Shown: positions 1 through 64,000 of the stretch, piece by piece | Numbering within the stretch: position 1 is the first letter of the stretch | How the letters are laid out: each line of letters starts with the position of its first letter | Assembly (NCBI GenBank): GCA_018830295.1 | Contig: JAHJSM010000001.1 | Coordinates: forward strand, 321,980 to 385,979 | Direction of reading: 5' to 3' | DNA: 64,000 bases | Source: Patescibacteria group bacterium | Lineage (GTDB): Bacteria > Patescibacteriota > Minisyncoccia > Portnoybacterales > UBA2143 | Translations under genes and position numbers: made by a program | The notes under the pieces: generated by a model | Database searches by the model: none | Told to the model about the DNA's origin: nothing | What the model saw: only the letters and a program-made list of their open reading frames with translations

Positions 1-1
1 T

Positions 2-889
2 GTAGGCGGGGCTTTAATTAATTTTATTTTGGTCTTTCTTTTTACTCGCGAATTTATTCCCGTTTCCTTTCAGTTTGATTTTATTTTTTGGAAAAAAATA
101 CTAAAAGAATCTCTGCCCTTAGCCTTGGCGATTGTTTTTACTGTAATTTATTTTAAACTGGACACAATCATGCTTTCTTTAATGAAGTCGCCTGTTGATG
201 TCGGTATTTACAATCTTTCTTATAAACTTTTGGAAAGTTTGCTCTTTTTTCCGGCGATGTTTGTCGGGTTGATTATGCCCTTGATGTCCAGATACGCCAT
301 TTTTAAAAAAGATAAATTTAAAAAAATCACCCAAAAAACGCTTGATATCCTGCTAATTTTCATTTTTCCCATGATGGCGGGCATCTTTTTTCTTTCTTCT
401 AAAATAGTTGTTCTAATTGGCGGCGATGATTTTATTTTGTCTGGCGGCGTCTTAAATGTTTTAATTATCGCCGCAGGTGTAATTTTTTTGGGAGTTCTTT
501 TTTCCAATATAATTATTTCCTTAAAAAAACAAAAGGCGTTAACAGTTATTTATGGGTTCGGAGCAATTTTTAATTTGGCGGCCAACTTTATCTTTATCCC
601 TAAATATTCTTATTATGGGGCGGCGTGGACGACTGTTTTAACGGAATTAATTGTTACGGCGATGATGATTTTTATTGTTTATAAATCGTTAAATTATCTA
701 CATTCTTTCAAAATTATTTTTAAATGCGCGGCGGCCGTTCTAATCATGATTTTGCCGCTCTATTTTTTAAGCGATTGGCATTTGTTTATTTTGGCTCCTC
801 TCTCGGCCTTGATTTATTTCGTATGTCTTTGGCTTTTTAAAGGCGTCTCTTCGGAGGAAATAATGTTTTTAATCAAAAAAGATGCATAA
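2..889 (+). CDS. Polysaccharide biosynthesis / Wzx-MurJ (MOP superfamily) flippase-like membrane protein, C-terminal part (5-prime end outside window)
   Basis: Open frame runs from window edge with no stop; polytopic hydrophobic sequence typical of MOP-family flippase C-terminal half; directly upstream of two Wzy_C-like genes. Homology call is by eye only. Confidence 0.45.
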   Translation, partial: VGGALINFILVFLFTREFIPVSFQFDFIFWKKILKESLPLALAIVFTVIYFKLDTIMLSLMKSPVDVGIYNLSYKLLESLLFFPAMFVGLIMPLMSRYAIFKKDKFKKITQKTLDILLIFIFPMMAGIFFLSSKIVVLIGGDDFILSGGVLNVLIIAAGVIFLGVLFSNIIISLKKQKALTVIYGFGAIFNLAANFIFIPKYSYYGAAWTTVLTELIVTAMMIFIVYKSLNYLHSFKIIFKCAAAVLIMILPLYFLSDWHLFILAPLSALIYFVCLWLFKGVSSEEIMFLIKKDA

Positions 890-2156
890 TTGGTTTCTCT
901 TGCTAATCTTATACCTCCCCTTTCAGGTCGCCCTCAATCCGGCGCGCGGTTTTGATTTGTCTTCTTTGAGGGTTTTAATTGTTCTCTTTTTTCTTTTTTG
1001 GCTAGCGAAAAATTATAAAAAAATTTTTGAAACTATTCGCGAGGGAGTTTATCTTAAAAACATCCAAAGCGCGGGCTTAATTCTTTTTTTTGTCGCTGCT
1101 TTTCTGTCGCTAATTGGAGCGGAAAATGTTTTTTGGGGGTTGAGAAAAATTGTATTTTTTATGTCCGTCTTCCCGCTCTATTTTTTAACGCTTGCTTTGG
1201 TTAATAATTTAGAAAAAATTAAAAAAATAATTTTAATTTTAGTCGGAGGCGGCGCTGTTTTCGCGCTTGTCGGTTTGCTTCAGTTTCTATCTGTTTTCGT
1301 TTTTGGATTAGAAGGGGTCTATAATTTTTGGGCATGGAATGTTGTTCCAGTTTTTTCAGGGTTTAACTTTGGCGCGATGCTTTTATCTTACCCAAGCTGG
1401 CTGGTTAATGTGAACGGCGAGACCATTATGAGGGCATTTTCTTTATTTTCTGACCCTCATATGTTTTCTTTTTATGTAGGAATGCTTGCGCCACTGGCGG
1501 CGGTTTATTTTAATAGTTATATATTTTTCTTTTTAATGTTTGTTGGCTTACTTCTGTCTTTCGCGAGGGGCGCTTATTTGGCGATTATTGCGGCTTTTCT
1601 TTTTATGGGCGTTCTTTTTTGGTTTTTCGCTAAAAACAAAAAAGCGGCGGTCGCGCTTTGCTCGCTGATTTTGGTTTTTATTATTCCAATCACTCCAATT
1701 TCGGATAGATTTTATTCTTCCTTTGACGCAGATGAAGGTTCAAACTCTGGCAGGTTGGAAATGTGGCGACAATCAGGGCAAACGGGTCTTCAATATTTTT
1801 GGAGCGGGGTTGGATTGGGGAATTATTCTTCTGTTGTTGACTCGGGTTTTGGGTACAGAAATCCAATTACGGCGCACAATCTTTACTTAGACATCTTCTC
1901 GGAAATTGGGTTTCTGGGCTTGTTTTTTTGGCTTTTTTTACTCTTAGGAACTATTTGGCAGTTGTTTCAAAAGCTTAAAAAATCAGATAATACAAAAGAA
2001 AAGTACATTATTATCGGTCTGCTTGGTTCTCTTTCTTATTTTTTAGTCCATAGTTTTTTTGAAACGCCCGTCTATAACCCTTCGGTTTTATCTCTTTTAA
2101 TGGTCATTCTGGGAATTTCCAGCGCGATCATAATAGCGCCCAATAAACAACATTAA
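882..2156 (+). CDS. O-antigen ligase / Wzy_C-domain membrane protein (WaaL/PglL-like)
   Basis: About 10 TM helices plus large loop with motif ...RNPITAHNLYLDIFSEIGFLGL... typical of Wzy_C (O-antigen ligase) family; overlaps upstream gene by 8 nt (operon). Confidence 0.6.
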   Translation: MHNWFLLLILYLPFQVALNPARGFDLSSLRVLIVLFFLFWLAKNYKKIFETIREGVYLKNIQSAGLILFFVAAFLSLIGAENVFWGLRKIVFFMSVFPLYFLTLALVNNLEKIKKIILILVGGGAVFALVGLLQFLSVFVFGLEGVYNFWAWNVVPVFSGFNFGAMLLSYPSWLVNVNGETIMRAFSLFSDPHMFSFYVGMLAPLAAVYFNSYIFFFLMFVGLLLSFARGAYLAIIAAFLFMGVLFWFFAKNKKAAVALCSLILVFIIPITPISDRFYSSFDADEGSNSGRLEMWRQSGQTGLQYFWSGVGLGNYSSVVDSGFGYRNPITAHNLYLDIFSEIGFLGLFFWLFLLLGTIWQLFQKLKKSDNTKEKYIIIGLLGSLSYFLVHSFFETPVYNPSVLSLLMVILGISSAIIIAPNKQH

Positions 2157-3341
2157 ATGTTAGTTTTATCTTTTCAAAAAATTATTAACTTTGGGATTTA
2201 CTTGGTTGTTTTTTTAATTCCAACATACATTTTTTCTTTCAAAATTTGGCTTATTCCGACTAATCTTTTAGAAGCTCTTGTTAGTGTTTTGTTCCTCGCT
2301 TGGTTTATTGGAAATTTTAACAAAATACCTGAAATATCGCGCAGTATGTTTAAAAGTTCATTTTTCCCGCCGATTTTACTTATCTTTTTAGGCGCGAGCA
2401 TCTCAACTATTTTTTCGGATGATATTATCACAAGCGCTGGGATATGGAAGAGTTGGTTTATTGTTCCTTTGCTGTTTTTTGTTGTCGTTTTAAACGCGAT
2501 TAAAAATGGGAAACAGGTTCAAAAAATTATTTCATCCCTGTTCTTTTCTGGTTTTTGGGTCTCTTTAATCGCTCTTTTTTATTTTTTCAGTCATAATCTG
2601 ACTTATGATGGCCGATTGAAAGCATTTTACGAATCCCCCAACCACTTGGCGATGTATTTATCGCCTATTTTGATTTTATCTCTTTATTTATATTTTGTTT
2701 TTGATAAAAAAATTATTAAATTTTTCTTGTTTGCCGCTCACTGTTCATTACTTGTTGTTTTGTATTTAACTTATTCTTATGGCGCGTGGATTGGACTGAT
2801 CGCTTCTTTGTTTTTTCTTTTAGCGACGATAAAAAAACAGAAAAAGATTTTTTATTTAATAGGGATTATGTTTCTGATTGTCGCTTCTTTTTTCGCTTTT
2901 CAAATTAATAGCCAAAAATTTCAGGGAATGATTGATTTTTCTTATCCCTCTTTGTCTTCTCGTTTCGTAATCTGGCAAAGCGCTTGGGAGATAATAAAAG
3001 ACCATCCCTTTAATGGGATTGGTCCCGGACTATTTCAAGAATATTATTTGAAATACCAAGTAACCCTTGAACCCTATCTTGAATGGGCCGTTCCTCAGCC
3101 CCACAACCTCTTTCTGGCGTTCTGGCTCCAAACAGGGTTACTCGGCCTGCTCGGATTTATTTGGCTCTTATTTAGGTTCTTTAGAATAAAAATAAACTCA
3201 TTAGCCATTATTTTAATGGCGACGATGATTTGTGTTCTAATTCACGGATTAGTTGACACAACTTACTGGAAAAATGACTTGGCGGTTGTTTTTTGGCTGA
3301 TTATAGCTCTAAACTACAAAGCAATCCGTCTCTCTTATTAA
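2157..3341 (+). CDS. O-antigen ligase / Wzy_C-domain membrane protein, paralog 2
   Basis: Polytopic; motif ...PQPHNLFLAFWLQTGLLGLLGF... (H-N-x-aL/FL signature of Wzy_C); start codon immediately follows stop of previous gene. Confidence 0.6.
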   Translation: MLVLSFQKIINFGIYLVVFLIPTYIFSFKIWLIPTNLLEALVSVLFLAWFIGNFNKIPEISRSMFKSSFFPPILLIFLGASISTIFSDDIITSAGIWKSWFIVPLLFFVVVLNAIKNGKQVQKIISSLFFSGFWVSLIALFYFFSHNLTYDGRLKAFYESPNHLAMYLSPILILSLYLYFVFDKKIIKFFLFAAHCSLLVVLYLTYSYGAWIGLIASLFFLLATIKKQKKIFYLIGIMFLIVASFFAFQINSQKFQGMIDFSYPSLSSRFVIWQSAWEIIKDHPFNGIGPGLFQEYYLKYQVTLEPYLEWAVPQPHNLFLAFWLQTGLLGLLGFIWLLFRFFRIKINSLAIILMATMICVLIHGLVDTTYWKNDLAVVFWLIIALNYKAIRLSY

Positions 3342-4413
3342 TAAAGAAAAGATAATCTTCTTGCGGAGATAGAATTACCTTTTGAGCGTCATAACTATTT
3401 TCTAGATTGTCTTCTCCTTCAAAAATTTTAATTGCTTCTTCTGTGTCTGAATCAATTCTCCAAAAATCGTCAGAGAAAAGAATTTTGTTTTTGTAGTAAT
3501 CATCAGGCAAAACAGCTGAAGACGATATTTTTTTTGGAATGGCGCAAAAAATATTTCGGTTATCTTGGCTCCAAGCGCACTTTTCGGGCAATGAAATAAA
3601 ACTTAATTCTTTAATGGTTTGTTTATCCCAATCCATTATTTTTAATTTTAAGTTCTTGCCATCGCTGTTTGTCTCCGAAAAAAGTATTTTATTGCTATTG
3701 GGCGACCAAAGAACAGACATCCCGTATGCCTCGCCCAATATTTTTTCAATATTGTTGTTGGGCAAGTTAATCGCGTAAACAATGCTTTTAGCTAAGCCAC
3801 TGGGCCTGGTTCTAATTGAGATTTTGTTTCGACTCGGCCATTCTATAATTAGGTTTTTCATTCTCGTTGAAAAAACATTAACCCATTCGGAACCGTCGGG
3901 GTTGGATATGCTAATATTATTATCTTCGTTTTGGGAGTTATAGTATTGGTAAGCGATTTTATCCTCATCGGGTGACCAGGCAATCCAGCGGACTTGCGTC
4001 GCAAGAGGAGTGGTTATCTTTGTGGAGTAGTCGTAAAGATATTTTTTTGGCAATCCTCTTTCATCAAAAATGGCGATTACTTTATCTTTACTTGGCGACC
4101 AAAGAATTTCCAAAAGGTCCGTCAGAATATTTGACGAAACGCGCGTTTGATTTGAGCCGTCAAAATCGGATTCAAAAACATTGCCATTATTGGATGAATA
4201 ATATTTAATTTTTTGTCCGTCAACAGCCGCTCCCATTGCTGGTTCTTGAGAGATGGTCTTTATTTTATCGCTCCAATAGGACTGCGTTGCTTGTTCTGCT
4301 GCTCCATCAGATGGCTCCATTTCTTCTTTGAAGAAATAATTATAAATAAGCAAAAGAGTTGCCGACAAAACGAGCAAAACAATTAAAACTACGAGTATTT
4401 TTTTGAGAGGCAT
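3301..4413 (-). CDS. Membrane-anchored TolB-like WD40/beta-propeller protein
   Basis: N-terminal TM anchor (LVVLIVLLVLSATLLLIY) followed by repeated W-S-P-(D/N/S)-x-x-K-I-a-F/Y blades (WSPSKDKVIAIF, WSPDEDKIAY, WSPNSNKILF) as in TolB/DPP-IV N-terminal propellers. Confidence 0.5.
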   Translation of the reverse strand: MPLKKILVVLIVLLVLSATLLLIYNYFFKEEMEPSDGAAEQATQSYWSDKIKTISQEPAMGAAVDGQKIKYYSSNNGNVFESDFDGSNQTRVSSNILTDLLEILWSPSKDKVIAIFDERGLPKKYLYDYSTKITTPLATQVRWIAWSPDEDKIAYQYYNSQNEDNNISISNPDGSEWVNVFSTRMKNLIIEWPSRNKISIRTRPSGLAKSIVYAINLPNNNIEKILGEAYGMSVLWSPNSNKILFSETNSDGKNLKLKIMDWDKQTIKELSFISLPEKCAWSQDNRNIFCAIPKKISSSAVLPDDYYKNKILFSDDFWRIDSDTEEAIKIFEGEDNLENSYDAQKVILSPQEDYLFFINKRDGLLCSLEL

Positions 4414-4423
4414 AATTTTGTGA

Positions 4424-4789
4424 TTATAGTGTTATTGACCAATTGACTAAATTTGGATTGATTTTGCTTAAAATTAAATAAGCGGCGAGAATTAAAACTA
4501 ATCCAGAAAGCGCTCCCCAAATGTATTCTTTGGATTTCTCTTTTGTTGTCACGACATCAGAAAGCATATAGGAAAAACCTCCAATAACCAGCCCGCCCAA
4601 AGCGGCGACAATGACAAAACCTATTCCAAATGTGTAAAGATATCCGATATATTCAGGAAATGTGACTTCCTTGCCAGAGACCACATTAGGCAAAGCAATT
4701 TCTATTTTGTAGCCAGCTGAAGCGAAATCGGCGGCAAACAACAAGTAATAAGTGATGACAAATAAAATTTTATAAAGATTTTTTTTCAT
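4424..4789 (-). CDS. Small secreted two-TM protein, VirB2/TrbC-like pilin candidate
   Basis: 121 aa; signal peptide (…LLFAADFASA) then two hydrophobic helices separated by short loop (GIGFVIVAALGGLVIGGF … ALSGLVLILAAYLIL), the canonical T4SS pilin layout; sits at 3-prime end of the VirB4 operon. Confidence 0.35.
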   Translation of the reverse strand: MKKNLYKILFVITYYLLFAADFASAGYKIEIALPNVVSGKEVTFPEYIGYLYTFGIGFVIVAALGGLVIGGFSYMLSDVVTTKEKSKEYIWGALSGLVLILAAYLILSKINPNLVNWSITL

Positions 4790-5511
4790 GGTTTAAAATT
4801 TATTTCCGCGGTTAGGCGGGCTTTTTGAAGCGGATTGTTTTTGTTTTCCGCTTTGACGACTAAATTTCTCGTAAAAGAATTCACCAATTGTCCAATTTCA
4901 AGAGTAAGAATGTCAGGACTTTTCTCGTCTGTCAGAACGGCTTTTTCTTCGCCAAGTTCCCATTGGTAATTTAATTCCTCAATATTTTTAATGTTAAAAA
5001 AATATGGCTGAACGGAAAAAACAATTTTTTTATTAGAAGAGACCTGGTATTTTGGCGTAATTCCAAAATATCCGTTAAAAAGAGAGTTTGTTTTTAGAAT
5101 AATTTCTGGCTCTTGCGGTTTAATCACTAAATAATAAGGTTGTCCTATAGTCGCTCCTTCTTGGTTTTTAATTTCTAATTTAATAGATTTTTTAGCGGAA
5201 CTTCCTCCCATATTAAACCTAAAAATTTGTTTTCCCTCTCCTGAATTTTCGTTTTGAATACGGTCATCCAAAAACCAATTATAAACTAATTCTTGGGGAT
5301 TAACTTCTTGAGAAAAAATATTAGCGACTACCTCCACGGAGCTTTCTCTGTCAGGAAGGGCTTTCCCTGTATAAGTGGGGTGAGTATATGTATTGGTTGA
5401 CCAAGTAAGAACAACTTCTATATCTGAAGACTGTCCTTGAATTAAAGCAATAGGCAAAAGAAAAAAGACAAGAACTAATAAAAAATATAAATTTTTTTTA
5501 AAAATAATCAT
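4786..5511 (-). CDS. Secreted hypothetical protein (signal peptide), T4SS-cluster associated
   Basis: N-terminal signal peptide MIIFKKNLYFLLVLVFFLLPIALIQGQ; no recognisable catalytic motif; 4-nt overlap with downstream gene. Confidence 0.4.
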   Translation of the reverse strand: MIIFKKNLYFLLVLVFFLLPIALIQGQSSDIEVVLTWSTNTYTHPTYTGKALPDRESSVEVVANIFSQEVNPQELVYNWFLDDRIQNENSGEGKQIFRFNMGGSSAKKSIKLEIKNQEGATIGQPYYLVIKPQEPEIILKTNSLFNGYFGITPKYQVSSNKKIVFSVQPYFFNIKNIEELNYQWELGEEKAVLTDEKSPDILTLEIGQLVNSFTRNLVVKAENKNNPLQKARLTAEINFKP

Positions 5512-5804
5512 TTTTTTTGTTCAAAATACATACTTACCACAAAAATAGTCCAAGTTGGGGAAATATCGCCCACGATAGGAATAAGTTCAATTAGGAATGT
5601 TCCGCTAAATTTTCCGGCAGGAAACTTATGAAGGCGAAAATAGCACCAAAAACCAAGGATAAAAGCGGTCATCGTGTCAATCATTCTAAAAAAGAGCAAG
5701 TCCAATCCAAACCAATCGCAAAAATCATTCGCGAAAGCGATTAAGCCGATAATCGCGAACTCGGCGTCAGTAATGTTGCTAGAGGGCGCTTTTATTTTTT
5801 TCAT
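5508..5804 (-). CDS. Small membrane protein (possible VirB3-like component)
   Basis: 98 aa, 2-3 hydrophobic helices, translationally coupled immediately downstream of VirB4-like ATPase. Confidence 0.35.
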   Translation of the reverse strand: MKKIKAPSSNITDAEFAIIGLIAFANDFCDWFGLDLLFFRMIDTMTAFILGFWCYFRLHKFPAGKFSGTFLIELIPIVGDISPTWTIFVVSMYFEQKK

Positions 5805-7605
5805 TTTCTTTTTCTCTTTCTTCTTCTTCTCTTGCTAATTCTTCTTTTGCTTTTTCGATTTCCAATAATTGCGCTGGGTCGGATGTGATAATTTGGTCTT
5901 CTGTGTAAGAAGCGACTATTTGGATTGCGACATGTTTTGCTCCAACAAAGAAAATCCCCTCCCCGACAGCGCTTTCCAAAAGCATATATTTTTCTTGATT
6001 AGTTAAATTGAATGTTTCTTTAATAAGGTCTATTGAGGCGGGCGATTGTTTTAATAAAAGTTGGATAGATGAGTTCGTGACGATCGGCTTGCCATATTTG
6101 GATTGTATAAAATCGGCTACATCTTGTGTGATTGTGGTTAGTCCGAGATAATATTTGCGGCATCGCTTGGCAATTCCATAGAGAAAAGAAGCAGCGTCTT
6201 CGTGTTGCATCATCACCCACGCTTCGTCAACAACCATCATCCTCTTCTTTCTTTTTGTGCGGATAATGTTCCAAATATATCGCAAAATAATATACATTGC
6301 CAAAGGTCTTAATTCTTCTTCCATATCTCTAATACTAAAAACAACCAATTCTTTGTCTAATCTAACATTGGTTGGTTGATTAAAAAATCCCGCGTAACTT
6401 CCACTGACAAATTTTTCTAAGCGAACGACTAAACTTTCAGCTCCGGTCATTCCCTTTAAGATAGCTTGAAAATCTTGCATGAGCGGAGGAGCAATCGCGC
6501 TAAAATCGGAATCTACTGTAATATCTCTGGCGGCGTATGTCTCAGTCAACGCCTTATCTACAATCGCATCCTCTTCCGGTGTCAGTCCACCGAGCATAAT
6601 TCTTATTAATCCAACCAAACTAATAATATTATTTCTTAAAATATCAGATGGCTTTTCGTCTGGTCCCGGAACGGGCAGGTCAAATGGATTAAGATAATGC
6701 CTAGAAGAAAGAGAAATATTAATAAATGTTCCATCAACCGTTTCAGCCAAATATTTATACTCTTTTTCCGGGTCAACAACAATAACATCGGTTTCTTGCA
6801 TTAACGAACGCAATATCTCCAACTTTACGGAATAGCTTTTGCCAGATCCGCTTTTTGCGAATACGACCATATTCGCGTTTTCTAAACTGAAGCGGTCAAA
6901 CAAGATTAAGGAATTGTTATGGCGGTTGATGCCGTAAAGAATTCCTTTACTATCGCTTAAATCAGATGAAACAAAGGGAAATGTGGAAGAAAGAGGGCTG
7001 GTGTTAAAGTTATTATGGACAAGCAATTTGTCTTCTTGTAGAGGAAGCGTTGAAACAAATCCTTGTTCTTGCTGAAAAACGGCTGGTTTGGCGTGGACCA
7101 TCTGATTTTCCAAAAGCGCTCGGATTTTATTTTCAGCGCTATCAAGGTCTTTTGGAGAGTCGGCAAAGAAAGTGATATAAATCCCTAACTTAAATAAGCG
7201 TTCGTTCCCTTCTTGAAGTTTATCTCTAATATTTTCAACATTTCTTAGCGCTGACTCTAAAGCGGGATCGCGAACCTTCCCCTTTCCTTGCTGGAATGAT
7301 ATTTGAGATTGAATTTGCGCTGTTTTTTTTGTTAATTGTTTTAAGACGGCGCTTGTCTCAACTGGATGGATAAAGAGAGCGATGTTCATCTCTTGGTCAA
7401 GCGTGATGACAGGAGATAGCCAATTAGACACTATCGTTTGAGGGAAAGAGAAAACAAAAATTGTTCGCGCGTATTTTTCGCCGATTTGTAAATAATTAGA
7501 GTCAATCATCATTCCCGCAGGAGCGATTAAATCAATCGTTTCAGTCGGTTCTCCTGGGAGCAAGTCCTCCGATTTTGTTTCTTTTGTTTTTTTGAATAGG
7601 TTCAT
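5779..7605 (-). CDS. VirB4/TraC/TrbE/PrgJ-like type IV secretion ATPase
   Basis: 608 aa; Walker A VFAKSGSGKSY, Walker B hydrophobic-MMVVDEAWVMM (DEAW is the VirB4/TraC hallmark), C-terminal coiled acidic tail; size and motif spacing fit Gram-positive-type VirB4. Confidence 0.75.
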   Translation of the reverse strand: MNLFKKTKETKSEDLLPGEPTETIDLIAPAGMMIDSNYLQIGEKYARTIFVFSFPQTIVSNWLSPVITLDQEMNIALFIHPVETSAVLKQLTKKTAQIQSQISFQQGKGKVRDPALESALRNVENIRDKLQEGNERLFKLGIYITFFADSPKDLDSAENKIRALLENQMVHAKPAVFQQEQGFVSTLPLQEDKLLVHNNFNTSPLSSTFPFVSSDLSDSKGILYGINRHNNSLILFDRFSLENANMVVFAKSGSGKSYSVKLEILRSLMQETDVIVVDPEKEYKYLAETVDGTFINISLSSRHYLNPFDLPVPGPDEKPSDILRNNIISLVGLIRIMLGGLTPEEDAIVDKALTETYAARDITVDSDFSAIAPPLMQDFQAILKGMTGAESLVVRLEKFVSGSYAGFFNQPTNVRLDKELVVFSIRDMEEELRPLAMYIILRYIWNIIRTKRKKRMMVVDEAWVMMQHEDAASFLYGIAKRCRKYYLGLTTITQDVADFIQSKYGKPIVTNSSIQLLLKQSPASIDLIKETFNLTNQEKYMLLESAVGEGIFFVGAKHVAIQIVASYTEDQIITSDPAQLLEIEKAKEELAREEEEREKENEKNKSAL

Positions 7606-8249
7606 TGGTTTCTCATATCTTTAGATTTTTTAATTTCAGCGTCTTCTTTGGCGCTGGGGTTATACAGTTTATAAAAAAGTTCAATTAATTCGTCGGTTTT
7701 TAAGGGAATCGCTTTAACTCCCGCGCCGCGCAGACCAGAGACAACAAACTCTACTCTTTGCCAAAGGTCGTTTTTAATTTCTTGAAATTTTTGCTCTTTA
7801 GCGGAATGGTTTTGTTTACTTGAAAAAACATCAAAAAAGCTGGATTTTTTGACAATAGAAGGGCTATACGGAACAACCACATAAAACGATTCAGTCATAA
7901 TATTGGTTAATTCGGTCAAGCCCTTAACAAAATCAATGTATTCGTAAGATTGCATTTTTAAAAGTTGATTTTCTTGCTTTATTTGTTTTTGTTCCAAACT
8001 TTCAAGATATGGTTTAATGTTAAATCTTCGCGAAGCGGCGACAATTTGGATTGAGAAATCAAGCGAGTTAAGAAAGTTTTGGTATTGAAAAATAATCGCG
8101 TCCTGTTCGTCAACAGACCTTAAAGCGAAATTTAAACTTGTTGTCATTAAAACAGCGCGCATCCCGCCATTTTTAAGAAAAATAACATCATCTCTAATTT
8201 CTTTAATCTCTATATGTTTTTGAATAGAAGCGGCGTTTATTTTTTCCAT
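7602..8249 (-). CDS. Hypothetical protein, T4SS operon member
   Basis: 215 aa soluble protein, coupled (4-nt overlap) to VirB4-like gene; no recognisable motifs. Confidence 0.4.
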   Translation of the reverse strand: MEKINAASIQKHIEIKEIRDDVIFLKNGGMRAVLMTTSLNFALRSVDEQDAIIFQYQNFLNSLDFSIQIVAASRRFNIKPYLESLEQKQIKQENQLLKMQSYEYIDFVKGLTELTNIMTESFYVVVPYSPSIVKKSSFFDVFSSKQNHSAKEQKFQEIKNDLWQRVEFVVSGLRGAGVKAIPLKTDELIELFYKLYNPSAKEDAEIKKSKDMRNQ

Positions 8250-8512
8250 AAATATAATTTTGGTTTGACTGAATAAGTAATGAATGAATTCAGAAAATTA
8301 ACAAAAGGTCGTCCATTTACTTTGTAAAAAGCGAGAGACAACGCGAGAGCAATAACCGGAGCGGCAACAATAATAAACGCTCCCAAAGTTAAAACACTCC
8401 AAAGAAAAGCGACTGCCATTGCCCCTCCTCCCAAATATAAAAATTGCTTCAATGTCAGAGGGCCTATGATTTTATCTTCAATGTCAATTAATTGTGGAAC
8501 TTGAAATTGCAT
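8237..8512 (-). CDS. PrgI/VirB3-like small two-TM membrane protein
   Basis: 91 aa; pattern IGPLTLKQFLYLGGGAMAVAFLWSVL…IIVAAPVIALALSLAF resembles PrgI-family (VirB3 analogue) proteins that precede VirB4 in Gram-positive T4SS. Confidence 0.45.
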   Translation of the reverse strand: MQFQVPQLIDIEDKIIGPLTLKQFLYLGGGAMAVAFLWSVLTLGAFIIVAAPVIALALSLAFYKVNGRPFVNFLNSFITYSVKPKLYLWKK

Positions 8513-8515
8513 GAA

Positions 8516-8974
8516 TTATGAATTATGGGTTGCTTTTAAATTAACAATATTGCCTTCTAGCTTGGGTTCTATTGTTCTATTTGGCGCGTTTTGCTCCTCT
8601 TCTCTTGGCCATCGCGCGATATTATGAATTTTTTTAAGTTCTTCTTTAACGGGCAGAAAGACCGATTGATTAACATCGCGCGCGACTTGGCGAGCTGTTT
8701 CTTCATTTAATCCGCATTTGTCACGAATTTCTTTTACAAATTCAGTAATATTTGTCTCGCCCAAAAGAACCATCCCGACAATGTAAGAAAAGTCCCAAAG
8801 TTGGTTTTTGCTTAATTTGTTTTTTTCAGCCACCGCTCTTATTTTATCAGCTGTTTCCACAGAGGGAATTGTTTCTCTTAATTTTTGCGGAAGTTGAAGA
8901 AATTTTAAGTACCTTTTTTTTAATAAAGGATCTGGAATATCTTTTAACGCTTCCATTTGCGTTTGGTTAAGCAT
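8516..8974 (-). CDS. Hypothetical soluble protein, T4SS operon member
   Basis: 152 aa, no TM, between VirB6-like and PrgI-like genes. Confidence 0.4.
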   Translation of the reverse strand: MLNQTQMEALKDIPDPLLKKRYLKFLQLPQKLRETIPSVETADKIRAVAEKNKLSKNQLWDFSYIVGMVLLGETNITEFVKEIRDKCGLNEETARQVARDVNQSVFLPVKEELKKIHNIARWPREEEQNAPNRTIEPKLEGNIVNLKATHNS

Positions 8975-8984
8975 AAGTTAAAAA

Positions 8985-10868
8985 TTAAACTATCCCCAGC
9001 GCCTTTCCCGCGCTGCTTTCAACATAATTAGCTGTATCAGGCCTATCTTCTTTAAGTTTTTTCTTTTTTGCTTCATCTTGATATATTGGCTTGATGGCCT
9101 TTTCTGTAATATGGTTGGATAACGCAGGGTTGCTTTCATGTAATTTGGATAGCGTTGAGGGATTCATTTTTCCACCTTTTTCAGTTATGGATTTTTTAAT
9201 AAATCCTTGAACCGCCGCTTGACCGGAATTGGGACTTTCTCCGCCAAGCGATTCAGATTGTATCTTTGACAGTCCATCCTTTGTGAAAGAAATATATTTT
9301 TCAAGCGCCGCTTTTGCCGCTTCGTCTTTTTTCCCTAAAGGAGCGGCGTTAAATGCCATAGAAGCCGCGATATCCGGCCTGGCCGACAAAAGATCTCCTT
9401 CTTGTCCGTGTCTTTGGGCGATTTTAATCGCTTTTTGAATCTCTTCGTGGGTATAGCCCGTCTTTTCGTTTTCCTTAAACGCTTTTTTCTCGGCTAAAAT
9501 TTGAGCGATAGCCACTTTCGCTCTCCCGTCAACCGCCATGCTTGTCCGTTGAAGGTTGTCGGTGGTATAACTCTTGTATTTTTCTTTTTCTTTTCCTGTT
9601 GCCGCTCTTTCTATTTCTGAAAGAGAACGGAGTCCTCTGCCACCTTGCTTCATTAATGTCTTGGCTCCAGTTAATTTGCCCGTCCATCCCATTCGTTCGG
9701 CCGCGGCGCTCAACTTTTCTCCAGCCCAGCCAGATGGTATCGCGCCCGCTCTTAACGCTTTTCTCTTTCCCCAATCACCAGCTCCTTTTCCTGCGTTTTG
9801 CGCCATTTTTATTACTCCAGCGGCGCCATAAATGCTCAATTTTTGCGCGACGATAATTCCTCCAAAAAGAAATCCAGTGGCGGCTAAATATTGCATCAAC
9901 ACATTTGGTGAAGACATAAGACCATTCCAAAAAGTTTCTTTCCATCCTGTCGCCTCAACAATGCTTGCCATTTCATCATTAATAATATTAGAAAGCGAGT
10001 CGCTATTAGTCGCTTCAACCGCTAAATAGATAAAAAAGGCGTAAATAGGGGCGAAAAAAGACCATTTAAAAAAATTACTCCACCATTTTCTAAAAAGATC
10101 TTCTGTTGCGGGCAAAACCCACATAGCCCAAGCCATGGGCGCTAAAATTAACAAAATCCAAAGCGTAATCATTCTAACTATTAAAAAGAAAGCGCCTATG
10201 CCGACCGCGATTGAAGCAAGAAATAAAAAAACTACAGAGGCAAGCTGGGTAAAAATCAACATCAAAACCCCAGCTGCGCCGGCTGCTAATTTTTCTCCAG
10301 CATCGGCATTTTCATTTATAGACAAAGCGCTTGATACTTTCATAAGTTTTGCCAATTGCTCCGTAAAGCCCATTTCAGAAGTTACTTCCTCGTAAAAAAA
10401 ATGAGTTGCGACTTGAGTAAAATCAATAATTACGCCACCAATAACTAAACTAAAATTAATCAAAAGGGCGGCGATAATAAGTTTTGGCAGTAATTTTTTT
10501 ACATCATACGACTCTATTTTTAAGGCGGTCGCTCCAGCAATAATGATGAGTCCTATGACAAAAAGCATATTTGCCACATCGCGCGTAATTCCCCATCCTG
10601 TTTTCACAATACTAATATTTGTAAACTTTTCTAATCCAAAAGCCATTTCCAAAAGCATTGACGCGAGATAAAAAATGATGGAAAAAATAGAGGTAAATAC
10701 AACGCCAATCGCGCTGATAACGCCTGAAACAACTCCAAAAAAAGCATTTTCCGCCCAACTTGCCCTCGCCTCCCCCGCGCTAAAAACAAAAATACCAAAA
10801 GCGCTCACCGCCAAAATGAGCGACAAACTCGCGATAATTTTTTTGTGTTTTAGAAAGAAGTTAGACAT
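8985..10868 (-). CDS. VirB6/TrbL/PrgH-like polytopic T4SS inner-membrane channel protein
   Basis: 627 aa; signal/TM start, at least 7 TM helices in first 390 aa then a long hydrophilic G/A/K-rich C-terminal domain, the typical TrbL/VirB6 architecture; adjacent to VirB3/VirB4 analogues. Confidence 0.5.
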   Translation of the reverse strand: MSNFFLKHKKIIASLSLILAVSAFGIFVFSAGEARASWAENAFFGVVSGVISAIGVVFTSIFSIIFYLASMLLEMAFGLEKFTNISIVKTGWGITRDVANMLFVIGLIIIAGATALKIESYDVKKLLPKLIIAALLINFSLVIGGVIIDFTQVATHFFYEEVTSEMGFTEQLAKLMKVSSALSINENADAGEKLAAGAAGVLMLIFTQLASVVFLFLASIAVGIGAFFLIVRMITLWILLILAPMAWAMWVLPATEDLFRKWWSNFFKWSFFAPIYAFFIYLAVEATNSDSLSNIINDEMASIVEATGWKETFWNGLMSSPNVLMQYLAATGFLFGGIIVAQKLSIYGAAGVIKMAQNAGKGAGDWGKRKALRAGAIPSGWAGEKLSAAAERMGWTGKLTGAKTLMKQGGRGLRSLSEIERAATGKEKEKYKSYTTDNLQRTSMAVDGRAKVAIAQILAEKKAFKENEKTGYTHEEIQKAIKIAQRHGQEGDLLSARPDIAASMAFNAAPLGKKDEAAKAALEKYISFTKDGLSKIQSESLGGESPNSGQAAVQGFIKKSITEKGGKMNPSTLSKLHESNPALSNHITEKAIKPIYQDEAKKKKLKEDRPDTANYVESSAGKALGIV

Positions 10869-10882
10869 TAATGCAAATCGTC

Positions 10883-12799
10883 TTAATTATCTCGCGCTGC
10901 TGCCGCGAGGCGATTTTTTTCGTCAATACACGCAGTTGCTTTTGCTTTGGCTTCTTCTATTATTTCATTGGCAGCTTCTAATTCAGCGTAAATCGTGCCG
11001 GAATTAGGATAGGTTGGGTCTCCTATTTCTCCCGCGAGATCAGAGTACAACATTAGCACTTCCGTAAGAGCGTCATAAATTTCATCGGACAAGTCATCAA
11101 TTCTAGTCGCTGTTTCGTTAAGATTAACAGAGGTTAGAAGAGGGTTTAATACTATTAAAATATCTTGGACATCTCCAATAACAACCTCTTTCGCGACATC
11201 AATATCATCTTGCGCCGCGATTATTTCATCTGTTTCTATTCCTGAACTTTCTTCGTACAGAGCTTCCCATTCTCTTATTTCAACAATTAAATCTTCAACG
11301 GAAAACATAGCAACGCTAACTAATGAAATTGCTTCGTTAGCATTAAAAATATCTTCTTCTAATTGATTAATTTCTTCTTCAATAGAAGGCAAGATATTAT
11401 TAATAATTTCTGCTTTTGTGCTTGAAGCCCAAGTGTAATTATCTGCGATCACACCTGAACATTCCGCCATGGTTGTTTCCAAGAAAGGAATAGCGTCTTC
11501 ATAAGCGTCATAGACCAAATTCCACGCGACCAAGGTTTCTTCTTGCTTCGGAATGAGGTAATCATCAAGCGTTTCTTCAAGAGAATTTAAGTTAGTTATT
11601 AATTCGTTGGCGGACGCTTCAGCCGTGTAATTGTCCTCTGTGTCTACGATTTCAGGCAAATTTTCTGATTCGCCCGTATCGCCGTATTTGGGCGAAGGCA
11701 CAGCATCCGCCTGAAGAAGCCCTTTGCCTTCGGTAAGAATTCGGTTAATTAAAGCGTCGGCGATTGCTTGGATATATACCGCGTAAGGTCCTGTTTTTGA
11801 CAATGCCGCTCCTATATATGTGTTCATTTTATCAAAAGCGGTAGTGACTGATTTACTGGCAACATCCTTTACCACCGAAGCAGGAGTATTGATTTGGCAT
11901 ATTTTAGAACAAGGCGCGGTGTATCCTGCTGTAGTAAACCCTTTATTATTTGGGTCTGGCTGGCAATCACTAGGCAGAGACGGCGAACCCCAGACATCTG
12001 TTTGCGTTTCAACTAAATCTCCATCCGCGCTATACCAATAGCAATCCTTGGGACTTAAAAATCCTTCGCCCATTTCTAAATCCTTTTGCGCGTTATTTAT
12101 TTCTTGCGTCATAACTCTTACTTTTTCGTCTTTGGCGAGTAGATAAGCTCCCGCAAAAGTGTTTTGCGGTTTCGTCAATTCAATCCATCCCTTCCATCCG
12201 CCGGTCGTAAAGTCGTCATAAAAATCATCTATATTATCCACAATATCCGTAAGCGTGCATTCGGCTTCGGTTTCAAATGTTGGCACATCCCTTAAAGCGA
12301 TTTTTATATCCAGATCAAACGGTTCGCAAAGCCACCCCGCGCCTAAATATTGGTCAACAAAATTTCCACCAGCGTTATTAGCCGCTCTTCCTAGCCAATC
12401 ATCCAGCCCTTCAGATAAAAATCTTGGTTCTGTCCCGTTTTGAATCCACGCGGTAATATCGTTCGTTAATTGGGCGAGTATTTGATGCAAAAGGACATTC
12501 AAGAGAACCGCGGCCGCCCAGGTAATAAGATCTTGCGCTTTCTTCCAAATAGTCCAAGCCGCTATTGTTTTTAAAGAAAGATCGGACAATTTGTCGTACG
12601 AGCTTTTGATATAATTCCACACATTGTCCAATACGGTTTGGAAGACGGTTGTCCATGACAATGACTCGGTATTTGTAACGGGTATTGCCGCCGCTTTTTT
12701 AGGAATAAGAAAAACTGCTCCCATTACTGAAAAAAGCAAGCAAACAATTAAAGCTGTGGAAGTAAATTTTTGTAAAATTGTTTTTTGAAAAAATATCAT
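10883..12799 (-). CDS. Large secreted Cys-rich protein (candidate T4SS surface/adhesin or channel-tip component)
   Basis: 638 aa; N-terminal TM/signal (LIVCLLFSVMGAVFLIPKKAAA); about 12 Cys in paired arrangement (WLCEPFD, AECTLTD, DCYWY, DCQPD, APCSKICQ); acidic coiled-coil C-terminal third. Confidence 0.45.
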   Translation of the reverse strand: MIFFQKTILQKFTSTALIVCLLFSVMGAVFLIPKKAAAIPVTNTESLSWTTVFQTVLDNVWNYIKSSYDKLSDLSLKTIAAWTIWKKAQDLITWAAAVLLNVLLHQILAQLTNDITAWIQNGTEPRFLSEGLDDWLGRAANNAGGNFVDQYLGAGWLCEPFDLDIKIALRDVPTFETEAECTLTDIVDNIDDFYDDFTTGGWKGWIELTKPQNTFAGAYLLAKDEKVRVMTQEINNAQKDLEMGEGFLSPKDCYWYSADGDLVETQTDVWGSPSLPSDCQPDPNNKGFTTAGYTAPCSKICQINTPASVVKDVASKSVTTAFDKMNTYIGAALSKTGPYAVYIQAIADALINRILTEGKGLLQADAVPSPKYGDTGESENLPEIVDTEDNYTAEASANELITNLNSLEETLDDYLIPKQEETLVAWNLVYDAYEDAIPFLETTMAECSGVIADNYTWASSTKAEIINNILPSIEEEINQLEEDIFNANEAISLVSVAMFSVEDLIVEIREWEALYEESSGIETDEIIAAQDDIDVAKEVVIGDVQDILIVLNPLLTSVNLNETATRIDDLSDEIYDALTEVLMLYSDLAGEIGDPTYPNSGTIYAELEAANEIIEEAKAKATACIDEKNRLAAAARDN

Positions 12800-13809
12800 T
12801 TTTGACGACTTTCTAAATCTACCACTATCTCCTCAATCAAACTGCGTAAGTTTTTAGCAGTTTCTTCAAATTTTTTCAAAATAAGTATTCCCTTAAGAGG
12901 GTCTTTTTCATGTTCAGGAATATGCTGATAAACTTTAGACATTGACCAAAAAACAGAAAGCGTCTTTTTGTGAATATCAACCCAGTCCAAAGGAATTGGC
13001 TCGTTTAATATTGCTTGGTATGATTGTAAATAACTTTCCGCCAAGCAATCAGCTCCCTCAAAATTATTTGTTTCAATAAATTTTTGAATAATATCGGCAT
13101 CGTCCCCAATGCTTACTATTGGGCATTTCACGATATCTTTTGTCCTGTCTTGAAGTCGTCCGGCATAATTGCGAATAGCGTCTAAATTATTCTCTTTTGT
13201 GGTTTGGAATTCAAAACCTTCCTTTTGGTAAGAAGGGATAAACTCTGATAAAAAATTAGCGGAGGATTTTCGTAGGGCTTTAGCGACATTTTCATCTGCC
13301 GCTTCTTCAACTGTTTTTTCTAACAAAGCGAGATCTTGAATATTGGGCAAACCAAAAGAATCATTGCTCATTTGTTTGCCTATAAGATAAGTCAACATTT
13401 GGCTTAAATTTCCAGGGTCTGGTCTTTCCATTTTTTTGCTGTCGCTTTTATCCGCGCTCGCTAATTTATCATCAGGCGCTTTTTTGAGTGGGTCGTATCC
13501 GGAGGCAACTTCTTCTCCGTCCGAATAACCGTCTCCATCCGTATCTGGATTGCGAGGGTCTGTTTTATGAATTTTTTCTTCCCAGTCATCTAACCCGTCA
13601 TGGTCTGGGTCATTAGTCATGCTTTCAGCGCTTAAATTTTGGGTGATAAGTTGTTCAAGAAAATTAGCCCGGCTTGATTTGCTTTTCAAAACCAAATATC
13701 CGCCGACGGATATGCCCGCTAGCAATGTCAAAACGACCGCAATGATATAAAACTTTCTTTTAAACTGGTTCATTGATAGTATTATACAATACTTTACAGC
13801 ATTTCCCAA
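12796..13809 (-). CDS. Membrane-anchored protein with thrombospondin type-3-like Ca-binding repeats
   Basis: N-terminal TM (YIIAVVLTLLAGISVGGYLVL); DPDHDGLDDWEE…DPRNPDTDGDGYSDGEE (DxDxDGxxD motifs of TSP3 repeats); first gene of the minus-strand T4SS operon. Confidence 0.5.
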   Translation of the reverse strand: MGNAVKYCIILSMNQFKRKFYIIAVVLTLLAGISVGGYLVLKSKSSRANFLEQLITQNLSAESMTNDPDHDGLDDWEEKIHKTDPRNPDTDGDGYSDGEEVASGYDPLKKAPDDKLASADKSDSKKMERPDPGNLSQMLTYLIGKQMSNDSFGLPNIQDLALLEKTVEEAADENVAKALRKSSANFLSEFIPSYQKEGFEFQTTKENNLDAIRNYAGRLQDRTKDIVKCPIVSIGDDADIIQKFIETNNFEGADCLAESYLQSYQAILNEPIPLDWVDIHKKTLSVFWSMSKVYQHIPEHEKDPLKGILILKKFEETAKNLRSLIEEIVVDLESRQK

Positions 13810-13870
13810 GTTCGTTCTTTTTACTTATCCACAGCGTGACAAGGAAAAATTCATTTTTGGGTCGCGGGGC

Positions 13871-13900
13871 TTGACAAAACATTGCTCTTGCGGTTATAAT
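13871..13900 (+). promoter_or_regulatory. Sigma70-like promoter (TTGACA-18-TATAAT)
   Basis: Perfect -35 TTGACA and -10 TATAAT hexamers with 18-nt spacer about 45 nt upstream of the 13948 ORF. Confidence 0.45.
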
Positions 13901-13947
13901 AAGGAAAATAAATTTTCTTTAACATTTTACATAAGGAGGCGGAGACA

Positions 13948-14625
13948 ATGGATAGATTAATAAAAAGATTTTCGTTTTTAGTTTTTTTGGCGCTTTTGCC
14001 TTTAGTAATAACGGGCTGCGCTGAAACACTTCTTGCCACCAGTTTGGGAGTAGCCGCGTGGCAAGGACATCGGATAGAAACTGATGCTGACGCGGAAGAT
14101 GTGGCTAAAGTCGACATAGATCAGACCGAAACGGCGGCGATGGCGGTTGCTGAAGAAATGGGAATTACCATATCAGGAAGAGAACAGGAAAAAATAGGAG
14201 AAGTTTTGCTTATCGGAAGTTCGCCTCGTCATGAGAAAGTTCATATTATCCTTTCGTCGTTTTCTAATAAAATGACGAAAGTTCAAGCCAGGGCGAGAAA
14301 AAGCAAAATAGGTATCCCTTTTACTCGTAACAAGGACTATACTTACGCGGAAGAAATCGTTAAAGCGATTAAGGAAAAATGTCGCGGTGGAACAATCGCT
14401 AATAAAGGCGATTCTGATGTTGTTGACGCAGTCACAGGGGCGACAATTCAAATCAGCAATATCCGCGAAGGACCGGGCGCGAATTACAAAATTGTCGCGG
14501 TCGCGCCGAAGGGCGCCGAGTTAATTTTCCTCAATGAAGAGGGAAATTGGCTAAAAGTTAAATTAGTAAAAACTGGACGAATCGGGTATATTTACAATAC
14601 TCTTGTTCGTCCAAACGGGATTTAA
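13948..14625 (+). CDS. Lipoprotein with C-terminal bacterial SH3 (SH3b) domain
   Basis: Lipobox LALLPLVITGC; C-terminal …GPGANYKIVAVAPKGAELIFLNEEGNWLKVKLVKTGRIGYIYNTLV matches SH3b fold signature; RBS AAGGAGG 8 nt upstream. Confidence 0.55.
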   Translation: MDRLIKRFSFLVFLALLPLVITGCAETLLATSLGVAAWQGHRIETDADAEDVAKVDIDQTETAAMAVAEEMGITISGREQEKIGEVLLIGSSPRHEKVHIILSSFSNKMTKVQARARKSKIGIPFTRNKDYTYAEEIVKAIKEKCRGGTIANKGDSDVVDAVTGATIQISNIREGPGANYKIVAVAPKGAELIFLNEEGNWLKVKLVKTGRIGYIYNTLVRPNGI

Positions 14626-14641
14626 TGGAATCGGTTAATAG

Positions 14642-14676
14642 GCGCTGGGATTCAAAAAAATCATCCCAGCGCTTTT
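14642..14676 (+). terminator. Rho-independent terminator
   Basis: GGCGCTGGGAT-loop-ATCCCAGCGC hairpin followed by TTTTTCATTTT. Confidence 0.5.
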
Positions 14677-14767
14677 TCATTTTCTATTTTTCTTGACATA
14701 TTCATTAAAATACTGTATGACTAAACCAGTAACTTAACAACTAAACTTAAGAAAAGGGGGTATAGAT

Positions 14768-15370
14768 ATGAAAAGATTAAGATTTTTGACAATAGCAGCA
14801 ATAGTGGCAATGGCGCTTTTCCCAATTTATTGTTTCGCGGGAGGTCTCCCCTCCCCAAAGCCGGGGATGGTTATTATCGCGAACGCGACAAAAGCAGATA
14901 GAGAAATATGGCTTTTCGCTGGCTCTTACGGCGTTGACGACCTAAAGACCTGCGACGAAAGAGGGAATCAGGTCTTTGCTGTTTCTCCTTTGAAATTGCT
15001 TCAAATAGGAGGAAGAGACCTTATCTTCAAGTCGGAGGAAATTATTTCTCCCCAAACGCGAGGACAATGGAGGAGTAATTTCATTCTTCCTTGTAGTTAT
15101 ATGAGATTTAAGGGCGGCAAAATGGCGAGTCAAACGGCTGTTGTTTATCTCAAGCCGAACAGTCGCTATACTCTTTATGTCCGCGACTTGCGGGTAAACG
15201 GCGCGTTTTTAGGCGAGAGGGCGATTTTTGTTAAGACAAGTTATAACGCCACTCGTGATTCGTGCAAATCCTACCTCGGAACAATTTGGGCAGACGAAAT
15301 CATTGACTTGCCCGATGTCGACACAAGCGGTCCAGCGAGATTCGGAATTAAAATCCAAATTGAACCGTAA
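14768..15370 (+). CDS. Secreted hypothetical protein
   Basis: Signal peptide (IAAIVAMALFPIYCFAG); RBS GGGGG upstream; no known motifs. Confidence 0.45.
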   Translation: MKRLRFLTIAAIVAMALFPIYCFAGGLPSPKPGMVIIANATKADREIWLFAGSYGVDDLKTCDERGNQVFAVSPLKLLQIGGRDLIFKSEEIISPQTRGQWRSNFILPCSYMRFKGGKMASQTAVVYLKPNSRYTLYVRDLRVNGAFLGERAIFVKTSYNATRDSCKSYLGTIWADEIIDLPDVDTSGPARFGIKIQIEP

Positions 15371-15385
15371 AAAAGGAGGTAAAAA

Positions 15386-15910
15386 ATGAAAAGCATTCTC
15401 GTGATATTTTTTCTTGGTTGTTTCGCGGCGTGCGCTTATCAGTCGCCACCAATCATATACAAATCGCAAAACCCGAGGATTGTTATTAAAGAAATTCCTA
15501 CAGGCGAAAAAGCAGAACAGAAGGAAGAATTTTTTGAGACATCTTATGTTTATCCAGACCTAACGAGGGGATGTATAGAAAATCAGGCGTTCCCGTATAT
15601 TCCGAAGGTTTTTCTAATAGCAAACGGGCAAAGAATTACCCTAATCGGACCAGAAACAGGTCCGCCAGAATTCAATCCAAACGAAATCAGAGAATTCAAT
15701 CTTCCTCCCGGCGAGCACTTTCTCCACATTGAGAGATGGCAATATTTTTCCGCCTACGGAGGATGGAAAAAAATTCCAAAAACGGAAATAATTAAAGTTT
15801 CAGTCGCTCAATTTAAAGAGGACGATTTAAGCAGATGGGCGACCGAGTACTACGGCTGGCGCGTGATTGTCTATGACAAGCGCACAACCGTTTACGGTGG
15901 GTACCAATAA
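15386..15910 (+). CDS. Hypothetical lipoprotein
   Basis: Lipobox FFLGCFAAC; RBS AAGGAGG; coupled to upstream gene. Confidence 0.45.
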   Translation: MKSILVIFFLGCFAACAYQSPPIIYKSQNPRIVIKEIPTGEKAEQKEEFFETSYVYPDLTRGCIENQAFPYIPKVFLIANGQRITLIGPETGPPEFNPNEIREFNLPPGEHFLHIERWQYFSAYGGWKKIPKTEIIKVSVAQFKEDDLSRWATEYYGWRVIVYDKRTTVYGGYQ

Positions 15911-15920
15911 CAGGCGATTA

Positions 15921-15953
15921 AGGGACAGTCCCTCGCGACGAGGGACTGTCCCT
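15921..15953. repeat. Family B palindromic element (GGGACAGTCCC-loop-GGGACTGTCCC)
   Basis: Inverted 11-12 nt arms with 9-nt loop tcgcgacga; same element at 9 other positions in window. Confidence 0.85.
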
Positions 15954-15962
15954 GTCATAATC

Positions 15963-15999
15963 TTTAGCCCTGATTTGGCAGAATAAATCAGGGCTTTTT
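15963..15999 (+). terminator. Rho-independent terminator
   Basis: AGCCCTGATTT-loop-AAATCAGGGCT hairpin followed by TTTTTTTATTTT. Confidence 0.5.
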
Positions 16000-16086
16000 T
16001 TATTTTCTTATTTGGCAGTTTTAAACAAAGGTGATAAAATTTAAATCCAAGGTCAGATCTCAAGTGTATAATTGAGATTATAGAAT

Positions 16087-16746
16087 ATGTCATCTTTTTC
16101 CCTTAAAATTATCGCCGTAATTACTATGGTCGCGGACCATGTCGGTTTTTTGTTCTTTCCTCATATATTATGGCTAAGAATTATAGGAAGAATTTCATTG
16201 CCAATTTTTGCGTTTCTTATAGGCGAAGGCTATGAAAAAACGAGCAATGTAAAAAAATATTTTTTTCGTCTTGCAATATTTGCCCTTATCTCTTTTGTGC
16301 CGCATTATTTCCTTTTTAAGGTCGGCAGCGCTCCGTACTCAGGAGGATTTAATATATTTTTTACGCTTACCGCTGGATTATTAGGACTAATTGCATTAAA
16401 TCGATACTCTACTTTTACGGGCATAACCGCGCTAATTGGGATAGCAACAGTTGCAGAGTTGCTGCGGTTTGATTACGGAGCATACGGAGTGCTCCTTATC
16501 TGCGCTTTGCGCGGGTTTAGACGCCACAAGATTAGAGATATTGCTTTTGTTGTTATTTTAATCGCGATTTCAGTCTCATTCAAAATTCCACCTGGAACAA
16601 ATTCACTGCAATATTTTTCTCTATTTGCTTTACTCCCTATTTTTTTCTACAACGGCGCTCACGGTATGCGTTTTCCCCGCATGTGGTTTTACTGGTTCTA
16701 TCCGGCGCACATTCTAATTCTTATATTCTTAAAAATTTATATGTAA
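16087..16746 (+). CDS. TraX-family membrane protein (F-pilin N-acetylation-like)
   Basis: N-terminus LKIIAVITMVADHVGFLFFP matches TraX signature (hydrophobic-K-aIA-x3-M-x2-DH-aG); about 6 TM helices, 219 aa; TATAAT at 16063. Confidence 0.55.
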   Translation: MSSFSLKIIAVITMVADHVGFLFFPHILWLRIIGRISLPIFAFLIGEGYEKTSNVKKYFFRLAIFALISFVPHYFLFKVGSAPYSGGFNIFFTLTAGLLGLIALNRYSTFTGITALIGIATVAELLRFDYGAYGVLLICALRGFRRHKIRDIAFVVILIAISVSFKIPPGTNSLQYFSLFALLPIFFYNGAHGMRFPRMWFYWFYPAHILILIFLKIYM

Positions 16747-17565
16747 TAATCCAATCCAATCTTCAATCGTTAACCTTTCGGCCCTGATTTGAACATCTAA
16801 ACCAAGTTCAATCAGGGCTTTTTTTATTTCCTCTTTATTAATTTTTAGCTTTTCCGATAAATTATTCGCCAACTGCTTGCGCGGTCTGGAAAATCCCGCT
16901 TTAACTAAGCGGAAAAATTTTTTCATATCAATATCTTTTGGCTTGCGGATATCGCTAATTTTGACAACAGCCGAATCAACTTTTGGTTTGGGCCAAAACG
17001 ATTGTTTTGGAACATCATAAAGAAGTTCAGGACGGCTATATATTTGAACGGAGACCGAGAGCAGGGTCATTTTACCTTGTGAGGCGCATATTCTCCGCGC
17101 GACTTCTCTTTGCATTAAGAAAATAATTGTTCGCGGAGGATTTTCCGATTCCAGCAATTTTCTAATAAGAAAAGAAGTTAAATAATATGGAATATTAGCG
17201 ACAATTTTGTAGGGCGCGGAGATAATGGGGGCTGCCCCCGCGGCGGGGGCAGCCCCCATTATCTTCAAAATATCACCAACTATAATTTCTACATTATCCA
17301 AATCGCCCAAATTTTCTTTTAGTATCTCGGCGACTTTTTTATCTTTTTCCACGGCGATTACTTTTTTCGCTTTTTGGGCTATTTTCCTCGTCAAGGCGCC
17401 TAAGCCAGGTCCGACCTCCAGAACAATATCCTCCGAAGAAATTTCGGCCGCCTTAACCATCTGGTCAACCACTCCTTCGTCAACCAAAAAATTCTGCCCC
17501 AGGACTTTGTTGGGACGGATGTTGTATTGTTTGAGGAGTTTTTTAATATTATTTTTAGTTTTCAT
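16729..17565 (-). CDS. rsmA: 16S rRNA (adenine1518/1519-N6)-dimethyltransferase RsmA/KsgA, carrying in-frame repeat insertion
   Basis: LGQNFLVDEGVVDQMV…VLEVGPGLGALT SAM-binding motif; …NIPYYLTSFLIRKL; the segment MGAAPAAGAAPII is encoded by the family A palindrome. Confidence 0.85.
   Translation of the reverse strand: MKTKNNIKKLLKQYNIRPNKVLGQNFLVDEGVVDQMVKAAEISSEDIVLEVGPGLGALTRKIAQKAKKVIAVEKDKKVAEILKENLGDLDNVEIIVGDILKIMGAAPAAGAAPIISAPYKIVANIPYYLTSFLIRKLLESENPPRTIIFLMQREVARRICASQGKMTLLSVSVQIYSRPELLYDVPKQSFWPKPKVDSAVVKISDIRKPKDIDMKKFFRLVKAGFSRPRKQLANNLSEKLKINKEEIKKALIELGLDVQIRAERLTIEDWIGLLHINF
17221..17263. repeat. Family A palindromic element (GATAATGGGGGCTGCCCCC-GCGGC-GGGGGCAGCCCCCATTATC) inside ksgA
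   Basis: Two 19-nt perfectly inverted arms; G5-CWG-C5 cores also at 51259-51289, 28742-28769, 33522-33533, 59299-59313. Confidence 0.85.
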
Positions 17566-19483
17566 ATCTATATTCTACCAATTCTTCCGGAATGTTGGAA
17601 ATAAATCGCGAGGGCGGGTTCGCCATCGTTTGTCCATAGAGGCATCGGCGCGCGGCGAAGGTTAGATACGCCTTTTGTTTGGCTCGGGTAATTCCGACAT
17701 AGCAGAGCCGCCTTTCTTCTTCTATTTGTTCGGTCGCCAGCAAACTTCTTGAATGGGGAAAAATTCCTTCTTCGCAGCCGACAATAAAAACAACGGGAAA
17801 TTCCAATCCTTTAGCGCAATGGAGGGTCATTAAATTGATTATTCCCTTCTCTCGCGAGAGTTCATCCGCCCCAGTGAGCAAAATAATTTCTTCTAAAAAT
17901 TGTTCTAGTCCTTTTTCTTTTTCAAGCGAATCATATTTGCCAGCAATCGTAAGGAGTTCTTGAATATTTTCCCATCGTCTCTCCCCTTCTTCCGTTGTCG
18001 GCGAAATCTTTCTGACATAATTTTCGTATTCGGTCTTGTTAATAATTATTTTAATCAATTCTGTCAGCGGTTCTTTTTGGCTCGCGTCTTTGAGTTCGTT
18101 GATTAGTTGAGCGAAATTTTTAATTTTGGCGTTTTTGCTTTCAAAAACCATGCTCGCTCTATCGGAAATTTCCTTTTGGACGGTAATTTTGCCGATGCCT
18201 CGCGGCGGAGTATTGATAACTCTTTTCAATCCAGCCAAGTCATCTGGGTTGGAGATTATTTTCAAGTAAGCCAAAATGTCTTTAACCTCTTTTCTTTCGT
18301 AAAACCTGACAGAGCCAACAATTTTATAAGGTAAGCCCGCCTTAAGAAATGCCTCTTCAATCGCGCGTGATTGGGCGTTGGTTCTGTAAAGGACAGCAAA
18401 GTCGTTTAAATTAAGCCCTTCCGCGCTCATCAATCCCACTATTTCCTCAATTAAAAAATCGCCTTCTTCTGTTTCGTTATTTGTTTGAATGATATTAATG
18501 AGCGCGCCTTCTGGATTTCTGGTCCAAAGTTTTTTTTCTTTGCGTTGAGTGTTTTTGGCAATAATGTGATGGCTCGCTTCTAAAATATTTTTAGTTGAAC
18601 GATAATTTTCTTCAAGCAAGACCAATTTTGCTTCAGGATAATTCTTTTCAAAATTAAGAATATTTCTAAAATCAGCTCCGCGCCAACTATAAATACTTTG
18701 GTCAGTGTCGGCGATAAACCAAAGATTTTTGTGCTTTTCGGCAAGCATTTTTATGAGCGCGTATTGGCTAAAATTCGTGTCATGCGCCTCGTCAACCGAA
18801 AGATACTGCCATTTGTTTTGGTATTTTTCCAAAACCGATGGGTTTTCTCTCAAGAGTTTTTCGGTCAGCATAATTAAGTCGTCAAAATCAAGGGCGTTGG
18901 ATTTTTTGAGCGCCGCTTGATACGCTAAATATATTTTAGCGACGGTTTTTGGAAAATATTCTCGCGCTTGTTCCGCGTAAGAGTTGGCGTCTATTAATTC
19001 ATCTTTGGCGCGCGAAATCGCCGCTTGAACGGAGGCGGGTTTGAATTGGTCAGGGCTAATTTCCAAGTCCTTAATTGCTTTTTTAATTAAAGAAAGTTGA
19101 TCGGTCGTGTCATAAATAACAAAATTATTTTTGTATCCCTCTTTACCGTCAAGAGAAAGTTTGCCGATGTCTCGTCTCAAAATTCTTAAACAAATAGAAT
19201 GAAAAGTGCCGATAGTGGGTTCGGGGACAGTCCCCTTTCTTGGGGACTGTCCCCAGTCGTCAAGTAATTTCCTTACCCGATCCCTCATTTCTTCGGCGGC
19301 CTTGTTGGTAAAAGTAACGGCTAATATATTTTCTGGGTAAATTCCTTTTTGAATTAAATAAACAATGCGATGAGTCAGGCATCTTGTTTTACCCGAACCA
19401 GGACCCGCGATAACTAAAACCGGCCCCCTTGTCGCGGCGGCCGCCTCCCTCTGTTTTGGATTGAGAGATGATAAAATATCCAT
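17555..19483 (-). CDS. pcrA: ATP-dependent DNA helicase UvrD/PcrA family, carrying in-frame family B repeat
   Basis: VLVIAGPGSGKTRCLTHRI (Walker A, helicase motif I), TFHSICLRIL (motif Ia), DEAHD; start placed at internal Met (MDILSSLNPKQREA) to avoid overlap, ORF track allows 19555. Confidence 0.85.
   Translation of the reverse strand: MDILSSLNPKQREAAAATRGPVLVIAGPGSGKTRCLTHRIVYLIQKGIYPENILAVTFTNKAAEEMRDRVRKLLDDWGQSPRKGTVPEPTIGTFHSICLRILRRDIGKLSLDGKEGYKNNFVIYDTTDQLSLIKKAIKDLEISPDQFKPASVQAAISRAKDELIDANSYAEQAREYFPKTVAKIYLAYQAALKKSNALDFDDLIMLTEKLLRENPSVLEKYQNKWQYLSVDEAHDTNFSQYALIKMLAEKHKNLWFIADTDQSIYSWRGADFRNILNFEKNYPEAKLVLLEENYRSTKNILEASHHIIAKNTQRKEKKLWTRNPEGALINIIQTNNETEEGDFLIEEIVGLMSAEGLNLNDFAVLYRTNAQSRAIEEAFLKAGLPYKIVGSVRFYERKEVKDILAYLKIISNPDDLAGLKRVINTPPRGIGKITVQKEISDRASMVFESKNAKIKNFAQLINELKDASQKEPLTELIKIIINKTEYENYVRKISPTTEEGERRWENIQELLTIAGKYDSLEKEKGLEQFLEEIILLTGADELSREKGIINLMTLHCAKGLEFPVVFIVGCEEGIFPHSRSLLATEQIEEERRLCYVGITRAKQKAYLTFAARRCLYGQTMANPPSRFISNIPEELVEYRYEN
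19223..19254. repeat. Family B palindromic element inside uvrD/pcrA CDS (translated as …GQSPRKGTVPE…)
   Basis: GGGGACAGTCCCC-tttcttg-GGGGACTGTCCCC within helicase ORF, length keeps frame. Confidence 0.85.
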
Positions 19484-19490
19484 TGCTAAT

Positions 19491-20765
19491 TTACTCAACT
19501 TCCCGCCAATTCTCGGCGCGGCGGCTGCCTCCTGGTCCGCTGGTGAAATTAACATTTTCTAAGCCCGTTTCATAACTAATAACCGCGTTGTTATCTAAAG
19601 CAATCTGGTAGGCGGTCGCTTCTCTGATTAAAATATTGTTATGCAAATGGATTAGGCCTTGCGAAGCGTAGAAAATCGCTCCCTGGGCGTTATTACTCAC
19701 ATCAACGGCTGGACTAGCTATATCCAAAGAATTATTAGTAGAAAGAAGCATAATAAAGCTTCCTTCTTGTCCCGAGCCCTGTAAATTGGCGTTGTTTCCC
19801 ACAGTAATTCTGCCATCGCTAATAATTATTCCGCTCGTTGAGCCAAAACTATCGTCTAATTTAACTGTCGCTTTATTTCTGATAATAATATCTCCTTCCA
19901 CATAAATCAATCCCGTAATGTTCAAAATAGAACTGTTGTCAATAATCATATTACCCGTAATTTTAATCGGTCCTAAAGAATCCGCTCCTCCATCAAGAAG
20001 GTAATCGCCAGAAAATGTTTCGCTCTCCGCCCCGTCGTTTTTCCAATTGTCTATTTGCTCTTGAGAAATAGGTAGGTCTTTGGCTTCAATTTCATTAGGT
20101 CCCATATCTTCAGAACTTCCGTAATCGCAATTAACAATACTGCCGCCTGAAACATAGTGGAGAACGCCCGTAATGTCAGAGTCCTGACAGGAATGCGTAT
20201 AAAGATCACCTCCGACATTAACGCTGTCAATTTTGTTTCCATTAATGGCGATCGTGACTGTGTCGGTTATTTCGCTTACCCCTCCTCCGAGCGGGAGAAT
20301 ACTTCCATTAGAAAAAACGTTGCCTTCAACGCGGCTATTATTGCCCATAATCATTCCTCCTTCGCCGACTTGAGCGCCATAAAAGAAAGAAACATCATCG
20401 GTCGTCACAAGATAAGCAACGCTTAGTTTTCTAATTCGTCCGTCGGCGTTGCCTCGCGAAGTTATTGTTTGAGAGCCGCCGATTAAATCCGATATTTCAA
20501 CAACGGTTGAATTGTTTTCTACTGATAAACTATTTGGGCTGGGAAAAAGCATTCCTTCTTTGAGGCGCAGCAAACTATCTTCAAGGCCTGATTCGGCGGC
20601 GTAATAACTTTCAATTGATTTGATTTTATCCCGCGCGCTAATCAAACTATTAAACGCTGAAAAACTTAAGCCAGAACCAACAATTAAGCCGATTGATAAA
20701 ATCAGCATAATGCTTAACAACAAAGCCCCTCCTTTTTCTCGCGCGTTTATTTTTATTATTTTAGT
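19491..20765 (-). CDS. Large pilus-associated protein with N-terminal TM (PilX/PilY-like minor pilin or tip protein candidate)
   Basis: N-terminal hydrophobic segment ALLLSIMLILSIGLIVGSGLSF after a short charged region, then Gly/Asn/Ser-rich beta-rich domain; last gene of pilin operon; start chosen at internal Met to give ATGA overlap with upstream gene. Confidence 0.4.
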   Translation of the reverse strand, partial: TKIIKINAREKGGALLLSIMLILSIGLIVGSGLSFSAFNSLISARDKIKSIESYYAAESGLEDSLLRLKEGMLFPSPNSLSVENNSTVVEISDLIGGSQTITSRGNADGRIRKLSVAYLVTTDDVSFFYGAQVGEGGMIMGNNSRVEGNVFSNGSILPLGGGVSEITDTVTIAINGNKIDSVNVGGDLYTHSCQDSDITGVLHYVSGGSIVNCDYGSSEDMGPNEIEAKDLPISQEQIDNWKNDGAESETFSGDYLLDGGADSLGPIKITGNMIIDNSSILNITGLIYVEGDIIIRNKATVKLDDSFGSTSGIIISDGRITVGNNANLQGSGQEGSFIMLLSTNNSLDIASPAVDVSNNAQGAIFYASQGLIHLHNNILIREATAYQIALDNNAVISYETGLENVNFTSGPGGSRRAENWREVE

Positions 20766-21294
20766 CATTGCGTAAATTGGCTGAAGAAACCAATGTGGTT
20801 GTCGCTTGGTAAGCGATTTTTCCACTTGGGCTGTTATAGGCGGCTGATAGTTCGATTCTAATCGATTCGCCTCCGCTGGTTGTTAAACGGCTAAACGATA
20901 AATTATTTATTTTAATATTTTCCGCGGTGAGTGCTTCTGCTTCAACACCTTCTCTTTTTAAGCAAATCCGATTGTTTTCGTCTAAATAAAAATCAAGATA
21001 AGTTATTTCTTCGCCAAAAGGAGCGTTTTCAGTCGTTTTCAAAGAGAGTTGGCCTGGATGGCTGTCAAAAAAACTGGTTGATGAGTATACATCTTGAGCG
21101 CGTCTAATCTCCCAAAGCATTATTTCCATAGATCGTTGGCTATTTTCCAAAACTTCTCTGCTAATTCTAATTTTCGCTTGGACATTAATTAAATTAAAAA
21201 CAAATAAAGTCAGCAAACTAACCACAATACCTAAAACGGCCACATAAATAATCAGTTCAATTAAAGTAAATCCTTTTTTGTTGTTCATTTCCAA
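20761..21294 (-). CDS. Prepilin-type (type IV pilin/pseudopilin) protein
   Basis: N-terminal class III signal MEMNNKKGFTLIELIIYVAVLGIVV (G-F-T-L-I-E motif for PilD cleavage/N-methylation). Confidence 0.6.
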   Translation of the reverse strand: MEMNNKKGFTLIELIIYVAVLGIVVSLLTLFVFNLINVQAKIRISREVLENSQRSMEIMLWEIRRAQDVYSSTSFFDSHPGQLSLKTTENAPFGEEITYLDFYLDENNRICLKREGVEAEALTAENIKINNLSFSRLTTSGGESIRIELSAAYNSPSGKIAYQATTTLVSSANLRND

Positions 21295-21761
21295 TTGGTT
21301 AGATAAGTTGTTAGATTAATTTGTTCCGTTTTTTCTCGGTTATTCCACTCAACCGTAGCCGTTATTTTTTTAGTTAGAAAATCTTCCGCGCCTAAGGAAC
21401 CAATATTGTCATTCGCGTCTCTATAAACCCTTTCCAAAACAAACCAACGATCGTAAATTCCATTAATTGAACCAGGGTTAGTTGGGGTTAATGTCCATTT
21501 ATTTTCCGAAATAATCGGGTAATATCTTGTTTCAAAAGACAAATTGGCGAGATTGTCCCAATTTTCGTCTCGCGCGGCGCGAACAGCTTCTATTGTTTCA
21601 CTAGCTAAGCCGCTTGCTTCTATTTTCGCTTGACTCTCTTCTTGAATTTTTAGACCGAATTTGGCCAATTCCAAAAACCCCCAAAAAGCCGTAGTAATGA
21701 CAGCCAAACTAACAATCACTTCAATCATACCAATCCCTTTTTGTTGTTTGTAATTTTTCAT
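21285..21761 (-). CDS. Prepilin-type protein
   Basis: N-terminal KGIGMIEVIVSLAVITTAF (G-x-x-x-x-E prepilin motif). Confidence 0.55.
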   Translation of the reverse strand: MKNYKQQKGIGMIEVIVSLAVITTAFWGFLELAKFGLKIQEESQAKIEASGLASETIEAVRAARDENWDNLANLSFETRYYPIISENKWTLTPTNPGSINGIYDRWFVLERVYRDANDNIGSLGAEDFLTKKITATVEWNNREKTEQINLTTYLTNWK

Positions 21762-22636
21762 TGCGCTTTAATAGTTCCTCCGTAGACGCCGACAGAAATT
21801 TCTCCTTCGGCTGTATAGGAAATGATGTCTTTACCGTCCATGAGAACTTGCAAGGGCTTGTTATTTGTATCTTGAGCGCGGTGAACGCAGAGTGTCGTCT
21901 CAAACGCGTCTAAAAAATGCGTGTGAATGCGCAATTCTTGATTTTCTCCATTAACATCAATTGATCCCGACCAGTCAAATTCTGTCTGGTCTAAATTAAA
22001 ATAGTCAGCCATAGCGATATTAACTGTTTTTTCTGGTGTATCCGGGAAATACAACGACAAAACAGAGGCGCCCTGGATGCTCCAAATTAATTCTGAATGA
22101 ATGTGTCTAGTATCAGTTAATCTATTAGCGATACAGCAAGCGTCAAGAATTGTTCCTAATTCAACTTGTCCAGAAGGGTGAATATTGATGGTTTTATTTT
22201 CGTCTGGTTGGGAAATAATTCTTAATTCAACAACGCCGCCTTGTTGAGTGGTTCCGCTGATTCGTTGAAAGACAGTGCTGCTTGCCGCGCCAGTCAAATC
22301 AATATTATAGATTTCTAAACGAGATGGTAATTGATAGACCTTATTATCACCCGCTTCTTCTTGATAGACATCTCCTTTGAATAAAATATATTTATCCTGT
22401 TCAAAATGTATTCCATATTGAGAAGCGTCCTCCGAAGCCAAGGTCTTAGTTCTAGCAAGCTCAAGAATAGTTAAAATATTTTGGCTATGGTTTTGCAATT
22501 CTGTCTTTCTCTCAAAAAGACGAAACCCAACAACAGCCATGCCAATCAAAATCCCCGCAATCCCCAAAACAACCAAAACTTCAACCAGCGAAAAACCACT
22601 ATTATCTACAAAATAATTTTTATTTTTTTTAATCAT
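21758..22636 (-). CDS. Prepilin-type protein (larger, minor-pilin-like)
   Basis: N-terminal NSGFSLVEVLVVLGIAGILIGMAV (G-F-S-L-V-E). Confidence 0.55.
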   Translation of the reverse strand: MIKKNKNYFVDNSGFSLVEVLVVLGIAGILIGMAVVGFRLFERKTELQNHSQNILTILELARTKTLASEDASQYGIHFEQDKYILFKGDVYQEEAGDNKVYQLPSRLEIYNIDLTGAASSTVFQRISGTTQQGGVVELRIISQPDENKTINIHPSGQVELGTILDACCIANRLTDTRHIHSELIWSIQGASVLSLYFPDTPEKTVNIAMADYFNLDQTEFDWSGSIDVNGENQELRIHTHFLDAFETTLCVHRAQDTNNKPLQVLMDGKDIISYTAEGEISVGVYGGTIKAQ

Positions 22637-23856
22637 ACGCTTCCCATCATTGAGTACATCGGCTGGATCATCGAAACGGCGAAGAAACCGACAGCGGCTC
22701 CGACAACTAACATAATAATTGGCTCAATGATTGAGGAGAGATTTTTTGTAATATTATCTATTTCTTCCTCGTAAAAATCGGCTAAATTATTTAAAATACC
22801 CGCCAAATCGCCTGTTTTCTCGCCGACGCTAGTCATTTGGATAATCATTGGCGCGTAAAGGTTTGTATAGCATGACAGGGTTTCGCTTAATTCTTTCCCC
22901 TTTTTTACTTGTTGCGCGGAAGCGATGAGGGATTCTTTGAAGTATAAATTAGATAAAGTCCCAGCCGTTATTTCCAGCGATTTTACGATCGCCACTCCGC
23001 TTTCAACCAAAGAGCTGAAATTTCGAGCGAATCTGGCGGAATTAATTTTTCTGGAAAGGGAGCCGAAAATAGGCAGATGCAAGATAATATTGTGCAGAAA
23101 TTTTTTGACAGATTTAATTCTCATTGATAATCGCGCGAAAAAAATAAAAACAGATAAAAAAATAAAACTAAAAATAAGATTGTGCTGTAAAAAATTGCTC
23201 ACGCCGATAATGACTCGCGTGCTGAGCGGCAATTCTATTTTCATTTCAACGAAGACCTCCGTTAGTTTCGGAACCACCACAATCATCATAATAATTCCGA
23301 TGCCGATCATAGCTGCGATAATGACCGCGGGATAAATCATCGCTCCCCTAACCCTGCTAATTAAATCATGGTCTTTTTTCATCTGTTCAGCGAGGCTTCG
23401 AAGAATTTCATTGAGATTCCCGCTTGTCTCGCCGATTTTAACCATATTCACATACAAATCGTTAAAAACGCCAGAATGTTTCGCGAGCGATTCGCTAAAT
23501 GATTTTCCTTGCTGAATGTCTGTCGCGACTTGGTTGATGATTTTTTTAAATTTGGGGCTTTTTGTTTGTTGCGCCAAAACATCAAGCGCTTGGTTAAGAG
23601 AGAGACCGGCTTTAATCATAATCGCGAGATTTCGGCTGAACATCATTTTTTCAACTAACGAAATGTGCCCAAATTGTTCAACAAATTTTTTAAAATTAAA
23701 TCGGTCGGTCGTTTCTTCAATTTCGGCCAATTTAGCTGAAATCAAAACAAGCCCTTGTTTTCGCAAAAAGGCGGCTAATTCATAATCGTTCGCCGCTTCC
23801 GATTGACCCGCCTCGGTCTCACCCTCTTTGGTTTTAGCGGTGTAGATGTAAAGCAT
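22633..23856 (-). CDS. pilC: Type IV pilus assembly platform protein PilC (GspF family)
   Basis: 407 aa, two GspF-type repeats each followed by TM helices, N-terminal MLYIYTAKTKEGETEAGQ typical of PilC; adjacent to PilB. Confidence 0.8.
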   Translation of the reverse strand: MLYIYTAKTKEGETEAGQSEAANDYELAAFLRKQGLVLISAKLAEIEETTDRFNFKKFVEQFGHISLVEKMMFSRNLAIMIKAGLSLNQALDVLAQQTKSPKFKKIINQVATDIQQGKSFSESLAKHSGVFNDLYVNMVKIGETSGNLNEILRSLAEQMKKDHDLISRVRGAMIYPAVIIAAMIGIGIIMMIVVVPKLTEVFVEMKIELPLSTRVIIGVSNFLQHNLIFSFIFLSVFIFFARLSMRIKSVKKFLHNIILHLPIFGSLSRKINSARFARNFSSLVESGVAIVKSLEITAGTLSNLYFKESLIASAQQVKKGKELSETLSCYTNLYAPMIIQMTSVGEKTGDLAGILNNLADFYEEEIDNITKNLSSIIEPIIMLVVGAAVGFFAVSMIQPMYSMMGSV

Positions 23857-23860
23857 AATT

Positions 23861-25609
23861 CTATTCTTTCGTTACTCTTAGAATTTCCTCAATAGAAGTT
23901 AGACCCTGCGCTGCCTTAATCATTCCGTCTTCAAGCATCGTGAGCATTCCCTCTTTTTGGGCTTGTTCTTGAATATTATCCGCGTCGGCTTCTTTTACGA
24001 TTAAGTCCTTAATCGCTTCGCTCACTTCAAGAACTTCAAAAATACCGACTCTTCCTTTGTATCCCTCGTCGTTTTTTTCCGTCTTGCCTGGACGATAAAA
24101 TTCTATGTCCGTCCAGTCATAATTCGGCTTGATAATTTTTTCTTTTTTTAGAACCTTAAGAATTTTGCTCATATCAAATTCTTTTTCTAAACTTTTAATT
24201 TCATCTTGGCTTAGGGTGTATTTTTTCTTGGTTTCGGGAATAAGGCGGCGAACTAGCCGTTTGGCGATAATAATATTTGTCGTTGAAGCGATTAAAAACG
24301 GCTCGGCGCCCATATCAATCAGGCGCGGGAAAGAGCCGGCGGCGCTGTTGGTGTGCAGCGTGGAAAGAACTAAGTGGCCGGTCAAAGCGGCGTTAATCGC
24401 GAGACCTGCCGTTTCTTCGTCTCTAATTTCCCCGACTAAAATAATGTCTGGGTCCTGGCGAACTAAAGCGCGCAATCCATTGGCGAACGAAAGACCGATT
24501 TGGGGCATGACCTGCGTTTGGTTGATTCTTGGCATGCGATATTCAATTGGGTCTTCTACACTTGAGATATTAACGCCTGGTTCGTTAAGAATATCCATAA
24601 TTGTGTAAAGGGCGGTTGTCTTGCCGCAACCAGTTGGTCCGGTAACTAAAATTAATCCATTTGGTTTTTTAACGCTCTGGTGAACCTTTTCCAATGCTTC
24701 GCCTCTCAACCCTAATTTTTCCAAAGTCAGACCCTTGGCGTCTTCGGGCAACAACCGCAAGACAATTTTTTCGCCGTCATAAACGGGCAGAATTGAGACC
24801 CTAAAAGATATTTTGTAATCCTTGGTTTCAATTTTGAAGCGACCATCTTGAGGTAGGCGATGTTCGTCTAATTTTAGATTTGACAAAACTTTGATGCGGG
24901 CGACAACGCCAGAAGTAATGTTTTTAGGAAGAGTCATTGCGTCATGTAAGATGCCGTCAATTCGATAGCGGACAATAACTTCTTTTTCAAGTGGTTCTAT
25001 GTGAATATCCGAGGCCTGCTGTAAAATAGCATGCTTTAAAAGGGTCTCGACAATTTTAATAATCGGCATTTGTTCAGCTGCTTCCTTAAGGTCTTTGTGG
25101 CTTTCTTCTTTCCCTTTTTCAGGCAAGATGGCTATTTCGGCCTCTTTTTTAATTAAATCGCTAAACTCCGCTTTGAGCGTTTTTTGGTATTGCGCGAGAG
25201 CGTTCTTGATACTAATAGGATTAGTTAGCCGCGGTAGAATTTTAAGGTCGGATTTTTTCTTAATAAATTCAATTGTTTGAATATCCTCCGGATTTAGCAT
25301 CGCTACCTCCAATTCTCTGCCTTTCTTTCTAAAAGCGATAATGTTATGTCTCCGCGCAATAGGTTCGGGGATGATTTGAAGAATTTCATCAGGGATGGTC
25401 TCTTTTTCTAAATTGACGAAAGGAATTCCCAAAATGTACGCTTCTAATCTAATTAATTGTTCTTGGGTGATTAATTTTTCTTTAACCAAAAAATGGGCCA
25501 ATTGTTCTTTGGTTTCTTTTGCTTTTTTTTCGGCCTCCTTTAAATTTTCTTTAGCGATCAATCCTGCGTCAAGAATAAAGGCCTTTAATTGCGAATCTTC
25601 AACATGCAT
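23861..25609 (-). CDS. pilB: Type IV pilus assembly ATPase PilB (GspE family)
   Basis: N-terminal GSPII_E_N-like domain, Walker A LVTGPTGCGKTT, Asp box, His box …LSTLHTNSAAG; 582 aa. Confidence 0.85.
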   Translation of the reverse strand: MHVEDSQLKAFILDAGLIAKENLKEAEKKAKETKEQLAHFLVKEKLITQEQLIRLEAYILGIPFVNLEKETIPDEILQIIPEPIARRHNIIAFRKKGRELEVAMLNPEDIQTIEFIKKKSDLKILPRLTNPISIKNALAQYQKTLKAEFSDLIKKEAEIAILPEKGKEESHKDLKEAAEQMPIIKIVETLLKHAILQQASDIHIEPLEKEVIVRYRIDGILHDAMTLPKNITSGVVARIKVLSNLKLDEHRLPQDGRFKIETKDYKISFRVSILPVYDGEKIVLRLLPEDAKGLTLEKLGLRGEALEKVHQSVKKPNGLILVTGPTGCGKTTALYTIMDILNEPGVNISSVEDPIEYRMPRINQTQVMPQIGLSFANGLRALVRQDPDIILVGEIRDEETAGLAINAALTGHLVLSTLHTNSAAGSFPRLIDMGAEPFLIASTTNIIIAKRLVRRLIPETKKKYTLSQDEIKSLEKEFDMSKILKVLKKEKIIKPNYDWTDIEFYRPGKTEKNDEGYKGRVGIFEVLEVSEAIKDLIVKEADADNIQEQAQKEGMLTMLEDGMIKAAQGLTSIEEILRVTKE

Positions 25610-25626
25610 AAGTAAAATTAAAAATT

Positions 25627-25992
25627 TTACTTTAAAACTTCTTCTATTTTCTTAACAATCTCGCTTAGCTCATAGTTGGCCTTGACTAAGTAGGTTTTGG
25701 CTCCCAGCGAAATGGCTTTTTCAACATCCACACTTCCCTCTAAGTTAGTTAAAACGATAACAGGAATGTTTTTAGTCGCTTCGTCTCTTTGAAGTTCTTC
25801 AAGAACTTCAAAGCCATTCATTTTAGGCAGAATTAGATCAAGAAGAATTATATCTGGCTGAAATTTCTTGGCCATTTTAATACCCAGCTCGCCATCCATA
25901 GCGCCTTTTATTTCATAGCCGGAGTTTTCTAAAAACTTATCAACTGTCTTTTGCAAAGTTGGCTCATCCTCAATGAAAAGAATTTTTTTCAT
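25627..25992 (-). CDS. Single-domain response regulator (CheY/PilH-like receiver)
   Basis: 121 aa; KILFIEDEP…DIILLDLILPKMNGFEVLEEL…VIVLTNL…KANYELSEI receiver signature (phospho-Asp in LLDLIL). Confidence 0.8.
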   Translation of the reverse strand: MKKILFIEDEPTLQKTVDKFLENSGYEIKGAMDGELGIKMAKKFQPDIILLDLILPKMNGFEVLEELQRDEATKNIPVIVLTNLEGSVDVEKAISLGAKTYLVKANYELSEIVKKIEEVLK

Positions 25993-26062
25993 AAAATATA
26001 ATACTAATCTACAAATTTATTCGAATATTGCGAATAAATCATTCGCGCTATTCGCATTTCAT

Positions 26063-27049
26063 TCATAAATTCGCATTTTGTTTAATTTGTTTTTTGTTTA
26101 CAATTGGCAATTCAAACCAAAAAGTTGTTCCTTTATTTTCTTGACTCTTAAATCCCATTTTCCCCTTTGAGGCGTTAATGATGGATTTTGCGATAAAAAG
26201 GCCCAATCCCGTTCCCTGGGTTTGATACTTCATAACATTTTGGCTTCGGAAGAATTTTTGAAAAATTCTTTTTTGGTCATCTTTAGGAATTCCCACCCCT
26301 TGGTCTTGAATTTCGTATCTAATAAAATTTCCTTTTTCGGTTAGTCGGATTTTTACATCTCCTCCCCCTTTGGTGTATCTAATCGCGTTATCCATTAAAT
26401 TTCGTAAAACTAATTCTATCCCTTGGCGGTCGGTAAAAGCGGGCTTTAAATTTTTTTTAAATGTGAAAAACAATTTAACATTGTTGGCTTTTGAAAATTC
26501 TTTATATTCCTTAACTAAATCCTGAATAATTTTTTCTAAATGAACGGGTCCTGGCTCCATATTCAACCGTCCCTGTTCAACGCGAGAGATATTAAGGAGA
26601 TCGTTGACCAAGTTTATCATCCGCTGATTGTTTTCTTCAATCATTTCCAATTTTCTGTTTTGCTCGCCTGTCAAAGGAAATGTCGTCTCATTCTTCATTA
26701 AGTTAATTGTCCACTTAATGCCCGTCAATGGCGTTCTTAATTGATGTGAAGCGATGCTGACAAATTCTGTTTTTAATCGGTTGGCCTCAACCAATCTTTC
26801 AAATCCCTGAACAATCAAATAGTTGAAGATCATTAGGACGGCGGCCATGGCGAGAACAATCAAAGCGACAATCTCGGGGCTGGCATATTTGATCGCGACA
26901 ACATAAGTGCTAATTGTGACAATTAAAGTTACTATACCTGTTAGAAAAGTTAAAAAACTGGGACATTGCCAAATGCTTAAATTATATTTTTGACACTGTT
27001 TGGAGAAATTAAATTGCTCGCAAACATTTTTTAAAATTGTATTTTCCAT
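26063..27049 (-). CDS. Sensor histidine kinase (two TM, HisKA + HATPase_c)
   Basis: H-box FVSIASHQLRTPLTGIKW; N, G1 (IQDQGVGIP), G2 (GTGLGLFIAKSII) boxes. Confidence 0.8.
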   Translation of the reverse strand: MENTILKNVCEQFNFSKQCQKYNLSIWQCPSFLTFLTGIVTLIVTISTYVVAIKYASPEIVALIVLAMAAVLMIFNYLIVQGFERLVEANRLKTEFVSIASHQLRTPLTGIKWTINLMKNETTFPLTGEQNRKLEMIEENNQRMINLVNDLLNISRVEQGRLNMEPGPVHLEKIIQDLVKEYKEFSKANNVKLFFTFKKNLKPAFTDRQGIELVLRNLMDNAIRYTKGGGDVKIRLTEKGNFIRYEIQDQGVGIPKDDQKRIFQKFFRSQNVMKYQTQGTGLGLFIAKSIINASKGKMGFKSQENKGTTFWFELPIVNKKQIKQNANL

Positions 27050-27099
27050 TGCTTTAAATTATATCACAAATTTAAAAAACAATCTATCAACAGCAAAGA

Positions 27100-27332
27100 T
27101 AGGTCTCGATTTCGTAATTAAAGGTCAGACCTTTCAAAACTGAAAAGGTCTGACATCACGAGTAGCGACATTTCTTAAGGTCGCGCTCGAGAGGTCGGAC
27201 CTTTGGAACCCGACGAAAGACTTTCTTAACTGCGCAAAATCAAGGTCAGACCTTCTGAGCGAAACCTTAAGAAAGGTCTCTACTCCGAATGTCTGACCTT
27301 GTCGCAGGATAAAGGTCTGACCTTTAATTAAA
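27100..27332. repeat. Family C MITE-like composite element (terminal inverted repeats TTAAAGGTCAGACCTTT / AAAGGTCTGACCTTTAA with internal modules)
   Basis: Contains GGTC(A/T)GACC cores several times plus module GAGTAGCGACATTTCTTAAGGTCGCGCTCG shared with copies at 31861, 33707, 44858. Confidence 0.8.
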
Positions 27333-27370
27333 TTGACTTCTCTTGTGTATTTATCTACAATACCATCACA

Positions 27371-27446
27371 TCGGGGCGTGGCCTAGCGGCTTAGGGCGCG
27401 GCGCTTGGGTCGCCGAGATCGCAGGTTCAAATCCTGTCGCCCCGAC
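27371..27446 (+). tRNA. tRNA-Pro (anticodon TGG)
   Basis: Cloverleaf folded by eye: acceptor CGGGGCG/CGCCCCG, anticodon loop CTTGGGT, T-loop TTCAAAT. Confidence 0.8.
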
Positions 27447-27484
27447 TTGGTTTTAGCGGGCTTGCCCGCCGAAGCCTTGCGAAG

Positions 27485-27556
27485 GCGGGTATCGTATAGT
27501 GGCTATTACCACAGATTTCCAATCTGTTGACGCGGGTTCGATTCCCGCTACCCGCT
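27485..27556 (+). tRNA. tRNA-Gly (anticodon TCC)
   Basis: Acceptor GCGGGTA/TACCCGC, anticodon stem ACAGA/TCTGT with loop TTTCCAA, T-loop TTCGATT. Confidence 0.75.
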
Positions 27557-27609
27557 CATGATTTTTCTCAAAATTTGACAAAATTTTTTGATTTATCTAA
27601 TATATAAAT

Positions 27610-27861
27610 ATGCTTACAGGATATATTTCACAAAAACTAAATAAAGCGCAATATAAGATTTTAGAAGACGGGGTTTATTTTGGAGAAATTCCAGGACTAA
27701 AAGGCGTCTGGGCTTCAGAGAAAAACTTAGAAGAATGCCGCGAAACCCTCCGTGAGGTATTGGAAGAGTGGTTGATTTTGAAATTGCAAGACGGAGATAA
27801 AATTCCAGATTTTCCAAAAGCAAAAGCTGCTCATAGATCTCCTATTTTAAGACATGCCTAA
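27610..27861 (+). CDS. hicB: HicB-family antitoxin (type II TA)
   Basis: 83 aa; YFGEIPGLKGVWASEKNLEECRETLREVLEEWL matches HicB N-terminal domain consensus; overlaps hicA by 8 nt. Confidence 0.7.
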   Translation: MLTGYISQKLNKAQYKILEDGVYFGEIPGLKGVWASEKNLEECRETLREVLEEWLILKLQDGDKIPDFPKAKAAHRSPILRHA

Positions 27862-28066
27862 AAATATCTCCTGGAGAAAATTAGTTAAGAATTTCAGGAA
27901 ACTTGGTTTTGACGGTCCATACAGCGGCGGCAAACATCAGTTTATGGCAAAAGATTCTTTAAAAGTTCATATCCCATCTAAACATCAAGGCGATATCAGC
28001 GCGGGATTAGTCAGTGAAATTCTCCGTCAAGCAGGAATAAATAAAAAAGAATGGGATAAATTTTAA
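27854..28066 (+). CDS. hicA: HicA-family mRNA interferase toxin (type II TA)
   Basis: 70 aa; WRKLVKNFRKLGF…GGKHQFM…VHIPSKHQGDISAGLVSEILRQAGI fits YcfA/HicA dsRBD-like toxin pattern. Confidence 0.75.
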   Translation: MPKNISWRKLVKNFRKLGFDGPYSGGKHQFMAKDSLKVHIPSKHQGDISAGLVSEILRQAGINKKEWDKF

Positions 28067-28217
28067 TTTCATAACCAACAAGAGCAATAAAAAGGTGAGG
28101 AATTCCTTGCCTTTTTTAATTTGATTCAAGGACACCCCTTGCCAAAGAAAATACAACTGAAATTTATATTTTAAATGAACAAAGTTGGAAAGGGGTGTCC
28201 TTTTCTTGACACAACTA

Positions 28218-28246
28218 TTGACAAGTTATTGTTTTTGTGCTAATTT
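28218..28246 (+). promoter_or_regulatory. Sigma70-like promoter (TTGACA-17-TAATTT)
   Basis: Preceded by a 12-bp inverted repeat (AGGACACCCCTT…AAGGGGTGTCCT, 28124-28200) that could be an operator or terminator of the TA pair. Confidence 0.35.
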
Positions 28247-28318
28247 GGGGGTGGTTGTAATGGAGTTTATGGGAGCAAAGAATTGTTATTTAACATAAAA
28301 ACATAGAGGAGGGGGGAT

Positions 28319-28636
28319 ATGAAGCCAACGAGGATAACTATAGGCGGGACAATATTTATTGTCCTTATGCTGTCTTTGTTTATAGGAATTTGTTTTGATG
28401 TAGAAATAGCAAAGGCAAGATACGAACTACAGCAAATATCGCAAGAAAAATCTGAAAAACCTTATGATGATGATGGTCTGGGGATGATGATAATAAAGGA
28501 ATGGAACACCTGTCTTATAAAAGAGGGATATCTTCAATGGAAAAAAGACTATCCTGAACGGGCAAAAAAAATTATCAGCATCGCTGTTAGCGGGGGTGGA
28601 AGTAATTATTTTATGTTGATTTATGAAACGGAATAG
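28319..28636 (+). CDS. Hypothetical small membrane-anchored protein
   Basis: Strong RBS GAGGAGGGGGG; N-terminal TM; 105 aa. Confidence 0.4.
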   Translation: MKPTRITIGGTIFIVLMLSLFIGICFDVEIAKARYELQQISQEKSEKPYDDDGLGMMIIKEWNTCLIKEGYLQWKKDYPERAKKIISIAVSGGGSNYFMLIYETE

Positions 28637-28655
28637 GCGCGTAACGCAAAAACAA

Positions 28656-28709
28656 AAACCGATGGTTGTGGTGTTGAAGTAAAACACCAAAAACAACCAT
28701 CGGTTTTTT
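28656..28709. terminator. Bidirectional rho-independent terminator
   Basis: AAAACCGATGGTTGT…ACAACCATCGGTTTTTT 15-bp stem flanked by A-run/T-run on both sides; second hairpin AAAATCCCGATT-TAAT-CGGGATTTT at 28778-28808 terminates hup on minus strand. Confidence 0.6.
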
Positions 28710-28828
28710 AATTTGCGGAGGTTCAACCTCCGAATGAATCCGGGGGCAGCCCCCGCAAAGATGCCCCCGAAGACAAAATAAAATCCCGATTTAATCGGGA
28801 TTTTATTTATGCTTTTGAAAGCGGTTCT

Positions 28829-29098
28829 TTACTTCACTGCGTCTTTTAACGCTTTGCCTGCTTTGAATTTCGGAACTGTTGTCGCGGCGATTTGAAGTTT
28901 TTCGCCGGTTCTTGGGTTGACTCCCATGCGGGCGGCTCTTTTTGAAACGCTGAATTTTCCAAAACCGGTCAAAACCACATCATTGCCTTTTGATAACGCG
29001 CTCGTGATAGTGTCGAGCATCGCGTTAACCGCTTCTGACGCTTCTTTTTTTGAACAGCAGTTGCCAGCAACCGCTTCAATTAATTCATCTTTAGTCAT
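28829..29098 (-). CDS. hup: HU-family nucleoid-associated DNA-binding protein
   Basis: 89 aa; MTKDELIEAVA…GFGKFSVSKRAARMGVNPRTGEKLQIAATTVPKFKAGKALKDAV typical HU/IHF. Confidence 0.85.
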   Translation of the reverse strand: MTKDELIEAVAGNCCSKKEASEAVNAMLDTITSALSKGNDVVLTGFGKFSVSKRAARMGVNPRTGEKLQIAATTVPKFKAGKALKDAVK

Positions 29099-29212
29099 TT
29101 TATATTAGCGAATAGCGGATAGTGAACAGCGAACAAAATTATTCACCGTCCATTGTCCATTATTCGTTTTTAATTACTTTCTCGACCTTTGCTTATTCTA
29201 ACAACTAAACTG

Positions 29213-29998
29213 CTATAAATCAACAATTTTTTGAATTCTTTCAATTTTATTAGCTTTTCCGTTTTTTCCTGTTCCTATTAAAACAGCGTCCACTTCTACT
29301 GGCCCCTCAGCAACTTCCAATCTTATATTGCCTTGCGTTAAATATCTTTTAATCGCGTCTTCTTTTCTTCTTCCTAAACTTGAGTCCCTTACGCCAACCA
29401 TTCCAACATCGGAGATATAGGCGGTGCCGTTAGGCAGAACTCTTTCGTCGGCGGTCGGAACATGGGTATGCGTTCCCAAGACAGCCGTCACTCGCCCGTC
29501 TAAATACCATCCTAAACAAACCTTTTCGGCTGTCGCTTCAGCGTGCCAGTCAACAATAATAATGTCGGCTTCTTCAGACATCGCTTTTAGGATTTTATCC
29601 GCTTTCCTAAAAGGGTCGTCGTATTGCTGCCGCATAAAGACCCGCCCGATTAAATTAATGACTAAAACCTTTTTAGTCCTTATTTCAATCAAACGATAGC
29701 CCTTTCCAGGCAAACCGGGCGGGAAATTAGCGGGACGAATTAAAGGAATTTTTTTATCTTCCAAAAGACCTGCTATTTCCTTGTGTTTCCAAGTATGGTC
29801 GCCTGAAGTGACTAAGTCAATACCTGCCCCCAAGACCTCTTCTAAACTATTTCGAGTAATCCCCGCGCCGTGAGCCATATTTTCTCCATTGGCGATTATC
29901 AGGTCCGGTTCAAATTCATCGCGCCAAAGCGGAATAACTTTCTTAAGCGCTTCCCGCCCCGGCCGTCCAACAATATCTCCCAAGAATAAGATTTTCAT
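29213..29998 (-). CDS. ymdB: YmdB-like metallophosphoesterase (2',3'-cyclic-nucleotide phosphodiesterase, TIGR00282 family)
   Basis: MKILFLGDIVGRPGR…NGENMAHGAGIT…VDWHAEATAEK…GTHTHVPTADE; start chosen at canonical MKILF (ORF track allows 30025). Confidence 0.8.
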   Translation of the reverse strand: MKILFLGDIVGRPGREALKKVIPLWRDEFEPDLIIANGENMAHGAGITRNSLEEVLGAGIDLVTSGDHTWKHKEIAGLLEDKKIPLIRPANFPPGLPGKGYRLIEIRTKKVLVINLIGRVFMRQQYDDPFRKADKILKAMSEEADIIIVDWHAEATAEKVCLGWYLDGRVTAVLGTHTHVPTADERVLPNGTAYISDVGMVGVRDSSLGRRKEDAIKRYLTQGNIRLEVAEGPVEVDAVLIGTGKNGKANKIERIQKIVDL

Positions 29999-30151
29999 AA
30001 TTTTCAATTTCCAATTCTCAAGCAATTTTCAATTTTCAAAATAATATTCTGACTTCTTAATTTCCAAATTTGTTTTTTCTTATTCTTTATCTTATTTGAA
30101 AATTAATTCATTGAAAATTATTTGAAAATTGAAAATTAGAAATTGAAAATT

Positions 30152-31684
30152 CTACTTCGCGTATTCCACTGATCTTGTTTCTCTAATCACATTAACTTTA
30201 ATTTCCCCAGGGTACTTTAAGTCATGATGAATCTGTTCAGCGATATTTTTAGCTAACTTGTTCGCCGCGAGGTCGTCTATCTCTTCTGGATTAACGAAAA
30301 CGCGCACTTCTCTTCCGGCTTGGATTGCATAGACCTTTTTAACTCCAGGGAACGCTCCGGCGAGATCTTCCAATTCTTTCAGTCGTTTTAAATACGCCTC
30401 AAGGGTGTCTTTTCTGGCGCCTGGCCTGGCTCCGGAGATGGCGTCGGCGACTTGAACAATGATCGATTCCAAACTGGTGTAAGGATATTCCTCGTGGTGC
30501 GCTTGCATTGCTTCAATCACTTTTTCGTCCACATCAAATTTTTTGAGAATTTTTCTTCCGATCTCAACATGAGAACCCTGAATTTCATGGTCAACCGCTT
30601 TTCCAATATCGTGAAACAAACCCGCTTTTTTAGTCAAATCAACATTGGCGCCCAATTCTGAGGCGATCGCGCCTGCAATATGAGCCACTTCCAATGAGTG
30701 CAAAAGAATATTTTGTCCGTAACTTGTTCTAAATCTAAGCCGTCCTAAAAGTTTAATCAATTGCGGATTAATTCCCGCGACGCCGACATCATAGACAGTC
30801 GCCTCTCCCGCTTCAATAACTTTCTTATTGATTTCCTCCGAAGCGGCTTCTACCATTTCTTCAATGCGGCTTGGTTGAATTCTTCCGTCAAGAATTAGTT
30901 TTTCCAAAGCGATTTTAGCGATTTGACGGCGAACAGGGTCAAAGCCAGAGATGACAATCGCGCCGGGCGTATCATCAACTAAAATTTCCACGCCCGTGAG
31001 TTTTTCCAGCGTCTTAATATTTCGTCCCTCTTTTCCGATAATTCTTCCTTTCAAATCGTCGCTCGGCAAACGAACGGTTGAAGAAGTCGTTTCGCTTGAT
31101 TGCGAAGCGGCGTATCTTTGCATCGCCAAAGCGATGATTTTTTGCGCTTTCTTGTCTAATTCTTCTTTGCCTTCTTTTTCTAATTTACTCAATCGTTCTA
31201 AGAGCGCTTGTTGGTGTTCTTTTTCGGCGACAGCGAGAAGTTCTTCTTTCGCTTGGTCTTGCGAATATTGCGCGATTTTTTCTAACTTCTCTATTTGCTC
31301 TTGGCGTAATACATTGAGCCCTTCTTTAATTTTTTTAACCTTGCGGACTTTTGTTTTTAACTCGTCATATTTTTCCTCAAATTGGACGCCTTTTTGGTCC
31401 AAGTCCTGCTCTTTTCTCAATAACCGCTCTTCCATCCGAGTCAGTTGTTTTTGCCTGTCTCTTTCTTGCGCTTTGATTTCTTCAAGCACTTGGCCCGCTT
31501 TTTCTTTCGCTTGAAGTAGTGTTTCTTTCGCTTCGTCTTTCGCTTCGCTGATTAACTTATTTAGTTTTGACTCAATAGTCCCCGCCTGTTTTTTAGCAAT
31601 GGTCTGTCTGGTGTAATATCCCAAGATTGAGCCAAATGCTAAAGCGCCGATAAGTATAACGGCATCCAAAATTAAATTGTTCAT
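30152..31684 (-). CDS. rny: Ribonuclease Y
   Basis: N-terminal TM, coiled coil, KH domain (IGKEGRNIKTLEKLTGV), HD domain (HSLEVAHIAGAIASELG…FHDIGKA); rny-ymdB synteny as in Firmicutes. Confidence 0.9.
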   Translation of the reverse strand: MNNLILDAVILIGALAFGSILGYYTRQTIAKKQAGTIESKLNKLISEAKDEAKETLLQAKEKAGQVLEEIKAQERDRQKQLTRMEERLLRKEQDLDQKGVQFEEKYDELKTKVRKVKKIKEGLNVLRQEQIEKLEKIAQYSQDQAKEELLAVAEKEHQQALLERLSKLEKEGKEELDKKAQKIIALAMQRYAASQSSETTSSTVRLPSDDLKGRIIGKEGRNIKTLEKLTGVEILVDDTPGAIVISGFDPVRRQIAKIALEKLILDGRIQPSRIEEMVEAASEEINKKVIEAGEATVYDVGVAGINPQLIKLLGRLRFRTSYGQNILLHSLEVAHIAGAIASELGANVDLTKKAGLFHDIGKAVDHEIQGSHVEIGRKILKKFDVDEKVIEAMQAHHEEYPYTSLESIIVQVADAISGARPGARKDTLEAYLKRLKELEDLAGAFPGVKKVYAIQAGREVRVFVNPEEIDDLAANKLAKNIAEQIHHDLKYPGEIKVNVIRETRSVEYAK

Positions 31685-31860
31685 ATATTGTTTTCAATTC
31701 AAATTTCATTGCAAGTCCAAATAACCCCGATAAGGGCGATTGGGCTAAAATATTCCGATTAATAATCAAACTTCGCAACATAACCAATGAAAATTTGTAA
31801 TTTAGTTAATGACTTTCAAAATCGTATCAAAGAAAAGCCTAGATGTCAATTGGGACGGCC

Positions 31861-32062
31861 AAAAAGGTCCGACCTCTCAAGCGCGACCTTAAGAAATGTC
31901 GCTACTTGCGATGTCAGACCTTCTCGGTTCTAAAAGGTTTCTAAAAGGTCAGACCTTTCAAGACAACAACTCGTAACAGTTTATTTTCTCGTGACAAACT
32001 GATGGAAAGGTCTGACCTTTTATTTCTTTCTAAAGGTCGCGCTCATAGGTCGAACCTTTTCT
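31861..32062. repeat. Family C MITE-like composite element
   Basis: AAAAGGTCCGACC…AGCGCGACCTTAAGAAATGTCGCTACTTGCGATGTCAGACCTT…AAAAGGTCAGACCTTTC…GACAAACTGATGG…AAAGGTCTGACCTTTT. Confidence 0.8.
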
Positions 32063-32075
32063 TTTTCAATATTTT

Positions 32076-32106
32076 AGGGACAGTCCCTGTTGCGGGGACT
32101 GTCCCT
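32076..32106. repeat. Family B palindromic element
   Basis: AGGGACAGTCCC-tgttgcg-GGGACTGTCCCT. Confidence 0.85.
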
Positions 32107-32162
32107 AAAATATCCCCAAAATAAAAAGAACTGTCCTTTTACAGACAGTCCATTTTATTTAT

Positions 32163-33500
32163 CTATTTTTCTTTTTTCTTAACTTTCTTTTTTTCTTTTT
32201 TATCAGGTGTTTTTTCGCTTTTCTCTGCTTTTTTCTCTTTCTTCTCCTTCATTTCTTTCTTAACTTCTTTTTTAATTACTTTCTTTTTTTTCTTTTCTTC
32301 TTTTTCTTCCTTCGGCTTTTCTTTCTCCGCGGCGACAATATCAATTTTCCATCCCGTTAATTTGGCGGCTAATCGGACATTTTGCCCCTTAACGCCGATT
32401 GCCAAAGAAAGTTGGTCCTCGGGCACAGCCACTTCGGCTTGTCCTTTCTCTTTGTCTATTTTAACATTAACCACTTTAGCAGGAGAAAGCGCGTGGCTTA
32501 TAAACTTAAAAGGGTCTTCCGCCCATTGGACAATATCAATTTTTTCGCCAGATAATTCGTTAATTACGGCTTGGACGCGCGTTCCTTTTTGCCCAATCAT
32601 TGAGCCAATCGGGTCAACTCTCTCTTCCGTTGAAGCAACGGCGATTTTAGTGCGAGAACCCGCTTCTCTCGCGATTGATTTAATCACAACCGTTTCTGCG
32701 GCAATTTCAGGGACTTCAAGCGCGAAAAGTTTGCTCACCATTTTAGGATGCGCTCTTGAAAGAGTTACCATCGGGCCGCGCGAATCCTTGTGCGCTTCAA
32801 CGATATAAACCCTTAATCGCTGGCCAATTCGGTAATATTCGCGAGGGATTTGCTCCTCCGGGAACATTACGCCCGTCGCTTTGCCAATATCCAAAAAGAC
32901 ATTATTATTCTCTATCCTTTGGACAATACCGCTCGCGATGTTTCCTTCTTTGTCTTTGTATTCTTCGTAAATCGCTTCTCTTTCCGCTTCTCTGATGCGC
33001 TGGATAATGACTTGCTTAGCGGTTTGGGCGGCAATCCGTCCAAAATCGCCCGCGACTTCCAAAGGAAATTCAATTTCATCTCCCGGCTTTATTTTCTCTT
33101 TTATTTTTTCGGTTAATTTTTTCCCTTTGAAAATCGGCTTTTCTTTCAAATTAATATCTTTGACTTCTTCAATTAAAATGTGTTTTTCTGGATTAAGTCG
33201 AATTTTTCTCTCGGTTTCCCCTCCTTCGCCTTTAACTTCGTTCCTTTCTTCCGTTTCAATTTCCCCTTCCTCGCCTTCATCTGTCTTTAACATTGACTTA
33301 TCAACAACAAGTTTAATTTGAAAGACCTTCATTTCTTTTTCCAAATTAAAATCAACCCGAATATTCTGGTTTTTGCGGCCATATTCTTTCTTATAGGCGG
33401 CCGCCAAAGCCATTTCCACGGTCTCCATAACCCTTTCTCTGGAAATGCCCTTCTCCTCGCAAATTTGTTCAATTGCTGAAGCAAATGGTTGTTTCTCCAT
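32163..33500 (-). CDS. nusA: Transcription termination/antitermination factor NusA with acidic insertion and Lys-rich C-terminal tail
   Basis: N-terminal MEKQPFASAIEQICEEKGISRERVMETVEMALAAAYKK, S1 and two KH domains (IGQKGTRVQAVINELSGEKIDIV; IGVKGQNVRLAAKLTGWKIDIV); about 50-aa E-rich insert and KEKK-repeat tail. Confidence 0.9.
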   Translation of the reverse strand: MEKQPFASAIEQICEEKGISRERVMETVEMALAAAYKKEYGRKNQNIRVDFNLEKEMKVFQIKLVVDKSMLKTDEGEEGEIETEERNEVKGEGGETERKIRLNPEKHILIEEVKDINLKEKPIFKGKKLTEKIKEKIKPGDEIEFPLEVAGDFGRIAAQTAKQVIIQRIREAEREAIYEEYKDKEGNIASGIVQRIENNNVFLDIGKATGVMFPEEQIPREYYRIGQRLRVYIVEAHKDSRGPMVTLSRAHPKMVSKLFALEVPEIAAETVVIKSIAREAGSRTKIAVASTEERVDPIGSMIGQKGTRVQAVINELSGEKIDIVQWAEDPFKFISHALSPAKVVNVKIDKEKGQAEVAVPEDQLSLAIGVKGQNVRLAAKLTGWKIDIVAAEKEKPKEEKEEKKKKKVIKKEVKKEMKEKKEKKAEKSEKTPDKKEKKKVKKKEK

Positions 33501-33639
33501 AATAGTAAATATTTGATATTTGGGGGCAGCCCTCGATTAGTTAAAAAAATCCGTTTTGAAAAACGGATACTCTCCTCCCACTCCCATCCAAATCATCACT
33601 ATCTTATCACAACTCCAAATCCCTTGTCAAACGAAATTT

Positions 33640-33670
33640 GGGGACAGTCCCCGCAACAGGGACTGTCCCC
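33640..33670. repeat. Family B palindromic element
   Basis: GGGGACAGTCCCC-gcaaca-GGGACTGTCCCC. Confidence 0.85.
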
Positions 33671-33706
33671 AAATAACCCAAATGCCTTGACCTTTCGCCT
33701 GAAAGA

Positions 33707-33798
33707 AATTAAAGGTCAGACCTCTCAAGCGCGACCTTCGGAAATGTCGCTACTTGCGATGTCAGACCTTCTTGGTTCTTAAAGGTCTGACCTTTAAT
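33707..33798. repeat. Family C MITE-like element
   Basis: ATTAAAGGTCAGACC…AGCGCGACCTTCGGAAATGTCGCTACTTGCGATGTCAGACCTT…AAAGGTCTGACCTTTAAT. Confidence 0.8.
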
Positions 33799-33864
33799 TT
33801 CTTGACTGTCCCCAAATGCCTTGACCTTTCGCCTCGTTTTTTATATAATTTCAACTAGGAAATC

Positions 33865-33897
33865 GGGGACAGTCCCTCGCCGCGAGGGACTGTCCCC
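33865..33897. repeat. Family B palindromic element (identical to copy at 34222-34254)
   Basis: GGGGACAGTCCC-tcgccgcga-GGGACTGTCCCC. Confidence 0.9.
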
Positions 33898-33941
33898 AAA
33901 CAAACTTAGTTTCTTAACATTCTAAAAAAAGGGGGTGCGGA

Positions 33942-34145
33942 ATGAAATTAAACGAAAGAGATAAAAAAATATTATTAAATGCTTTGAGACATTATTTAGG
34001 GAAGACACTCCGCGTAGATAAGGCCGCTGATGTAATGCGGTTGATGAAAAGAATAGAAGGAAAAGAAGATATACAAAACAAGTTAAGGAATCATCCAGAT
34101 TTCGTTAAAGATTTTAAAAATATTGGCGCGCTTATATTTTCTTAG
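33942..34145 (+). CDS. Small hypothetical protein (67 aa) in repeat-flanked cassette
   Basis: Strong RBS AAAGGGGGTG 6 nt upstream; helical basic protein; followed by terminator hairpin CCCTCC-caaaaa-GGAGGG TTTT (34184-34210). Confidence 0.35.
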   Translation: MKLNERDKKILLNALRHYLGKTLRVDKAADVMRLMKRIEGKEDIQNKLRNHPDFVKDFKNIGALIFS

Positions 34146-34221
34146 ATGGTTAATAAGCGCAGAGTCCCAAACCTCTAAACAAAAAACCCTCCCAAAAAGG
34201 AGGGTTTTAAATTTGTTTCTT

Positions 34222-34254
34222 GGGGACAGTCCCTCGCCGCGAGGGACTGTCCCC
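34222..34254. repeat. Family B palindromic element (identical to 33865-33897)
   Basis: GGGGACAGTCCC-tcgccgcga-GGGACTGTCCCC. Confidence 0.9.
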
Positions 34255-34264
34255 GGTATTTCTT

Positions 34265-35158
34265 TCATTCCTTAACATTCCTCAAATACTTATAAACCCC
34301 GGTGGCGGCGACTGCCCCTTCGGCGCAGGCGGTGATAATTTGTTTGAGAGGGTTGTTGGTAATATCCCCTGCCGCGAAAACGCCTGGGACATTGGTTGCT
34401 TGTTCTTTATTGACGGCAATAAAATTATTATCCATTTCTATTTTCAATTCGCCGCATAAATGGACATTTGGCACGCCGCCAACTTCAATAAAAAGTTCGT
34501 TAAGTTTCACTTCGTTCCCGTTATTGAGAATAATTTTCTCAAGCGATTTTTTGCCCTTCGCTTCGGCGACTTGGGCGCAATAAAGAATTTCAATATTCTC
34601 CTTCTTTTCCGCTTTTTTAACCAAACTTGGCGCTCCCCGAAATTCGTCTCGGCGGAGAATTATGTACGCTTTTTTAGCGTAATCAGAGACCTTTAACACA
34701 AGAGTTAACGCGCTGTCTCCTCCTCCAACCACGGCGACAGTTTTGTTTTTTAGCGTGGAAATATCAGGCGCGCAATACGAAATTCCTTTATTTAAAAATT
34801 TATCTTCGTTTTTTATCCCCAACTTTCGCATTTTCATTCCCAATCCCAAAATTAACGATTTGGCTTGATACCTTCCTTTATCGGTTACCACTTCAAAAAT
34901 GGGGGACTTAACCCCACTTTTTGTCAACTTTACAACTTGTTCGTTTTTGGTTTTGGCATTGAAATGTTCGTAAAATTTCTTTGCCAAATCAGGTCCCGAA
35001 ATGGACTTAAATCCCAAATAGTTATCAACAATATGGGCTTCATTGACAGTTCCGCCCTTTATTTGCCCGATAACTAAAAAATTAATCCCATACCTTCGGG
35101 CGTATATCCCAGCTGACAAACCAGCCGGTCCTCCGCCAATGATAATCAAATCATACAT
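34265..35158 (-). CDS. Thioredoxin-reductase-like FAD/NAD(P) oxidoreductase lacking the CxxC redox motif
   Basis: [20 protein letters not shown] (FAD GxGxxG), VAVVGGGDSAL (NADPH site), GVFAAGD; position of canonical CATCDG reads YCAPDIS. Confidence 0.7.
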   Translation of the reverse strand: MYDLIIIGGGPAGLSAGIYARRYGINFLVIGQIKGGTVNEAHIVDNYLGFKSISGPDLAKKFYEHFNAKTKNEQVVKLTKSGVKSPIFEVVTDKGRYQAKSLILGLGMKMRKLGIKNEDKFLNKGISYCAPDISTLKNKTVAVVGGGDSALTLVLKVSDYAKKAYIILRRDEFRGAPSLVKKAEKKENIEILYCAQVAEAKGKKSLEKIILNNGNEVKLNELFIEVGGVPNVHLCGELKIEMDNNFIAVNKEQATNVPGVFAAGDITNNPLKQIITACAEGAVAATGVYKYLRNVKE

Positions 35159-36293
35159 ATTTTTTAATTTCCGCAGCTATTTTTTTGACGACTCTTTTAT
35201 CAAAGACGGCGGGGATGATTTTGTTTGGATTTGGATTTTTAACCAAATCGGCGAGCGATTGGGCAGCGGCTAATTTCATTTTTTCCGTCACTTTTTTAAC
35301 CCGGGCGTCTAAAAGACCTCGGAATATTCCGGGAAAAGCCAAAACATTATTGATTTGGTTTTTGAAATCGCTTCGACCCGTGGCGATAATGAAAGCGCCC
35401 GCCTTTTTCGCTTCATCAGGCATAATTTCAGGAGTGGGGTTAGCCATGGCGAAGATAATAGATTGAGGCGCCATTTTTGCCGCCCATTCCTTTTTGAGAG
35501 CGCCCGCGACCGAGATTCCGATAAATACATCGCTTCCCTCAATCGCCTCGCTTAAACCGCCTTTTAATCTTTCCAAATTAGTTATTTGAGCCATCTTTTC
35601 TTTTTCCGAGTTTAACCCTTCTCTGCCTTTGTAAATCGCTCCGACGCTGTCAATTAAAATCATATTTTTAAATCCATAAGCCAAGAGGAGTTTCGCGATG
35701 GCAATGCCCGCCGCGCCGGCTCCATTGAGAATAATTTTCGCCTCGCTTATTTTCCTCTTGGTTATTTTACAGGCGTTGATTAAAGCGGCAAGAGAAACAA
35801 TCGCTGTTCCGTGTTGGTCATCGTGAAAAACGGGAATGTCCAACTCCTTAATAAGCCGTTCCTCAATTTCAAAACAATCAGGCGCCTTGATGTCTTCCAG
35901 ATTAATTCCGCCAAATCCGGGCGAAATTAGTTTCACCGTTCTGATAATTTCTTCGTTGTCTAATGTATCCAAACAAATAGGATAAGCGTCAATATTGGCG
36001 AATTTCTTGAACAAAAGGCACTTCCCTTCCATCACGGGCAAAGCGGCTTTGGCGCCAATATTACCCAGTCCCAAAACAGCCGTCCCGTTCGTCACAACCG
36101 CGACGCTATTCCCCTTAATTGTGTATTTATACACATTTTCCGGGTTTTTATGTATCTCCCGACATGGCTCCGCGACGCCAGGAGTATAGGCGATGCTCAA
36201 ATCATCCTTATTCTTCAAAGAAACCTTTGATTTGATTTCCATCTTCCCCTTATTTTTCTCATGCATTTTTAACGATTCTTTGTAATAATTCAT
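35151..36293 (-). CDS. NAD(P)-dependent malic enzyme (small form)
   Basis: [53 protein letters not shown] Rossmann motif. Confidence 0.8.
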
Positions 36294-36308
36294 AATATTT
36301 TTGTTTAG

Positions 36309-36382
36309 TCGGAGCGACAGGATTTGAACCTGCGATCTCGGCGATCCGAACGCCGCGCCTTAAGCCGCTAGGCCACGCTCCG
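36309..36382 (-). tRNA. tRNA-Pro (anticodon CGG)
   Basis: Reverse complement folds as cloverleaf; anticodon loop TTCGGAT; body near-identical to tRNA-Pro(TGG) at 27371. Confidence 0.8.
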
Positions 36383-36410
36383 TTTTGACTATTGAAAGGC
36401 AAAAGAGAAA

Positions 36411-36493
36411 TTAAAGGTCAGACCTTCCCATCAGTTTGTCACTAAACAATAAGCAGTCGCGATAATGTCGTTTTGAAAGGTCTGACCTTTAAT
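36411..36493. repeat. Family C MITE-like element
   Basis: TTAAAGGTCAGACCTTCC-CATCAGTTTGTCAC-…AAGCAGTCGCGATAATGTCGTTTTG-AAAGGTCTGACCTTTAATT. Confidence 0.85.
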
Positions 36494-36595
36494 TCTCTTG
36501 CTATGTTTCTTTTTTATATCCAAATCTGAATTGCAGCCCCGCAATTCTGCGGGGCACTAATTTTTGAAACCAAATCAGAATTTGGACAAAAATTG

Positions 36596-36666
36596 TGGAC
36601 CCAGCGAGAGTCGAACTCGCGTTTCCGCAATGCGAATGCGGTGTACTGCCACTATACGATGGGCCC
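36596..36666 (-). tRNA. tRNA-Ala (anticodon CGC)
   Basis: Reverse complement GGGCCCA…TTCGCAT anticodon loop…TGGGTCCA; G3:U70 wobble pair (alanine identity element). Confidence 0.7.
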
Positions 36667-36674
36667 TGAATCTT

Positions 36675-36708
36675 GGGGACTGTCCCTATAATTATAGGGA
36701 CAGTCCCC
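36675..36708. repeat. Family B palindromic element (opposite arm order; loop TATAATTATA)
   Basis: GGGGACTGTCCC-tataattata-GGGACAGTCCCC. Confidence 0.85.
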
Positions 36709-36719
36709 GTGTTTTTGGC

Positions 36720-37709
36720 TTATTTTACCACTTTATCAAACAACTGATATAACAACTTGATTCTTGTTTCTTTTTCTTTTCTTGGTCTTTCGGCGGCGCA
36801 GATGTCGGCTAAAATTGCTCCCATTATTCTTTCCGCTAAGCAGGCTTTCATTAAAGAATCAAAATTTTTGATTTTAAGTTTTTGGGCTGTTTTGCTAATC
36901 AGCGCGAGCCATTCATTGACCCCTTTTTCCCAACTGGCAAAATTCATTTTCCAGTTCGCCTCCATGAGCCAGTCCGACCAAATAATAAAAGACAACTCGT
37001 AGCCCTCGGGATACATTTTGTTATGCCCGAAATCAATTAGATAATATCCGCTTTCGCCTTTGAAAATCTTGGTCGGGTTAAAGAGCCCGTGGCAGTAAAT
37101 CATCTTTCTGTTTTTGAATTCTTTTTCAATCAGGTCCAATACTTTAAGATATCGCGGAATAAACTCTTTTGGCTTGATAATGGGCTTTTTGCCTGCCATA
37201 GAGAGTTCGGCTTCTTTGTTATGCGCTAATTGAAACCATCGGGCTATTCTGAAAATATGAAACTTATTCGCGGGTAGATTTTCAGCGAGTTCCAGTTTTC
37301 GTTCTGGCTTGGTTGGGAAATTCTTGCGATATTCCAAATACGCGTTAAGAAATTCTTCTCTTTGCCCGGGGTTAAGCGGTCTTTTGAATGACTCTCGCAA
37401 AGGCAATTTCTCCATTATCAACCATCCTCTGTTTGGCGATTCCATTTGGTAATCGTATACTTCCGCCGCTTTCAGAATATTGCTTTTATTCTGCTTGTTA
37501 AATCTGATTTGCGCGAGTGGCTCATCCGTGATTCTCGGGTCGTCGTAAATTTTCAAAATCGCTGGTTTGTCTTTGTATTCTCCCTCAAAAATCAAATCGC
37601 GGATATTATTTTTGGAATAATAAATTCCCCTTTTGATTTCTTTTTTAGGAATAAAACCCGTTTTTTTGAAAATCTCTTCCGCCCAAATATCTAATTTTGT
37701 TTGTTTCAT
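36720..37709 (-). CDS. Protein-kinase-fold phosphotransferase (APH/choline-kinase-like) family protein
   Basis: Catalytic-loop-like CHGLFNPTKIF and Mg-binding YLIDFGHN arrangement as in aminoglycoside/choline kinase family. Confidence 0.45.
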   Translation of the reverse strand: MKQTKLDIWAEEIFKKTGFIPKKEIKRGIYYSKNNIRDLIFEGEYKDKPAILKIYDDPRITDEPLAQIRFNKQNKSNILKAAEVYDYQMESPNRGWLIMEKLPLRESFKRPLNPGQREEFLNAYLEYRKNFPTKPERKLELAENLPANKFHIFRIARWFQLAHNKEAELSMAGKKPIIKPKEFIPRYLKVLDLIEKEFKNRKMIYCHGLFNPTKIFKGESGYYLIDFGHNKMYPEGYELSFIIWSDWLMEANWKMNFASWEKGVNEWLALISKTAQKLKIKNFDSLMKACLAERIMGAILADICAAERPRKEKETRIKLLYQLFDKVVK

Positions 37710-37727
37710 ATTACCTCCTTTTTTGGC

Positions 37728-39179
37728 TTATTTAACCCAATATTTGCCTTTCATCTCTGAGTCAACTTCTTCTTTTTTTTCTTTTATCTTTTTATCTCTC
37801 GTTTTTAATTCTTTGTCGGAGAGTTTGTTTAGTTCTTTGGCTATTTCGGAGAGTTTCTTTTTTGTGTTGATTTTTGGGTTTTCTAACGCTTCAGAGAGGA
37901 GGGCGTTAAGGATTAGTCCTAATTTTGGTCCGGGTTTGGTTTCTAAAATTTTCATTAAATCGTCCCCGTTGATTTTGAGCATCTTGACGGAGATAGGATC
38001 TTTGGAAACCTTTTCAATTAGATATTCTAAATGTCTTAATTTGTAAGGAACCGCCTTTGGGCATCCGCTTCCCAATCTATCAGTTATTCGCAATTTGAGC
38101 AAGTCCCCCATATTCTCGCGCCCAACCCGCCTCAAAAGCCGCCTTACGCCCGTTTCGCTCACCTCGTCCACGCCGTAAACAAACATGTGGTTGCGGACTA
38201 AATGCGCGACTTTTTCAATTGTTTTTTTGGGAAATCTCAATCGTTGGAGAATGTTGGCGGCGAATCGGGCGCCGACAATATCGTGGTTGTAAAAGGTGGA
38301 ATATTCCCCTTGACCTCTTTTTGTTTGCGGTTTGGCAATGTCATGCAAAAGAGCGGCGAGGCGGACTTCCAGCCCGTACTTTCTTTTTGCGCCGAATTTC
38401 AAAGCCAAAACGCAATGGCGATAAATGCTGTAAATGTGATGCCTGTTTTGCGCGACGCCAATCCCCTTTTCCAATTCTGGAATAATATATTTTAGCAGAC
38501 CTGTTTCTCGCAATAATTCAATCGCCTCTTCTGGTTCATCCGCCATAATCATTTTAATCAGTTCATCGCGGATTCGTTCTTTAGCGATTGCTTGAAGCCA
38601 GGCAGCGTTCTTTTTAATCGCTTCCAGCGTCTGGGTTTCAATTTGCCATTTTCCGGCGGGCGAACCCAACTCCGCCGTGAAACGGATGGCTCTCAACATT
38701 CTCAAGGCGTCTTCGCCAAATCTGTTGTCCGCCTTCCTTACGGCTTTAATAAGCCGTTTTTTAATGTCTTCTTGCCCGCCAAAAAGGTCAATCAATTCTC
38801 CTTTTTTATTTAAAGCGAGCGCGTTAATCGTGAAGTCGCGGCGCGAAAGGTCTTTTTCTACGCGGATGGTGAAACTGACTTTATCGGGATGTCGCTTGTC
38901 GGTGTATCTTTGTTCCGTTCGAAAAGTGGTGATTTCAACCTCTTTCAACGCCCTTTCCTCGCTTTCCGTCTTGACTGTGACTGTTCCAAATTTGTTCGCG
39001 TAAAAACTGTCAGGAAATATGCCTTGAATTTCTTCGGGCTTCGCTTTGGTTGTAATATCCCAATCCTTTGGCTTTTTGCCAAGCAGAATGTCGCGAACGC
39101 AGCCGCCCACCGCGTATGCCTCAAATCCCCCCTTTTCCAATTTCCCTAAAATATCTTTTATTTCCTTCGGAAGTTTCAT
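37728..39179 (-). CDS. cca: CCA-adding tRNA nucleotidyltransferase with C-terminal HD domain
   Basis: GGCVRDILLGKKPKDWDITT (PolB-type NTase motif), RRDFTINALA, HD domain (HHIYSIYRHC…LLHDIAKP). Confidence 0.8.
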   Translation of the reverse strand: MKLPKEIKDILGKLEKGGFEAYAVGGCVRDILLGKKPKDWDITTKAKPEEIQGIFPDSFYANKFGTVTVKTESEERALKEVEITTFRTEQRYTDKRHPDKVSFTIRVEKDLSRRDFTINALALNKKGELIDLFGGQEDIKKRLIKAVRKADNRFGEDALRMLRAIRFTAELGSPAGKWQIETQTLEAIKKNAAWLQAIAKERIRDELIKMIMADEPEEAIELLRETGLLKYIIPELEKGIGVAQNRHHIYSIYRHCVLALKFGAKRKYGLEVRLAALLHDIAKPQTKRGQGEYSTFYNHDIVGARFAANILQRLRFPKKTIEKVAHLVRNHMFVYGVDEVSETGVRRLLRRVGRENMGDLLKLRITDRLGSGCPKAVPYKLRHLEYLIEKVSKDPISVKMLKINGDDLMKILETKPGPKLGLILNALLSEALENPKINTKKKLSEIAKELNKLSDKELKTRDKKIKEKKEEVDSEMKGKYWVK

Positions 39180-39269
39180 GGTCTCATCATAACGCGATTA
39201 GATTTTTTCCGCAATCTATCCCTAGACAATTTGACCGAGGGGCGGTTTTGGTTTAGAGTGGTGGTAGAT

Positions 39270-39342
39270 GCGCCCGTAGCTCAACGGATAGAGTATCGCG
39301 CTTCGGACGCGAGGGTTGGGGGTTCGAGTCCCTCCGGGCGCA
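39270..39342 (+). tRNA. tRNA-Arg (anticodon TCG)
   Basis: Acceptor GCGCCCG/CGGGCGC, anticodon stem TCGCG/CGCGA, loop CTTCGGA. Confidence 0.7.
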
Positions 39343-39353
39343 CATAAACATTC

Positions 39354-39425
39354 GCGCTCATAGCTCAATGGTAGAGCAGTTGCCTCTTAAGCAATTGGTT
39401 CCAGGTTCAAATCCTGGTGGGCGCA
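39354..39425 (+). tRNA. tRNA-Lys (anticodon CTT)
   Basis: Acceptor GCGCTCA/TGGGCGC, anticodon loop CTCTTAA, T-arm CCAGG TTCAAAT CCTGG. Confidence 0.75.
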
Positions 39426-39472
39426 CAAGTTTTAATTTGCTTTTTTTTGTTTTGTCTGATAGAATAGGGGAT

Positions 39473-39742
39473 ATGTTAAAACCAAGTAAAAAGTCAAAAA
39501 TAATTGGCGATTATAAGACGCATGAGAATGATACTGGCTCTTCGGAGGTTCAGATTGCTATTCTCACTAAGCAGATTGAAGAACTCGCCAAGCATCTTAA
39601 GACGCATACCAAAGACAACCACTCTCGCAGAGGGCTTTTGAAAATGGTCGCCAAAAGAAAAAAACTTCTTGACTATTTAAAAAAAGAAAACGAAAAAAGT
39701 TATAAGAAGGTTACCAAAAAGTTGGGGCTGAAGACAAAATAA
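39473..39742 (+). CDS. rpsO: 30S ribosomal protein S15
   Basis: [69 protein letters not shown]; upstream part of ORF-track frame overlaps tRNA-Lys and is not coding. Confidence 0.85.
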
Positions 39743-40278
39743 TGCCTATTCTTAAACATAAAGAACAGAGGGTTGCTGTTTTAGTTGATGTTCAAAATAT
39801 GTATCACTCCGCCAAAAACCTTTACGGGGCGAGAGCGAACTTTAACGAGATTTTGAAGGCGGCGGTCGGGCAGAGGAAGTTGATTCGGGCGATCGCTTAC
39901 ACAACAAGAACGGAAACACCTGAAGAAAAAACCTTTTTTGACGCTTTGGAGAAGGCTGGTTTTGAGGTCAAAACAAAGGATTTGCAGATTTTTCCGGGCG
40001 GAATGAAAAAGGGGAATTGGGATGTTGATATCGTAATTGACGCGATTAAATTTTCTAACGCAGTTGACGCGATTGTTTTAGTGACAGGGGATGGCGATTT
40101 CGTGCCTTTAGTTGAATATCTTAAATTAACTCGTGGCGTTCAAACGGAAGTCATTGCTTTTGAGCGAAGCGCTTCCGCTAAATTAAAGGAGGCATCAGAC
40201 GATTTCATTGATTTGAGCGAGAATAAGGGCAAGTATTTAATCAGAAGCGGCGGCGGGAAGAAGAATATCAAAAAATAA
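39742..40278 (+). CDS. NYN-domain (LabA/DUF88-like) putative ribonuclease
   Basis: VAVLVDVQNMYHS…DVDIVIDAIK…IVLVTGDGDFVPLVEYLK, acidic residues in NYN/PIN-like arrangement; located between rpsO and pnp. Confidence 0.6.
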   Translation: MPILKHKEQRVAVLVDVQNMYHSAKNLYGARANFNEILKAAVGQRKLIRAIAYTTRTETPEEKTFFDALEKAGFEVKTKDLQIFPGGMKKGNWDVDIVIDAIKFSNAVDAIVLVTGDGDFVPLVEYLKLTRGVQTEVIAFERSASAKLKEASDDFIDLSENKGKYLIRSGGGKKNIKK

Positions 40279-40348
40279 ATTCGGCCTTTAGACAGGCAGT
40301 GTATTAATTAAAATTATTAATATTCTGAAGTTTGAAGGCCATAATAAG

Positions 40349-42502
40349 ATGGAACATAAAAAATTTCAGATGGATTTGGCGGGTCGGGAATTGAAGATTG
40401 AAGTCGGTCAAATGGCGACGCGCGCCGGCGGTTCGGTTTTGTTGACTTATGGAGGGACGACTGTTTTGGCGACGGCGACCATGGACAAAAGAGCGAGAGA
40501 TGTTGATTATCTGCCCCTCATGGTTGATTACGAGGAGAAGTTTTACGCGGCCGGTAAAATCAAGAGCGGCCGTTTTATGAAAAGAGAAGGGCGCGCTTCG
40601 GATGAGGCGATTTTGACGGGAAGAATGATCGACCGAGTTTTAAGGCCTCTTTTTAACCAAAAGATTAGGAATGAGATTCAAGTTATTTTGACGGTCTTGT
40701 CTTTTGACGGAGAAAACGATTCGGATGTTCCCTCTTTGCTTGCCGCTTCTTTGGCGCTGGGGATTTCCAATATTCCGTGGAATGGTCCTGTCGCCGGTTT
40801 TAGAATCGGGCGGACGACTGTTGGAGAAGCCGGTCCTGAACAGGATTGGGTTCTTAATCCGACTTACGAGGCGAGAGAAAAAAGCGACTTTGACTTGATT
40901 GCCGCTGGACGCGAGGGAAGAATTAATATGATTGAAGGAGGCGCCGAGCAGGTCCCAGTAGAGGTTCTGTTGTCCGCGATTGAGTTCGCGCAGCCGCAAA
41001 TTAAAAATGTGATTCAGTTTCAAAAAGACATTATTAAAGAATTAAATGTGGTCAAGGCAGATTTAGCTCTTTCAGAAACAGATAAGGCATTGGTTGAAGA
41101 AGTTAAAAAATGGTTAGGTGATAAATTAGAAAAAGCCATTTTTCAGCCGGAAAACGCGGACAGAATGGACGACGCGAATGATTTGAAAAGGGAAATGATT
41201 GAGACATTGGCTGAAAAGTTAGTGGAATCAGGCGCGGAAAAGTCGGAAATAGAAGCGAAAAAAAGGCAGATGGACGAAATTTTTGAAGAAGAAATTAACC
41301 GAATTGTTCACGACGGAGTTCTAAAAGCGCCCGCTGGACAAGAAAAAAGACCCGATGGAAGAAAATTAGACGAGGTCAGAGAAATTAAATGCAAAGTTGG
41401 TTTTTTGCCTCGCACTCACAGTTCGGCTCTTTTTGAAAGAGGAGCGACGCAAGCGCTTTCTACAGTCACATTGGGTTCTCCGGGAGATGAGCAGACAATT
41501 GAAAACATGCGAATGGATGCTAAAAAGCCTTTTTTCCATCATTACAATTTTCCTCCTTTCTGCGTTGGCGAGGTGCGTCCGATGCGCGGTCCCGGACGGC
41601 GAGACATTGGGCATGGCGCTTTGGCGGAAAGAGCGCTTTTGCCTCTTATCCCCGAAAGAGAAAAATTCCCCTATACGATTCGTTTGGTTTCGGAAGTGCT
41701 TACCTCTAACGGTTCATCTTCAATGGCTTCGGTTAGCGGCTCAAGTTTGGCCTTAATGGACGCGGGAGTTCCCATTAAGAGCCATATCAGCGGCATCGCG
41801 ATGGGGCTGATGATGGACTCGCCCGAAAATTACAAAGTTTTGACCGACATTCAAGGGCCGGAAGACCACCACGGTGATATGGACTGCAAAATCGCGGGGA
41901 CGAGGGCGGGGGTGACAGCTTGCCAAATGGATGTTAAGATAGATGGAGTTACGGTGGAAATGTTGAGAGATGTTTTCGCGGGAGCGAAGAAGGCGAGACT
42001 GCATATTATTGGCGAGATGGAAAAAGCAATTAGCGAACCGAGGGCGGAACTTTCACCTTACGCTCCGAGAATTTTAACGATTAGGATTAACCCAGAAAAA
42101 ATCGGAAAAGTTATCGGTCCTGGAGGCAAAATGATTAACGAGATTATCGCCGAAACAGGAGCCAAAATTGATATTGAAGACGATGGATTAGTAAGTATCA
42201 CCGCGGTTAATGGAAGCGATGGAGAAGCGGCTCTTCAACGAGTGAAAGACCTAACGCGTGAAGCGAAACCGGGCGAGATTTTCAAAGGAAAAGTGGTTAA
42301 AATTATGGACTTTGGCGCTTTTGTTGAAATTTTTCCGGGGCAAGACGGACTGGTCCATATTTCTGAAATATCTAATGAGCGGGTCAATCGAGTAGAGGAT
42401 GTTTTGAGTTTAGGGCAAGAGATTTCCGTCAAAGTAAAAGAAATTGATAATACGGGGAGAATTAGTTTGACTTTAAGGGGAGTAAATGACGAAACGCGAT
42501 AG
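40349..42502 (+). CDS. pnp: Polynucleotide phosphorylase (PNPase)
   Basis: Two RNase PH domains, KH (IGKVIGPGGKMINEI) and S1 (GEIFKGKVVKIMDFGAFVEI) domains; 717 aa. Confidence 0.9.
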   Translation: MEHKKFQMDLAGRELKIEVGQMATRAGGSVLLTYGGTTVLATATMDKRARDVDYLPLMVDYEEKFYAAGKIKSGRFMKREGRASDEAILTGRMIDRVLRPLFNQKIRNEIQVILTVLSFDGENDSDVPSLLAASLALGISNIPWNGPVAGFRIGRTTVGEAGPEQDWVLNPTYEAREKSDFDLIAAGREGRINMIEGGAEQVPVEVLLSAIEFAQPQIKNVIQFQKDIIKELNVVKADLALSETDKALVEEVKKWLGDKLEKAIFQPENADRMDDANDLKREMIETLAEKLVESGAEKSEIEAKKRQMDEIFEEEINRIVHDGVLKAPAGQEKRPDGRKLDEVREIKCKVGFLPRTHSSALFERGATQALSTVTLGSPGDEQTIENMRMDAKKPFFHHYNFPPFCVGEVRPMRGPGRRDIGHGALAERALLPLIPEREKFPYTIRLVSEVLTSNGSSSMASVSGSSLALMDAGVPIKSHISGIAMGLMMDSPENYKVLTDIQGPEDHHGDMDCKIAGTRAGVTACQMDVKIDGVTVEMLRDVFAGAKKARLHIIGEMEKAISEPRAELSPYAPRILTIRINPEKIGKVIGPGGKMINEIIAETGAKIDIEDDGLVSITAVNGSDGEAALQRVKDLTREAKPGEIFKGKVVKIMDFGAFVEIFPGQDGLVHISEISNERVNRVEDVLSLGQEISVKVKEIDNTGRISLTLRGVNDETR

Positions 42503-42535
42503 GGCTTATTAAGTTTTGCGCGTTTTGTATTATTT

Positions 42536-43723
42536 ATGGAGGATAACAATTCAAATTTGGCGGCAACACTTAAAGTTAAGCCCGTTCCTGAAGTGATGAC
42601 CGAAATGAAGAAAGAAACGGTTATCAGGACGATGCAAAAAGACATTGATTCTTTGCGCGGGCATATCGCGAAAGAAAGCGTAATAAAAGAGGTTAGGAAA
42701 GCGCCGCAAGAAAAAAAGAAAGATAGTTTAATTAAACGGATTATTTTGAGATTTAGAAAATCGGAAGAGACCCTCTTAAAAGAAAAAGAGCGAAAAAAAG
42801 ACGAAGAACAGAAATTTATTGAAGAACAGAAACAGAAGGAAGAGCATAAAAAAATAAGGGAAGAGCAACAGAAAATAGCCGAAGAGCGGAAGAAAGCGGA
42901 GAAAAAAACAGTTGTTCAAAAAGAAAAAAACAATTTGCCAAAATTAATTGTTTCAGCTTTGGCGATTATCTTGATTTTAATAAGCACAGGAGGAGTTCTT
43001 TACTGGTGGAATTATGTCAGAACAGTTGTTCCACCAGTTATAGCGACATATTATCAATGTCAGGATTTTCAATGCGTTAGCGTTGAAGGAGAAGGGGTGG
43101 ACCAATGCCAAATGAGCCAGGATTGTCAGCCGACGGAACCGGATATTCCGCAATCGCTCATCCCAACAAGCGGGACAGAATTGATTGTGTTAGAAGCTGG
43201 ATATGAAGACGCGTTTATTCAAGAACTAAAATTGATTTTAGCTAAAGAAAAAGAGGAAGGCGCGCTTGAAAGTATTTTAATAAAAATTACCAGCCAGACG
43301 GAAATAAGATACGCTAGTTTGAGCGATTTTATTTCATTTTTAGGGATTAATTTGCCAACGGAAATTATCCAATCTAATTACACTTTTTTTTCGTATCGCC
43401 AACCCGAAGGCGCGCGGCTCGGGCTCGTAATTCAACTTAAAGAAGGAGCTGATTTGAGCGAAACCCTTAATCTTTGGGAAACGAACATTCAAGAAGACCT
43501 CAAAGCGCTTTTTATCGGCTTAAACGAACAAGATGTTTTAACGGCGGCAACTGAAGAATTTCAAGACAATACTTATAATGAGATCGCCATCCGTTATCTT
43601 AATTTTCCAAGTTCTGACTTAAGCATTGATTACGCGGTTGTGGACGACAAACTCATTATCGCGACCTCAAAAAAGAGCATGTACGCGGCGATTAACGCGT
43701 TGATGCCGATTGAATATGAATAA
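42536..43723 (+). CDS. Membrane-anchored hypothetical protein with K/E-rich cytoplasmic coiled region and Cys-motif ectodomain
   Basis: KE-rich segment, single TM (LIVSALAIILILISTGGVLYWW), then YYQCQDFQCVSVEGEGVDQCQMSQDCQ. Confidence 0.4.
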   Translation: MEDNNSNLAATLKVKPVPEVMTEMKKETVIRTMQKDIDSLRGHIAKESVIKEVRKAPQEKKKDSLIKRIILRFRKSEETLLKEKERKKDEEQKFIEEQKQKEEHKKIREEQQKIAEERKKAEKKTVVQKEKNNLPKLIVSALAIILILISTGGVLYWWNYVRTVVPPVIATYYQCQDFQCVSVEGEGVDQCQMSQDCQPTEPDIPQSLIPTSGTELIVLEAGYEDAFIQELKLILAKEKEEGALESILIKITSQTEIRYASLSDFISFLGINLPTEIIQSNYTFFSYRQPEGARLGLVIQLKEGADLSETLNLWETNIQEDLKALFIGLNEQDVLTAATEEFQDNTYNEIAIRYLNFPSSDLSIDYAVVDDKLIIATSKKSMYAAINALMPIEYE

Positions 43724-44423
43724 AGTTAATATTAAAATAAAGAAAGGCGAATGTTCGCCGAACCAAATCGCGGATAATTTGAAAGTTGATTTAAGAGAAG
43801 ATCTAAACGCTAAAAAAAGACAGCCGTTCAAAAGGTGGCTGTTTTTGTTTATTGCTTTATTTTTGTTGGTCTTAATTTTTACTGTCTGCCAAAATACTTT
43901 TTTTTCCGATAAAACGTCTTTTAACCGTCTAATCCCCAAAGAAGCGGTTGTTTTTGGATTAATTGACCAGGCCTCGCTTTATAATCAAACAGCTCCCTTT
44001 TATGGGCTGTTAAAAGAAAGCAATTTTTACGGTCAAAACGCGCTTTCTAAAATGGGCGGATACTTCAATCAAGCGAATTTAGACATTCAAAATGACTTTC
44101 AGCCGCTTTTTAAGCAAGAAGCCGCTTTTATTCTGATGCCTTCTAATTCAGAAACATCTTTTCCTTTTGCTGTCATATTTAAGAAAAACCAGCCATCGTC
44201 CGAAGTAGAGCGAATTTTGTCTAAAATTGAACCAAAATTAAAAGAGGACTACAATTTTTCAACTGAAAAATACAGACAGATTAAAACGACATTTTTGCGG
44301 CCGATTTCCTCTGTTTCGGGCGCTTTGCCTGATTTATATGCCTACGCTCAAATAGATGGATATTTTATTATTTGCAACTCAAAAAAAACGATAGAAGCGT
44401 TTATTAACTCAATTATTGACTAA
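43710..44423 (+). CDS. Membrane-anchored hypothetical protein
   Basis: Basic N-terminus, single TM (WLFLFIALFLLVLIFTV), 14-nt overlap with upstream gene. Confidence 0.4.
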   Translation: MNMNKVNIKIKKGECSPNQIADNLKVDLREDLNAKKRQPFKRWLFLFIALFLLVLIFTVCQNTFFSDKTSFNRLIPKEAVVFGLIDQASLYNQTAPFYGLLKESNFYGQNALSKMGGYFNQANLDIQNDFQPLFKQEAAFILMPSNSETSFPFAVIFKKNQPSSEVERILSKIEPKLKEDYNFSTEKYRQIKTTFLRPISSVSGALPDLYAYAQIDGYFIICNSKKTIEAFINSIID

Positions 44424-44857
44424 TTAAGAGGTCTATGGGGACAAACTGTGGATAAGTAGGGGTTGACAGGGATAACTTTTAAATTGTAAAATAGTAGTAA
44501 GTTTTTTGCTGGCTATTGTCGGCTAGTTCTTTAATAAAAAAGTCCTCGGAGGGAGGACTAATAGACAGCAAAAGATAAATGTTTTTCTGTAAGAAAATAA
44601 AATATAAAAAAGATGATGGTTATCCTATAAGAGATGGAGGGTGATAGGGTAATATCTCTACATTATAGAAAAACAAGAGAGGATTTGATCCTAAAAAATA
44701 AAAAAAACGAGGCATCAAATCCTCTCTAATATATATCACATATTTAGAGAATAGTCAGTAGTTTTCATAAGTTAGCGGCCACTTGGTCGTTTTTTTTGTT
44801 TGATTGATTTGTCTCGGCGGTTGGGGTAAAATAAGAGAGATGGATTGGTAAGCAAAG

Positions 44858-44915
44858 AGGTTTGACATAAAGAGTAGCGACATTTCTTAAGGTCGCGCTC
44901 GTAGGTCAAACCTCG
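44858..44915. repeat. Family C variant element (TIR GAGGTTTGAC…GTCAAACCTC around module GTAGCGACATTTCTTAAGGTCGCGCTCG)
   Basis: Shares internal module with 27100 and 31861 copies. Confidence 0.7.
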
Positions 44916-44923
44916 TCAAGATT

Positions 44924-46171
44924 ATGGAAGATTATATTTGGATATTTATTTTAATAGGATTTTTTATACTTTGGGGTTTAATTTCATGGATTCGTGAGAC
45001 GATTTCCAATTCAAAAAAATATTTAGAATTAAAACCAAAGTTAGACAACTTGGAAAATTCAATAAAAGAACACGAATCAAAAATTGATAAAGATAGAGAG
45101 GAATGGAGATTAAAAGTAAAAACATGGAATGAAAAAATAAAGAACGATAAAAAAGAGATTCAAAAAATAGCCAGACAGAAATCAATGGGATTTCCTTGGC
45201 TCGCAGAAGCATATGCTGATTATTTTGCGTTAAAAGATGGCGAATTAGAAGAATATTTAAAGTATAAAAAACATCCAGCATATACTGCCGCAGAAAATGT
45301 AAAAATTATCAAAAACGCAAAAAGAGAATTAGTTAGAGAAAATAAAATAATAAGTTATAAGATTAATTATTTTGAAAAACTATTTCCTTGGTTGTCGGAA
45401 TTAATAGCAGAAAATGAAGATGAAGAAATTCCCGTTCGAATTGATGATAATCTGGAAAATAAAGACGACGATAAAGATAGGGTTAAAGATTTTCTTACAC
45501 AGGAAGAATATAGAAAGTTGCCCTCCGTTGAGAGAAATCAAATGGCATTAGATAGATATTTAAAAAATAGATATAAATCAAAATGGGCAATTGGGAGAGA
45601 TTACGAAATGTATGTTGGGTATTTATATGAACAAAAAGGGTATTCCGTTGAATATACGGGGATTATTGATGGTTTTGCAGATCTTGGCAGAGATGTCATT
45701 GCTACAAAAGACGATGAGGTATGTATTATTCAGTGCAAGCGATGGGCGTGTTGGAAAGAAATGCGTGAAAAACATATTTTTCAATTATTCGGAACAACAA
45801 TGGAATATTGGATTAAAAATTTTAAAAACCATAGAAAACCAAAAAATTTCGAAGAATTTGCCAAATTTTTAAACGAAAATAAACTCAGACCAATATTTTT
45901 TACTTCAACAAATTTATCTAATAAAGCAAAAGAAATGGCGAATGCATTAAGTGTTGAAATAATAGAAAACGAGCCACTTGGTGAATTCCCAAGAATTAAG
46001 TGTAATATAAATAATGATGAATTTGGCTCACAAACAAAGATATATCATTTACCCATAGATCAACAATATGATAGAACAATAATCGGTAATCGAGCCGGAG
46101 AATTTTACGCTTTTACTGTCAAAGAAGCGGAGGAAGCTGGTTTTAGAAGAGCATTTAAACATAGTTATTAG
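44924..46171 (+). CDS. TM + coiled-coil protein with Mrr-like PD-(D/E)xK restriction-endonuclease domain
   Basis: N-terminal TM (IWIFILIGFFILWGLISWI), long K/E coiled region, then YEMYVGYLYEQKGYSVEYTGIIDGFADLGRDVIATKDDEVCIIQCKRWA… matching Mrr_cat core (D…D/E-x-QCK). Confidence 0.5.
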   Translation: MEDYIWIFILIGFFILWGLISWIRETISNSKKYLELKPKLDNLENSIKEHESKIDKDREEWRLKVKTWNEKIKNDKKEIQKIARQKSMGFPWLAEAYADYFALKDGELEEYLKYKKHPAYTAAENVKIIKNAKRELVRENKIISYKINYFEKLFPWLSELIAENEDEEIPVRIDDNLENKDDDKDRVKDFLTQEEYRKLPSVERNQMALDRYLKNRYKSKWAIGRDYEMYVGYLYEQKGYSVEYTGIIDGFADLGRDVIATKDDEVCIIQCKRWACWKEMREKHIFQLFGTTMEYWIKNFKNHRKPKNFEEFAKFLNENKLRPIFFTSTNLSNKAKEMANALSVEIIENEPLGEFPRIKCNINNDEFGSQTKIYHLPIDQQYDRTIIGNRAGEFYAFTVKEAEEAGFRRAFKHSY

Positions 46172-46219
46172 AAATTTGAAATTAACAATTCGGATGAAAA
46201 AATAAATAAAAAATAATTT

Positions 46220-46249
46220 GGGGACTGTCCCCTCTTGGGGACAGTCCCC
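46220..46249. repeat. Family B palindromic element
   Basis: GGGGACTGTCCCC-tcttg-GGGACAGTCCCC. Confidence 0.85.
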
Positions 46250-46419
46250 CTTTGGGATAGGGGAAAAAGGCGTCAGGAATCTTTTTGGAACAGATAAAAA
46301 ATCATTCGGCTATCGGAAAGCCGAATAAGGGAATAAAATAGAAGATAAAGATTTGGCATTGTTGATTTTTCGCTTTTTTGTGATAAAATGGAAGGAGTGA
46401 AGTTATTAAAAATAAAGAT

Positions 46420-46956
46420 ATGGATAAAATTTCAATTAAATCGCAAAGACAGAAAAAGGGGAGTTGCCAGCCCCGCGGACCTAAGTCAAACAAAGAAGAG
46501 GCCGAGTTTGGGCCTGGGAAGGTTAATGTTTTAATGTGTAAGGATTGCGACGCGGTTTATTTCCGCAAGAGTTGGCATCATTGTTTGAAAGAAGGCAAGG
46601 AGATTTCAGAAGATAAGCCGGCGAGGATTGTCATCTGTCCGGCTTGCCAAATGATTAAGGACAAAATGTTTGAAGGTCAGATAATTTTAAAAAACGCGCC
46701 AGCGGATAAAAAAGGCGAAGTTTTAAACTTGGTCAAAAATGTTGGCAGACGCGCCTTTGAAAGAGATCCAATGGACAGGATTATATCTGTCAAGGAACAA
46801 GGCGGGGAGATAGAGATTTTGACGACCGAAAATCAATTGGCGGCCAGCATTGCCAAACAAATTAAACGGGCCTTCAAAGGGGAAACCGAGAAGATGAAAA
46901 TTTCATGGTCGCATCAGGAAAGCGTCGTGAGGATTGTTTTAAATTTCAAACTTTAA
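46420..46956 (+). CDS. Hypothetical zinc-ribbon protein
   Basis: CKDCDAVYF…ICPACQ four-Cys motif; 178 aa. Confidence 0.4.
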   Translation: MDKISIKSQRQKKGSCQPRGPKSNKEEAEFGPGKVNVLMCKDCDAVYFRKSWHHCLKEGKEISEDKPARIVICPACQMIKDKMFEGQIILKNAPADKKGEVLNLVKNVGRRAFERDPMDRIISVKEQGGEIEILTTENQLAASIAKQIKRAFKGETEKMKISWSHQESVVRIVLNFKL

Positions 46957-46978
46957 AAATAAACGTAAGATTATAAAT

Positions 46979-47344
46979 ATGGATAAAAAAACATTAGAAC
47001 AATTTAATAAGAAATTAGAGGCGGAGAAGAATAAATTAACGAAAGAGTTAAAAACATTCGCCCGAAAAGACCCAAAAATAAAAGGGAACTGGTTGACGCG
47101 TTTTCCGTTTTTTAACGCGAATCGTTCGCGTCCAGACGAAAGAGCGGAAGAAAGAGAGGACTACGAGAATCTTCTGCCTGTTGAGTACGCTCTTGAAACG
47201 CGCCTAAAAGACATTGATGAAGCGTTAGAGAGGATTAAGAAAGGAACTTATGGCAATTGCGCCAATTGCGGAAAAGAAATTCGAATTAAACGCCTTGAAA
47301 TAGTCCCTGAAGCAAAACTCTGCTCGGTCTGCGGAAGGAGGTAA
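46979..47344 (+). CDS. DksA/TraR-family C4 zinc-finger protein
   Basis: Coiled-coil N-terminus then CANCGKEI…CSVCGRR (C-x2-C-x17-C-x2-C). Confidence 0.7.
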   Translation: MDKKTLEQFNKKLEAEKNKLTKELKTFARKDPKIKGNWLTRFPFFNANRSRPDERAEEREDYENLLPVEYALETRLKDIDEALERIKKGTYGNCANCGKEIRIKRLEIVPEAKLCSVCGRR

Positions 47345-47350
47345 TTTTAG

Positions 47351-48388
47351 TTAAAAATAGATATATCCCTTAATCCTCCAATCGTCAACGCGAAGGGTTC
47401 GGACACTCTTAATGCCCCAACCCGCGTGATTCATTTCTGAAAAAGTAACCCAACTACCATTGACGGCTTCCACATATCCGACATGGCCATACCAACTTTC
47501 GTTAGTAGTGATAATTGACCCGACTCGAGCCGTGGTTCCTGTTTGTCGGCCATAAGCCCGCGCATTAGATAGCCATGATTTAGCGTGGCCAGCCCAAGGA
47601 ACAATTATTTTTTGCGCGACATACCAAGTACACTGTCCATAAGGGAAATTGTGACTCTTTCCTGTTCCCGCGCCAGTGACATAGCTTTTTGGCGCGACAT
47701 AAGTTATTTTTGGCGCTACTGGCGTTGGCATTCTTCCATCTGGGACAACTAATCTTTCTCCAATTTGGATGTTTCCGTCGGCGTTTAACCCGTTAAAGGC
47801 GATAATTTCTTTGGCGTCGGCGTCGTAATAGTTAGCAATCCATCCGATCGTTTGGTTGTCCTTAACGCGGCAAATTACGCCCGTGATAGGCGGGACCGTC
47901 AGCACATCGCCTGGGCGGATAATACTTATTTCTTTAAGTTCGTTTGCCCAAAGTAGAGTATTAACGCTAATGCCAAACGAGGCGGCAATGCTTGAAATGG
48001 TGTCGCCCTCTTGGACTGTATAATCAATAATTCCTGTTCGTGGCTCTTGGCTAATAAAAGTGACAGGACTATTTTGAACTAAAAAAACGCTTTCATGAAG
48101 CGTAGCGAAAGAAGCGCCTTCTTCGTTTAGGTTTTGTTCTTGGACGGACAAACTTGCCAAAGTGTTGGCTGATAAATAAGTGTCTCCAGTTGAAGGGCTT
48201 TCTAAAACGCAAGGAATTTCGCTTAAGTTCTTTTCAGTAGTTGTTTCGCCGCGATTTAAATAAAGAGAAGCAAATATTAAGCCAAATAAAATAACTGCCG
48301 CTAAGAGCAGTTTTCTTTTCTTTAAAAGACATTGTTTAATCGTACTCATGTACAGAATTATACTAACAAAACCGTTTCCTTGTGTCAA
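47351..48388 (-). CDS. Secreted peptidoglycan hydrolase: 2x LysM + C-terminal CHAP domain
   Basis: Signal/TM anchor; LysM (YTVQEGDTISSIAASFGISVNTLLWAN; WIANYYDADAKEIIAFNGL); CHAP catalytic Cys/His (YGQCTWYVAQK … YGHVGYVEAV). Confidence 0.7.
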   Translation of the reverse strand: MTQGNGFVSIILYMSTIKQCLLKKRKLLLAAVILFGLIFASLYLNRGETTTEKNLSEIPCVLESPSTGDTYLSANTLASLSVQEQNLNEEGASFATLHESVFLVQNSPVTFISQEPRTGIIDYTVQEGDTISSIAASFGISVNTLLWANELKEISIIRPGDVLTVPPITGVICRVKDNQTIGWIANYYDADAKEIIAFNGLNADGNIQIGERLVVPDGRMPTPVAPKITYVAPKSYVTGAGTGKSHNFPYGQCTWYVAQKIIVPWAGHAKSWLSNARAYGRQTGTTARVGSIITTNESWYGHVGYVEAVNGSWVTFSEMNHAGWGIKSVRTLRVDDWRIKGYIYF

Positions 48389-48410
48389 TAAGAAGTATCC
48401 ACAATTAAAA

Positions 48411-48494
48411 TTAAAGGTCAGACCTTTCCATCAGTTTGTTGCTAGATAATAAGCAGTCGTGATGATGTCGTTTTGAAAGGTCTGACCTTTAATT
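48411..48494. repeat. Family C MITE-like element
   Basis: Near-identical to 36411-36493 copy (CATCAGTTTGT, AAGCAGTCGTGATGATGTCGTTTTG modules). Confidence 0.85.
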
Positions 48495-48500
48495 TCTTAA

Positions 48501-48761
48501 CTATATTTTCTGAATGGCTTTTGTTAGGCGTGATTTTTTTCGGTTCGCCGTATTTTTTTTGATTACTCCCCGCTTGACCGCTTTATCAATAGCTTTGTAA
48601 GATTCTGGAAGAAGTTTAAGCGCTTCTTCTTTCTTTTTGTCTTTAATAAGCGTTTTGGCTTGCTTGATTAAAGATTTCATCTTATTGACGCGGCGTTGGT
48701 TAAAAACCCGCCTGCGGTTGCTCTGTAAGAGAGATTTTTTTGCTGATTTAATAATAGGCAT
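48501..48761 (-). CDS. rpsT: 30S ribosomal protein S20
   Basis: MPIIKSAKKSLLQSNRRRVFNQRR…; start set at MPIIKS. Confidence 0.8.
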   Translation of the reverse strand: MPIIKSAKKSLLQSNRRRVFNQRRVNKMKSLIKQAKTLIKDKKKEEALKLLPESYKAIDKAVKRGVIKKNTANRKKSRLTKAIQKI

Positions 48762-48819
48762 AGTACGGAAAGTATAAATCAAACTTTCAAATTAAGCAAG
48801 GGTATGGTAGTATTTTTGT

Positions 48820-49386
48820 ATGCTTGCTTTTCTTGAAGGGAAAATTGAATTAAAAACGGAGAAGTTTGCCATTATTAATGTTGGCGGCGTTGGGTATAAG
48901 GTTTTTGGCGTGGCATCGGTCTTGGATAAATTATCTAAAGGCAAAGAGGCAAAACTTTTTGTTCATCTTTACACGCGCGAAAATATTTTGGATTTATACG
49001 GTTTTTTGTCTTTTGAGAGCCTGGAATTTTTTGAAACCCTTATTTCCGTCAGGGGCATTGGTCCCAAGGCGGCGCTTTCAATTATGGCCATTGCGTCAGT
49101 TGCGACTCTTAAACAAGCGATTGCTAGTGGGCAAAAAGCGCTCTTAACTAAGGTTTCTGGAATTGGTCAAAGAACGGCGGAGCGTGTTATTCTAGAATTA
49201 AAAGATAAAATCGTCGCGCCTATCGCCGATATTAAAAGATTGAGTTCGGATAGCGACGCGATAGATGCTTTAGTCAGTTTGGGTTATACTATCCAACAAG
49301 CGAGGGGAGCGCTTGAACAAGTGTCCGCAAAAACCAAAGGCGCGGCAAGCAGAGTCAGAGAAGCGCTAAAACTTTTAGGAAAATAA
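48820..49386 (+). CDS. ruvA: Holliday junction branch-migration protein RuvA
   Basis: MLAFLEGKIELKTEKFAIINVGGVGYKV…, HhH motifs (GIGPKAALSIMA; GIGQRTAERVILELK). Confidence 0.85.
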   Translation: MLAFLEGKIELKTEKFAIINVGGVGYKVFGVASVLDKLSKGKEAKLFVHLYTRENILDLYGFLSFESLEFFETLISVRGIGPKAALSIMAIASVATLKQAIASGQKALLTKVSGIGQRTAERVILELKDKIVAPIADIKRLSSDSDAIDALVSLGYTIQQARGALEQVSAKTKGAASRVREALKLLGK

Positions 49387-49387
49387 T

Positions 49388-50314
49388 ATGAAAGAAGAAT
49401 GGAATCGTTTTATTATTAAGAATGGTGGGGGCTTTTTGCAGTCGTATCAGTGGGGAGAATTTCAGAAAGCGTTCGGTAGGAAGATTTGGCGCGTTGAGAT
49501 AGGAAACGATTTGAAAGCGTTGGTTATTAAACACAGATTGCCTTTGCGGCGTAATTATTTATATTGTCCGCGCGGACCCGTAATTCAGCGAACAATAAAT
49601 TTGTTTTTAGAAAAAGTTAGGGAAATAGGGAAAAGAGAAGGAAGTATTTTTTTGAAAACTGAACCGTTTTTTAATTCTAAAATTTTAGGAAATGACTTTA
49701 TTAAGTCGGAAAAAGAAATTCAGCCGTCGCGAACAATAATTTTAGATATTTCAAAATCAGAGGAGGATTTGCTAGAGCAAATGAGCCAGAAAACAAGGTA
49801 TAATATTAGATTATCCCAACGCAAAGGAGTGATTATTAAAGAGGCGGCGAGTGATAAGGCATTAGCGATAAATTCTTTTTTAAAATTATTAAAAAAAACG
49901 ACAGAGAAGGATGGTTTTCGCGCTCATCCGGAAAAATATTATCAAAAAATGTTTGATTTTTTAGGCAAAGAGGGTTCCGTAAAATTATTCTTAGCGAAAC
50001 ATAGAAAAAAGGTTGTCGCCGCCGCGCTTTTTTCTTTTTTTGGGGAAACGGCTGTTTACTTGCACGGCGCTTCGGATTATGACGCGCGCCAATTAATGGC
50101 GCCGCATCTAATCCAATGGCAGGCTATTTTGGAAGCAAAAAAAAATGGATTAAAATACTACGATTTTGGCGGAATTGATGAAAAAAAATGGCCCGGAGTG
50201 ACCCGATTTAAAAAGGGGTTTGGAGGACAAGAAACTGTCTACCCCGGCGCGTTTGACTTGATTTTTAAGCCGTGGTGGTATAGTGTTTATAATATAGCAA
50301 GGAAGGTCTTGTAG
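49388..50314 (+). CDS. FemAB-family peptidoglycan peptide-bridge aminoacyltransferase-like protein
   Basis: FemAB-like N-terminus FLQSYQWGEF…, GNAT-like C-terminal half; adjacent to Mur ligase. Confidence 0.55.
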   Translation: MKEEWNRFIIKNGGGFLQSYQWGEFQKAFGRKIWRVEIGNDLKALVIKHRLPLRRNYLYCPRGPVIQRTINLFLEKVREIGKREGSIFLKTEPFFNSKILGNDFIKSEKEIQPSRTIILDISKSEEDLLEQMSQKTRYNIRLSQRKGVIIKEAASDKALAINSFLKLLKKTTEKDGFRAHPEKYYQKMFDFLGKEGSVKLFLAKHRKKVVAAALFSFFGETAVYLHGASDYDARQLMAPHLIQWQAILEAKKNGLKYYDFGGIDEKKWPGVTRFKKGFGGQETVYPGAFDLIFKPWWYSVYNIARKVL

Positions 50315-50354
50315 TTTTTTAACAATTTTTTAAAAATAGAAAAAAGGGGGTAAT

Positions 50355-50543
50355 ATGTCAGATGAAATAAAAGAATGTCCAGATCCAAGATGTAGAAGAG
50401 GATATATTTTTTGCGAAGGGATGCATGTCGTTTGCATGACTTGCAAGGGAGTAGGCGAAGGAACGGAGGAATTTTTTAAAAAGAACAAAGAAGAAGCGGA
50501 AAAGTTGAGACGCGAAATTTTTGCTGACGCCTGCGCTTCGTAG
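50355..50543 (+). CDS. Small Cys-rich hypothetical protein (62 aa)
   Basis: RBS AAAAGGGGG; CPDPRC…CMTCKG zinc-ribbon-like. Confidence 0.3.
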   Translation: MSDEIKECPDPRCRRGYIFCEGMHVVCMTCKGVGEGTEEFFKKNKEEAEKLRREIFADACAS

Positions 50544-50632
50544 TTCGTAGGCGGAAGGATTTTAAAGAGCCAAAGCAAAATGCTTTTGGCTCTTTTATTT
50601 TCCGCCGAAAACTGGTATTGTGTTAATAATTT

Positions 50633-50662
50633 GGGGACTGTCCCCAAGAGGGGACAGTCCCC
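50633..50662. repeat. Family B palindromic element
   Basis: GGGGACTGTCCCC-aagag-GGGACAGTCCCC. Confidence 0.85.
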
Positions 50663-50677
50663 AAATAACAAATTATT

Positions 50678-51937
50678 ATGAAAAATACAATTAAAAAAAT
50701 TACTCCCAACTCTCTTTTAAGCGCCTATCATTTCCTGCTTTCTTTTTTGGGCGCGGTTTTTTATGGCTTTCCCTCGCGAAAACTAAAAATAATCGGGGTG
50801 ACAGGGACGAATGGCAAGTCAACGACAGTGTTTTTAATCAATCAGATTTTAGAAAAGGCGGGATATAAGACGGCTTCTTTGTCGTCTATCTATTTTACAA
50901 CCAACGGCGATATTGAGCTAAACAATCTAAAAATGACCATGCCTGGTCGTTTTAAAATCCATAAGTTTTTGAGGCGGGCGGTTGAGGCGGGATGTCAATA
51001 CGCCGTTTTGGAAATAACTTCAGAGGGGATTAAACAGCATCGCCATCGTTTTATTGGTTTTGATACGGCTGTTTTCACTAATCTTACGCCTGAACATATA
51101 GAAAGCCACGGCGGATTTGAGAATTATAAAAAAGCGAAAGGAAAACTTTTTCAATCGCTTAAGCCAAATGGTAAATCAATTGTTAATTTAGACGACCCAA
51201 ACAGCCATTATTTCTTGCGATTCGCGGCGAAAGAAAAATGGGGATACACATTACAACAGGGGGCTGCCCCCGTGGCGGGGGCAGCCCCCGTCGTAAAAGG
51301 AGAGAAAATCGAGATAAAAAAATCTTATTCTTCATTCTTCATTAATAATTCATTATTCATAATTCATCTTTTAGGCAAATTTAATATTTCTAACGCCTTG
51401 GCGGCGATTGCGGTTGGAACGGCGGAAGGAATTTCTTTAGAGAAAATGAAGTTGGCTTTAGGGGAAATAAAAGGCATTCCCGGTCGTTTAGAAATAGTTA
51501 CTAAGGAACTATTTACAGTAATTGTTGATTACGCTCATACGCCAGACGCTTTAGAAAAGGTCTATCAAACCGCGCGAAAAATGTCTGATGGAAAATTAAT
51601 AGGCGTTCTTGGTTCGGCGGGCGGAGGCAGAGACAAATGGAAAAGACCTGAAATGGGAAAAATCGCGGAAAAATATTTGGATATGATTATTATTACTAAC
51701 GAAGACCCTTACGACGAAGACCCGAGCCAGATTATTAGCGAAATCGTTGAAGGGATAAAAAATAAAGAGGTTAAAAAAATTATTGACCGCAGAGAAGCAA
51801 TTCGCTACGCTCTAAAAATAGCGGAAAAAGACGATGTGGTTATTATTACGGGCAAAGGATGCGAATTATGGATGTGCGTTGAAGGAAATAAAAAAATCCC
51901 TTGGGATGACAGGAAAGTAGTTAAGGAGGAGATTTAA
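50678..51937 (+). CDS. Mur ligase family protein (MurE-like UDP-MurNAc-tripeptide synthetase), carrying in-frame family A repeat
   Basis: IIGVTGTNGKSTTVFL P-loop, DYAHTPDAL, ligase C-terminal domain; QQGAAPVAGAAPVV encoded by the palindrome. Confidence 0.7.
   Translation: MKNTIKKITPNSLLSAYHFLLSFLGAVFYGFPSRKLKIIGVTGTNGKSTTVFLINQILEKAGYKTASLSSIYFTTNGDIELNNLKMTMPGRFKIHKFLRRAVEAGCQYAVLEITSEGIKQHRHRFIGFDTAVFTNLTPEHIESHGGFENYKKAKGKLFQSLKPNGKSIVNLDDPNSHYFLRFAAKEKWGYTLQQGAAPVAGAAPVVKGEKIEIKKSYSSFFINNSLFIIHLLGKFNISNALAAIAVGTAEGISLEKMKLALGEIKGIPGRLEIVTKELFTVIVDYAHTPDALEKVYQTARKMSDGKLIGVLGSAGGGRDKWKRPEMGKIAEKYLDMIIITNEDPYDEDPSQIISEIVEGIKNKEVKKIIDRREAIRYALKIAEKDDVVIITGKGCELWMCVEGNKKIPWDDRKVVKEEI
51259..51289. 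repeat. Family A palindromic element inside Mur ligase CDS
   Basis: GGGGGCTGCCCCC-gtggc-GGGGGCAGCCCCC. Confidence 0.85.
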
Positions 51938-51950
51938 TAAGCATACAATT

Positions 51951-53216
51951 ATGATTTTCTTAGAAAAAATATTTTTTTATCTTTTGGTTTTCTGTTTGCC
52001 CTTCCAAACGCGTAAAGTGATTTGGCAGTGGGGTGAGAATGGTTTTAATGAGTGGACGAGCGCTTTTCTTTATTTAACCGATATTTTAATTTTAATTCTT
52101 TTTCTTTTTTGGTTTTTGAGGAACAGAGAAAAAAGATTTTTTAAGAATGGGATTAAGATGGCGAGGGGAGCAGTCGCAAGAGGCGGTTTTTGGCTGATTG
52201 TTTTTTTGGCGATTGCTTTGGTTTCTCTGATTCAGGCGCGTAATATTCAATTAGGTTTCTATTCTTGGCTTAAACTTTTAGAATTTGCTCTTTTGTTTTT
52301 CTATCTAAAAAATAATTTTAAAGATTTATTTAATTTTACCCGCCTTTCCCAAGCGCTTGTAATGAGTGGGTTTGCTCAGTCGTTGATTGTTTTATGGCAA
52401 TACGCGGGGCAAAAAGGGCTGGAGATAAACGGCGTCGCTAAAATTATTGTTGATGGAGTGACACTTATGCGCCCTTACGGTTCTTTTCCTCACCCAAATG
52501 TTTTGGCGGCTTTTCTTTTACTCTGTATTTTTTGCCTCTATTCTCTCTGGCTCGCGAAAAAACGATCTTTTGTTTGGAATTGTCTTTTGATTATTGCTGG
52601 ATTTTTAATAATATTCGCTTTTTGGCTCTCTTTTTCGCGAACCGCCCTTTTAGTTTTTTTAATCACAATCCCTCTTTATTTTATCCTTCTATTAAAACAA
52701 AAAAGAAATATCCTTATCTTTCTCTTTATTGTTTTCTGCAGCGTTCTTTTTGTTTTTTTGGCCGGGGCGGAAGTTTCGTCTCGGTTCGCGATTTCAACAT
52801 CAGAGCAAGCGGTTGGATTGCGCGCTTTTTATAATGAAACGGCTCTTTCTATTATCAATCAATATCCTCTATTCGGAGTAGGTCAGGGAAATTTTGTTTG
52901 GGAAATCAGCAAAGCGCTTGATTTAATGTCTGCCTGGCTCTATCAGCCGGTCCATAATATCTATTTGCTTATCGCCAGCGAAACAGGGTTGTTCGGGTTG
53001 ATCGCTTTTCTTATGTTTCTTTTTTTGATTTTGTCTGAGATATTTGGGGACTGTCCCCGTTGCGGGGACAGTCCCCAAATAATAGGGCTTGTCATTGTTT
53101 TCTTCGGATTTCTATTTATGGCTCTATTTGACCACTACTTCTGGACAATTCAGCAAGGGCAGTTAATGTTTTGGTTGGTCTTGGGCGTTATCGCAAGCAA
53201 TTCGGCTATCCGATAG
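51951..53216 (+). CDS. O-antigen ligase / Wzy_C-domain membrane protein, paralog 3, carrying in-frame family B repeat
   Basis: Polytopic, PVHNIYLLIASETGLFGL Wzy_C motif; the repeat is translated as GDCPRCGDSPQ. Confidence 0.55.
   Translation: MIFLEKIFFYLLVFCLPFQTRKVIWQWGENGFNEWTSAFLYLTDILILILFLFWFLRNREKRFFKNGIKMARGAVARGGFWLIVFLAIALVSLIQARNIQLGFYSWLKLLEFALLFFYLKNNFKDLFNFTRLSQALVMSGFAQSLIVLWQYAGQKGLEINGVAKIIVDGVTLMRPYGSFPHPNVLAAFLLLCIFCLYSLWLAKKRSFVWNCLLIIAGFLIIFAFWLSFSRTALLVFLITIPLYFILLLKQKRNILIFLFIVFCSVLFVFLAGAEVSSRFAISTSEQAVGLRAFYNETALSIINQYPLFGVGQGNFVWEISKALDLMSAWLYQPVHNIYLLIASETGLFGLIAFLMFLFLILSEIFGDCPRCGDSPQIIGLVIVFFGFLFMALFDHYFWTIQQGQLMFWLVLGVIASNSAIR
53046..53076. repeat. Family B palindromic element inside CDS
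   Basis: GGGGACTGTCCCC-gttgc-GGGGACAGTCCCC. Confidence 0.85.
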
Positions 53217-53228
53217 CCGAACAAGATT

Positions 53229-53255
53229 AAACCCCGACGGTTTTGTCGGGGTTTG
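53229..53255 (+). terminator. Rho-independent terminator (hairpin family D: CCCCGACGG…GTCGGGG)
   Basis: AACCCCGAC-ggttttg-TCGGGGTTT followed by GGTTG; related hairpin at 59477-59511. Confidence 0.45.
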
Positions 53256-53429
53256 GTTGAAGTCGGTCAGTGCCCGCATCCGCAATCACATCGGCAGCCG
53301 CAATTTGCGACGCGACGAATAATAAAACGAACTAAGCGCGCATACCTCAAACCCTTGTCCATACTCTCACCTCCTTTAAAAGAACTATTTATAGATTACC
53401 AAAAAAGAAACAAAAGTCAATCTATTTCC

Positions 53430-53501
53430 GTCCCCATAGCTTAACGGATAAAGCGCGGCCCTCCGGAGGCCGAAATCGAGGTTCGATTCCCCGTGGGGAC
53501 A
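53430..53501 (+). tRNA. tRNA-Arg (anticodon CCG)
   Basis: Acceptor GTCCCCA/TGGGGAC, anticodon stem CGGCC/GGCCG, loop CTCCGGA, T-loop TTCGATT. Confidence 0.65.
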
Positions 53502-53592
53502 CCCGTTTTTAAAAATTTGACTTTATTCTATAAAAATGTTAAAGTCCTTTGAATTAGTTCATTAACTTTTTCATAAAAAAAGGGGTGGTGAA

Positions 53593-53820
53593 ATGGAAAA
53601 TATTAATATGGATAATGCTTATAATTACTATGCCAATATGGGGGTGTATGCTTATGTCCACTCTTGTGGTAGCGGAGACTTAAAATTTCTTGGGCTCTCC
53701 GGAGAACATAACGAGAATGTTGATTTCTTTTGTAATGAATGTAAAAGAAATTTCTCGGTAGAATGCAAGGGAGGATATTTAAAAAGTAAGGGACAAATTT
53801 TGACAATGCTGTATCCATAA
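53593..53820 (+). CDS. Small zinc-ribbon hypothetical protein (75 aa)
   Basis: Strong RBS AAAAGGGGTGGTG; HSCGSGD…CNECKRNFSVEC. Confidence 0.35.
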   Translation: MENINMDNAYNYYANMGVYAYVHSCGSGDLKFLGLSGEHNENVDFFCNECKRNFSVECKGGYLKSKGQILTMLYP

Positions 53821-53908
53821 TTCATTTCAACAAAAAGCCACTGCGAAAAAACGCGGCGGCTTTTTATATTATATGGATATGATATAATGAAATAAGATAT
53901 GCAATAAA

Positions 53909-53964
53909 TTAAAAGTCAGACCTTTCCATCAGTTTGTCACTTTTGAAAGGTCTGACCTTTAATT
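53909..53964. repeat. Family C MITE-like minimal element
   Basis: TTAAAAGTCAGACCTTTC-CATCAGTTTGTCAC-TTTTGAAAGGTCTGACCTTTAATT. Confidence 0.85.
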
Positions 53965-53972
53965 TATAACAC

Positions 53973-54191
53973 ATGAAAAATATTGTTTTAATTTTAATCA
54001 AAATTTACCAGAAAACCATTTCTCCCGACCATGGTTTTTTTCCTGTTTTGAAGTTTTTGGGCGGATGCCGCCACAACCCAACTTGCTCGCAATACACTCA
54101 TGAAGCGGTCAAAGAAAAAGGGGCATTAAAGGGGGTATGGTTGGGAATAAAAAGAATTTCTAATTGTCATCCTTGGGGGAAAGAATTATGA
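53973..54191 (+). CDS. yidD: Membrane protein insertion efficiency factor YidD
   Basis: LIKIYQKTISPDHGFF…CRHNPTCSQYTHEAVKEKGALKGVWLGIKRISNCHPWG matches the YidD family. Confidence 0.8.
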   Translation: MKNIVLILIKIYQKTISPDHGFFPVLKFLGGCRHNPTCSQYTHEAVKEKGALKGVWLGIKRISNCHPWGKEL

Positions 54192-54230
54192 AACAAATCA
54201 ATAAAGTTATAAAGGTTTTAATTTTATCGG

Positions 54231-54815
54231 ATGTCGCTTTGGCGGGCGGGGTTGGGTTTTATGGCGCCTATTTTCGCGATTTTTTTGACCGAAAAAATTC
54301 AGGGAGGCAATATCGCGGTTGTTGGATACGCGGCCGCTATCTATTGGATTATTTTGTCATTGGTTGTGATTCCTTTTGGGCGATATTTAGATAAAAACCA
54401 TGGCGAGAAAGATGATATTTGGTTTATTATTCTCGGTAATTTTTTAGCCGCCTTAGCTGTTTGCGGGTATCTTCTTTCTTTTCTTCCTTGGCACATTTAC
54501 CTCTGTCAAGTGATTTACGCTATTGGTATGGGGATGAATATTCCCGGCTATACAGCTATTTTCACTCGCCATATTGATAGAGGCAAAGAAGCGTTTGACT
54601 GGAGCGTTCGCGCCGCTTTAATCGGTTTTGGAAGCGGAATCGCTGGCGCCTTAGGTGGAGTGGTCGCTAATCGTTTTGGTTTTTATATTCTCTTTATCGG
54701 AGTCATAGTTTTCCTTTTAATCAGCGCTTTTTTGCCTCTTTTAATCAGAAAAGAATTATCTTCAAAAGATAAAAAAATAATTAGAACGCCAGCAGGCAAA
54801 ATTTATCCAAAGTAG
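54231..54815 (+). CDS. Polytopic membrane protein (MFS-half-like); possible frameshifted/truncated gene together with 54164-54394 frame
   Basis: Six hydrophobic helices; the upstream 76-aa ORF in another frame overlaps over LSDVALAGGVGF, so the true N-terminus is uncertain. Confidence 0.3.
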   Translation: MSLWRAGLGFMAPIFAIFLTEKIQGGNIAVVGYAAAIYWIILSLVVIPFGRYLDKNHGEKDDIWFIILGNFLAALAVCGYLLSFLPWHIYLCQVIYAIGMGMNIPGYTAIFTRHIDRGKEAFDWSVRAALIGFGSGIAGALGGVVANRFGFYILFIGVIVFLLISAFLPLLIRKELSSKDKKIIRTPAGKIYPK

Positions 54816-54827
54816 CGCGTTAGAAAA

Positions 54828-56543
54828 ATGAAGAATTTGGAATTGTCTCAAATTTTTTATAGCATCTCCGACTTGCTTGAAATGCAGGGGTTGCCTTTTC
54901 GCGCGATTGCTTTTGCCCGCGTCGCTCGCGTTTTGGAATTTTTGGAAAAAGACATAGAGGAAATTTATCGCGAGGGCGGGATAAAAGCGTTAATGGATAT
55001 TCCCGGCGTTGGCGAGGGGATCGCCCGACGAATGGAGGAGTTTGTTAAAACAGGCGAGGTTAAGGATTATCAAAAACTTAAGAGGAAATGTCCGGTTGAT
55101 TTGGAAGGATTAAGAGCCGTTGAAGGGCTCGGCTCTAAAAGAATAAAAATTCTTTACGAAAAATTAAAAGTTAAAAATTTAAAGGATTTAAAAAAGGCGG
55201 CCCAAGCGGGGAAGATAGGAAAATTGGAGGGCTTTGGCGCCAAAAGCGAAAAAAATATCTTGCAGGCGATTGATTTCGCGGCGGAGGGCAAAGGGAGATT
55301 TTTGCTTGGTTTGGTTTTGCCGAGGGTTAGGCGAATTATTGGCGAACTTGGAAAACTTCCTCAAATTAGCAGAGTTAGCATGGCTGGTTCAATTAGGCGG
55401 ATGAAAGAAACGGTGGGTGATGTTGATATTCTCGCGACTTCATCAAAACCAAAGGAAGTTATGGATTTTTTCATAGGAATGCCGGGGATAACCAAGGTTT
55501 GGGCGAAAGGCCCGACAAAATCGTCAATTCGTTTTAGAGACGGGTTGGATTGTGATTTGCGAATTGTGGGAAAAGAAAGTTTTGGCGCGGCTTTGCAGTA
55601 TTTCACGGGAAGCAAAGAGCATAATATTTTAACTAGACGAATTGCTAGAAAAAAAGGGCTGAAATTAAACGAATACGGAGTTTACAAGGGAGAGAGAAAA
55701 ATAGCGGGCGAGACAGAGGAAGGGGTTTACGAAGCAATTGGCTTTCCATATATCGCGCCGGAATTAAGGACAAACACGGGCGAAATTGAAGCGGCTTTAT
55801 CAGGTAAATTGCCGAAGTTGGTTAATCTCGGTGACATCAGAGGAGATTGCCATTGTCACACCAATTGGAGCGACGGCTCGCAGACAATTGAAGAAGCGGC
55901 AAAAATCGCTCAAAAAATGGGTTATCAATATCTAGCGATTACTGACCACGCCGGTTTTTTGAAAATAGCTGGCGCGTTGGATGAGAAAAAACTTCTCAAA
56001 CAAATGGCGGTAATAGATAAAATCAACAAACGGCTTTCAGGGATTAAAATTTTGAAAGGATGCGAGGTTGATATTAAAAAAGACGGCGAATTGGCGATTA
56101 AAGATGAGGTCTTGGCGAAGGCCGACTTGGTCTTGGCGGCCGTTCATTCAAATTTCAAAATGACGAAAAGGGATATGACAAAACGGCTGGTTAACGCGAT
56201 TAAAAATCCGTTTGTCAATATTATTACCCATCCAACAGGCAGAGTTATCCGCAAAAGAGAGGAATACAGTTTTGATTTTGACGCGGTCTTCAAAACGGCG
56301 CGTGAAAACAAAACTGCCTTAGAAGTCAACGCTCATTTCAAGCGATTGGACTTAAGGGATATCTATATTAGAAAGGCGACCGACGCGGGAGTTAAATTGG
56401 TCATCAATACAGACGCGCACAATTCCGTGGAATTTTCAATGATGGAATTCGGCGTTGCGACCGCTCGTCGCGGTTGGGCTGAAAAAAAAGACATCCTCAA
56501 CACCCGCTCGGCAGATAAACTTTTAGAATATTTTAATAAATAA
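54828..56543 (+). CDS. polX: DNA polymerase X family protein (Pol beta-like NTase domain + C-terminal PHP phosphoesterase domain)
   Basis: HhH motifs (IPGVGEGIARRM; GLGSKRIKIL), GSIRRMKETVGDVDIL NTase motif, PHP domain CHCHTNWSDG…TDHAG. Confidence 0.8.
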   Translation: MKNLELSQIFYSISDLLEMQGLPFRAIAFARVARVLEFLEKDIEEIYREGGIKALMDIPGVGEGIARRMEEFVKTGEVKDYQKLKRKCPVDLEGLRAVEGLGSKRIKILYEKLKVKNLKDLKKAAQAGKIGKLEGFGAKSEKNILQAIDFAAEGKGRFLLGLVLPRVRRIIGELGKLPQISRVSMAGSIRRMKETVGDVDILATSSKPKEVMDFFIGMPGITKVWAKGPTKSSIRFRDGLDCDLRIVGKESFGAALQYFTGSKEHNILTRRIARKKGLKLNEYGVYKGERKIAGETEEGVYEAIGFPYIAPELRTNTGEIEAALSGKLPKLVNLGDIRGDCHCHTNWSDGSQTIEEAAKIAQKMGYQYLAITDHAGFLKIAGALDEKKLLKQMAVIDKINKRLSGIKILKGCEVDIKKDGELAIKDEVLAKADLVLAAVHSNFKMTKRDMTKRLVNAIKNPFVNIITHPTGRVIRKREEYSFDFDAVFKTARENKTALEVNAHFKRLDLRDIYIRKATDAGVKLVINTDAHNSVEFSMMEFGVATARRGWAEKKDILNTRSADKLLEYFNK

Positions 56544-56912
56544 ATGAATAAAAAGATTAAGAAATGGGGGTTGGTTTTTTTGTGGGCTGGTTTGATTTTC
56601 TTTTTGTCGCATCAGCCGGGGTTGAAGTCGGGTCTGCCTAATGAGTGGGATTTTGTTTTGCGCAAGTTGGCTCATATTTCGGAGTATTTTGTTTTGACGC
56701 TTCTTTTAATTAACGCTTTGAAAGAGCATTGTTTGAGCAAAAAGAAAATTATTGTTTTTGCCGTTTTGCTTGCTTTCGCTTATGCCTGTTCTGATGAATA
56801 TCATCAAACATTTATTAACGCCCGCGAAGGAGCGGCACGCGATGTTTTAATAGACAGCGGTGGGATATTGCTTGCTTCATATTTTTTGGACGGAAAAAGA
56901 AAAAAATGGTAG
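56544..56912 (+). CDS. VanZ-like family membrane protein
   Basis: 122 aa, 3-4 TM, RKLAHISEYFVLTLLL…DEYHQTFI…DVLIDSGGILLA. Confidence 0.6.
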   Translation: MNKKIKKWGLVFLWAGLIFFLSHQPGLKSGLPNEWDFVLRKLAHISEYFVLTLLLINALKEHCLSKKKIIVFAVLLAFAYACSDEYHQTFINAREGAARDVLIDSGGILLASYFLDGKRKKW

Positions 56913-56921
56913 AATAGCATT

Positions 56922-57947
56922 ATGTTTGATTTTTCGAAAAAAATGGCTTTTGGATTAGACTTGAGCGATCGGTCTCTTAAGATTATTCAATTTAAAAAAC
57001 AAAAAGGCGAGTTTTCTTTGTCTGGCTTTGCTACGCAAGATATTCCGAGTGGCCTTATCCAGAACGGAGAAATCAAAAAAGAAAAAGAATTAGCCAGTGT
57101 TTTAAAAAGCGCGCTAGCGGAAGCGAAAAAGAGAGGAGTGACTGGCAATCGGGTTGTTTGTAATTTGCCGGAAGAAAAAGTTTTTATTCGCGTTATTCAA
57201 TTGCCTCGAATGAAAGAGGAAGAAATAGCGCAGGCGATCCGATGGGAAGTGGAAGCGCATATCCCCATGAGTATTAACGAGGTCTATATGGATTGGCAAG
57301 TAATAGAGCCGATAGTTGTGTCTTCTAAACATATTGATGTTCTGATCGCCGCCGCTCCGCGCGATTTAGTTGATAGTTATTCAAGTTTTCTAAAAAGAGG
57401 CGGGCTTCATCCAATTGCTTTGGAGCCGGAATCAGTCGCCGTTGTCAGAAGTTTAATTAAATCAAAAGATCACAAGCCGTCCGTTATTATTGACTTGGGG
57501 GCGACGGGAACCAACTGCGTGGTTTTCGCGGCTGAAGCGATTCGTTTTACTTCTCATATCCGCGCTTCAGGACGGCTTTTTACCGAAGCGATAGAGAAGG
57601 ACTTAAAGGTTAGCGAGAAAGAAGCTAATCAATTAAAGATTAAAATTGGGTTAGACAAAACAAAGAAGCAAGGCAAAGTTTATCGCGCCTTAAAACCAAT
57701 TGTTAACGATCTTGCTAAGCAAATTAGCGAATATATTGATTTCTATGAAGAAAATAAGGTCGCGCAGATTATACTTTGCGGAGGCGATTCACTTTTAATC
57801 AATCTTCCCTTTGAACTTGAGAGCGCGCTTAAGATTCCAGTTAAATTAGGCAATCCGTTGGAAGGGATTTTGGAAAAAATTGTTTTGCCTAAAAAGGAAA
57901 TTCTTGCCTATAATACGGCTATAGGATTGGCTTTAGGAAATTATTAA
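56922..57947 (+). CDS. pilM: Type IV pilus assembly protein PilM (actin-like ATPase fold)
   Basis: FGLDLSDRSLKIIQFKKQKGEF…, VIIDLGATGTN…, ILCGGDSLLINL. Confidence 0.8.
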   Translation: MFDFSKKMAFGLDLSDRSLKIIQFKKQKGEFSLSGFATQDIPSGLIQNGEIKKEKELASVLKSALAEAKKRGVTGNRVVCNLPEEKVFIRVIQLPRMKEEEIAQAIRWEVEAHIPMSINEVYMDWQVIEPIVVSSKHIDVLIAAAPRDLVDSYSSFLKRGGLHPIALEPESVAVVRSLIKSKDHKPSVIIDLGATGTNCVVFAAEAIRFTSHIRASGRLFTEAIEKDLKVSEKEANQLKIKIGLDKTKKQGKVYRALKPIVNDLAKQISEYIDFYEENKVAQIILCGGDSLLINLPFELESALKIPVKLGNPLEGILEKIVLPKKEILAYNTAIGLALGNY

Positions 57948-57951
57948 ATAA

Positions 57952-58491
57952 ATGATTAAACTTAATCTTTTATCACCCGAAGAAAAAAAAGAAGCTCAAT
58001 TAACTAATTTTATTCATTGGTTAGCGTTTTTAGTCGTTCCGATTTCCGCCTTTTTAATAGTTTTTATTCTATTTTTACTTGGTTCTTTTTTCTCGCTTTC
58101 CATAATGCTCAAAGCGCAAGATGAGGCGATAGTACTTCAAAGGAGCGATTCGAGGACGCAGGAATTGCTTAAGATTGAGGAAAGAATTCAAAAAACAAAC
58201 AAAATTCTTGACCAAATTTATCTTAAACAAAACAAAATGGTTTCTTGGACGCTCGCGCTAATAGAAATATCGGAAATTATGCCAGACGCGGCGCGCCTTA
58301 ATAATTTCTCTTATCGGAAAAGCGACAATACGCTTAATTTAATTGGCTGGGCGGCGGAACGAAAAGACATTTTATCGCTAGAGGAGTCCTTGAAAGAAAG
58401 TTCTCTTTTTGACCAAGTCAATTCTCCTTTATCTAATTTGATTAAACAGGAGAATGTAGATTTTAGTTTTACATTTAAGCCGATTCAATGA
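57952..58491 (+). CDS. pilN: PilN-like type IV pilus inner-membrane component
   Basis: Short cytoplasmic N-terminus, single TM (WLAFLVVPISAFLIVFILFLLG), coiled-coil periplasmic domain; position after pilM. Confidence 0.5.
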   Translation: MIKLNLLSPEEKKEAQLTNFIHWLAFLVVPISAFLIVFILFLLGSFFSLSIMLKAQDEAIVLQRSDSRTQELLKIEERIQKTNKILDQIYLKQNKMVSWTLALIEISEIMPDAARLNNFSYRKSDNTLNLIGWAAERKDILSLEESLKESSLFDQVNSPLSNLIKQENVDFSFTFKPIQ

Positions 58492-59027
58492 TAACCTTTT
58501 TCCAAAAAAAAATTATATTTATGATTGCTTTGGGGATCATTATTCTCGCGCTTGTTTTTGTTTCGGTAATTTATCCTTTGGTCAATAAAATCGCGGATTA
58601 TTCTTATCGGTATTTATCAAACAAAGAGATTCTATCTGGTCTGAGCAAAAGAGAATCCCTCGCTAAGGAATTGCGGAATGATTTTCAAGAAAAGCAGGAT
58701 GCTTTATCAAGAATTGAAGGCGCGCTTCTTGGAGCGGAAGAAACAGTTGGTTTTATATCCACGATTGAAAGCATCGCGCAAGAAACAGGCAACCTCTTTG
58801 AAATAAAAACAGCCAGTCCGTCGCTCCTGACTTCCGAAGGAGAGCCGTTTCTTTTTTTGAGCGTTGTTCTTTGGGGCGATTTTTCGGAACTGTTGAATTT
58901 TATCGCTAACATAGAAGATAGTCCTTATCCGCCTTATCGTTTAATGGAAATTGAAGGGATAAATATTAAAAGATTATTAGAGGGGGATATAGAGACCAAT
59001 TTAGAAATTAAAATTTATACGAAATGA
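58488..59027 (+). CDS. pilO: PilO-like type IV pilus inner-membrane component
   Basis: Single TM then coiled coil; coupled (4-nt overlap) to pilN-like gene. Confidence 0.45.
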   Translation: MITFFQKKIIFMIALGIIILALVFVSVIYPLVNKIADYSYRYLSNKEILSGLSKRESLAKELRNDFQEKQDALSRIEGALLGAEETVGFISTIESIAQETGNLFEIKTASPSLLTSEGEPFLFLSVVLWGDFSELLNFIANIEDSPYPPYRLMEIEGINIKRLLEGDIETNLEIKIYTK

Positions 59028-59293
59028 CGAAAATTTCAATTGAAAAAACGCATATTTTTTTGGAGAAATATTGCTGCTGGATTTTGGGAGCGATTTTAAT
59101 TTCACTTCTTTTTTGTAACGCCTTTATTTATTATAAATATATCTATTTGGCGACCACGGCCGAAATTACTTTAACGATTGAGAAAACGGTCGTTAACGAA
59201 GAAATGTTGAATGAGGTTTTGAGGGAAATAGAAAATAGGGAAGAGACCCTTATCCGAGTCCAAACAAGTAAATACGCCGACCCGTTTAATTAA
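59024..59293 (+). CDS. Small single-TM protein (PilP-position gene)
   Basis: 89 aa, one TM helix, coupled to pilO-like gene. Confidence 0.3.
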   Translation: MTKISIEKTHIFLEKYCCWILGAILISLLFCNAFIYYKYIYLATTAEITLTIEKTVVNEEMLNEVLREIENREETLIRVQTSKYADPFN

Positions 59294-59361
59294 AATGCGG
59301 GGGGGCTGCCCCCTAATTTCTTTACTTTTCTGTGTTTTTCGTTATAATACCACAGCTAAAT

Positions 59362-59434
59362 GTCCCCGTAGCTCAACGGACAGAGCGACGGTTTTCTAAA
59401 CCGCAGGTTGCAGGTTCGATTCCTGCCGGGGGCA
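59362..59434 (+). tRNA. tRNA-Arg (anticodon TCT)
   Basis: Acceptor GTCCCCG/CGGGGGC, anticodon loop TTTCTAA, T-arm GCAGG TTCGATT CCTGC. Confidence 0.65.
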
Positions 59435-59476
59435 CGCGTTTTTTGTCCAAAATTTATTTTGGCAACAAAAAACAGC

Positions 59477-59511
59477 GCCCCGACGGATGTCGGGGCTTCC
59501 AAATGTTTTTT
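59477..59511 (+). terminator. Hairpin + T-run between tRNAs (family D: GCCCCGAC-ggat-GTCGGGGC)
   Basis: 8-bp GC stem followed by TTCCAAATGTTTTTTT; may be terminator or processing signal. Confidence 0.35.
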
Positions 59512-59514
59512 TAT

Positions 59515-59586
59515 GGCGGCTATAGTTTAGTGGTAAAACTCCTCTTTGTGGAAGAGGTATCGAGAGTTCGATTCTCTCTAGCCGCC
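59515..59586 (+). tRNA. tRNA-His (anticodon GTG) with genome-encoded G-1
   Basis: Extra 5-prime G pairs with discriminator C73; anticodon loop TTGTGGA; CCA end not encoded. Confidence 0.7.
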
Positions 59587-59670
59587 CAGTATTAGATTGA
59601 CAGAAGATAAAAAGTAGTTTATCTTTATTTTAGGTTTTATCTTAAGGGCCTCCTTGCGGAGGTTTTATAT

Positions 59671-61458
59671 ATGGAAATTAGAAACATTGCTATTATCGCC
59701 CATGTTGACCATGGGAAGACGGCTATTACCGACGCTTTGATGCGGCAGACGGGGATGGTTGGCGACGAATCGGTTGGAATGGATAGCGACACCCTTGAAC
59801 AGGAAAGGGGAATTACGATTTATTCCAAAAACGCGTCGCTTTTCTACAAAGACACGAAAATCAATATCGTTGACACGCCAGGACACGCCGATTTTGGGTC
59901 GGAGGTTGAACGCGTGCTTCGGTCCATTGACTCAGTTCTTTTAGTTGTAGACGCGCAGGAAGGTCCGATGCCTCAAACCAAGTTTGTTTTGAAAAAGTCA
60001 TTGGAACTTGGGCTGAAACCGATTGTCATTTTGAATAAAATTGACAAACCCGCCGCAAACCCCGCCCTTGCGCACGAGCAGGTCTTGGAACTTTTTATGG
60101 ATCTTGGCGCGAATGAAGAGCAACTAAACTTTAAGGTTATTTACGCCATTGGTCGGGATGGAATTGCCAAGAGAAATTTAGAGGACGAATCAAAGGATTT
60201 AACTCCTCTTTTAGATATGATTTTAGAGGAGGTTCCGGCGGCGCTGTCTGATACATCGCTTCCTTTTAGAATGCAGCCGTTTAACTTGGCTTATGACGAT
60301 TTTTTGGGGCGGCTTGCGATCGGGAGAATTTACGAGGGAGTGATTAAGCCGGGCTCGAAAGTGATTGTTAAAAAACCGAACGGCGAAACGCGACACGCGT
60401 CAATTACGAGAATTAACACATTTCAAGGGATAGAAAGAAAAGAAACCGAGGAGGCCGTCGCGGGGGATATTGTTATGATCGCGGGCATCCCCGACATCTA
60501 TATTGGAGAAACGATTTGCGCCAATGTTGACCAAGAGCCGCTTCCAGCGATTGTTGTGGACGAGCCGACTATCTCCGCGAATTTTTTAGTTAACAATTCT
60601 CCTTTCGCGGGCCGAGAAGGAAAATTCGTAACAACGCGTCATATTAAAGAACGGTTGGAAAAAGAATTGGAAGTTAATGTCGGCTTAAGAGTTGATTTTT
60701 CCGCGAATGATATTTTTCGGGTCTTTGGAAGAGGAGAAATGCATTTGGCGATTCTTCTTGAAAATATGCGTCGCGAAGGATACGAACTTCAGATTTCTCA
60801 ACCGCAAGTTATTATTAAAGTAGAAGACAGAGTTAAAAAAGAGCCATTTGAAGAAGTTATTATTGATGTTCCAGATGAGTTTTTGGGGACAATCATTGAG
60901 AATATGTCAAAGCGGAAAGGTATGATGCGGGAGATGAAATCAGAAAACGGAAATACGCGGCTGATTTTTGAAGCTCCGACTCGCGGAATTCTTGGCTACA
61001 GAAACGAGTTTGTTATTATCACGAAAGGAGAGGGAATTTTATGCTCGCGCGCGCTTGAATTCAGGCCATACGCGGGGGAGATTGAAAAAAGAAGCGTTGG
61101 TTCAATGGTTTCTATGGCGACAGGAAAGGCGCTTGGCTTTTCTCTTTTTAACCTGCAAAGTCGAGGCGCTATTTATATTGACCCCAATATTGAGGTTTAT
61201 GAAGGAATGGTCATCGGAAACACTTCCAAAGGAGAATCTTTATCTGTTAATCCGACTAAGGGAAAAAATTTAACAAATGTGCGCGCTTCCGGTTCGGACG
61301 ACGCCTTAAAACTTGTCCCTCCTTTGAAATTGACTTTAGAAAGAGGAATGGAAATTATGTCGGAAGACGAGTATTTGGAAATAACGCCCAAAAGCATCCG
61401 CCTTCGAAAAAAATTCCTCACAGGAATTGAAAGAACAAGAGCGAAGAGGAAAAGTTAA
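59671..61458 (+). CDS. typA: Translational GTPase TypA/BipA
   Basis: [19 protein letters not shown] (G1), DTPGHADF (G3), NKID (G4); 595 aa with EF-G-like domains but shorter than EF-G. Confidence 0.85.
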
Positions 61459-61504
61459 TTGAAGATTTGACATTGTTGATATAATTTGATAACTTGTTTA
61501 AGTA

Positions 61505-61966
61505 ATGCCTACGATTCATCAATTAATTAAGAGGCCGAGGAAGACGGCGAAGAGGAAACCAAAAGCCCCGGCTCTTTGGAAAAGTTTTAATTCGCTTAAG
61601 AATAAGCCGAGCACTATTTCGTCTCCGTTTAAACGGGGTGTTTGTGTTCAAGTTAAAACGATGACGCCGAAGAAGCCGAACTCGGCTATGCGAAAAGTGG
61701 CGAGAGTTCGTCTGACTAATGGAATGGAAGTGACTGCGTATATTCCTGGCGAGGGACACAAGTTACAAGAACACTCGGTTGTTTTAATCAGAGGCGGACG
61801 GGCGAAGGATTTGCCCGGAGTTCGTTATCGTGTCGTGAGAGGTGTTTTAGATACTGGAGGCGTGGAAGGGCGAAGGCAAAAGAGAAGCCGTTACGGAGCG
61901 AAGAGACCAAAGGCCGGAGCTCCCGCAAAGGGAGGAGAAGCGGCGGCCGCGCCAGCGGAGGAATAA
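61505..61966 (+). CDS. rpsL: 30S ribosomal protein S12 with internal insertion and Ala-rich C-terminal extension
   Basis: MPTIHQL…KRGVC…[60 protein letters not shown]; 153 aa versus about 124 usual. Confidence 0.9.
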
Positions 61967-61971
61967 AATAT

Positions 61972-62442
61972 ATGCGTAGAAAAAGAAACATAAAAAGAGA
62001 AATTAATCCTGACCCTAAATATGGGAATGCTTTGGTTGCTAAGTTTATTTCTTATCTAATGAAAGATGGAAAAAAATCTATCGCGCAGAGTATTTTTTAC
62101 GGCGCGTTTGATATTATTAAAGAAAAAGTAAAAGACAAAGACCCTTTGGATGTTTTTGACCAAGCGATTAAAAACGCTTCTCCCGAAGTTGAAGTGAGAA
62201 CGAAACGGGTTGGAGGCGCGCGCTATCAAGTGCCGCGCGAAGTGCGAGGGGAGAGGAAAATCGCTTTGGCCTCAAGATGGCTTATTGGTTCGGCTAAAAA
62301 GAAAAAAGGCAAACCAATGGCGGAAAAACTTGCTGAAGAATTAATGGAAGCGGCGAGGAATGAAGGCGTTGCTGTAGGCAAGAAGCAAGAAACGCACAAA
62401 ATAGCCGACGCCAATAAGGCCTTCGCTCATTTTAGATGGTAG
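61972..62442 (+). CDS. rpsG: 30S ribosomal protein S7
   Basis: Conserved S7 core VEVRTKRVGGARYQVPREVRGERKIALASRWLI…; rpsL-rpsG-fusA order. Confidence 0.9.
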   Translation: MRRKRNIKREINPDPKYGNALVAKFISYLMKDGKKSIAQSIFYGAFDIIKEKVKDKDPLDVFDQAIKNASPEVEVRTKRVGGARYQVPREVRGERKIALASRWLIGSAKKKKGKPMAEKLAEELMEAARNEGVAVGKKQETHKIADANKAFAHFRW

Positions 62443-62460
62443 TTTTTTGATTTATTTTTA

Positions 62461-64000
62461 TGCGAGAGTATCCAATTGAAAAAGTTAGAGATATTGGCAT
62501 TATTGCCCATATCGACGCCGGGAAAACGACCGTATCCGAACGGATTCTTTTTTATACTGGAATTTCTCATAAAATTGGAGAGGTTCACGAAGGCGAAGCG
62601 ATTATGGACTGGATGGAGCAAGAAAGAGAAAGAGGAATTACGATTACTTCGGCGGCAACGACTTGTTTTTGGAATCCGAGAGAATATTTTGCTGGCGGAG
62701 AAAAGAAAAATAAATATCAAATTAATATCATTGATACTCCCGGACACATTGATTTTACCGTTGAAGTCCAGCGTTCTTTAAGAGTTCTTGACGGGGCGGT
62801 GGTTGTTTTTGATGGAGTAGCTGGAGTTGAGCCGCAGTCAGAAACCGTTTGGCGGCAAGCGGACAAATTTAATGTGCCGCGAATTTGTTTTGTTAATAAA
62901 CTTGATAGAATGGGAGGGAATTTTGAAACGAGTTTGCGCTCGATTTGGGAGCGGCTTACGCCTCACGCGATTGCGATGCAACTTCCTATTGGTTCCGAGG
63001 AAAATCTTGAGGGCGTGATTGATTTAATTAAAATGAAGGCGTTTAAGTTCGTCGGCAAGAGCGGAGAGGAAGTGACTGAAGAAGAAATTCCAGAGGACTT
63101 GAAAGAGAAAAGCGCGGAATACAGAAACAAAATGGTTGAAAAAATTGTTGAGCAAGAAGACGCTTTAATGGAAAAGTATTTAGGCGGAGAAGAAATTGGA
63201 GAAGATGATTTAAGACGCGTTTTACGGAAGGCGGTTATTGGATATAAATTAGTTCCTGTTTTTTGCGGTTCGGCTTTGAAGAATAAGGGGGTTCAACTTT
63301 TACTTGACGCGGTTGTTGATTACTTGCCGTCTCCGGCTGATTTGCCGCCGGTTGAAGGGTTTGATATGAGGGACGAAGAAAAAATGATGACCCGAGAGAA
63401 CAAAGACGAGGAGCCATTTGCCGCTTTGGCTTTTAAGATGGCGACTGATCCGTTTGTTGGACAGTTGGCTTATGTCCGCGTCTATTCGGGTATTTTAACG
63501 AGCGGTTCGTATGTTCTTAATTCAATTACAGACAAAAAAGAAAGAATTGGGCGGATTTTAATGATGCATTCCAATAAAAGAGAAGAGGTTAAAGAAGTTT
63601 ACGCTGGTGGCATTGCTGCTGTTGTTGGGTTGAAAAGCACGACCACGGGCGATACTTTGACTGATCCCGACCACCCAATTGTTTTGGAGAAAATTACTTT
63701 CCCTGAACCAGTTATTTCTATCGCGATTGAACCAAAGACTAAAGCAGACCAAGAAAAGATGGGCTTTGCATTGAAGAAATTAGCCGATGAAGATCCGACT
63801 TTCAGAATTAAGGGCGATATTGAGACAGGACAGACAATTATTTCAGGAATGGGTGAATTACATTTAGAAGTTCTTGTTGATAGAATGATGCGAGAATTTG
63901 GCGTTGACGCGAATGTCGGGCAACCGCAGGTTGCGTACAAAGAAACAGTCAAAAAACCTGCCAAAGCGGAAGGGAAATATGTTCGCCAAACGGGCGGACG
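62461..64000 (+). CDS. fusA: Elongation factor G (3-prime end beyond window)
   Basis: [30 protein letters not shown]…[29 protein letters not shown]…NKLDR; absent from ORF track because no stop in window; a listed ORF at 62476 is the wrong frame; insertion [21 protein letters not shown] relative to canonical EF-G. Confidence 0.9.

Follow-up and report, generated by a model that had tools for sequence, protein, structure and literature searches.

The closest described relatives of the locus analysed here are the T4SSs of the Patescibacteria clade, reported by Wang et al. 2023 (PMC10633639) and Quinonero-Coronel et al. 2025 (PMC12102498). These systems are MPF_FATA-related and carry TrsD, PrgI, VirB6 and VirB2-like pilins near virB4, with dnaA, rnpA and ksgA nearby and relaxase absent (PMC12102498). 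Many Patescibacteria genomes encode T4CP homologues, most of them at a distance from virB4 (PMC12102498). In Southlakia epibionticum, Tn-seq showed that epibiotic growth requires the T4SS genes (PMC10633639), and a pilus-conduit model has been proposed (PMC12857230). The host-contact interpretation is therefore already published for this class of system and is not new here (PMC10633639, PMC12102498, PMC12857230).

Systems of this kind were described between 2023 and 2025, and the present locus adds an example with several uncharacterised accessory proteins. We consider it likely that the locus is a chromosomal, vertically inherited Patescibacteria-clade T4SS of a Portnoybacteria-like (class Paceibacteria) ultra-small organism, operating without DNA conjugation and mediating contact or exchange with a host; Portnoybacteria are classed as Paceibacteria (PMC12102498).

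Gene cluster and chromosomal setting

The cluster was found at positions 3301-13809 of the 64-kb stretch of DNA that we analysed (the window), where an earlier note made from the same DNA had placed it. That note had counted ten genes, but we found 11 ORFs, all co-directional on the minus strand, which make up a core, one pilin and six lineage-specific proteins. Labels g01 to g11 follow the order of transcription within the cluster.

g01, 12796..13809, minus strand: membrane-anchored TSP3 protein (PF18884 TSP3_bac)
g02, 10883..12799, minus strand: 638-aa extracytoplasmic protein of a large family without a Pfam model
g03, 8985..10868, minus strand: extended VirB6/TrbL-like polytopic membrane protein (TrbL matches, mainly via orthologues)
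g04, 8516..8974, minus strand: 152-aa soluble (cytoplasmic) helical protein, no family match
g05, 8237..8512, minus strand: small PrgI/VirB3-like membrane protein (PF12666)
g06, 7602..8249, minus strand: TrsD-like protein, a separately encoded VirB4 N-terminal domain (NF041427, NF045975)
g07, 5779..7605, minus strand: VirB4 ATPase body of monoderm (MPF_FATA-like) type (NF045971)
g08, 5508..5804, minus strand: 98-aa small amphipathic, membrane-associated protein of a lineage-specific family
g09, 4786..5511, minus strand: 241-aa anchored or secreted protein with two tandem Ig/FN3/cadherin-like domains (predicted structure)
g10, 4424..4789, minus strand: VirB2-like T4SS pilin, single copy (PF18895 via orthologues)
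g11, 3301..4413, minus strand: TolB-like (PD40) beta-propeller with an N-terminal anchor, at the end of the cluster (TIGR02800)

Of the ten junctions, six are overlaps of 4-26 nt and four are gaps of 3-14 nt, in keeping with an operon and with the translational coupling noted before. The true start of g01 is probably the ATG at 13773, giving 325 aa, and an independent assembly annotates the gene at this same length.

The cluster lies between Wzy genes and ksgA/uvrD, with ksgA 2.9 kb upstream and uvrD also flanking, while rnpA-yidC-jag and dnaA are found about 4-6 kb beyond g11. Profile searches verified both housekeeping neighbours, ksgA and uvrD, on which the chromosomal reading had been based, and the 11 genes were syntenic with them and with the Wzy genes in about 20 loci, where amino-acid identities were 25-79%. 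Related genomes with conserved gene order belong to Portnoybacteria and Azambacteria, and the relatives overall are Portnoybacteria, Azambacteria and Moranbacteria MAGs. None of the 11 ORFs is disrupted, either here or in about 20 relatives. The dN/dS ratio ranged from 0.03 to 0.40 across every gene, being lowest in the cytoplasmic core and highest in surface proteins, and reached 0.07 for VirB4 compared to 0.18 for the neighbouring ksgA. These ratios indicate that every gene of the cluster is under purifying selection. That the locus is chromosomal and vertically inherited is shown by these ratios and by the shared arrangement with ksgA/uvrD and the Wzy pair in about 20 diverged genomes. A separate T4P cluster is also present within the 64-kb window.

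Genes for DNA transfer were sought in and around the cluster. A Pfam/NCBIfam scan of the 64-kb window, covering all but a few of the ORFs of at least 120 aa, found no relaxase, T4CP or integrase, and pCF10 PcfC, PcfG and MobC gave no phmmer match in any reading frame of the window. The search of flanking contig sequence that had been proposed was run leftwards from the window to dnaA (~6 kb), where relaxase, T4CP and integrase were likewise not found. The absence of T4CP and relaxase thus applies to 64 kb plus about 6 kb of the genome. No tRNA or repeats border the cluster, which shows no mobile-element hallmarks and has a GC content like its surroundings. Within the cluster, profile searches and the predicted folds of g02 and g09 revealed neither a VirB1-like hydrolase nor a VirB8-like (NTF2) protein; the sole window match to pCF10 PrgK was a LysM-CHAP protein 34 kb away. 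The earlier note, which had seen no relaxase or VirD4, had named beforehand what would speak against its reading (no significant VirB4/VirB6 profile matches, or relaxase, VirD4 and integrase nearby); profile matches were obtained, as described below, and none of these genes turned up.

Secretion core and pilin

Profile searches confirmed g07 as a VirB4 with affinity to the monoderm MPF_FATA class of the CD1110/PrgJ type. It matched NF045971 (the CD1110 family) at 6.5e-113 in the NCBIfam search, with 378 bits against a cutoff of 325, and Pfam P-loop_TraG (1.8e-26) and CagE_TrbE_VirB (3.2e-7) at lower significance; the Walker A (GSGKS) and Walker B (DEAW) motifs that had prompted the ATPase assignment were located at residues 253-257 and 460-463, respectively. 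The top PDB match was 4ag5, the Thermoanaerobacter VirB4 (1.7e-45), compared to only 8e-6 for TrwK. Alignment with pCF10 PrgJ (24% identity, E=1e-40) was confined to PrgJ residues 227-773. The 80 nearest relatives of g07 (57-79% identity, an identity ranking and not a phylogeny) are Patescibacteria MAGs or loosely labelled MAGs, which is consistent with placing g07 in the Patescibacteria clade by nearest relatives rather than by tree.

The neighbouring g06 (215 aa) matched NF041427 TrsD at 1.4e-5 in the NCBIfam search and has a precomputed match to PF26593 TraC-like. Since g06 covers positions 102-288 of the NF045975 model and g07 covers 292-893, contiguously, these profile matches indicate that VirB4 is split in two ORFs, a TrsD/TraC-N-like g06 and the ATPase body g07, which had been overlooked before. 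The two genes overlap at an ATGA, and the TrsD-like domain is an ORF of its own in 76 of the 80 loci.

Two PrgI/VirB3-like 2-TM proteins had been proposed, and one of them stood. PF12666 PrgI was matched by g05 at 2.9e-10, over the gathering score, with TcpE at 2.1e-5, and a PrgI gene was found in 71 of the 80 loci; by analogy with VirB3, g05 would tether VirB4 to the membrane. On the other hand, g08 was rejected as PrgI-like since it had no family match in Pfam or NCBIfam, an hhalign probability of 4% against the PrgI profile and no 19-residue segment of strong hydrophobicity. Its hhalign probability was 0.2% against the pilin profile and at most 4% against pCF10 PrgF and PrgG. The g08 protein is conserved in 18 loci, with E15, D27, W53, R57, P62, P76 and W85-T86 invariant.

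The VirB6/TrbL-like assignment of g03, which contains about 6-7 TM segments followed by a ~280-aa hydrophilic C-terminal domain, held through its orthologues: g03 itself matched PF04610 TrbL under the cutoff (2.6e-4), while 13 of 27 orthologues matched TrbL, with a best value of 6.8e-10. The gene lies upstream of prgI and virB4, as in pCF10. Between VirB6 and PrgI, g04 orthologues keep their site in 22 loci and in locus L086; g04 has no hydrophobic segment, and searches of Pfam, NCBIfam and PDB found no relatives.

A VirB2-like 2-TM secreted peptide had also been recognised, and g10 fits this description in both build and family. In the orthologue alignment, a signal peptide ending in ASA is followed by two hydrophobic helices, and INPxLV is conserved at the C-terminus. 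Matches of g10 itself to PF18895 T4SS_pilin (0.015) and to NF045849, a pilin-like conjugal transfer protein (0.012), were weak, while 13 of 15 orthologues matched PF18895, the best at 1.3e-6.

Accessory extracytoplasmic proteins

Four of the lineage-specific proteins (TSP3, 638-aa, Ig-like and TolB-like) are predicted to be N-terminally anchored and to lie outside the membrane. The first, g01, combines one N-terminal TM helix, a double TSP3-type Ca2+-binding motif and a helical C-terminal domain. Its TSP3 repeats, already noted as Ca-binding, matched PF18884 TSP3_bac at 1.6e-11 and resemble the Ca-binding region of Bap in PDB (1.1e-5). In the alignment, the motif DxDxDGLxDWEE...DTDxDGYxDGEE is invariant, its Asp/Gly ladder unchanged, and g01 is syntenic in 24 loci.

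In g02, an N-terminal anchor or signal precedes a conserved domain of ~180 aa, in which C158 and C181 are invariant; the conserved cysteines are suggestive of disulfides. Residues 385-638 were confidently modelled as an elongated helical bundle, a helical stalk of ~90 A, compared to a poor structure model for the conserved N-domain. At E<=1e-10, the family numbers 3,400 or more protein clusters.

For g09, the AF2 model (pLDDT 85.9) retrieved Hoc (6e-7), as well as cadherin, FN3 and SiiE, in a Foldseek search of PDB; since these matches are Ig-like, an NTF2/VirB8-like identity was rejected. The TolB-like propeller previously proposed for g11 was recovered by a match of its profile to TolB propellers in PDB (1.7e-5) and by TIGR02800 (1.1e-5). 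The gene is syntenic in 33 loci and convergent with two Wzy genes.

Our proposals for the roles of g01, g02, g09 and g11 in a T4SS are guesses, with structures predicted for g02 and g09 only. It is possible, and we suggest it tentatively, that the six non-canonical genes encode dedicated subunits of a Paceibacteria-specific T4SS variant, in which the g02 family would replace VirB5, VirB8 or PrgK as a wall-spanning or tip part, while the TSP3, Ig-like and propeller proteins would form a host-contact structure round a single-pilin filament drawing host material. This accessory set of extracytoplasmic proteins, including the 638-aa g02 family, may be the novel element of the locus.

Candidate function and comparison with known systems

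In the mechanism that we propose, a VirB4 hexamer would dock at the membrane via PrgI and the TrsD-like domain and spend ATP pulling pilin out of the membrane. The extracted pilin would build a pilus or stalk on the VirB6 platform, and the anchored extracytoplasmic proteins would span the wall and form the surface structures, taking the place that VirB8-like, VirB1-like and adhesin proteins hold in classical Gram-positive systems. Because T4CP and relaxase are missing, the machine would not conjugate DNA, and it would put the epibiont in contact with its host cell, with proteins or small molecules exchanged to or from that cell. The profile matches and the lack of transfer genes support the earlier reading as a secretion or cell-contact machine rather than a conjugative element; the function itself we infer by homology, with a functional basis in a different class, Saccharimonadia.

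Absence of T4CP and relaxase beside a VirB4 and a pilin would also fit a DNA-uptake or nucleic-acid import machine, like Helicobacter ComB or archaeal Ced, feeding a nucleotide-auxotrophic cell, and Patescibacteria are without nucleotide synthesis (PMC10633639). We regard this as unlikely. The weak matches of g07 to CedB (5.3e-11) and CedD (2.9e-5), which score 41.8 and 22.9 bits where the cutoffs are 700 and 600, reflect general VirB4 homology, its closest families are conjugative monoderm VirB4s, and Pfam and NCBIfam gave no further Ced or ComB family matches. Moreover, competence in Southlakia needs T4P and ComEC, and comEC deletion abolishes transformation while the cells stay viable, whereas the T4SS is essential (PMC10633639; PMC12857230); the window here likewise has its separate T4P cluster. 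A functional conjugation apparatus that draws its coupling protein, relaxase and oriT from other parts of the genome would accord with the mostly remote T4CP homologues of Patescibacteria (PMC12102498) and with an inspected sequence of 64 kb plus about 6 kb. However, relaxases were detected in just 103 of 3,035 Patescibacteria genomes (PMC12102498), the Southlakia T4CP homologue is non-essential while its T4SS genes are essential, and the locus is fixed beside housekeeping genes in many species, with no mobile-element hallmarks and a GC content like its surroundings, which makes this explanation very improbable.

The genes of classical Gram-positive systems that are absent here (relaxase, T4CP, VirB1-like and VirB8-like) could instead point to an integrated conjugative element in decay. 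This is effectively refuted by the conserved locus and by the dN/dS ratios, since 11 of 11 ORFs are intact with their order kept in about 20 relatives, VirB4 is more constrained than ksgA, and neither integrase nor flanking tRNA or repeats were found. More plausible, though still doubtful, is that g11, and possibly g01 and g02, are co-transcribed envelope proteins tied to the Wzy/flippase polysaccharide genes and not parts of the T4SS. In the tabulated loci, g11 adjoins the two convergent Wzy genes wherever these are detected, also in distant loci in which further genes part it from virB4, and it is similar to TolB, an envelope-integrity protein; yet it follows the pilin gene on the same strand after a gap of only 10 nt, g02 still immediately precedes VirB6 in a distant locus, and the Southlakia T4SS locus also has essential exported non-canonical proteins.

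As a T4SS, the locus resembles Bordetella Ptl, Brucella VirB, Helicobacter ComB and archaeal Ced in being VirB4-energised, with a pilin and without coupling protein or relaxase. Sequence affinity beyond VirB4 was not found with any of the four: Ptl, Brucella VirB and ComB belong to diderms and have a VirB7-10 outer-membrane core, unlike here, and the likeness of Ced to g07 goes no further than general VirB4 homology. Compared to pCF10, the VirB4 falls in the same NCBIfam family as PrgJ (CD1110), and the core order of VirB6, PrgI/VirB3 and split VirB4 is collinear with prgH(VirB6)-prgI-prgJ. Unlike pCF10, the locus has no T4CP (PcfC), relaxase (PcfG) or MobC, its cluster encodes neither a PrgK-like hydrolase nor a PrgL/VirB8-like protein, and relatives of PrgF or PrgG were not detectable. 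A separate TrsD/TraD ORF is shared with the pGO1/pIP501 subclass of the pGO1/pSK41/pIP501 Trs/Tra systems (PMC12102498). The locus is chromosomal and non-mobile, unlike Gram-positive conjugative MPF_FATA systems, and lacks LPXTG adhesins; on the other hand, it encodes a VirB2-like pilin, a component missing from classical Gram-positive systems.

The comparison with CPR T4SS loci suggested in the earlier note revealed an architecture as in PMC12102498 and collinearity with Southlakia epibionticum SEML1_0005-0019. Some features differ from Southlakia: there is one pilin gene here compared to an array of six, and one VirB6-like gene compared to two, while no lysozyme-like (VirB1) or NTF2-like (VirB8) gene is in the cluster. 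The organism here belongs to the class Paceibacteria, whereas T4SS function was tested in Southlakia (Saccharimonadia). The TSP3 anchor, the g02 family, g04, g08 and the TolB-like propeller are without mention in the main text of PMC10633639 and PMC12102498. As in other Patescibacteria-clade T4SSs, the locus is chromosomal, near dnaA/rnpA/ksgA and with no relaxase or T4CP nearby. Like the Southlakia locus, it combines a monoderm-type VirB4 and an adjacent, separate TrsD-like ORF with PrgI, an extended VirB6 and VirB2-like pilin, shares the core order VirB6-PrgI-TrsD-VirB4, and encodes an exported Ig-like protein, SEML1_0005 there being analogous to g09.

Core components of the eleven-gene cluster

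The earlier note had placed a type IV secretion system (T4SS)-like cluster of ten genes at 3301-13809. We found the cluster at this position but with eleven genes, consecutive open reading frames (ORFs) on the minus strand, numbered here in transcription order:

12796-13809, minus strand: g01, 337 aa, membrane protein
10883-12799, minus strand: g02, 638 aa, member of the family described below
8985-10868, minus strand: g03, VirB6, 627 aa
8516-8974, minus strand: g04, 152 aa, soluble helical protein
8237-8512, minus strand: g05, PrgI/VirB3, 91 aa
7602-8249, minus strand: g06, TrsD-like, 215 aa
5779-7605, minus strand: g07, VirB4, 608 aa
5508-5804, minus strand: g08, 98 aa, small protein
4786-5511, minus strand: g09, 241 aa, predicted Ig-like protein
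4424-4789, minus strand: g10, pilin, 121 aa
3301-4413, minus strand: g11, 370 aa, predicted propeller

Six of the ten junctions are overlaps of 4-26 nt, with gaps of 3-14 nt at the remaining four. The true start of g01 is probably the ATG at 13773 (325 aa), as called in an independent assembly. A promoter-like TTGGGA-17-TATAAT on the minus strand ends 7 nt 5' of this ATG, and with the -35/-10-like pair so close the operon mRNA may be leaderless. Our promoter and terminator scan was uninformative, with promoter counts no higher than in shuffled sequence. The divergent intergenic region (13781-13900) also carries a perfect sigma-70 consensus on the plus strand (TTGACA-18-TATAAT, 13871-13900), ahead of an SH3 lipoprotein gene, and a perfect DnaA box (TTATCCACA, 13825-13833); across the window, 25 DnaA-box-like 9-mers were counted against 12.8 in shuffles, a roughly twofold excess.

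The VirB4-like ATPase first recognized from its Walker A GSGKS (residues 253-257) and Walker B DEAW (460-463) motifs is g07, which matched NCBIfam NF045971 ("VirB4-like conjugal transfer ATPase, CD1110 family") above the cutoff of 325 (6.5e-113, 378 bits), as well as the Pfam families P-loop_TraG (1.8e-26) and CagE_TrbE_VirB (3.2e-7). Its affinity is to monoderm VirB4s: the closest solved structure is VirB4 from the Firmicute Thermoanaerobacter (4ag5, 1.7e-45), with the Gram-negative TrwK far behind (8e-6). PrgJ of the Gram-positive conjugative plasmid pCF10 is 24% identical to g07 (E=1e-40), in an alignment confined to PrgJ residues 227-773. While the ATPase body had been correctly assigned, the separate ORF for its N-domain, g06, had been overlooked. 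This protein matches the TrsD/TraD family (1.4e-5), and on the Mycoplasma-ICE VirB4 model g06 covers positions 102-288 and g07 positions 292-893. Judged by these alignments, g06 is the N-terminus missing from the g07 VirB4. Since the split is kept in 76 of 80 related loci, it is real, and we rejected a frameshift artefact.

Two PrgI/VirB3-like proteins with two transmembrane (TM) helices had been proposed, of which g05 stood (PF12666, 2.9e-10, above the gathering score) and g08 did not. Profile-profile comparison with the PrgI and pilin families of the locus rejected g08 as a second PrgI/VirB3 or a pilin, and the lack of profile similarity rejected it as a relative of pCF10 PrgF or PrgG. It has no family match and no strongly hydrophobic 19-mer; it is a conserved small protein found in 18 loci with several invariant residues. 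The suggested VirB6/TrbL-like polytopic protein with a hydrophilic C-terminal domain was borne out in g03, where about 6-7 hydrophobic segments precede a hydrophilic tail of ~280 aa; its own TrbL match is sub-threshold (2.6e-4), and 13 of 27 orthologues match TrbL (best 6.8e-10). Similarly, the VirB2-like secreted peptide with two TM helices corresponds to g10, in which a signal peptide is followed by two hydrophobic helices and the C-terminal end carries a conserved INPxLV. Its own match to PF18895 (T4SS_pilin) is weak (0.015), and 13 of 15 orthologues match this family, at best at 1.3e-6.

Accessory proteins of the cluster

The membrane protein with TSP3 calcium-binding repeats and the TolB-like propeller of the earlier note were both recovered, as g01 and g11. 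In g01, one TM helix precedes a double TSP3-type calcium-binding motif that is invariant (PF18884, 1.6e-11) and matches the calcium-binding region of Bap in the PDB (1.1e-5); last comes a helical domain. We predict g11 to be an anchored TolB-like propeller. The g09 model contains two tandem Ig/FN3/cadherin-like sandwiches (pLDDT 85.9) with a match to Hoc (6e-7), and this confident model led us to reject g09 as a VirB8-like NTF2 protein. For g04, no relatives were detectable among Pfam or NCBIfam families or PDB sequences.

The largest accessory protein, g02, belongs to an extensive family: a complete scan of 1.84 billion representatives with an HMM returned 4726 relatives at E<=1e-3, 3442 at E<=1e-10 and 1033 at E<=1e-30. 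Pfam found no domain over the g02-shared region in nine long members, the sole matches being Kelch repeats elsewhere in one of them. In a word-indexed protein database, where the number of candidates is capped, a wider g02 profile recovered essentially the members already obtained there. A structure model from 43 homologues (pLDDT 70.5) shows residues 385-638 with confidence as an elongated helical bundle, and is poor over the best-conserved stretch, about residues 95-260, which contains the invariant C158 and C181. A g02 gene lies directly upstream of VirB6 in 27 related loci, and in 21 of the 49 loci with at least 7 kb of sequence upstream of virB4. Even a distant member, P0063, occupies the same slot, between ksgA and VirB6-PrgI-TrsD-VirB4. 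In five Azambacteria-like loci (L023, L024, L030, L036 and L040; ~550-6160 in each), the g02-family protein encoded upstream of VirB6 is a giant of ~1700-1790 aa, which suggests a lineage-specific expansion of the extracellular part.

Chromosomal setting, conservation and neighboring genes

The chromosomal setting proposed from the housekeeping genes ksgA and uvrD held. Both flank the cluster upstream, followed by a type IV pilus cluster, and two convergent Wzy genes and a flippase lie downstream. Independent assemblies with identical proteins extend the locus to the left of the window through PRC, jag/KhpB, yidC and rnpA to a divergent dnaA (DnaA 8btg, 4e-107), placing the cluster end ~6 kb from dnaA. 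The cluster edges show no tRNA or repeat boundaries and no compositional break. We also sought the nearby relaxase, VirD4 coupling protein or integrase that would have marked an ordinary conjugative element. None was present in the window ORFs scanned with Pfam or NCBIfam, nor did pCF10 PcfC, PcfG and MobC searched against all reading frames of the window reveal one.

The 80 closest VirB4 loci among GTDB species genomes come from Patescibacteria MAGs (Portnoybacteria, Azambacteria, Moranbacteria and some loosely labelled). The nearest proteins (93% identity) are annotated as Candidatus Portnoybacteria, which are placed in the Paceibacteria (PMC12102498). The full g01-g11 order, together with the Wzy genes and ksgA/uvrD, is kept in ~20 loci at 25-79% identity; in the more distant Moranbacteria-like loci, the PrgI-TrsD-VirB4 core is retained, usually along with VirB6 and the propeller. 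Pairwise dN/dS among relatives was 0.03-0.40 for every gene, a sign of purifying selection, and a decaying element, such as an ICE remnant, is ruled out. VirB4, TrsD and PrgI were the most constrained (0.03-0.12 in most pairs) and g01, g02, VirB6, g09 and the pilin the least, a pattern expected of a putative functional machine with exposed surface parts.

Between the cluster and ksgA lies a variable plus-strand segment (13948-16746; GC 0.43 vs ~0.39 around it) encoding an SH3_3 lipoprotein, unknowns of 200 and 174 aa, and TraX. The SH3 and TraX genes are absent from relatives, and the unknowns occur in only 4-6 loci. A distant locus, L086, has a PG_binding_1 protein in the equivalent slot, so a divergent cell-wall-binding protein beside the cluster may be recurrent. 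TraX (F-pilin acetylase family; PF05857, 1.3e-39; 16087-16746, plus strand) lies 2.3 kb upstream of the pilin-containing cluster; since none of the 80 related loci has it, it is probably no conserved part of the T4SS, and synteny gives no support for such a role.

Several other features of the window were recorded. The type IV pilus cluster (19491-25609, minus strand), directly upstream of uvrD-ksgA-T4SS, encodes a PilB ATPase, a PilC platform, three prepilin-like proteins and a 444-aa unknown; a response regulator and histidine kinase (25627-27049) are immediately upstream of pilB, and pilM and pilN (56922-58491, plus strand) lie ~30 kb beyond. A LysM-LysM-CHAP peptidoglycan hydrolase (47351-48388, minus strand) was the only window protein matched by the VirB1-like PrgK of pCF10 (3.8e-6, via CHAP) and may be a trans-encoded wall hydrolase or plain housekeeping. 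Three Wzy_C/O-antigen-ligase-like polytopic proteins fall within this one 64-kb window of a reduced genome (882-3341 and 51951-53216, plus strand), two of them the convergent T4SS neighbors kept across many relatives. A low-GC stretch (0.32; 44000-46200, plus strand) with a 415-aa protein bearing an Mrr_cat restriction-endonuclease domain may be a small defense or foreign insert among translation genes. At ~39.2 kb both the gene orientation and the GC skew switch. We rejected a replication origin there, given ~90 bp of intergenic space, a skew that goes with the coding strand throughout, and dnaA located ~2.6 kb outside the left edge of the window. Minus-strand genes spanning ~36 kb, the T4SS among them, are thus oriented toward dnaA.

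Likely role and comparison with described systems

A large part of bacterial diversity belongs to the Patescibacteria, which live attached to other microbes. To our knowledge, their chromosomal T4SS is the only one known to be essential for the growth of its owner. From established T4SS knowledge, PrgI/VirB3 would recruit VirB4 to the membrane with the detached TrsD-like N-domain, and VirB4 would power pilin extraction from the membrane and polymerization on the VirB6 platform. The anchored extracytoplasmic g01, g02, g09 and perhaps g11 could form a wall-spanning or host-contact module; a rival view is that g11, and possibly g01 and g02, are not members of the T4SS.

Contact-dependent exchange with a host cell, of unspecified direction and cargo, is the most likely role. 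Conjugation is unlikely, since the locus has neither a coupling protein nor a relaxase; one rival view places both at distal sites. Another rival is a dedicated DNA-import device. A 2025 review proposed that the pilus acts as a conduit, either for exchange with the host or for uptake from it (PMC12857230). A secretion or cell-contact machine rather than a conjugative element, as the earlier note had argued, is supported by the missing DNA-transfer genes and is the reading published for this class.

The system class is already described. The Southlakia epibionticum locus comprises VirB4, a gene in the TrsD position, PrgI, VirB6-like proteins, an exported Ig-like protein and a pilin array, with no recognizable relaxase or coupling protein; epibiotic growth depends on nearly every gene in it (Wang et al. 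2023, PMC10633639). Across 3,035 genomes, Quinonero-Coronel et al. 2025 (PMC12102498) found a monophyletic Patescibacteria VirB4 clade nested in MPF_FATA, with TrsD, PrgI, VirB6 and VirB2-like pilins near virB4, relaxases in only 103 genomes, and dnaA, dnaN, rnpA, rpmH and ksgA enriched around virB4, particularly in Paceibacteria. On every sequence feature tested (VirB4 affinity, TrsD, PrgI and VirB6, pilin, lack of relaxase and coupling protein, and the dnaA/rnpA/ksgA setting), our locus fits the Patescibacteria-clade T4SS. The order VirB6-(g04)-PrgI-VirB4 is collinear with prgH-prgI-prgJ of pCF10. The cluster encodes none of the VirB8-like, VirB1-like and adhesin proteins from which other T4SSs build the wall-spanning or host-contact module. 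The remaining novelty is the conserved unannotated accessory set, chiefly the large g02 family, for which Pfam has no model and whose genes sit immediately upstream of VirB6; with the TSP3 anchor, the Ig-like protein and the propeller, it supplies candidates for missing T4SS parts. Altogether, the locus is a Portnoybacteria-lineage case of a recently described T4SS class and not a new system; it brings no new principle and represents a compact Paceibacteria version that has a single pilin and an 11-gene order conserved in full.

Follow-up and report, generated by a model that had tools for sequence, protein, structure and literature searches.

The window, i.e., the whole 64-kb stretch of DNA that was analysed, contains ten copies of a palindromic repeat, designated family B, with the unit GGGGACWGTCCCC-(3-10 nt)-GGGGACW'GTCCCC. 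Mechanically called open reading frames (ORFs) cover 92% of the window, and 6 of the 10 copies fall in the remaining 8%; eight copies lie outside credible genes, and the other two lie in frame within a uvrD/pcrA-like gene and a Wzy_C gene. The copies and their surroundings are as follows (A..T and T..A denote the centre bases of the two arms).

Copy 1, 15921-15953: AGGGACAGTCCCTCG-CGA-CGAGGGACTGTCCCT, A..T, -31.9 kcal/mol; 10 nt past the stop codon of ORF 15386-15910 (+ strand), before a separate T-tract terminator hairpin (15966-15995).
Copy 2, 19223-19254: in frame within the uvrD/pcrA-like gene 17555-19555 (- strand), encoding WGQSPRKGTVPE.
Copy 3, 32069-32113: 45-nt palindrome ATATTTTAGGGACAGTCCC-TGTTGCG-GGGACTGTCCCTAAAATAT; between the nusA stop and the RNase Y start (both - strand), past a terminator-like hairpin of nusA.
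Copy 4, 33636-33674: ATTTGGGGACAGTCCCCGCAACAGGGACTGTCCCCAAAT; 136 nt upstream of the nusA start.
Truncated half-unit, 33802-33815 (33802-33812): TTGACTGTCCCCAAAT; adjoining a duplicated flank (GCCTTGACCTTTCGCCT) beyond a family-A element.
Copy 5, 33865-33897: GGGGACAGTCCCTCG-CCG-CGAGGGACTGTCCCC; probably in a 5' UTR, being preceded by a promoter-like site (33821-33849) and followed by the ATG of the small ORF 33943-34146 (+ strand).
Copy 6, 34222-34254: identical to copy 5; 10 nt past the stop codon of the thioredoxin-reductase-like gene 34265-35158 (- strand), adjoining a bidirectional terminator (34183-34208).
Copy 7, 36675-36708: GGGGACTGTCCCTATAATTATAGGGACAGTCCCC, T..A; 11 nt past the stop codon of ORF 36720-37709 (- strand) and 8 nt from tRNA-Ala.
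Copy 8, 46220-46249: GGGGACTGTCCCCTCTTGGGGACAGTCCCC; 48 nt past the Mrr_cat gene, at the right edge of a strain-variable island (44800-46300 of the window).
Copy 9, 50629-50666: ATTTGGGGACTGTCCCCAAGAGGGGACAGTCCCCAAAT; 11 nt upstream of the Mur-ligase ATG.
Copy 10, 53041-53081: TATTTGGGGACTGTCCCCGTTGCGGGGACAGTCCCCAAATA, -36.8 kcal/mol; in frame within the Wzy_C gene 51951-53216 (+ strand).

All ten units of the original prediction were thus recovered. When both strands were searched with up to one mismatch, 32 arm matches were found, against 0.02 expected from 100 shuffles (largest shuffle count, 1). The basic unit is the 13-nt palindrome GGGGAC-W-GTCCCC, and each arm starts with GGGGACAG; the 11-nt core GGGACWGTCCC is perfect in 20 of 20 arms. 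Two inverted 13-nt units with a short spacer form a perfect hairpin of 13-19 bp. The units measure 30-45 bp, and in four copies the palindrome reaches into the ATTT/AAAT flanks (38-45 nt). Fold energies range from -30.5 to -36.8 kcal/mol (z-scores, -6.5 to -8.9). Every one of the 20 arms is paired, and the truncated half-unit listed above is the only solitary or decayed arm in the 64 kb. The units are free of stop codons in every frame and always encode Gly-x-x-Pro (G-x-x-P).

The copies had been described as occurring in either arm order; two isomers do exist, and they are really distinguished by the centre base (six A..T, four T..A), with both centres complementary in 10 of 10 doublets. The six A..T units and copy 7 (T..A) lie to the left of the GC-skew switch (~40 kb) and the other three T..A units to its right (Fisher p = 0.03, n = 10); as the isomer is strand-symmetric, this association was treated as possibly due to chance. 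The loops are related, as had been claimed, and the whole unit is conserved: they form three subfamilies, namely GCAAC/GTTGC (copies 3, 4, and 10), AAGA/TCTT (copies 2, 8, and 9), and TCGCSRCGA (copies 1, 5, and 6). Besides copies 5 and 6, which are identical, copies 8 and 9 are exact reverse complements of each other, copies 3 and 4 match once copy 3 is reversed, and copy 10 differs from copy 4 by a loop flip. Two further families in the window, C (GGGGGCWGCCCCC) and A (AAAGGTCWGACCTTT), are likewise built as palindromes of palindromes; the arms of families A, B, and C differ by compensatory changes with the within-arm palindromy kept, and a hybrid C+B doublet is present in strain L187. A search of the window and 12 repeat-rich loci against Rfam gave tRNAs and one riboswitch only, with no family matching the repeat, and a literature search with the 11-mers gave eukaryotic primers only. 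Intrinsic terminators were considered and rejected for the elements, as copies 1, 3, 6, 7, and 8 have no T-tract in the sense direction and separate canonical terminators lie nearby.

Both in-frame copies leave the reading frame intact, in agreement with the original prediction. Copy 2 is located between helicase motifs Ia (TFTNKAA) and Ib (TFHS) of UvrD/PcrA, and copy 10, which encodes IFGDCPRCGDSPQI, in a loop between hydrophobic helices of Wzy_C. The UvrD and Wzy_C orthologues of a relative with 75-80% protein identity are without the repeat segment, and so are most of the 120 orthologues of each gene that were compared. The distant UvrD P0063 is the sole one with GQSP..GTVP, and its own DNA carries the palindrome; thus, the same peptide was not found without palindromic DNA. 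The sequence RGQSPS in the Wzy_C orthologues P0131 and P0135 was considered as a single arm, and this was excluded for P0135 by its DNA (GGGCAGAGCCC). About 10 added residues had been proposed: the peptides (such as GDCPRCGDSPQ in Wzy_C) are indeed encoded, but the net gain is smaller, namely +2 aa against the nearest relative and +8 aa against PcrA (1pjr) for UvrD, and +5 aa against most close relatives for Wzy_C. The element partly replaces loop sequence. In a 63%-identical UvrD orthologue, the arms stand at the same codon position, and the UvrD and Wzy_C loops are occupied by different members of the family in different lineages. The in-frame events seem to have replaced loop sequence at recurrent hot spots, and not to have added 10 residues cleanly.

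Copies were found again in independent assemblies (ENA, JGI, and NCBI), and they are therefore not assembly artefacts. Copy 2 is also present in strain L124, and copy 10 in L123, L187, and L199. Copy 9 is present in the window and in L220, and absent from L123 and L187 (~99% identical); as a strain of 98.9% identity is without it, family B is dynamic. This empty/filled pair, the sole one, differs by 46 nt including 8 extra bases, with asymmetric ends and no target-site duplication, only a 3-nt ATT microhomology; the site is equally compatible with transposition and with a slippage deletion. In L220, sequence divergence starts directly past copy 9, and copies are located where strains differ by indels and where recombination breakpoints lie. 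In the 32.5 kb compared, the 75-80% relative contains a single solo arm, accompanied by a GCAAC loop, and not one doublet; the expansion of family B is lineage-specific.

The 11-13 nt core is shared by repeats in many phyla, and in several of these it flanks Y1 transposase genes. Y1_Tnp genes flanked on both sides by GGGACWGTCCC arms were found in L198, L091/L250, L126, and L223, and flanking repeats were also seen in L260; core-flanked genes include those of Metabacillus malikii, a Planctomycetota metagenome-assembled genome (MAG), and two other contigs. The Y1_Tnp genes were confirmed by Pfam or found with a RAYT profile; the search was seeded with E. coli YafM and IS200 TnpA sequences, and the profile was then built from the retrieved proteins. 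The RayT gene of M. malikii is flanked by GGGGGACTGTCCCCC and GGGGACAGTCCCCC, and the related RAYT gene of Rubeoparvulum by GGGGTCWGACCCC. The link to the transposase emerged only from this targeted search: clustering of the ORFs within 2.5 kb of the motif at 120 genome loci gave no common neighbour (largest cluster, 9 loci). No Y1 or other transposase was found within the window with Pfam and the RAYT profile, and no Y1 transposase was found in small contigs of the same species. In a scan of viral contigs, GGGACWGTCCC pairs were found at 13 loci, whereas composition-matched palindromes gave 1, 2, and 0, and GGGTCWGACCC pairs were found at 25 loci; many of these 25 are from homologous small contigs, so that the counts are not independent. 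The outer flanks of the arms covary in other genomes. Most doublets in other phyla have equal centre bases (AA/TT, 108 vs AT/TA, 43; 97 vs 46 in a second search), whereas 10 of 10 are complementary here.

We consider it likely that family B belongs with the REP/REPIN-like elements, is non-autonomous, and probably depends for its movement on a Y1 transposase acting in trans. By homology with Y1-transposase systems, the hairpins, when in single-stranded DNA, would be recognised by a Y1 transposase whose single-copy gene lies elsewhere; the enzyme would cut and rejoin them without target-site duplication. Whole doublets would spread in this way, from which subfamilies with identical loops would follow. 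In a gene-dense genome, copies would persist only where they do little harm (past stop codons, in 5' leaders, and in protein loops); their tolerance in variable surface loops may be explained by the absence of stop codons in any frame and the constant Gly-x-x-Pro. Sites that already bear a palindrome appear to be re-used. Points that count against this reading are the lack of a transposase in the window, the missing GTAG/CGTC tag, the complementary centres of all ten doublets, and the copy 9 site, which slippage would suit equally well.

A rather unlikely alternative is that the hairpins are selected by the host because they stabilise RNA 3' ends, act as attenuators, or bind a dimeric nucleoid or topology protein, the self-palindromic arm being a two-fold symmetric protein site. 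The arm cores are all perfect while the loops and flanks vary, and the arms are unchanged in alleles whose flanks differ by ~15% and are kept in the 63%-identical UvrD; these observations could mean host function rather than transposition. The palindromy kept by compensatory changes across families B, C, and A, the covarying outer flanks in other genomes, and the copies 10-11 nt past stop codons point in the same direction. However, the neighbours are unrelated genes, some copies lie in coding loops, and five copies are without a T-tract in the direction of transcription. Moreover, the 75-80% relative with the same genes does without the element, a 99% identical strain does without copy 9, and the identical loops within subfamilies indicate copying. 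Host selection is not exclusive of a mobile REP/REPIN-like element, as REPs are both mobile and co-opted.

A local origin without transposase, through fold-back (template-switch) replication and gene conversion with later loss by slippage, is improbable. Two inverted duplications are expected to give a nested palindrome with complementary centres; the loop flip between copies 10 and 4, the ATT microhomology and asymmetric ends of the copy 9 indel, and the solo arm with its GCAAC loop in the relative would also suit it. The identical 30-33 nt units at unlinked loci, and the core flanking Y1 transposase genes and recurring in many phyla, are left unexplained. Derivation from a DDE transposon as a MITE is very unlikely: the elements are short, dispersed, strain-polymorphic, terminally inverted, and set in AT-rich flanks, but the empty/filled pair has no target-site duplication, no IS-derived sequence lies within the elements, MITEs are usually far longer than 30-45 bp, the window has no DDE transposase, and the core matches repeats flanking Y1 transposases. 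DNA uptake signal sequences are hardly credible even though the window has type IV pilus genes and Neisseria uptake sequences often form inverted pairs past genes, as uptake sequences are mostly single, occur at ~1 per kb, and are widespread in coding DNA, whereas 0 of 20 arms are single here and the 64 kb contain 10 units.

If family B is a REP/REPIN-like element, this type of selfish DNA is extended to a streamlined, uncultured Patescibacteria-type genome, in which the repeats end up in essential genes because there is little intergenic space. An unnamed repeat would also be linked, via the GGGGWSAS core, to the poorly characterised TIRYT/subclass 2.1 transposases. The natural empty/filled alleles and same-site recurrences can be used for studying target choice, and in annotation it should be kept in mind that repeat DNA can be the source of an odd G-x-x-P insert in a candidate-phyla protein. 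More tentatively, a nested-palindrome superfamily with the core GG-N-C-W-G-N'-CC (including GGGACWGTCCC, GGGTCWGACCC, and GGGGCWGCCCC) may co-travel with one Y1 (TIRYT-like) clade across at least six phyla, as far as the ultra-small Patescibacteria, where the repeats would overwrite one another in protein loops and mark recombination breakpoints. The loops repeatedly overwritten would then be those of UvrD (Ia-Ib), Wzy_C, KsgA, and Mur ligase, and the repeats would generate loop and island variation in a targeted way instead of being passive junk.

Among known systems, the TIRtron repeats (TIRYT/RAYT subclass 2.1, Bertels group 1), which flank genes of IS200-like Y1 (HUH) transposases, share the motif. 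The TIRs of TIRYT genes have GGGGWSAS in common and form dispersed repeat families, moderately abundant, present as dimers or clusters, and in part self-complementary (Di Nocera 2013, PMC3733652); the flank consensus of subclass 2.1 is GGGG[AT][CG]A[CG] (Quentin 2018, PMC6006769). One survey gave no REP-like partners for this subclass, while earlier work described the flanking TIR repeat families. GGGGWSAS fits the first eight bases of every family B arm on one strand (GGGGACAG; AGGGACAG in copies 1 and 3), and the NHIH, FQ, and YIHRNP signatures of the L198 transposase are close to those tabulated for subclass 2.1. However, subclass 2.1 proteins have a median of 238 aa and a C-terminal HTH domain, whereas the core-flanked transposases found have 181-212 aa. 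Family B also differs in being a very compact (3-10 nt spacer) and dense (~1 per 6 kb) doublet, in its Patescibacteria-type host, in its presence inside genes, and in the window being without a transposase, whereas the TIRYT gene is flanked by its repeats.

Like REPINs (Bertels and Rainey 2011, PMC3116915), family B consists of two inverted copies of a short self-palindromic unit, with doublets better conserved than singlets, dispersed extragenic copies, asymmetric excision-like differences, and insertion into or beside existing elements. As REPs are short (20-40 bp), G+C-rich, and mainly extragenic, so family B is a short, mainly extragenic palindromic repeat in inverted doublets, with recent gain or loss seen in the copy 9 polymorphism. 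In classical REPINs, in contrast, 25-nt REPs with a GTAG head stand ~70-110 bp apart; no conserved GTAG/CTAC or CGTC/GACG tag was found beside the family B units, where the flanks are ATTT/AAAT or unrelated. REPs have been reported at a like distance past stop codons, and intragenic REPs and REP dimers are in frame, add tens of residues, and occur notably in uvrA/B, UvrD/Rep helicase, recBCD, and polymerase genes (Di Nocera 2013, PMC3733652). Intragenic REPs, uvrD included, are therefore already published, and family B itself was previously unnamed; the published ones are GTAG/CGTC-tagged and are from Proteobacteria, Verrucomicrobia, and Rickettsia, whereas family B is untagged and from a candidate-phyla-radiation-type genome. 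The Rickettsia RPEs, to which the element had been compared, are likewise in-frame palindromic repeats tolerated in protein-coding genes, where they add surface peptide segments. RPE-1 is ~100-150 bp, and RPE-4 and RPE-6 are CGTC-type REPs (PMC3733652); family B is 30-45 bp, without CGTC, of unrelated sequence, and from another host lineage. The comparison stands as a functional analogy, a resemblance of outcome and not of family, and the nearest class is that of the REP/REPIN and TIRtron-type, Y1-linked repeats.

A search of the window with GGGACTGTCCCC, allowing one mismatch, gave 32 matches on both strands (0.02 expected), and these arm matches resolved into exactly the ten positions originally reported for the palindromic family B. 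The 11-nt core GGGACWGTCCC was perfect in 20 of 20 arms. Every arm was itself a palindrome (GGGGAC-W-GTCCCC), the doublet taking the form GGGGACWGTCCCC. The variation formerly ascribed to arm order was present; however, since each arm is its own palindrome, it comes down to the centre base only (A..T in six units and T..A in four, the paired centres being complementary in all). The loop subfamilies were GCAAC/GTTGC (copies 3, 4, and 10), AAGA/TCTT (copies 2, 8, and 9, of which 8 and 9 were exact reverse complements), and TCGCSRCGA (copies 1, 5, and 6, of which 5 and 6 were identical). In four copies the palindrome was extended by ATTT/AAAT flanks, to a maximum of 45 nt. RNA folding of the units gave perfect hairpins (-30.5 to -36.8 kcal/mol; z-scores, -6.5 to -8.9). 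No decayed copies or solitary arms were found in the window at up to two mismatches, except for one truncated half at 33802.

The window (G+C about 40%) carries NusA, RNase Y, ribosomal proteins, type IV pilus genes, FemAB, Mur ligase, PolX, and three Wzy_C proteins, and its best protein matches bear the names Patescibacteria or Portnoybacteria. Eight family B units were located outside credible genes, and six of the ten fell in the 8% left uncovered by a mechanical ORF cover (92%, two doubtful ORFs counted in).

Palindromic repeats of the window (for family B, start positions)
15921, 34222, and 36675: family B copies 1, 6, and 7, 10-11 nt past stop codons, before separate canonical terminators
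33865: copy 5, with a promoter-like site on one side and a small ORF on the other
50629: copy 9, 11 nt 5' of the Mur-ligase ATG
32069, 33636, and 46220: copies 3, 4, and 8
19223 and 53041: copies 2 and 10, in frame in the UvrD/PcrA and Wzy_C genes
27122-27320, 31857-32025, 33707-33800, 36409-36494, 48408-48495, and 53897-53974: family A
17220-17264 and 51259-51289: family C doublets GGGGGCWGCCCCC
28743 and 59302: solo arms of family C

A lower-GC block (3300-13800; 0.35-0.40) encodes a TSP3-repeat protein and a VirB4/TraG-like ATPase (5779-7605), along with many ORFs that lack a Pfam match. This block is possibly an island for conjugation or type IV secretion, and family B had no copies in it. 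At about 39000-40000, beside tRNA-Arg/Lys and rpsL, the sign of the GC skew reverses and genes switch from minus to plus orientation; the replication origin region may lie here.

Copy 2 was located between helicase motifs Ia (TFTNKAA) and Ib (TFHS) of the UvrD/PcrA protein, where it encodes WGQSPRKGTVPE. The Ia-Ib spacer was 29 residues long versus 21-24 in most of 120 orthologues, and alignment to PcrA 1pjr left an 8-residue gap exactly at DWGQSPRK. Copy 10 was in a Wzy_C loop between hydrophobic helices (peptide, GDCPRCGDSPQ), with SEIFGDCPRCGDSPQIIG in the window versus SRTRAGKSAPYLG in relatives at 72-79% identity. Both copies were absent from the relative GCA_964503645.1 (loci L121 and L122; 75-80% protein identity), of which 32.5 kb contained no doublets and one solo arm. 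The in-frame location in both genes was borne out, but not the gain of about 10 residues: the net gain was only +2 in UvrD (versus the nearest relative) and +5 in Wzy_C (versus most close relatives), and the element therefore replaces loop sequence instead of being simply added. By direct reading of the unit, no frame has a stop codon and all encode G-x-x-P, which explains why it is tolerated in protein loops.

The same loops carried palindromes in other genomes. Two other patescibacterial UvrD genes had, in this loop, a 59-nt double doublet GAGGGCWGCCCTC (L258) and a decayed version of it (L259), and a UvrD orthologue of 63% identity and 31% G+C had a family B unit in the same frame at an equal distance from IGTFHS. 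In the Wzy_C of the above-mentioned relative (L121, 8129-9475), the loop was occupied by a different palindrome, ATTCCGGGTCAAGCCCGGAAT (peptide, EWIPGQARND). Several close UvrD orthologues (P0055, P0063, P0065, P0082, P0087, P0088, and P0090; about 990-1077 aa) have intein domains (Hint, Intein_splicing, LAGLIDADG), which the window UvrD does not.

The elements recurred in independent assemblies and are thus not assembly artefacts. Strains close to the source of the window are represented by GCA_018899715.1 and by the JGI samples Ga0180732, Ga0180015, and Ga0180007. The ENA contig L123 (98.9% identity to the window over 8.4 kb) lacked copy 9 (a 46-nt difference with ATT microhomology, without target duplication at the site) and two family A elements and kept the Wzy_C copy; the same elements were missing from the JGI contig L187. 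A strain-variable island (44800-46300) is made up of copy 8 and the Mrr_cat restriction-endonuclease gene. In L187 (133-2500) its place is taken by about 2.3 kb that hold two different ORFs, and the junction there bears a hybrid doublet, GGGGGCAGCCCCCGCAGACGGGGGACTGTCCCC, of one family C and one family B arm. In strain L220, copy 9 was present and the sequence diverged sharply right behind it. The elements are therefore variable and breakpoint-associated. The Mur-ligase gene showed mosaic divergence from L220 (window 50672-50830 and 51125-51370), the N-terminus of the L220 enzyme resembling that of a distant relative. Since these tracts begin directly after copy 9 and surround a family C palindrome, the repeats appear to mark recombination breakpoints in this gene.

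Family A (70-95 nt) has arms AAAGGTCWGACCTTT, each a palindrome, spaced 45-50 nt apart; the copies missing from L123 and L187 (about 99% identical) were those at 48409 (93 nt) and 53890 (69 nt). Compared with family B, the arm of family C shows a compensatory change from A-T to G-C. Family C is in frame in KsgA (GAAPAAGAAP) and the Mur ligase (GAAPVAGAAP); its arms were identical in L220 despite about 15% flank difference.

An exact scan with one genome per species matched at least 120 loci in many phyla, and a flank-restricted metagenome scan matched 87. Doublet centres elsewhere were mostly equal (AA/TT 108 versus AT/TA 43 among the matches listed in the genome scan; 97 versus 46 in the second set), and outer flanks covaried in many families. 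In viral contigs, the core GGGACWGTCCC was found at 13 loci versus 1, 2, and 0 for composition-matched control palindromes; GGGTCWGACCC was found at 25, many from related contigs. Eight small, apparently related IMG/VR "viral" contigs (L142, L145, L146, L150, L154, L156, L159, and L164; 4-10 kb, G+C about 0.7) had one or two copies each of GGGGTCAGACCC-GCA-GGGTCTGACCCC, which may represent a hairpin conserved in a small replicon.

Blind clustering gave no neighbour gene shared by the motif loci. A RAYT-directed search associated the core with Y1 transposase genes (Pfam PF01797) in other genomes, with arms on both sides in L198 (a Bacillaceae-like contig), L091/L250 (Planctomycetota), L126, and L223. 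The L198 protein was 72% identical to the "REP element-mobilizing transposase RayT" of Metabacillus malikii, whose gene lies between GGGGGACTGTCCCCC and GGGGACAGTCCCCC; a Rubeoparvulum RAYT (59% identical) was flanked by GGGGTCWGACCCC. Near the M. malikii gene (L260, 2014-2171), five units that contain GGGACAGACCC, a variant arm with a broken within-arm palindrome, are arrayed in tandem with a spacing of 39-40 nt. No Y1 transposase was found in the window by Pfam and RAYT profile searches.

Family B is best supported as a non-autonomous, REP/REPIN-like element of GGGGWSAS (TIRtron) type that has expanded in this lineage and that selection has sorted into UTRs and tolerant loops. A Y1 transposase would presumably move it in trans, working on single-stranded hairpins. 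We infer that this genome encodes an active enzyme of this type, and that sites already bearing palindromes are re-targeted. The rival reading, selected functional hairpins, is compatible with this REP/REPIN-like reading. A transposase-free fold-back origin, a MITE, and uptake sequences were also weighed, and as terminators copies 1, 3, 6, 7, and 8 were ruled out, because none has a T-tract downstream in the sense direction.

Since intragenic REPs are already documented, UvrD/Rep helicase genes among them, the phenomenon itself is known; what is new is the lineage of the host, a nested palindrome of very compact form, the tie of an unnamed repeat to a TIRYT-type motif across phyla, and the way in which the same protein loops are used repeatedly. 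The comparison with Rickettsia palindromic elements holds as to outcome and not beyond it. Family B was not placed in the classical REP superfamilies, because the GTAG/CGTC tags are absent. The inverted repeats flanking TIRYT genes share GGGGWSAS, in repeat families that are dispersed and sometimes self-complementary (PMC3733652), the flank consensus of subclass 2.1 is GGGG[AT][CG]A[CG] (PMC6006769), and GGGGACAG of family B matches both published motifs.

Follow-up and report, generated by a model that had tools for sequence, protein, structure and literature searches.

A 31-base GC-rich palindromic repeat, spread throughout the small genome of a Patescibacteria (CPR) bacterium, occurs in frame in the genes of two essential enzymes, ksgA and murE, at positions that encode flexible loops, and we consider it probable (roughly 70%) that both features are copies of a very short, selfish hairpin repeat of REPIN- or RPE-like character whose distribution is filtered by selection. 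The window analyzed here, a stretch of 64,000 nt (64 kb of a 745-kb genome), had been described in an initial annotation as carrying a repeated palindromic element in frame in ksgA and in a Mur ligase gene. Both loci are read in the window sequence (GATAATGGGGGCTGCCCCCGCGGCGGGGGCAGCCCCCATTATC at 17221-17263 and GGGGGCTGCCCCCGTGGCGGGGGCAGCCCCC at 51259-51289), together with the near-identical Gly/Ala/Pro peptides GAAPAAGAAP (KsgA) and GAAPVAGAAP (MurE).

Repeat Architecture and Folding

The unit (family A) consists of a 13-nt palindrome, a GYNRC spacer and an inverted 13-mer; it is ~87% G+C, encodes 10-11 residues, is free of stop codons in all six frames and yields a GAAP..GAAP peptide from either strand. 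With up to one mismatch, GGGGGCWGCCCCC has seven matches in the window vs. 0.05 expected from shuffles (0 of 100 reach seven), starting at 17227, 17245, 28742, 33522 (one mismatch), 51259, 51277 and 59301. Besides the ksgA and murE doublets, these include three partial copies, intergenic as originally reported and contained in no long ORF: a hairpin GGGGGCAGCCCCC and, after it, the decayed remnant of a second arm, GCAAAGATGCCCCC (28742-28768); a single hairpin with one mismatch, GGGGGCAGCCCTC (33522-33534), which precedes the start codon of nusA (minus strand) by 22 nt; and a single hairpin (59301-59313) between a small ORF, which ends 8 nt earlier, and tRNA-Arg, 48 nt further on, for which the earlier coordinate of 59299 marks the start of a G7 run and not of the 13-mer. 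Each doublet folds into one hairpin of 14-21 bp (-20 to -28 kcal/mol, z = -5.6 to -9.3), the 31-nt unit as a single strand forming a 14-bp stem with a 3-nt loop. The element had been called a double hairpin, a designation that the minimum-energy DNA folds contradict: one long hairpin is obtained for both ksgA (17220-17264; -27.9 kcal/mol, z = -9.3) and murE (51259-51289; -20.4 kcal/mol), and two short hairpins are not favored because a lone 13-mer reaches only -3.8 kcal/mol. No Rfam family matched the repeats.

Family A had also been presented as a separate entity, a view that we abandon, as its architecture and spacer are common to repeats of the GGGGACWGTCCCC type (family B). Both belong to a larger family (G4-R-C-W-G-Y-C4, GYNRC and an inverted copy) and differ by a compensatory G>A / C>T pair, B being the commoner variant with 10 more doublets in the window, or 12 A/B doublets in 64 kb. 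The palindrome is kept by paired changes: pairs in GGGG[R]CWG[Y]CCCC comprise 227 G/C and 43 A/T with only 6 mismatched combinations, homotypic doublets outnumber heterotypic ones by 118 to 10, and variation is concentrated in the 3-nt loop (CAA/TTG, CGG/CCG, TGG).

Two of the family B doublets are in frame within genes. The copy in uvrD/pcrA (19223-19255), GGGGACAGTCCCC-TTTCTT-GGGGACTGTCCCC, encodes WGQSPRKGTVPEP, and the alignment with PcrA (1pjr) has an 8-residue gap at exactly that site; the copy in a Wzy_C (O-antigen-ligase-like) ORF (53041-53081; spacer GTTGC, inverted flanks TATTT/AAATA) encodes GDCPRCGDSPQ. A polymorphic doublet (50629-50666) precedes the start codon of murE by 12 nt. 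Intergenic doublets are found at 15921-15953, 11 nt past the stop codon of ORF 15386-15910; at 32069-32113 (spacer GTTGC), beyond the stop codon of nusA; at 33636-33674 (spacer GCAAC); at 33865-33897 and 34222-34254, two identical 33-nt B-type copies (GGGGACAGTCCCTCGCCGCGAGGGACTGTCCCC), the second 11 nt past the stop codon of ORF 34265-35158 (minus strand); at 36675-36708, with tRNA-Ala on one side and the stop codon of ORF 36720-37709 on the other; and at 46220-46249, 49 nt past the stop codon of ORF 44924-46171.

Copies in ksgA and murE

The gene ksgA/rsmA (16S rRNA A1518/A1519 dimethyltransferase; 16729-17565, minus strand; TIGR00755 3e-73; PF00398 residues 19-272) contains the core GGGGGCTGCCCCC-GCGGC-GGGGGCAGCCCCC at 17227-17257, flanked by 7-nt inverted repeats (AGATAAT/ATTATCT). 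The element had been placed at 17221-17263, and the full palindrome spans 17220-17264, i.e., 45 nt with 22-nt arms that are 100% complementary. On the gene strand it encodes K-I-M-GAAPAAGAAP-I-I-S within the translation ...GDILKIMGAAPAAGAAPIISAPYKIVANIPYY... The insert is carried by all nine proteins of a cluster at ≥95% identity, drawn from separate assemblies (NCBI, ENA, JGI) with 1-6% nucleotide divergence around it, and the only strain difference within the palindrome is the central loop base. The gene is intact and under purifying selection (dN/dS 0.08-0.11 vs. strain contigs L081 and L010).

The murE gene (UDP-MurNAc-tripeptide synthetase; 50678-51937, plus strand; TIGR01085 2e-118; PF08245 and PF02875) carries its family A core at 51259-51289 (spacer GTGGC), where the plus strand encodes GAAPVAGAAP as residues 195-204 within ...WGYTLQQGAAPVAGAAPVVKGEK... 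Here the strains differ: the element is present in L024 and absent in L001 and L002, in which 26 unrelated nt replace window positions 51238-51301 (65 nt); ~25 nt of flanking sequence also differ in the element-free allele. That allele reads KITYT vs. the widespread KWGYT and looks derived, so the change could be a loss and not a gain. The alleles are mosaic: the murE of P0123/L074 equals that of the window outside a ~50-aa block bearing its own element copy (MGAAPATGAAPI in P0123).

Modeling the insertion onto a KsgA structure had been proposed as a check, and AlphaFold2 (AF2) places the inserts of both proteins in low-confidence coil. In KsgA (mean pLDDT 88.5), insert residues 104-116 fall in coil 105-119, with pLDDT <50 at 107-112; in MurE the element is in coil 192-204, and its 10-residue block has a mean pLDDT of 67. 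The KsgA insert does precede the NIPY motif in sequence, as noted initially; however, it sits at the N-terminal end of strand beta4, which, judging by Rossmann-fold topology, would be the side away from the active site.

Neither copy is a plain insertion, as had been assumed; the element occupies or replaces part of a hypervariable loop for which homologs have segments of similar length. In B. subtilis KsgA (6ifs), the stretch between D[V/I]LK and [I/V]VAN[L/I]PY is unrelated in sequence but about equally long (18 vs. 19 residues), and the loop from GD[IV]L to [IV]VANIPY has a modal length of 11 aa in CPR homologs and reaches 55 aa. In MurE, the variable segment that follows K-W-G-Y measures 40 aa in the window, against a modal length of 38 aa among homologs; the element-free P0122 has 27 aa, P0123 has 45 aa, and homologs without the subdomain have 11 aa. 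Same-length segments in homologs had been named as evidence against an inserted repeat; they exist, but the sequence nonetheless derives from the repeat, as an identical 13+5+13 nt core is present at unrelated loci. The KsgA loop seems to have been colonized recurrently, by different palindromes in other CPR lineages, since in L101-L104 four other palindromes, folding at -20 to -35.5 kcal/mol, encode the extra residues. An empty ksgA allele was not found, and the case for insertion at this locus therefore rests on comparison with proteins that are at most 72% identical.

Distribution and Turnover Between Strains

Family A/B repeats were found at no fewer than 96 metagenome loci, and the canonical unit GGGGGCTGCCCCC-G[CT]NRC-GGGGGCAGCCCCC at 50 unique low-GC sites, whereas the exact doublet with a 5-nt spacer was found in only 2 of 185,579 GTDB species representatives. 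The repeats frequently coincide with the very ends of public contigs and partial proteins (P0245, P0249; L105, L106), and such breaks may hide copies. The repeats come and go between 99%-identical strains while gene order is unchanged. For example, L001, L002 and L024 (98-99.9% identical) lack the family B copy of 50632-50677, which accounts for 46 extra nt in the window; this is a clean presence/absence with no other divergence. At one position in dprA, two alleles hold different elements.

A separate, MITE-like repeat class outside family A is polymorphic among the same strains. This family C is represented by a ~84-nt copy (48409-48496) that is bounded by terminal inverted repeats (AATTAAAGGTCAGACCTTTC/GAAAGGTCTGACCTTTAATT) and has TTAA at each junction; this copy and another at ~53890-53960 are missing from contigs 98-99.9% identical to the window.

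Doublets are depleted from genes (4 of 12 are genic in a window that is 84% coding, P ~1e-4), and 30 of 89 unique doublets, about a third, lie inside genes. Further in-frame hosts on CPR contigs include LepA, PheT, RecG, CysS, RNase J, GT4 enzymes, another Mur ligase and DprA. The reading frame of metagenome copies in ORFs of at least 200 aa is biased, at 10 GAAP : 1 GLPP : 1 GGCP (P ~5e-4), or 9 of 11 GAAP after one duplicated site is merged (P ~1e-3). Palindromy, which does give the same peptide on either strand, had been offered as the reason for in-frame tolerance; this is better explained by three other factors: none of the six frames contains a stop, the copies lie in disordered loops or linkers, and selection favors one frame out of three (10 of 12 copies in long ORFs).

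Neither a target-site duplication nor a clear target motif was seen at family A copies. No transposase or other mobilizing gene was detected by a crude HUH/Y1 motif search of 1,574 ORFs or by Pfam scans of ~26 ORFs of the window (64 kb of the 745-kb genome).

Discussion

The reading that we favor is that the repeat behaves as selfish DNA in a low-GC Patescibacteria genome and would be mobile in its own right. Most copies lie between genes, often directly past stop codons. A genic copy can persist because the unit has no stop codon in any frame, presumably provided that the net length change preserves the frame, that the site is a disordered surface loop or inter-domain linker, and that the preferred frame, Gly-Ala-Ala-Pro-x-x-Gly-Ala-Ala-Pro, is used. 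The ksgA and murE copies would be two such survivors, the host proteins remaining functional and the added peptide being a passenger; since element-bearing loops are about as long as those of homologs, native neighboring residues were probably lost or remodeled, keeping loop length roughly constant. Copying could, at close to even odds, be performed by a hairpin-specific enzyme that is supplied in trans and works on single-stranded DNA (RAYT or IS200/IS605-like), a route that leaves no target duplication; an enzyme-free route, via template switching or ectopic conversion at hairpins, is a more doubtful possibility, and some other process is rather improbable.

It is somewhat unlikely that no dedicated mobile element is involved, the GC palindrome spreading only by recombination between strains or copies (including ectopic gene conversion or template switching at hairpins) and ksgA and murE simply containing hypervariable cassettes. 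The mosaic murE alleles are consistent with this, as are the 10-15 nt of flank that change along with the element in murE and dprA, the missing target-site duplication, the flanking bases repeated in inverted orientation both at ksgA and at 50632, and the fact that loops with the element are no longer than loops without it. However, identical 31-nt cores occur at dozens of unrelated loci with unrelated flanks, and a step that copies the core alone is therefore required; the clean polymorphism at 50632 likewise argues against recombination as the only process.

Multiplication of the hairpins as host-functional signals (terminators, mRNA 3'-end stabilizers or protein-binding sites), with genic copies as by-products, we regard as unlikely. 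Among unique intergenic doublets, 21 of 59 lie ≤15 nt and 35 of 59 ≤60 nt downstream of a stop codon, with only 8 and 13 of 59, respectively, as near a start codon; several window copies were flagged as terminator-like, T-rich tails accompany 33% of stop-proximal vs. 7% of genic copies, and hairpin pairing is kept through compensatory change. Yet two thirds of the stop-proximal copies have no T-rich tail, the same bias in position would arise if gene 3' ends were a permissive landing zone, and the turnover between nearly identical strains, the genic third of doublets and the lack of an Rfam match all speak against a host signal. The two accounts are partly compatible, as the repeats could be mobile terminator-like hairpins (cf. 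SPRITE or Correia elements). The stop-proximal placement of intergenic copies hints at a host function and counts against a purely selfish reading.

Assembly or sequencing artefacts, i.e., chimeric joins at the repeat, are very improbable: repeats do disturb assembly, as the contigs ending at them illustrate, but the ksgA insert recurs in nine proteins from three sources amid nucleotide divergence, the murE insert is seen in NCBI, JGI, Logan and ENA records as well as in L024, and both ORFs are open with conserved domains on either side. Ordinary lineage-specific Gly/Ala/Pro loops with a chance DNA likeness have a negligible probability: unrelated homologs do have loops of similar length, but this reading, like the artefact one, is already contradicted, here by the 13+5+13 nt match in which the loop alone differs, by the sevenfold recurrence in the window and by the same core between genes and in dozens of other genes.

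Placed among known systems, the selfish hairpin repeat that we favor shares features with several classes, and we found no description of such an in-frame hairpin repeat for Patescibacteria (CPR) in the literature. REPINs, which are extragenic by definition and accompanied by a RAYT gene (PMC3116915, PMC3337134), likewise combine two inverted short palindromic units and a short spacer into one hairpin, with many copies per genome, single units that look like decayed doublets, no target-site duplication and compensatory stem evolution; here, in contrast, a third of the copies are genic, the GTAG-type 5' motif of REPs is absent, and a weak search (crude motif scan, window ORFs) found no RAYT gene. 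Bacterial MITEs (Correia, ERIC, RUP; PMC10969869) are similarly non-autonomous, with inverted termini and possible in-frame fusions. Family C, with its 84 nt and TTAA at each junction, matches this class, whereas families A and B are below its usual size and have no target-site duplication and no recognizable parent IS. Mitochondrial GC hairpins (yeast GC42, PMC4478555; sponge RHE, PMC2800124; Allomyces DHE, Paquin et al., 2000, as cited there) are also GC-rich elements of ~30-80 nt spread in an AT-rich compact genome, polymorphic between close strains, with stems more conserved than loops and occasional copies in coding and rRNA genes; no transposase is known for them, and cut-and-paste alone is insufficient. 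They are organellar, however, with genic copies that are rare and mostly in rRNA variable regions, and GC42 has an AG target duplication that family A copies do not show, while the Patescibacteria repeat inhabits a free bacterial chromosome and commonly has protein-coding hosts.

Overall, the KsgA/MurE repeat resembles the "selfish DNA in protein genes" of Rickettsia. As summarized in PMC10969869, RPEs (Ogata et al., 2000, Science 290:347) are palindromic repeats of ~100-150 bp, AT-rich and of Rickettsia-specific sequence families, found both intergenically and in frame in many unrelated housekeeping genes of a small, AT-rich, reduced genome, with host proteins intact and the peptide located where the fold tolerates it. 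They have no sequence relationship to the Patescibacteria repeat, which is far shorter (31 nt, or 45 nt with flanks), ~87% G+C, adds 10-11 residues and is dominated by the GAAP frame.

Sequence, fold and abundance of the repeat

The GC-rich palindromes of this window most likely represent a selfish, REPIN/RPE-like hairpin repeat, a reading to which we assign a probability of roughly 0.7. Direct read-out confirmed the sequences claimed by the initial annotation at 17221–17263 (GATAATGGGGGCTGCCCCCGCGGCGGGGGCAGCCCCCATTATC) and 51259–51289 (GGGGGCTGCCCCCGTGGCGGGGGCAGCCCCC), and their recurrence is non-random, with seven matches to GGGGGCWGCCCCC (at most one mismatch) in the window vs. 0.05 expected from dinucleotide-preserving shuffles. 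The single family A copies reported outside genes, at 28742, 33522 (one mismatch) and 59301, do all lie outside long ORFs, the first of them being a decayed doublet. In ksgA, the copy forms a perfect palindrome of 45 nt (17220–17264) with 22-nt arms, and the arms of the murE copy are perfect over 14 nt. As single-stranded DNA, each doublet (a 13-nt palindrome, a spacer and the inverted 13-mer) folds into one long hairpin with a 14–21 bp stem and a 3-nt loop (−27.9 kcal/mol for ksgA, −20.4 kcal/mol for murE). Because a lone 13-mer reaches only −3.8 kcal/mol, the original term "double hairpin" describes the sequence and not the favoured structure. The unit measures 31 nt (45 nt with flanks) and is ~87% GC in a window of 32–46% GC; its canonical form contains no stop codon in any of the six frames.

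Family A is a genuine repeat, but it does not stand apart, being part of a larger A/B family with a common layout: a 13-nt palindrome, a GYNRC spacer (often GTTGC/GCAAC) and the inverted 13-mer. What separates family B (GGGGACWGTCCCC; ten doublets in the window) from family A is a coupled G>A / C>T substitution. This variable pair, scored over the window and 79 low-GC loci, is G/C in 227 cases, A/T in 43 and mismatched in 6, and homotypic doublets outnumber mixed ones by 118 to 10; sequence variation sits in the loop, and the stems covary.

A metagenome scan recovered the repeat at no fewer than 96 loci. The exact doublet with a 5-nt spacer gave two matches in a scan of genome contigs (Portnoybacteria MHMZ01000024 and Patescibacteria JAHIHE010000152, both intergenic, the window's own genome not being among them). 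The repeat had no match in a scan of viral contigs, which thus gives no sign of a phage vector, and Rfam at its gathering threshold returned tRNAs only and no family matching the repeat.

Copies in ksgA and murE

The first doublet lies inside ORF 16729–17565 (minus strand), encoding KsgA/RsmA (TIGR00755, 3e-73), and the second inside ORF 50678–51937 (plus strand), encoding MurE (TIGR01085, 2e-118); in both proteins Pfam matches flank the insert on either side. These two conserved enzymes indeed carry near-identical Gly/Ala/Pro peptides (KIMGAAPAAGAAPIIS in KsgA, where the tryptic peptide is IMGAAPAAGAAPIISAPYK, and QQGAAPVAGAAPVV in MurE). The best matches of the window proteins are from Patescibacteria/Parcubacteria, the window KsgA itself being MBU2579681.1 on a 744,622-nt contig of "Patescibacteria group bacterium".

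An assembly artefact is excluded, since the peptide MGAAPAAGAAP is present in all nine proteins of the ≥95% KsgA cluster (NCBI, ENA and JGI assemblies; one carries a G>E change within it), and the murE insert recurs in NCBI, JGI, Logan and ENA records as well as in metagenome contig L024. No empty ksgA site was found among the members of the 90%-identity cluster, all of which carry the insert. The gene is under purifying selection (dN/dS of 0.08 and 0.11 vs. strain contigs L081 and L010, respectively), and the sole difference within the palindrome at a dS of 0.21 is the central loop base.

The effect of the repeats on assemblies is itself apparent: a terminus of each of two partial proteins (P0245 and P0249) coincides exactly with the element, so contigs break there; the ends of contigs L105 and L106 (corresponding to window 31956, 32078 and 33664) fall exactly at hairpin repeats; and the contigs with an identical NusA protein are 100% identical fragments ending at repeats. 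Hairpin repeats break up assemblies of short reads, and MAGs probably under-count them.

As to the proposed in-frame insertion, the origin of the segments from the repeat stands, but plain addition does not, loop residues having been replaced. Unrelated homologs do have segments of the same length, which formally counts against an insertion. KsgA of B. subtilis (6ifs) has an unrelated segment about as long as that of the window. Following K-W-G-Y, MurE has a segment of 40 aa in the window, vs. a mode of 38 aa among 120 homologs; the element-free strain has 27 aa, and homologs devoid of the whole small subdomain have 11 aa. Comparison with Thermotoga MurE (4bub) gives no net length gain. The repeat origin survives this comparison because the DNA of the segment is the repeat; what the equal lengths show is a hypervariable loop taken up by the element, with loss of native residues around it.

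In KsgA, the loop from GD[IV]L to [IV]VANIPY spans 20 aa in the window, while CPR homologs have 11 aa modally (range 9–55). An AlphaFold2 model of good overall confidence (mean pLDDT 88.5) places insert residues 104–116 in a coil (105–119; pLDDT < 50 for residues 107–112) between a helix (99–104) and a strand (120–124) that ends in N124-I-P-Y. Because the Rossmann topology puts the N-terminal end of beta4 on the side facing away from the SAM and adenine pocket, the insert, near NIPY in sequence, is probably distal to it in space. In the equally confident MurE model (mean pLDDT 88.5), residues 195–204 fall in a coil (192–204), with a block mean pLDDT of 67.

Many CPR KsgA loops resemble translated palindromes (DILGTVPSTLGTVPNYK, DLLGAAPSILGAAPK, DIIRDSPSDTVLDSRTVSEGLSLK, EILRGRSLKCIHFKERPLSYK and others), and the loop DNA of all four such ksgA genes folded (contigs L101–L104) forms a strong hairpin: a family A-like element in L101 (−20.0 kcal/mol), family B in L102 (−20.8 kcal/mol), a 63-nt perfect hairpin in L103 (−35.5 kcal/mol) and a hairpin of about 115 nt in L104 (−32.2 kcal/mol). 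Thus, at least five different palindromes occupy the same KsgA loop across lineages. The uvrD-ksgA pair is kept across these contigs; UvrD beside ksgA in L102 (27–2996), from another CPR lineage, is a 989-aa protein with Hint/intein-splicing domains (an intein).

Tolerance and selection within genes

Although coding sequence makes up 84% of the window, just four of its 12 A/B doublets lie in genes (P about 1e-4); overall, 30 of 89 unique doublets fall inside ORFs of at least 150 aa. The window genes with an intact reading frame across the element are ksgA, murE, uvrD (where the family B copy corresponds to an 8-residue gap vs. PcrA 1pjr) and a Wzy-like ORF; in-frame hosts on related contigs include GT4 glycosyltransferases, RNase J, LepA, PheT, RecG, CysS, another Mur ligase and DprA. 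Among the matches listed, 50 unique canonical sites on low-GC contigs were used for a count of frames, named by their peptide readings: in ORFs of at least 200 aa, ten are read as GAAP, one as GLPP/GQPP and one as GGCP/GGSP (P about 5e-4), or 9 of 11 as GAAP after merging one duplicated site (P about 1e-3).

Palindromy had been offered as a possible reason for this tolerance. The GAAP frame on one strand is the GAAP frame on the other, so the same peptide does arise on either strand; the stop-free sequence, the loop location and selection of frame, however, explain the tolerance better. A frame-preserving rule of 33 nt (31 nt plus an AT duplication) was dropped, AT on both sides being no commoner than expected.

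Because the repeats lack stop codons, spurious ORFs also arise at them or are lengthened by them: a 146-aa antisense ORF (17225–17665, plus strand) starts at the ATG of the ksgA palindrome, a 113-aa ORF (50330–50671, minus strand) spans a family B copy, and the murE gene call P0123 runs on at its N-terminus through an upstream family B copy (NNLGTVPKRGQSPNNN). A small acidic 146-aa ORF on a related contig (L056, 7084–7524) with three or more in-frame family A copies (…EEGAAPVAGAAPEEEVDENQGAAPVAGAAPEE…) may be either a protein built largely of repeats or a spurious ORF.

Outside genes, 21 of 59 intergenic doublets (36%) lie within 15 nt after a stop codon and 59% within 60 nt; eight of 59 lie within 15 nt of a start codon. 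This position fits a canonical intrinsic terminator, but T-rich tails accompany only 33% of the stop-proximal copies. A terminator-like role or origin of the intergenic hairpins is possible.

Strain polymorphism and mode of copying

Contigs L001 and L002 (Logan) and L024 (JGI) are 98–99.9% identical to window 46.3–56.5 kb, with the differences almost all at repeats. L024 has the murE doublet; L001/L002 lack it, 26 unrelated nt there replacing window 51238–51301 (65 nt; KEKWGYTLQQGAAPVAGAAPVVKGEK vs. KEKITYTVKSLEK). Since KWGY is the widespread state among MurE homologs, the allele lacking the element appears to be the derived one. P0123/L074, a third allele, has its own copy, MGAAPATGAAPI, with a GCAAC spacer. 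The gene is a mosaic between strains, P0123/L074 equalling the window except for the N-terminus and a strongly divergent block of ~50 aa; this block forms a small antiparallel sheet of the central domain, and it is wholly missing in three Parcubacteria MurE proteins (P0152, P0165 and P0175).

The family B doublet upstream of murE (50632–50677) is absent from L001, L002 and L024. The window has 46 additional nt with no clean direct repeat, of which the final seven (AATTATT) match, as reverse complement, the 7 nt bordering the insert on its left. All-against-all BLAST of the flanks of 153 doublets left these two sites as the only informative filled/empty pairs; contig L088 is rearranged relative to window 36.3–36.7 kb, with no insertion site readable. 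The DprA linker (L056 4784–5653 and L050 592–1467) holds two tandem elements, the first of which differs between two close strains: a canonical A-A doublet in one (GGCPRCGGSP) and an A-B hybrid with other flanking bases in the other (GAAPEDEGLSP). In this case one and the same site has turned over.

At canonical copies there is neither a target-site duplication (flanks score 0.61 in direct repeats, vs. 0.60 for the null) nor a target motif linked to the orientation of the spacer; the preferences seen are A/T at −2 and T/C at −1. Flank palindromy is generally weak (extension by at least 4 nt in 3 of 46 copies), which makes the 7-nt inverted flanks at ksgA unusual. Where the spacer has another length, the copy is embedded in a longer palindrome, 42% of such copies extending by at least 4 nt vs. 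2.5% for the null. In murE and dprA, 10–15 nt on each side change along with the element. The flank changes and the inverted 7 nt are more in keeping with a patch-replacing or hairpin-templated process than with cut-and-paste and its duplication. HUH-type enzymes likewise leave no duplication, and such an enzyme may remain compatible with these features; no transposase was detected by an IS200/RAYT (Y1/HUH) motif regex in 1,574 ORFs (window and fetched loci), or by a Pfam scan of ~26 ORFs of the window, which covers 64 kb of a 745-kb genome. Remodelled flanks and missing target duplications point to a mobilisation route not yet understood.

Family C is a separate repeat of ~80–90 nt with terminal inverted repeats AATTAAAGGTCAGACCTTTC/GAAAGGTCTGACCTTTAATT, present as six pairs of AAAGGTCWGACCTTT termini about 60 nt apart (27122–27323, 31942–32022, 33713–33793, 36409–36494, 48408–48495 and 53897–53974). 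The copy at 48409–48496 is absent from L001, L002 and L024, and its filled site has TTAA at both junctions, as expected of the TTAA target duplication of a classical MITE; the copy near 53890–53960 is absent from L024.

Other features of the window

The cumulative GC skew reaches its minimum at about 39200–39400, where skew flips from negative to positive, and gene orientation switches at 39.2 kb from almost all minus to plus; this site looks like a replication origin. Around it lie a CCA-adding/poly(A) polymerase-type enzyme, two tRNAs, rpsO, an NYN-domain protein and pnp; dnaA is not adjacent. In strain contig L045, some 2.4 kb stand where the window has 39226–39434. A VirB4/TraG-like P-loop ATPase (5779–7605), next to ORFs 3301–5511 and 7602–10868 (both without Pfam match), and a TraX-family protein adjoining ksgA (16087–16746) may belong to machinery of the type IV secretion or competence-like kind. 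A ~2.1-kb region (27050–29213) is free of ORFs reaching 110 aa; located in it are tRNA-Pro, tRNA-Gly, several family C copies, other perfect hairpins (28645–28717 and 28776–28808) and the decayed family A copy, and Rfam reports nothing there above threshold besides tRNA.

Implications and comparison with known systems

To our knowledge, in-frame selfish DNA in protein genes is textbook-rare, with Rickettsia RPEs and a few cases from organelles as essentially its only examples. If CPR bacteria show it too, here through a 31-nt element that is stop-free in six frames and has a measurable frame bias, the phenomenon would be a general outcome of small AT-rich genomes. The repeat offers a compact system for studying how proteins accommodate random peptide insertions, and would help account for lineage-specific loop insertions in CPR proteins. 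It is also a practical problem, breaking short-read contigs and extending or creating false ORFs. A bolder proposal, which we hold tentatively and at somewhat below even odds, is an undescribed CPR class of ~31-nt stop-free GC-rich hairpins that routinely colonise and turn over in surface loops of essential proteins, hitting the same loops (e.g., KsgA motif III-IV) independently in many lineages by patch replacement, with neither target duplication nor a classical transposase. Such repeats would then account for a large part of both the lineage-specific insertions in CPR proteins and the contig breaks of CPR MAGs.

Full-text searches of the CPR/Patescibacteria/Parcubacteria literature, of incomplete coverage and with an earlier account possible, yielded no description of such palindromic, intragenic or hairpin repeats. 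Among known systems, MITEs usually measure about 50–500 bp and derive from an IS, whereas the core here is 31 nt with no parent IS seen, family A has no target-site duplication and the family B filled/empty pair lacks a clean one. REPINs similarly join two short inverted palindromic units into one hairpin, with singletons as remnants, and a RAYT (Y1/HUH transposase) gene is usually flanked by the repeats (PMC3116915, PMC3337134); REPINs, however, are extragenic, in contrast to the intragenic share of the doublets here, and no RAYT was found in the ORFs searched. In its size and composition, and in having no known enzyme, the repeat is most like mitochondrial GC clusters and double-hairpin elements (PMC4478555, PMC2800124), likewise short GC-rich hairpins of an AT-rich genome, polymorphic between strains and with stems kept better than loops; those are organellar, whereas the present repeat resides on a bacterial chromosome (tRNAs, murE, nusA, pnp). 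Functionally, the closest match is to RPEs, palindromic repeats of about 100–150 bp found in frame in many housekeeping genes (Ogata 2000, as cited in PMC10969869), which share with our element the repeated hairpin-forming DNA and the in-frame copies within unrelated intact genes. Because size (31 nt, or 45 nt with flanks), GC-rich composition and host (Patescibacteria) all differ, the element falls outside the Rickettsia sequence families.
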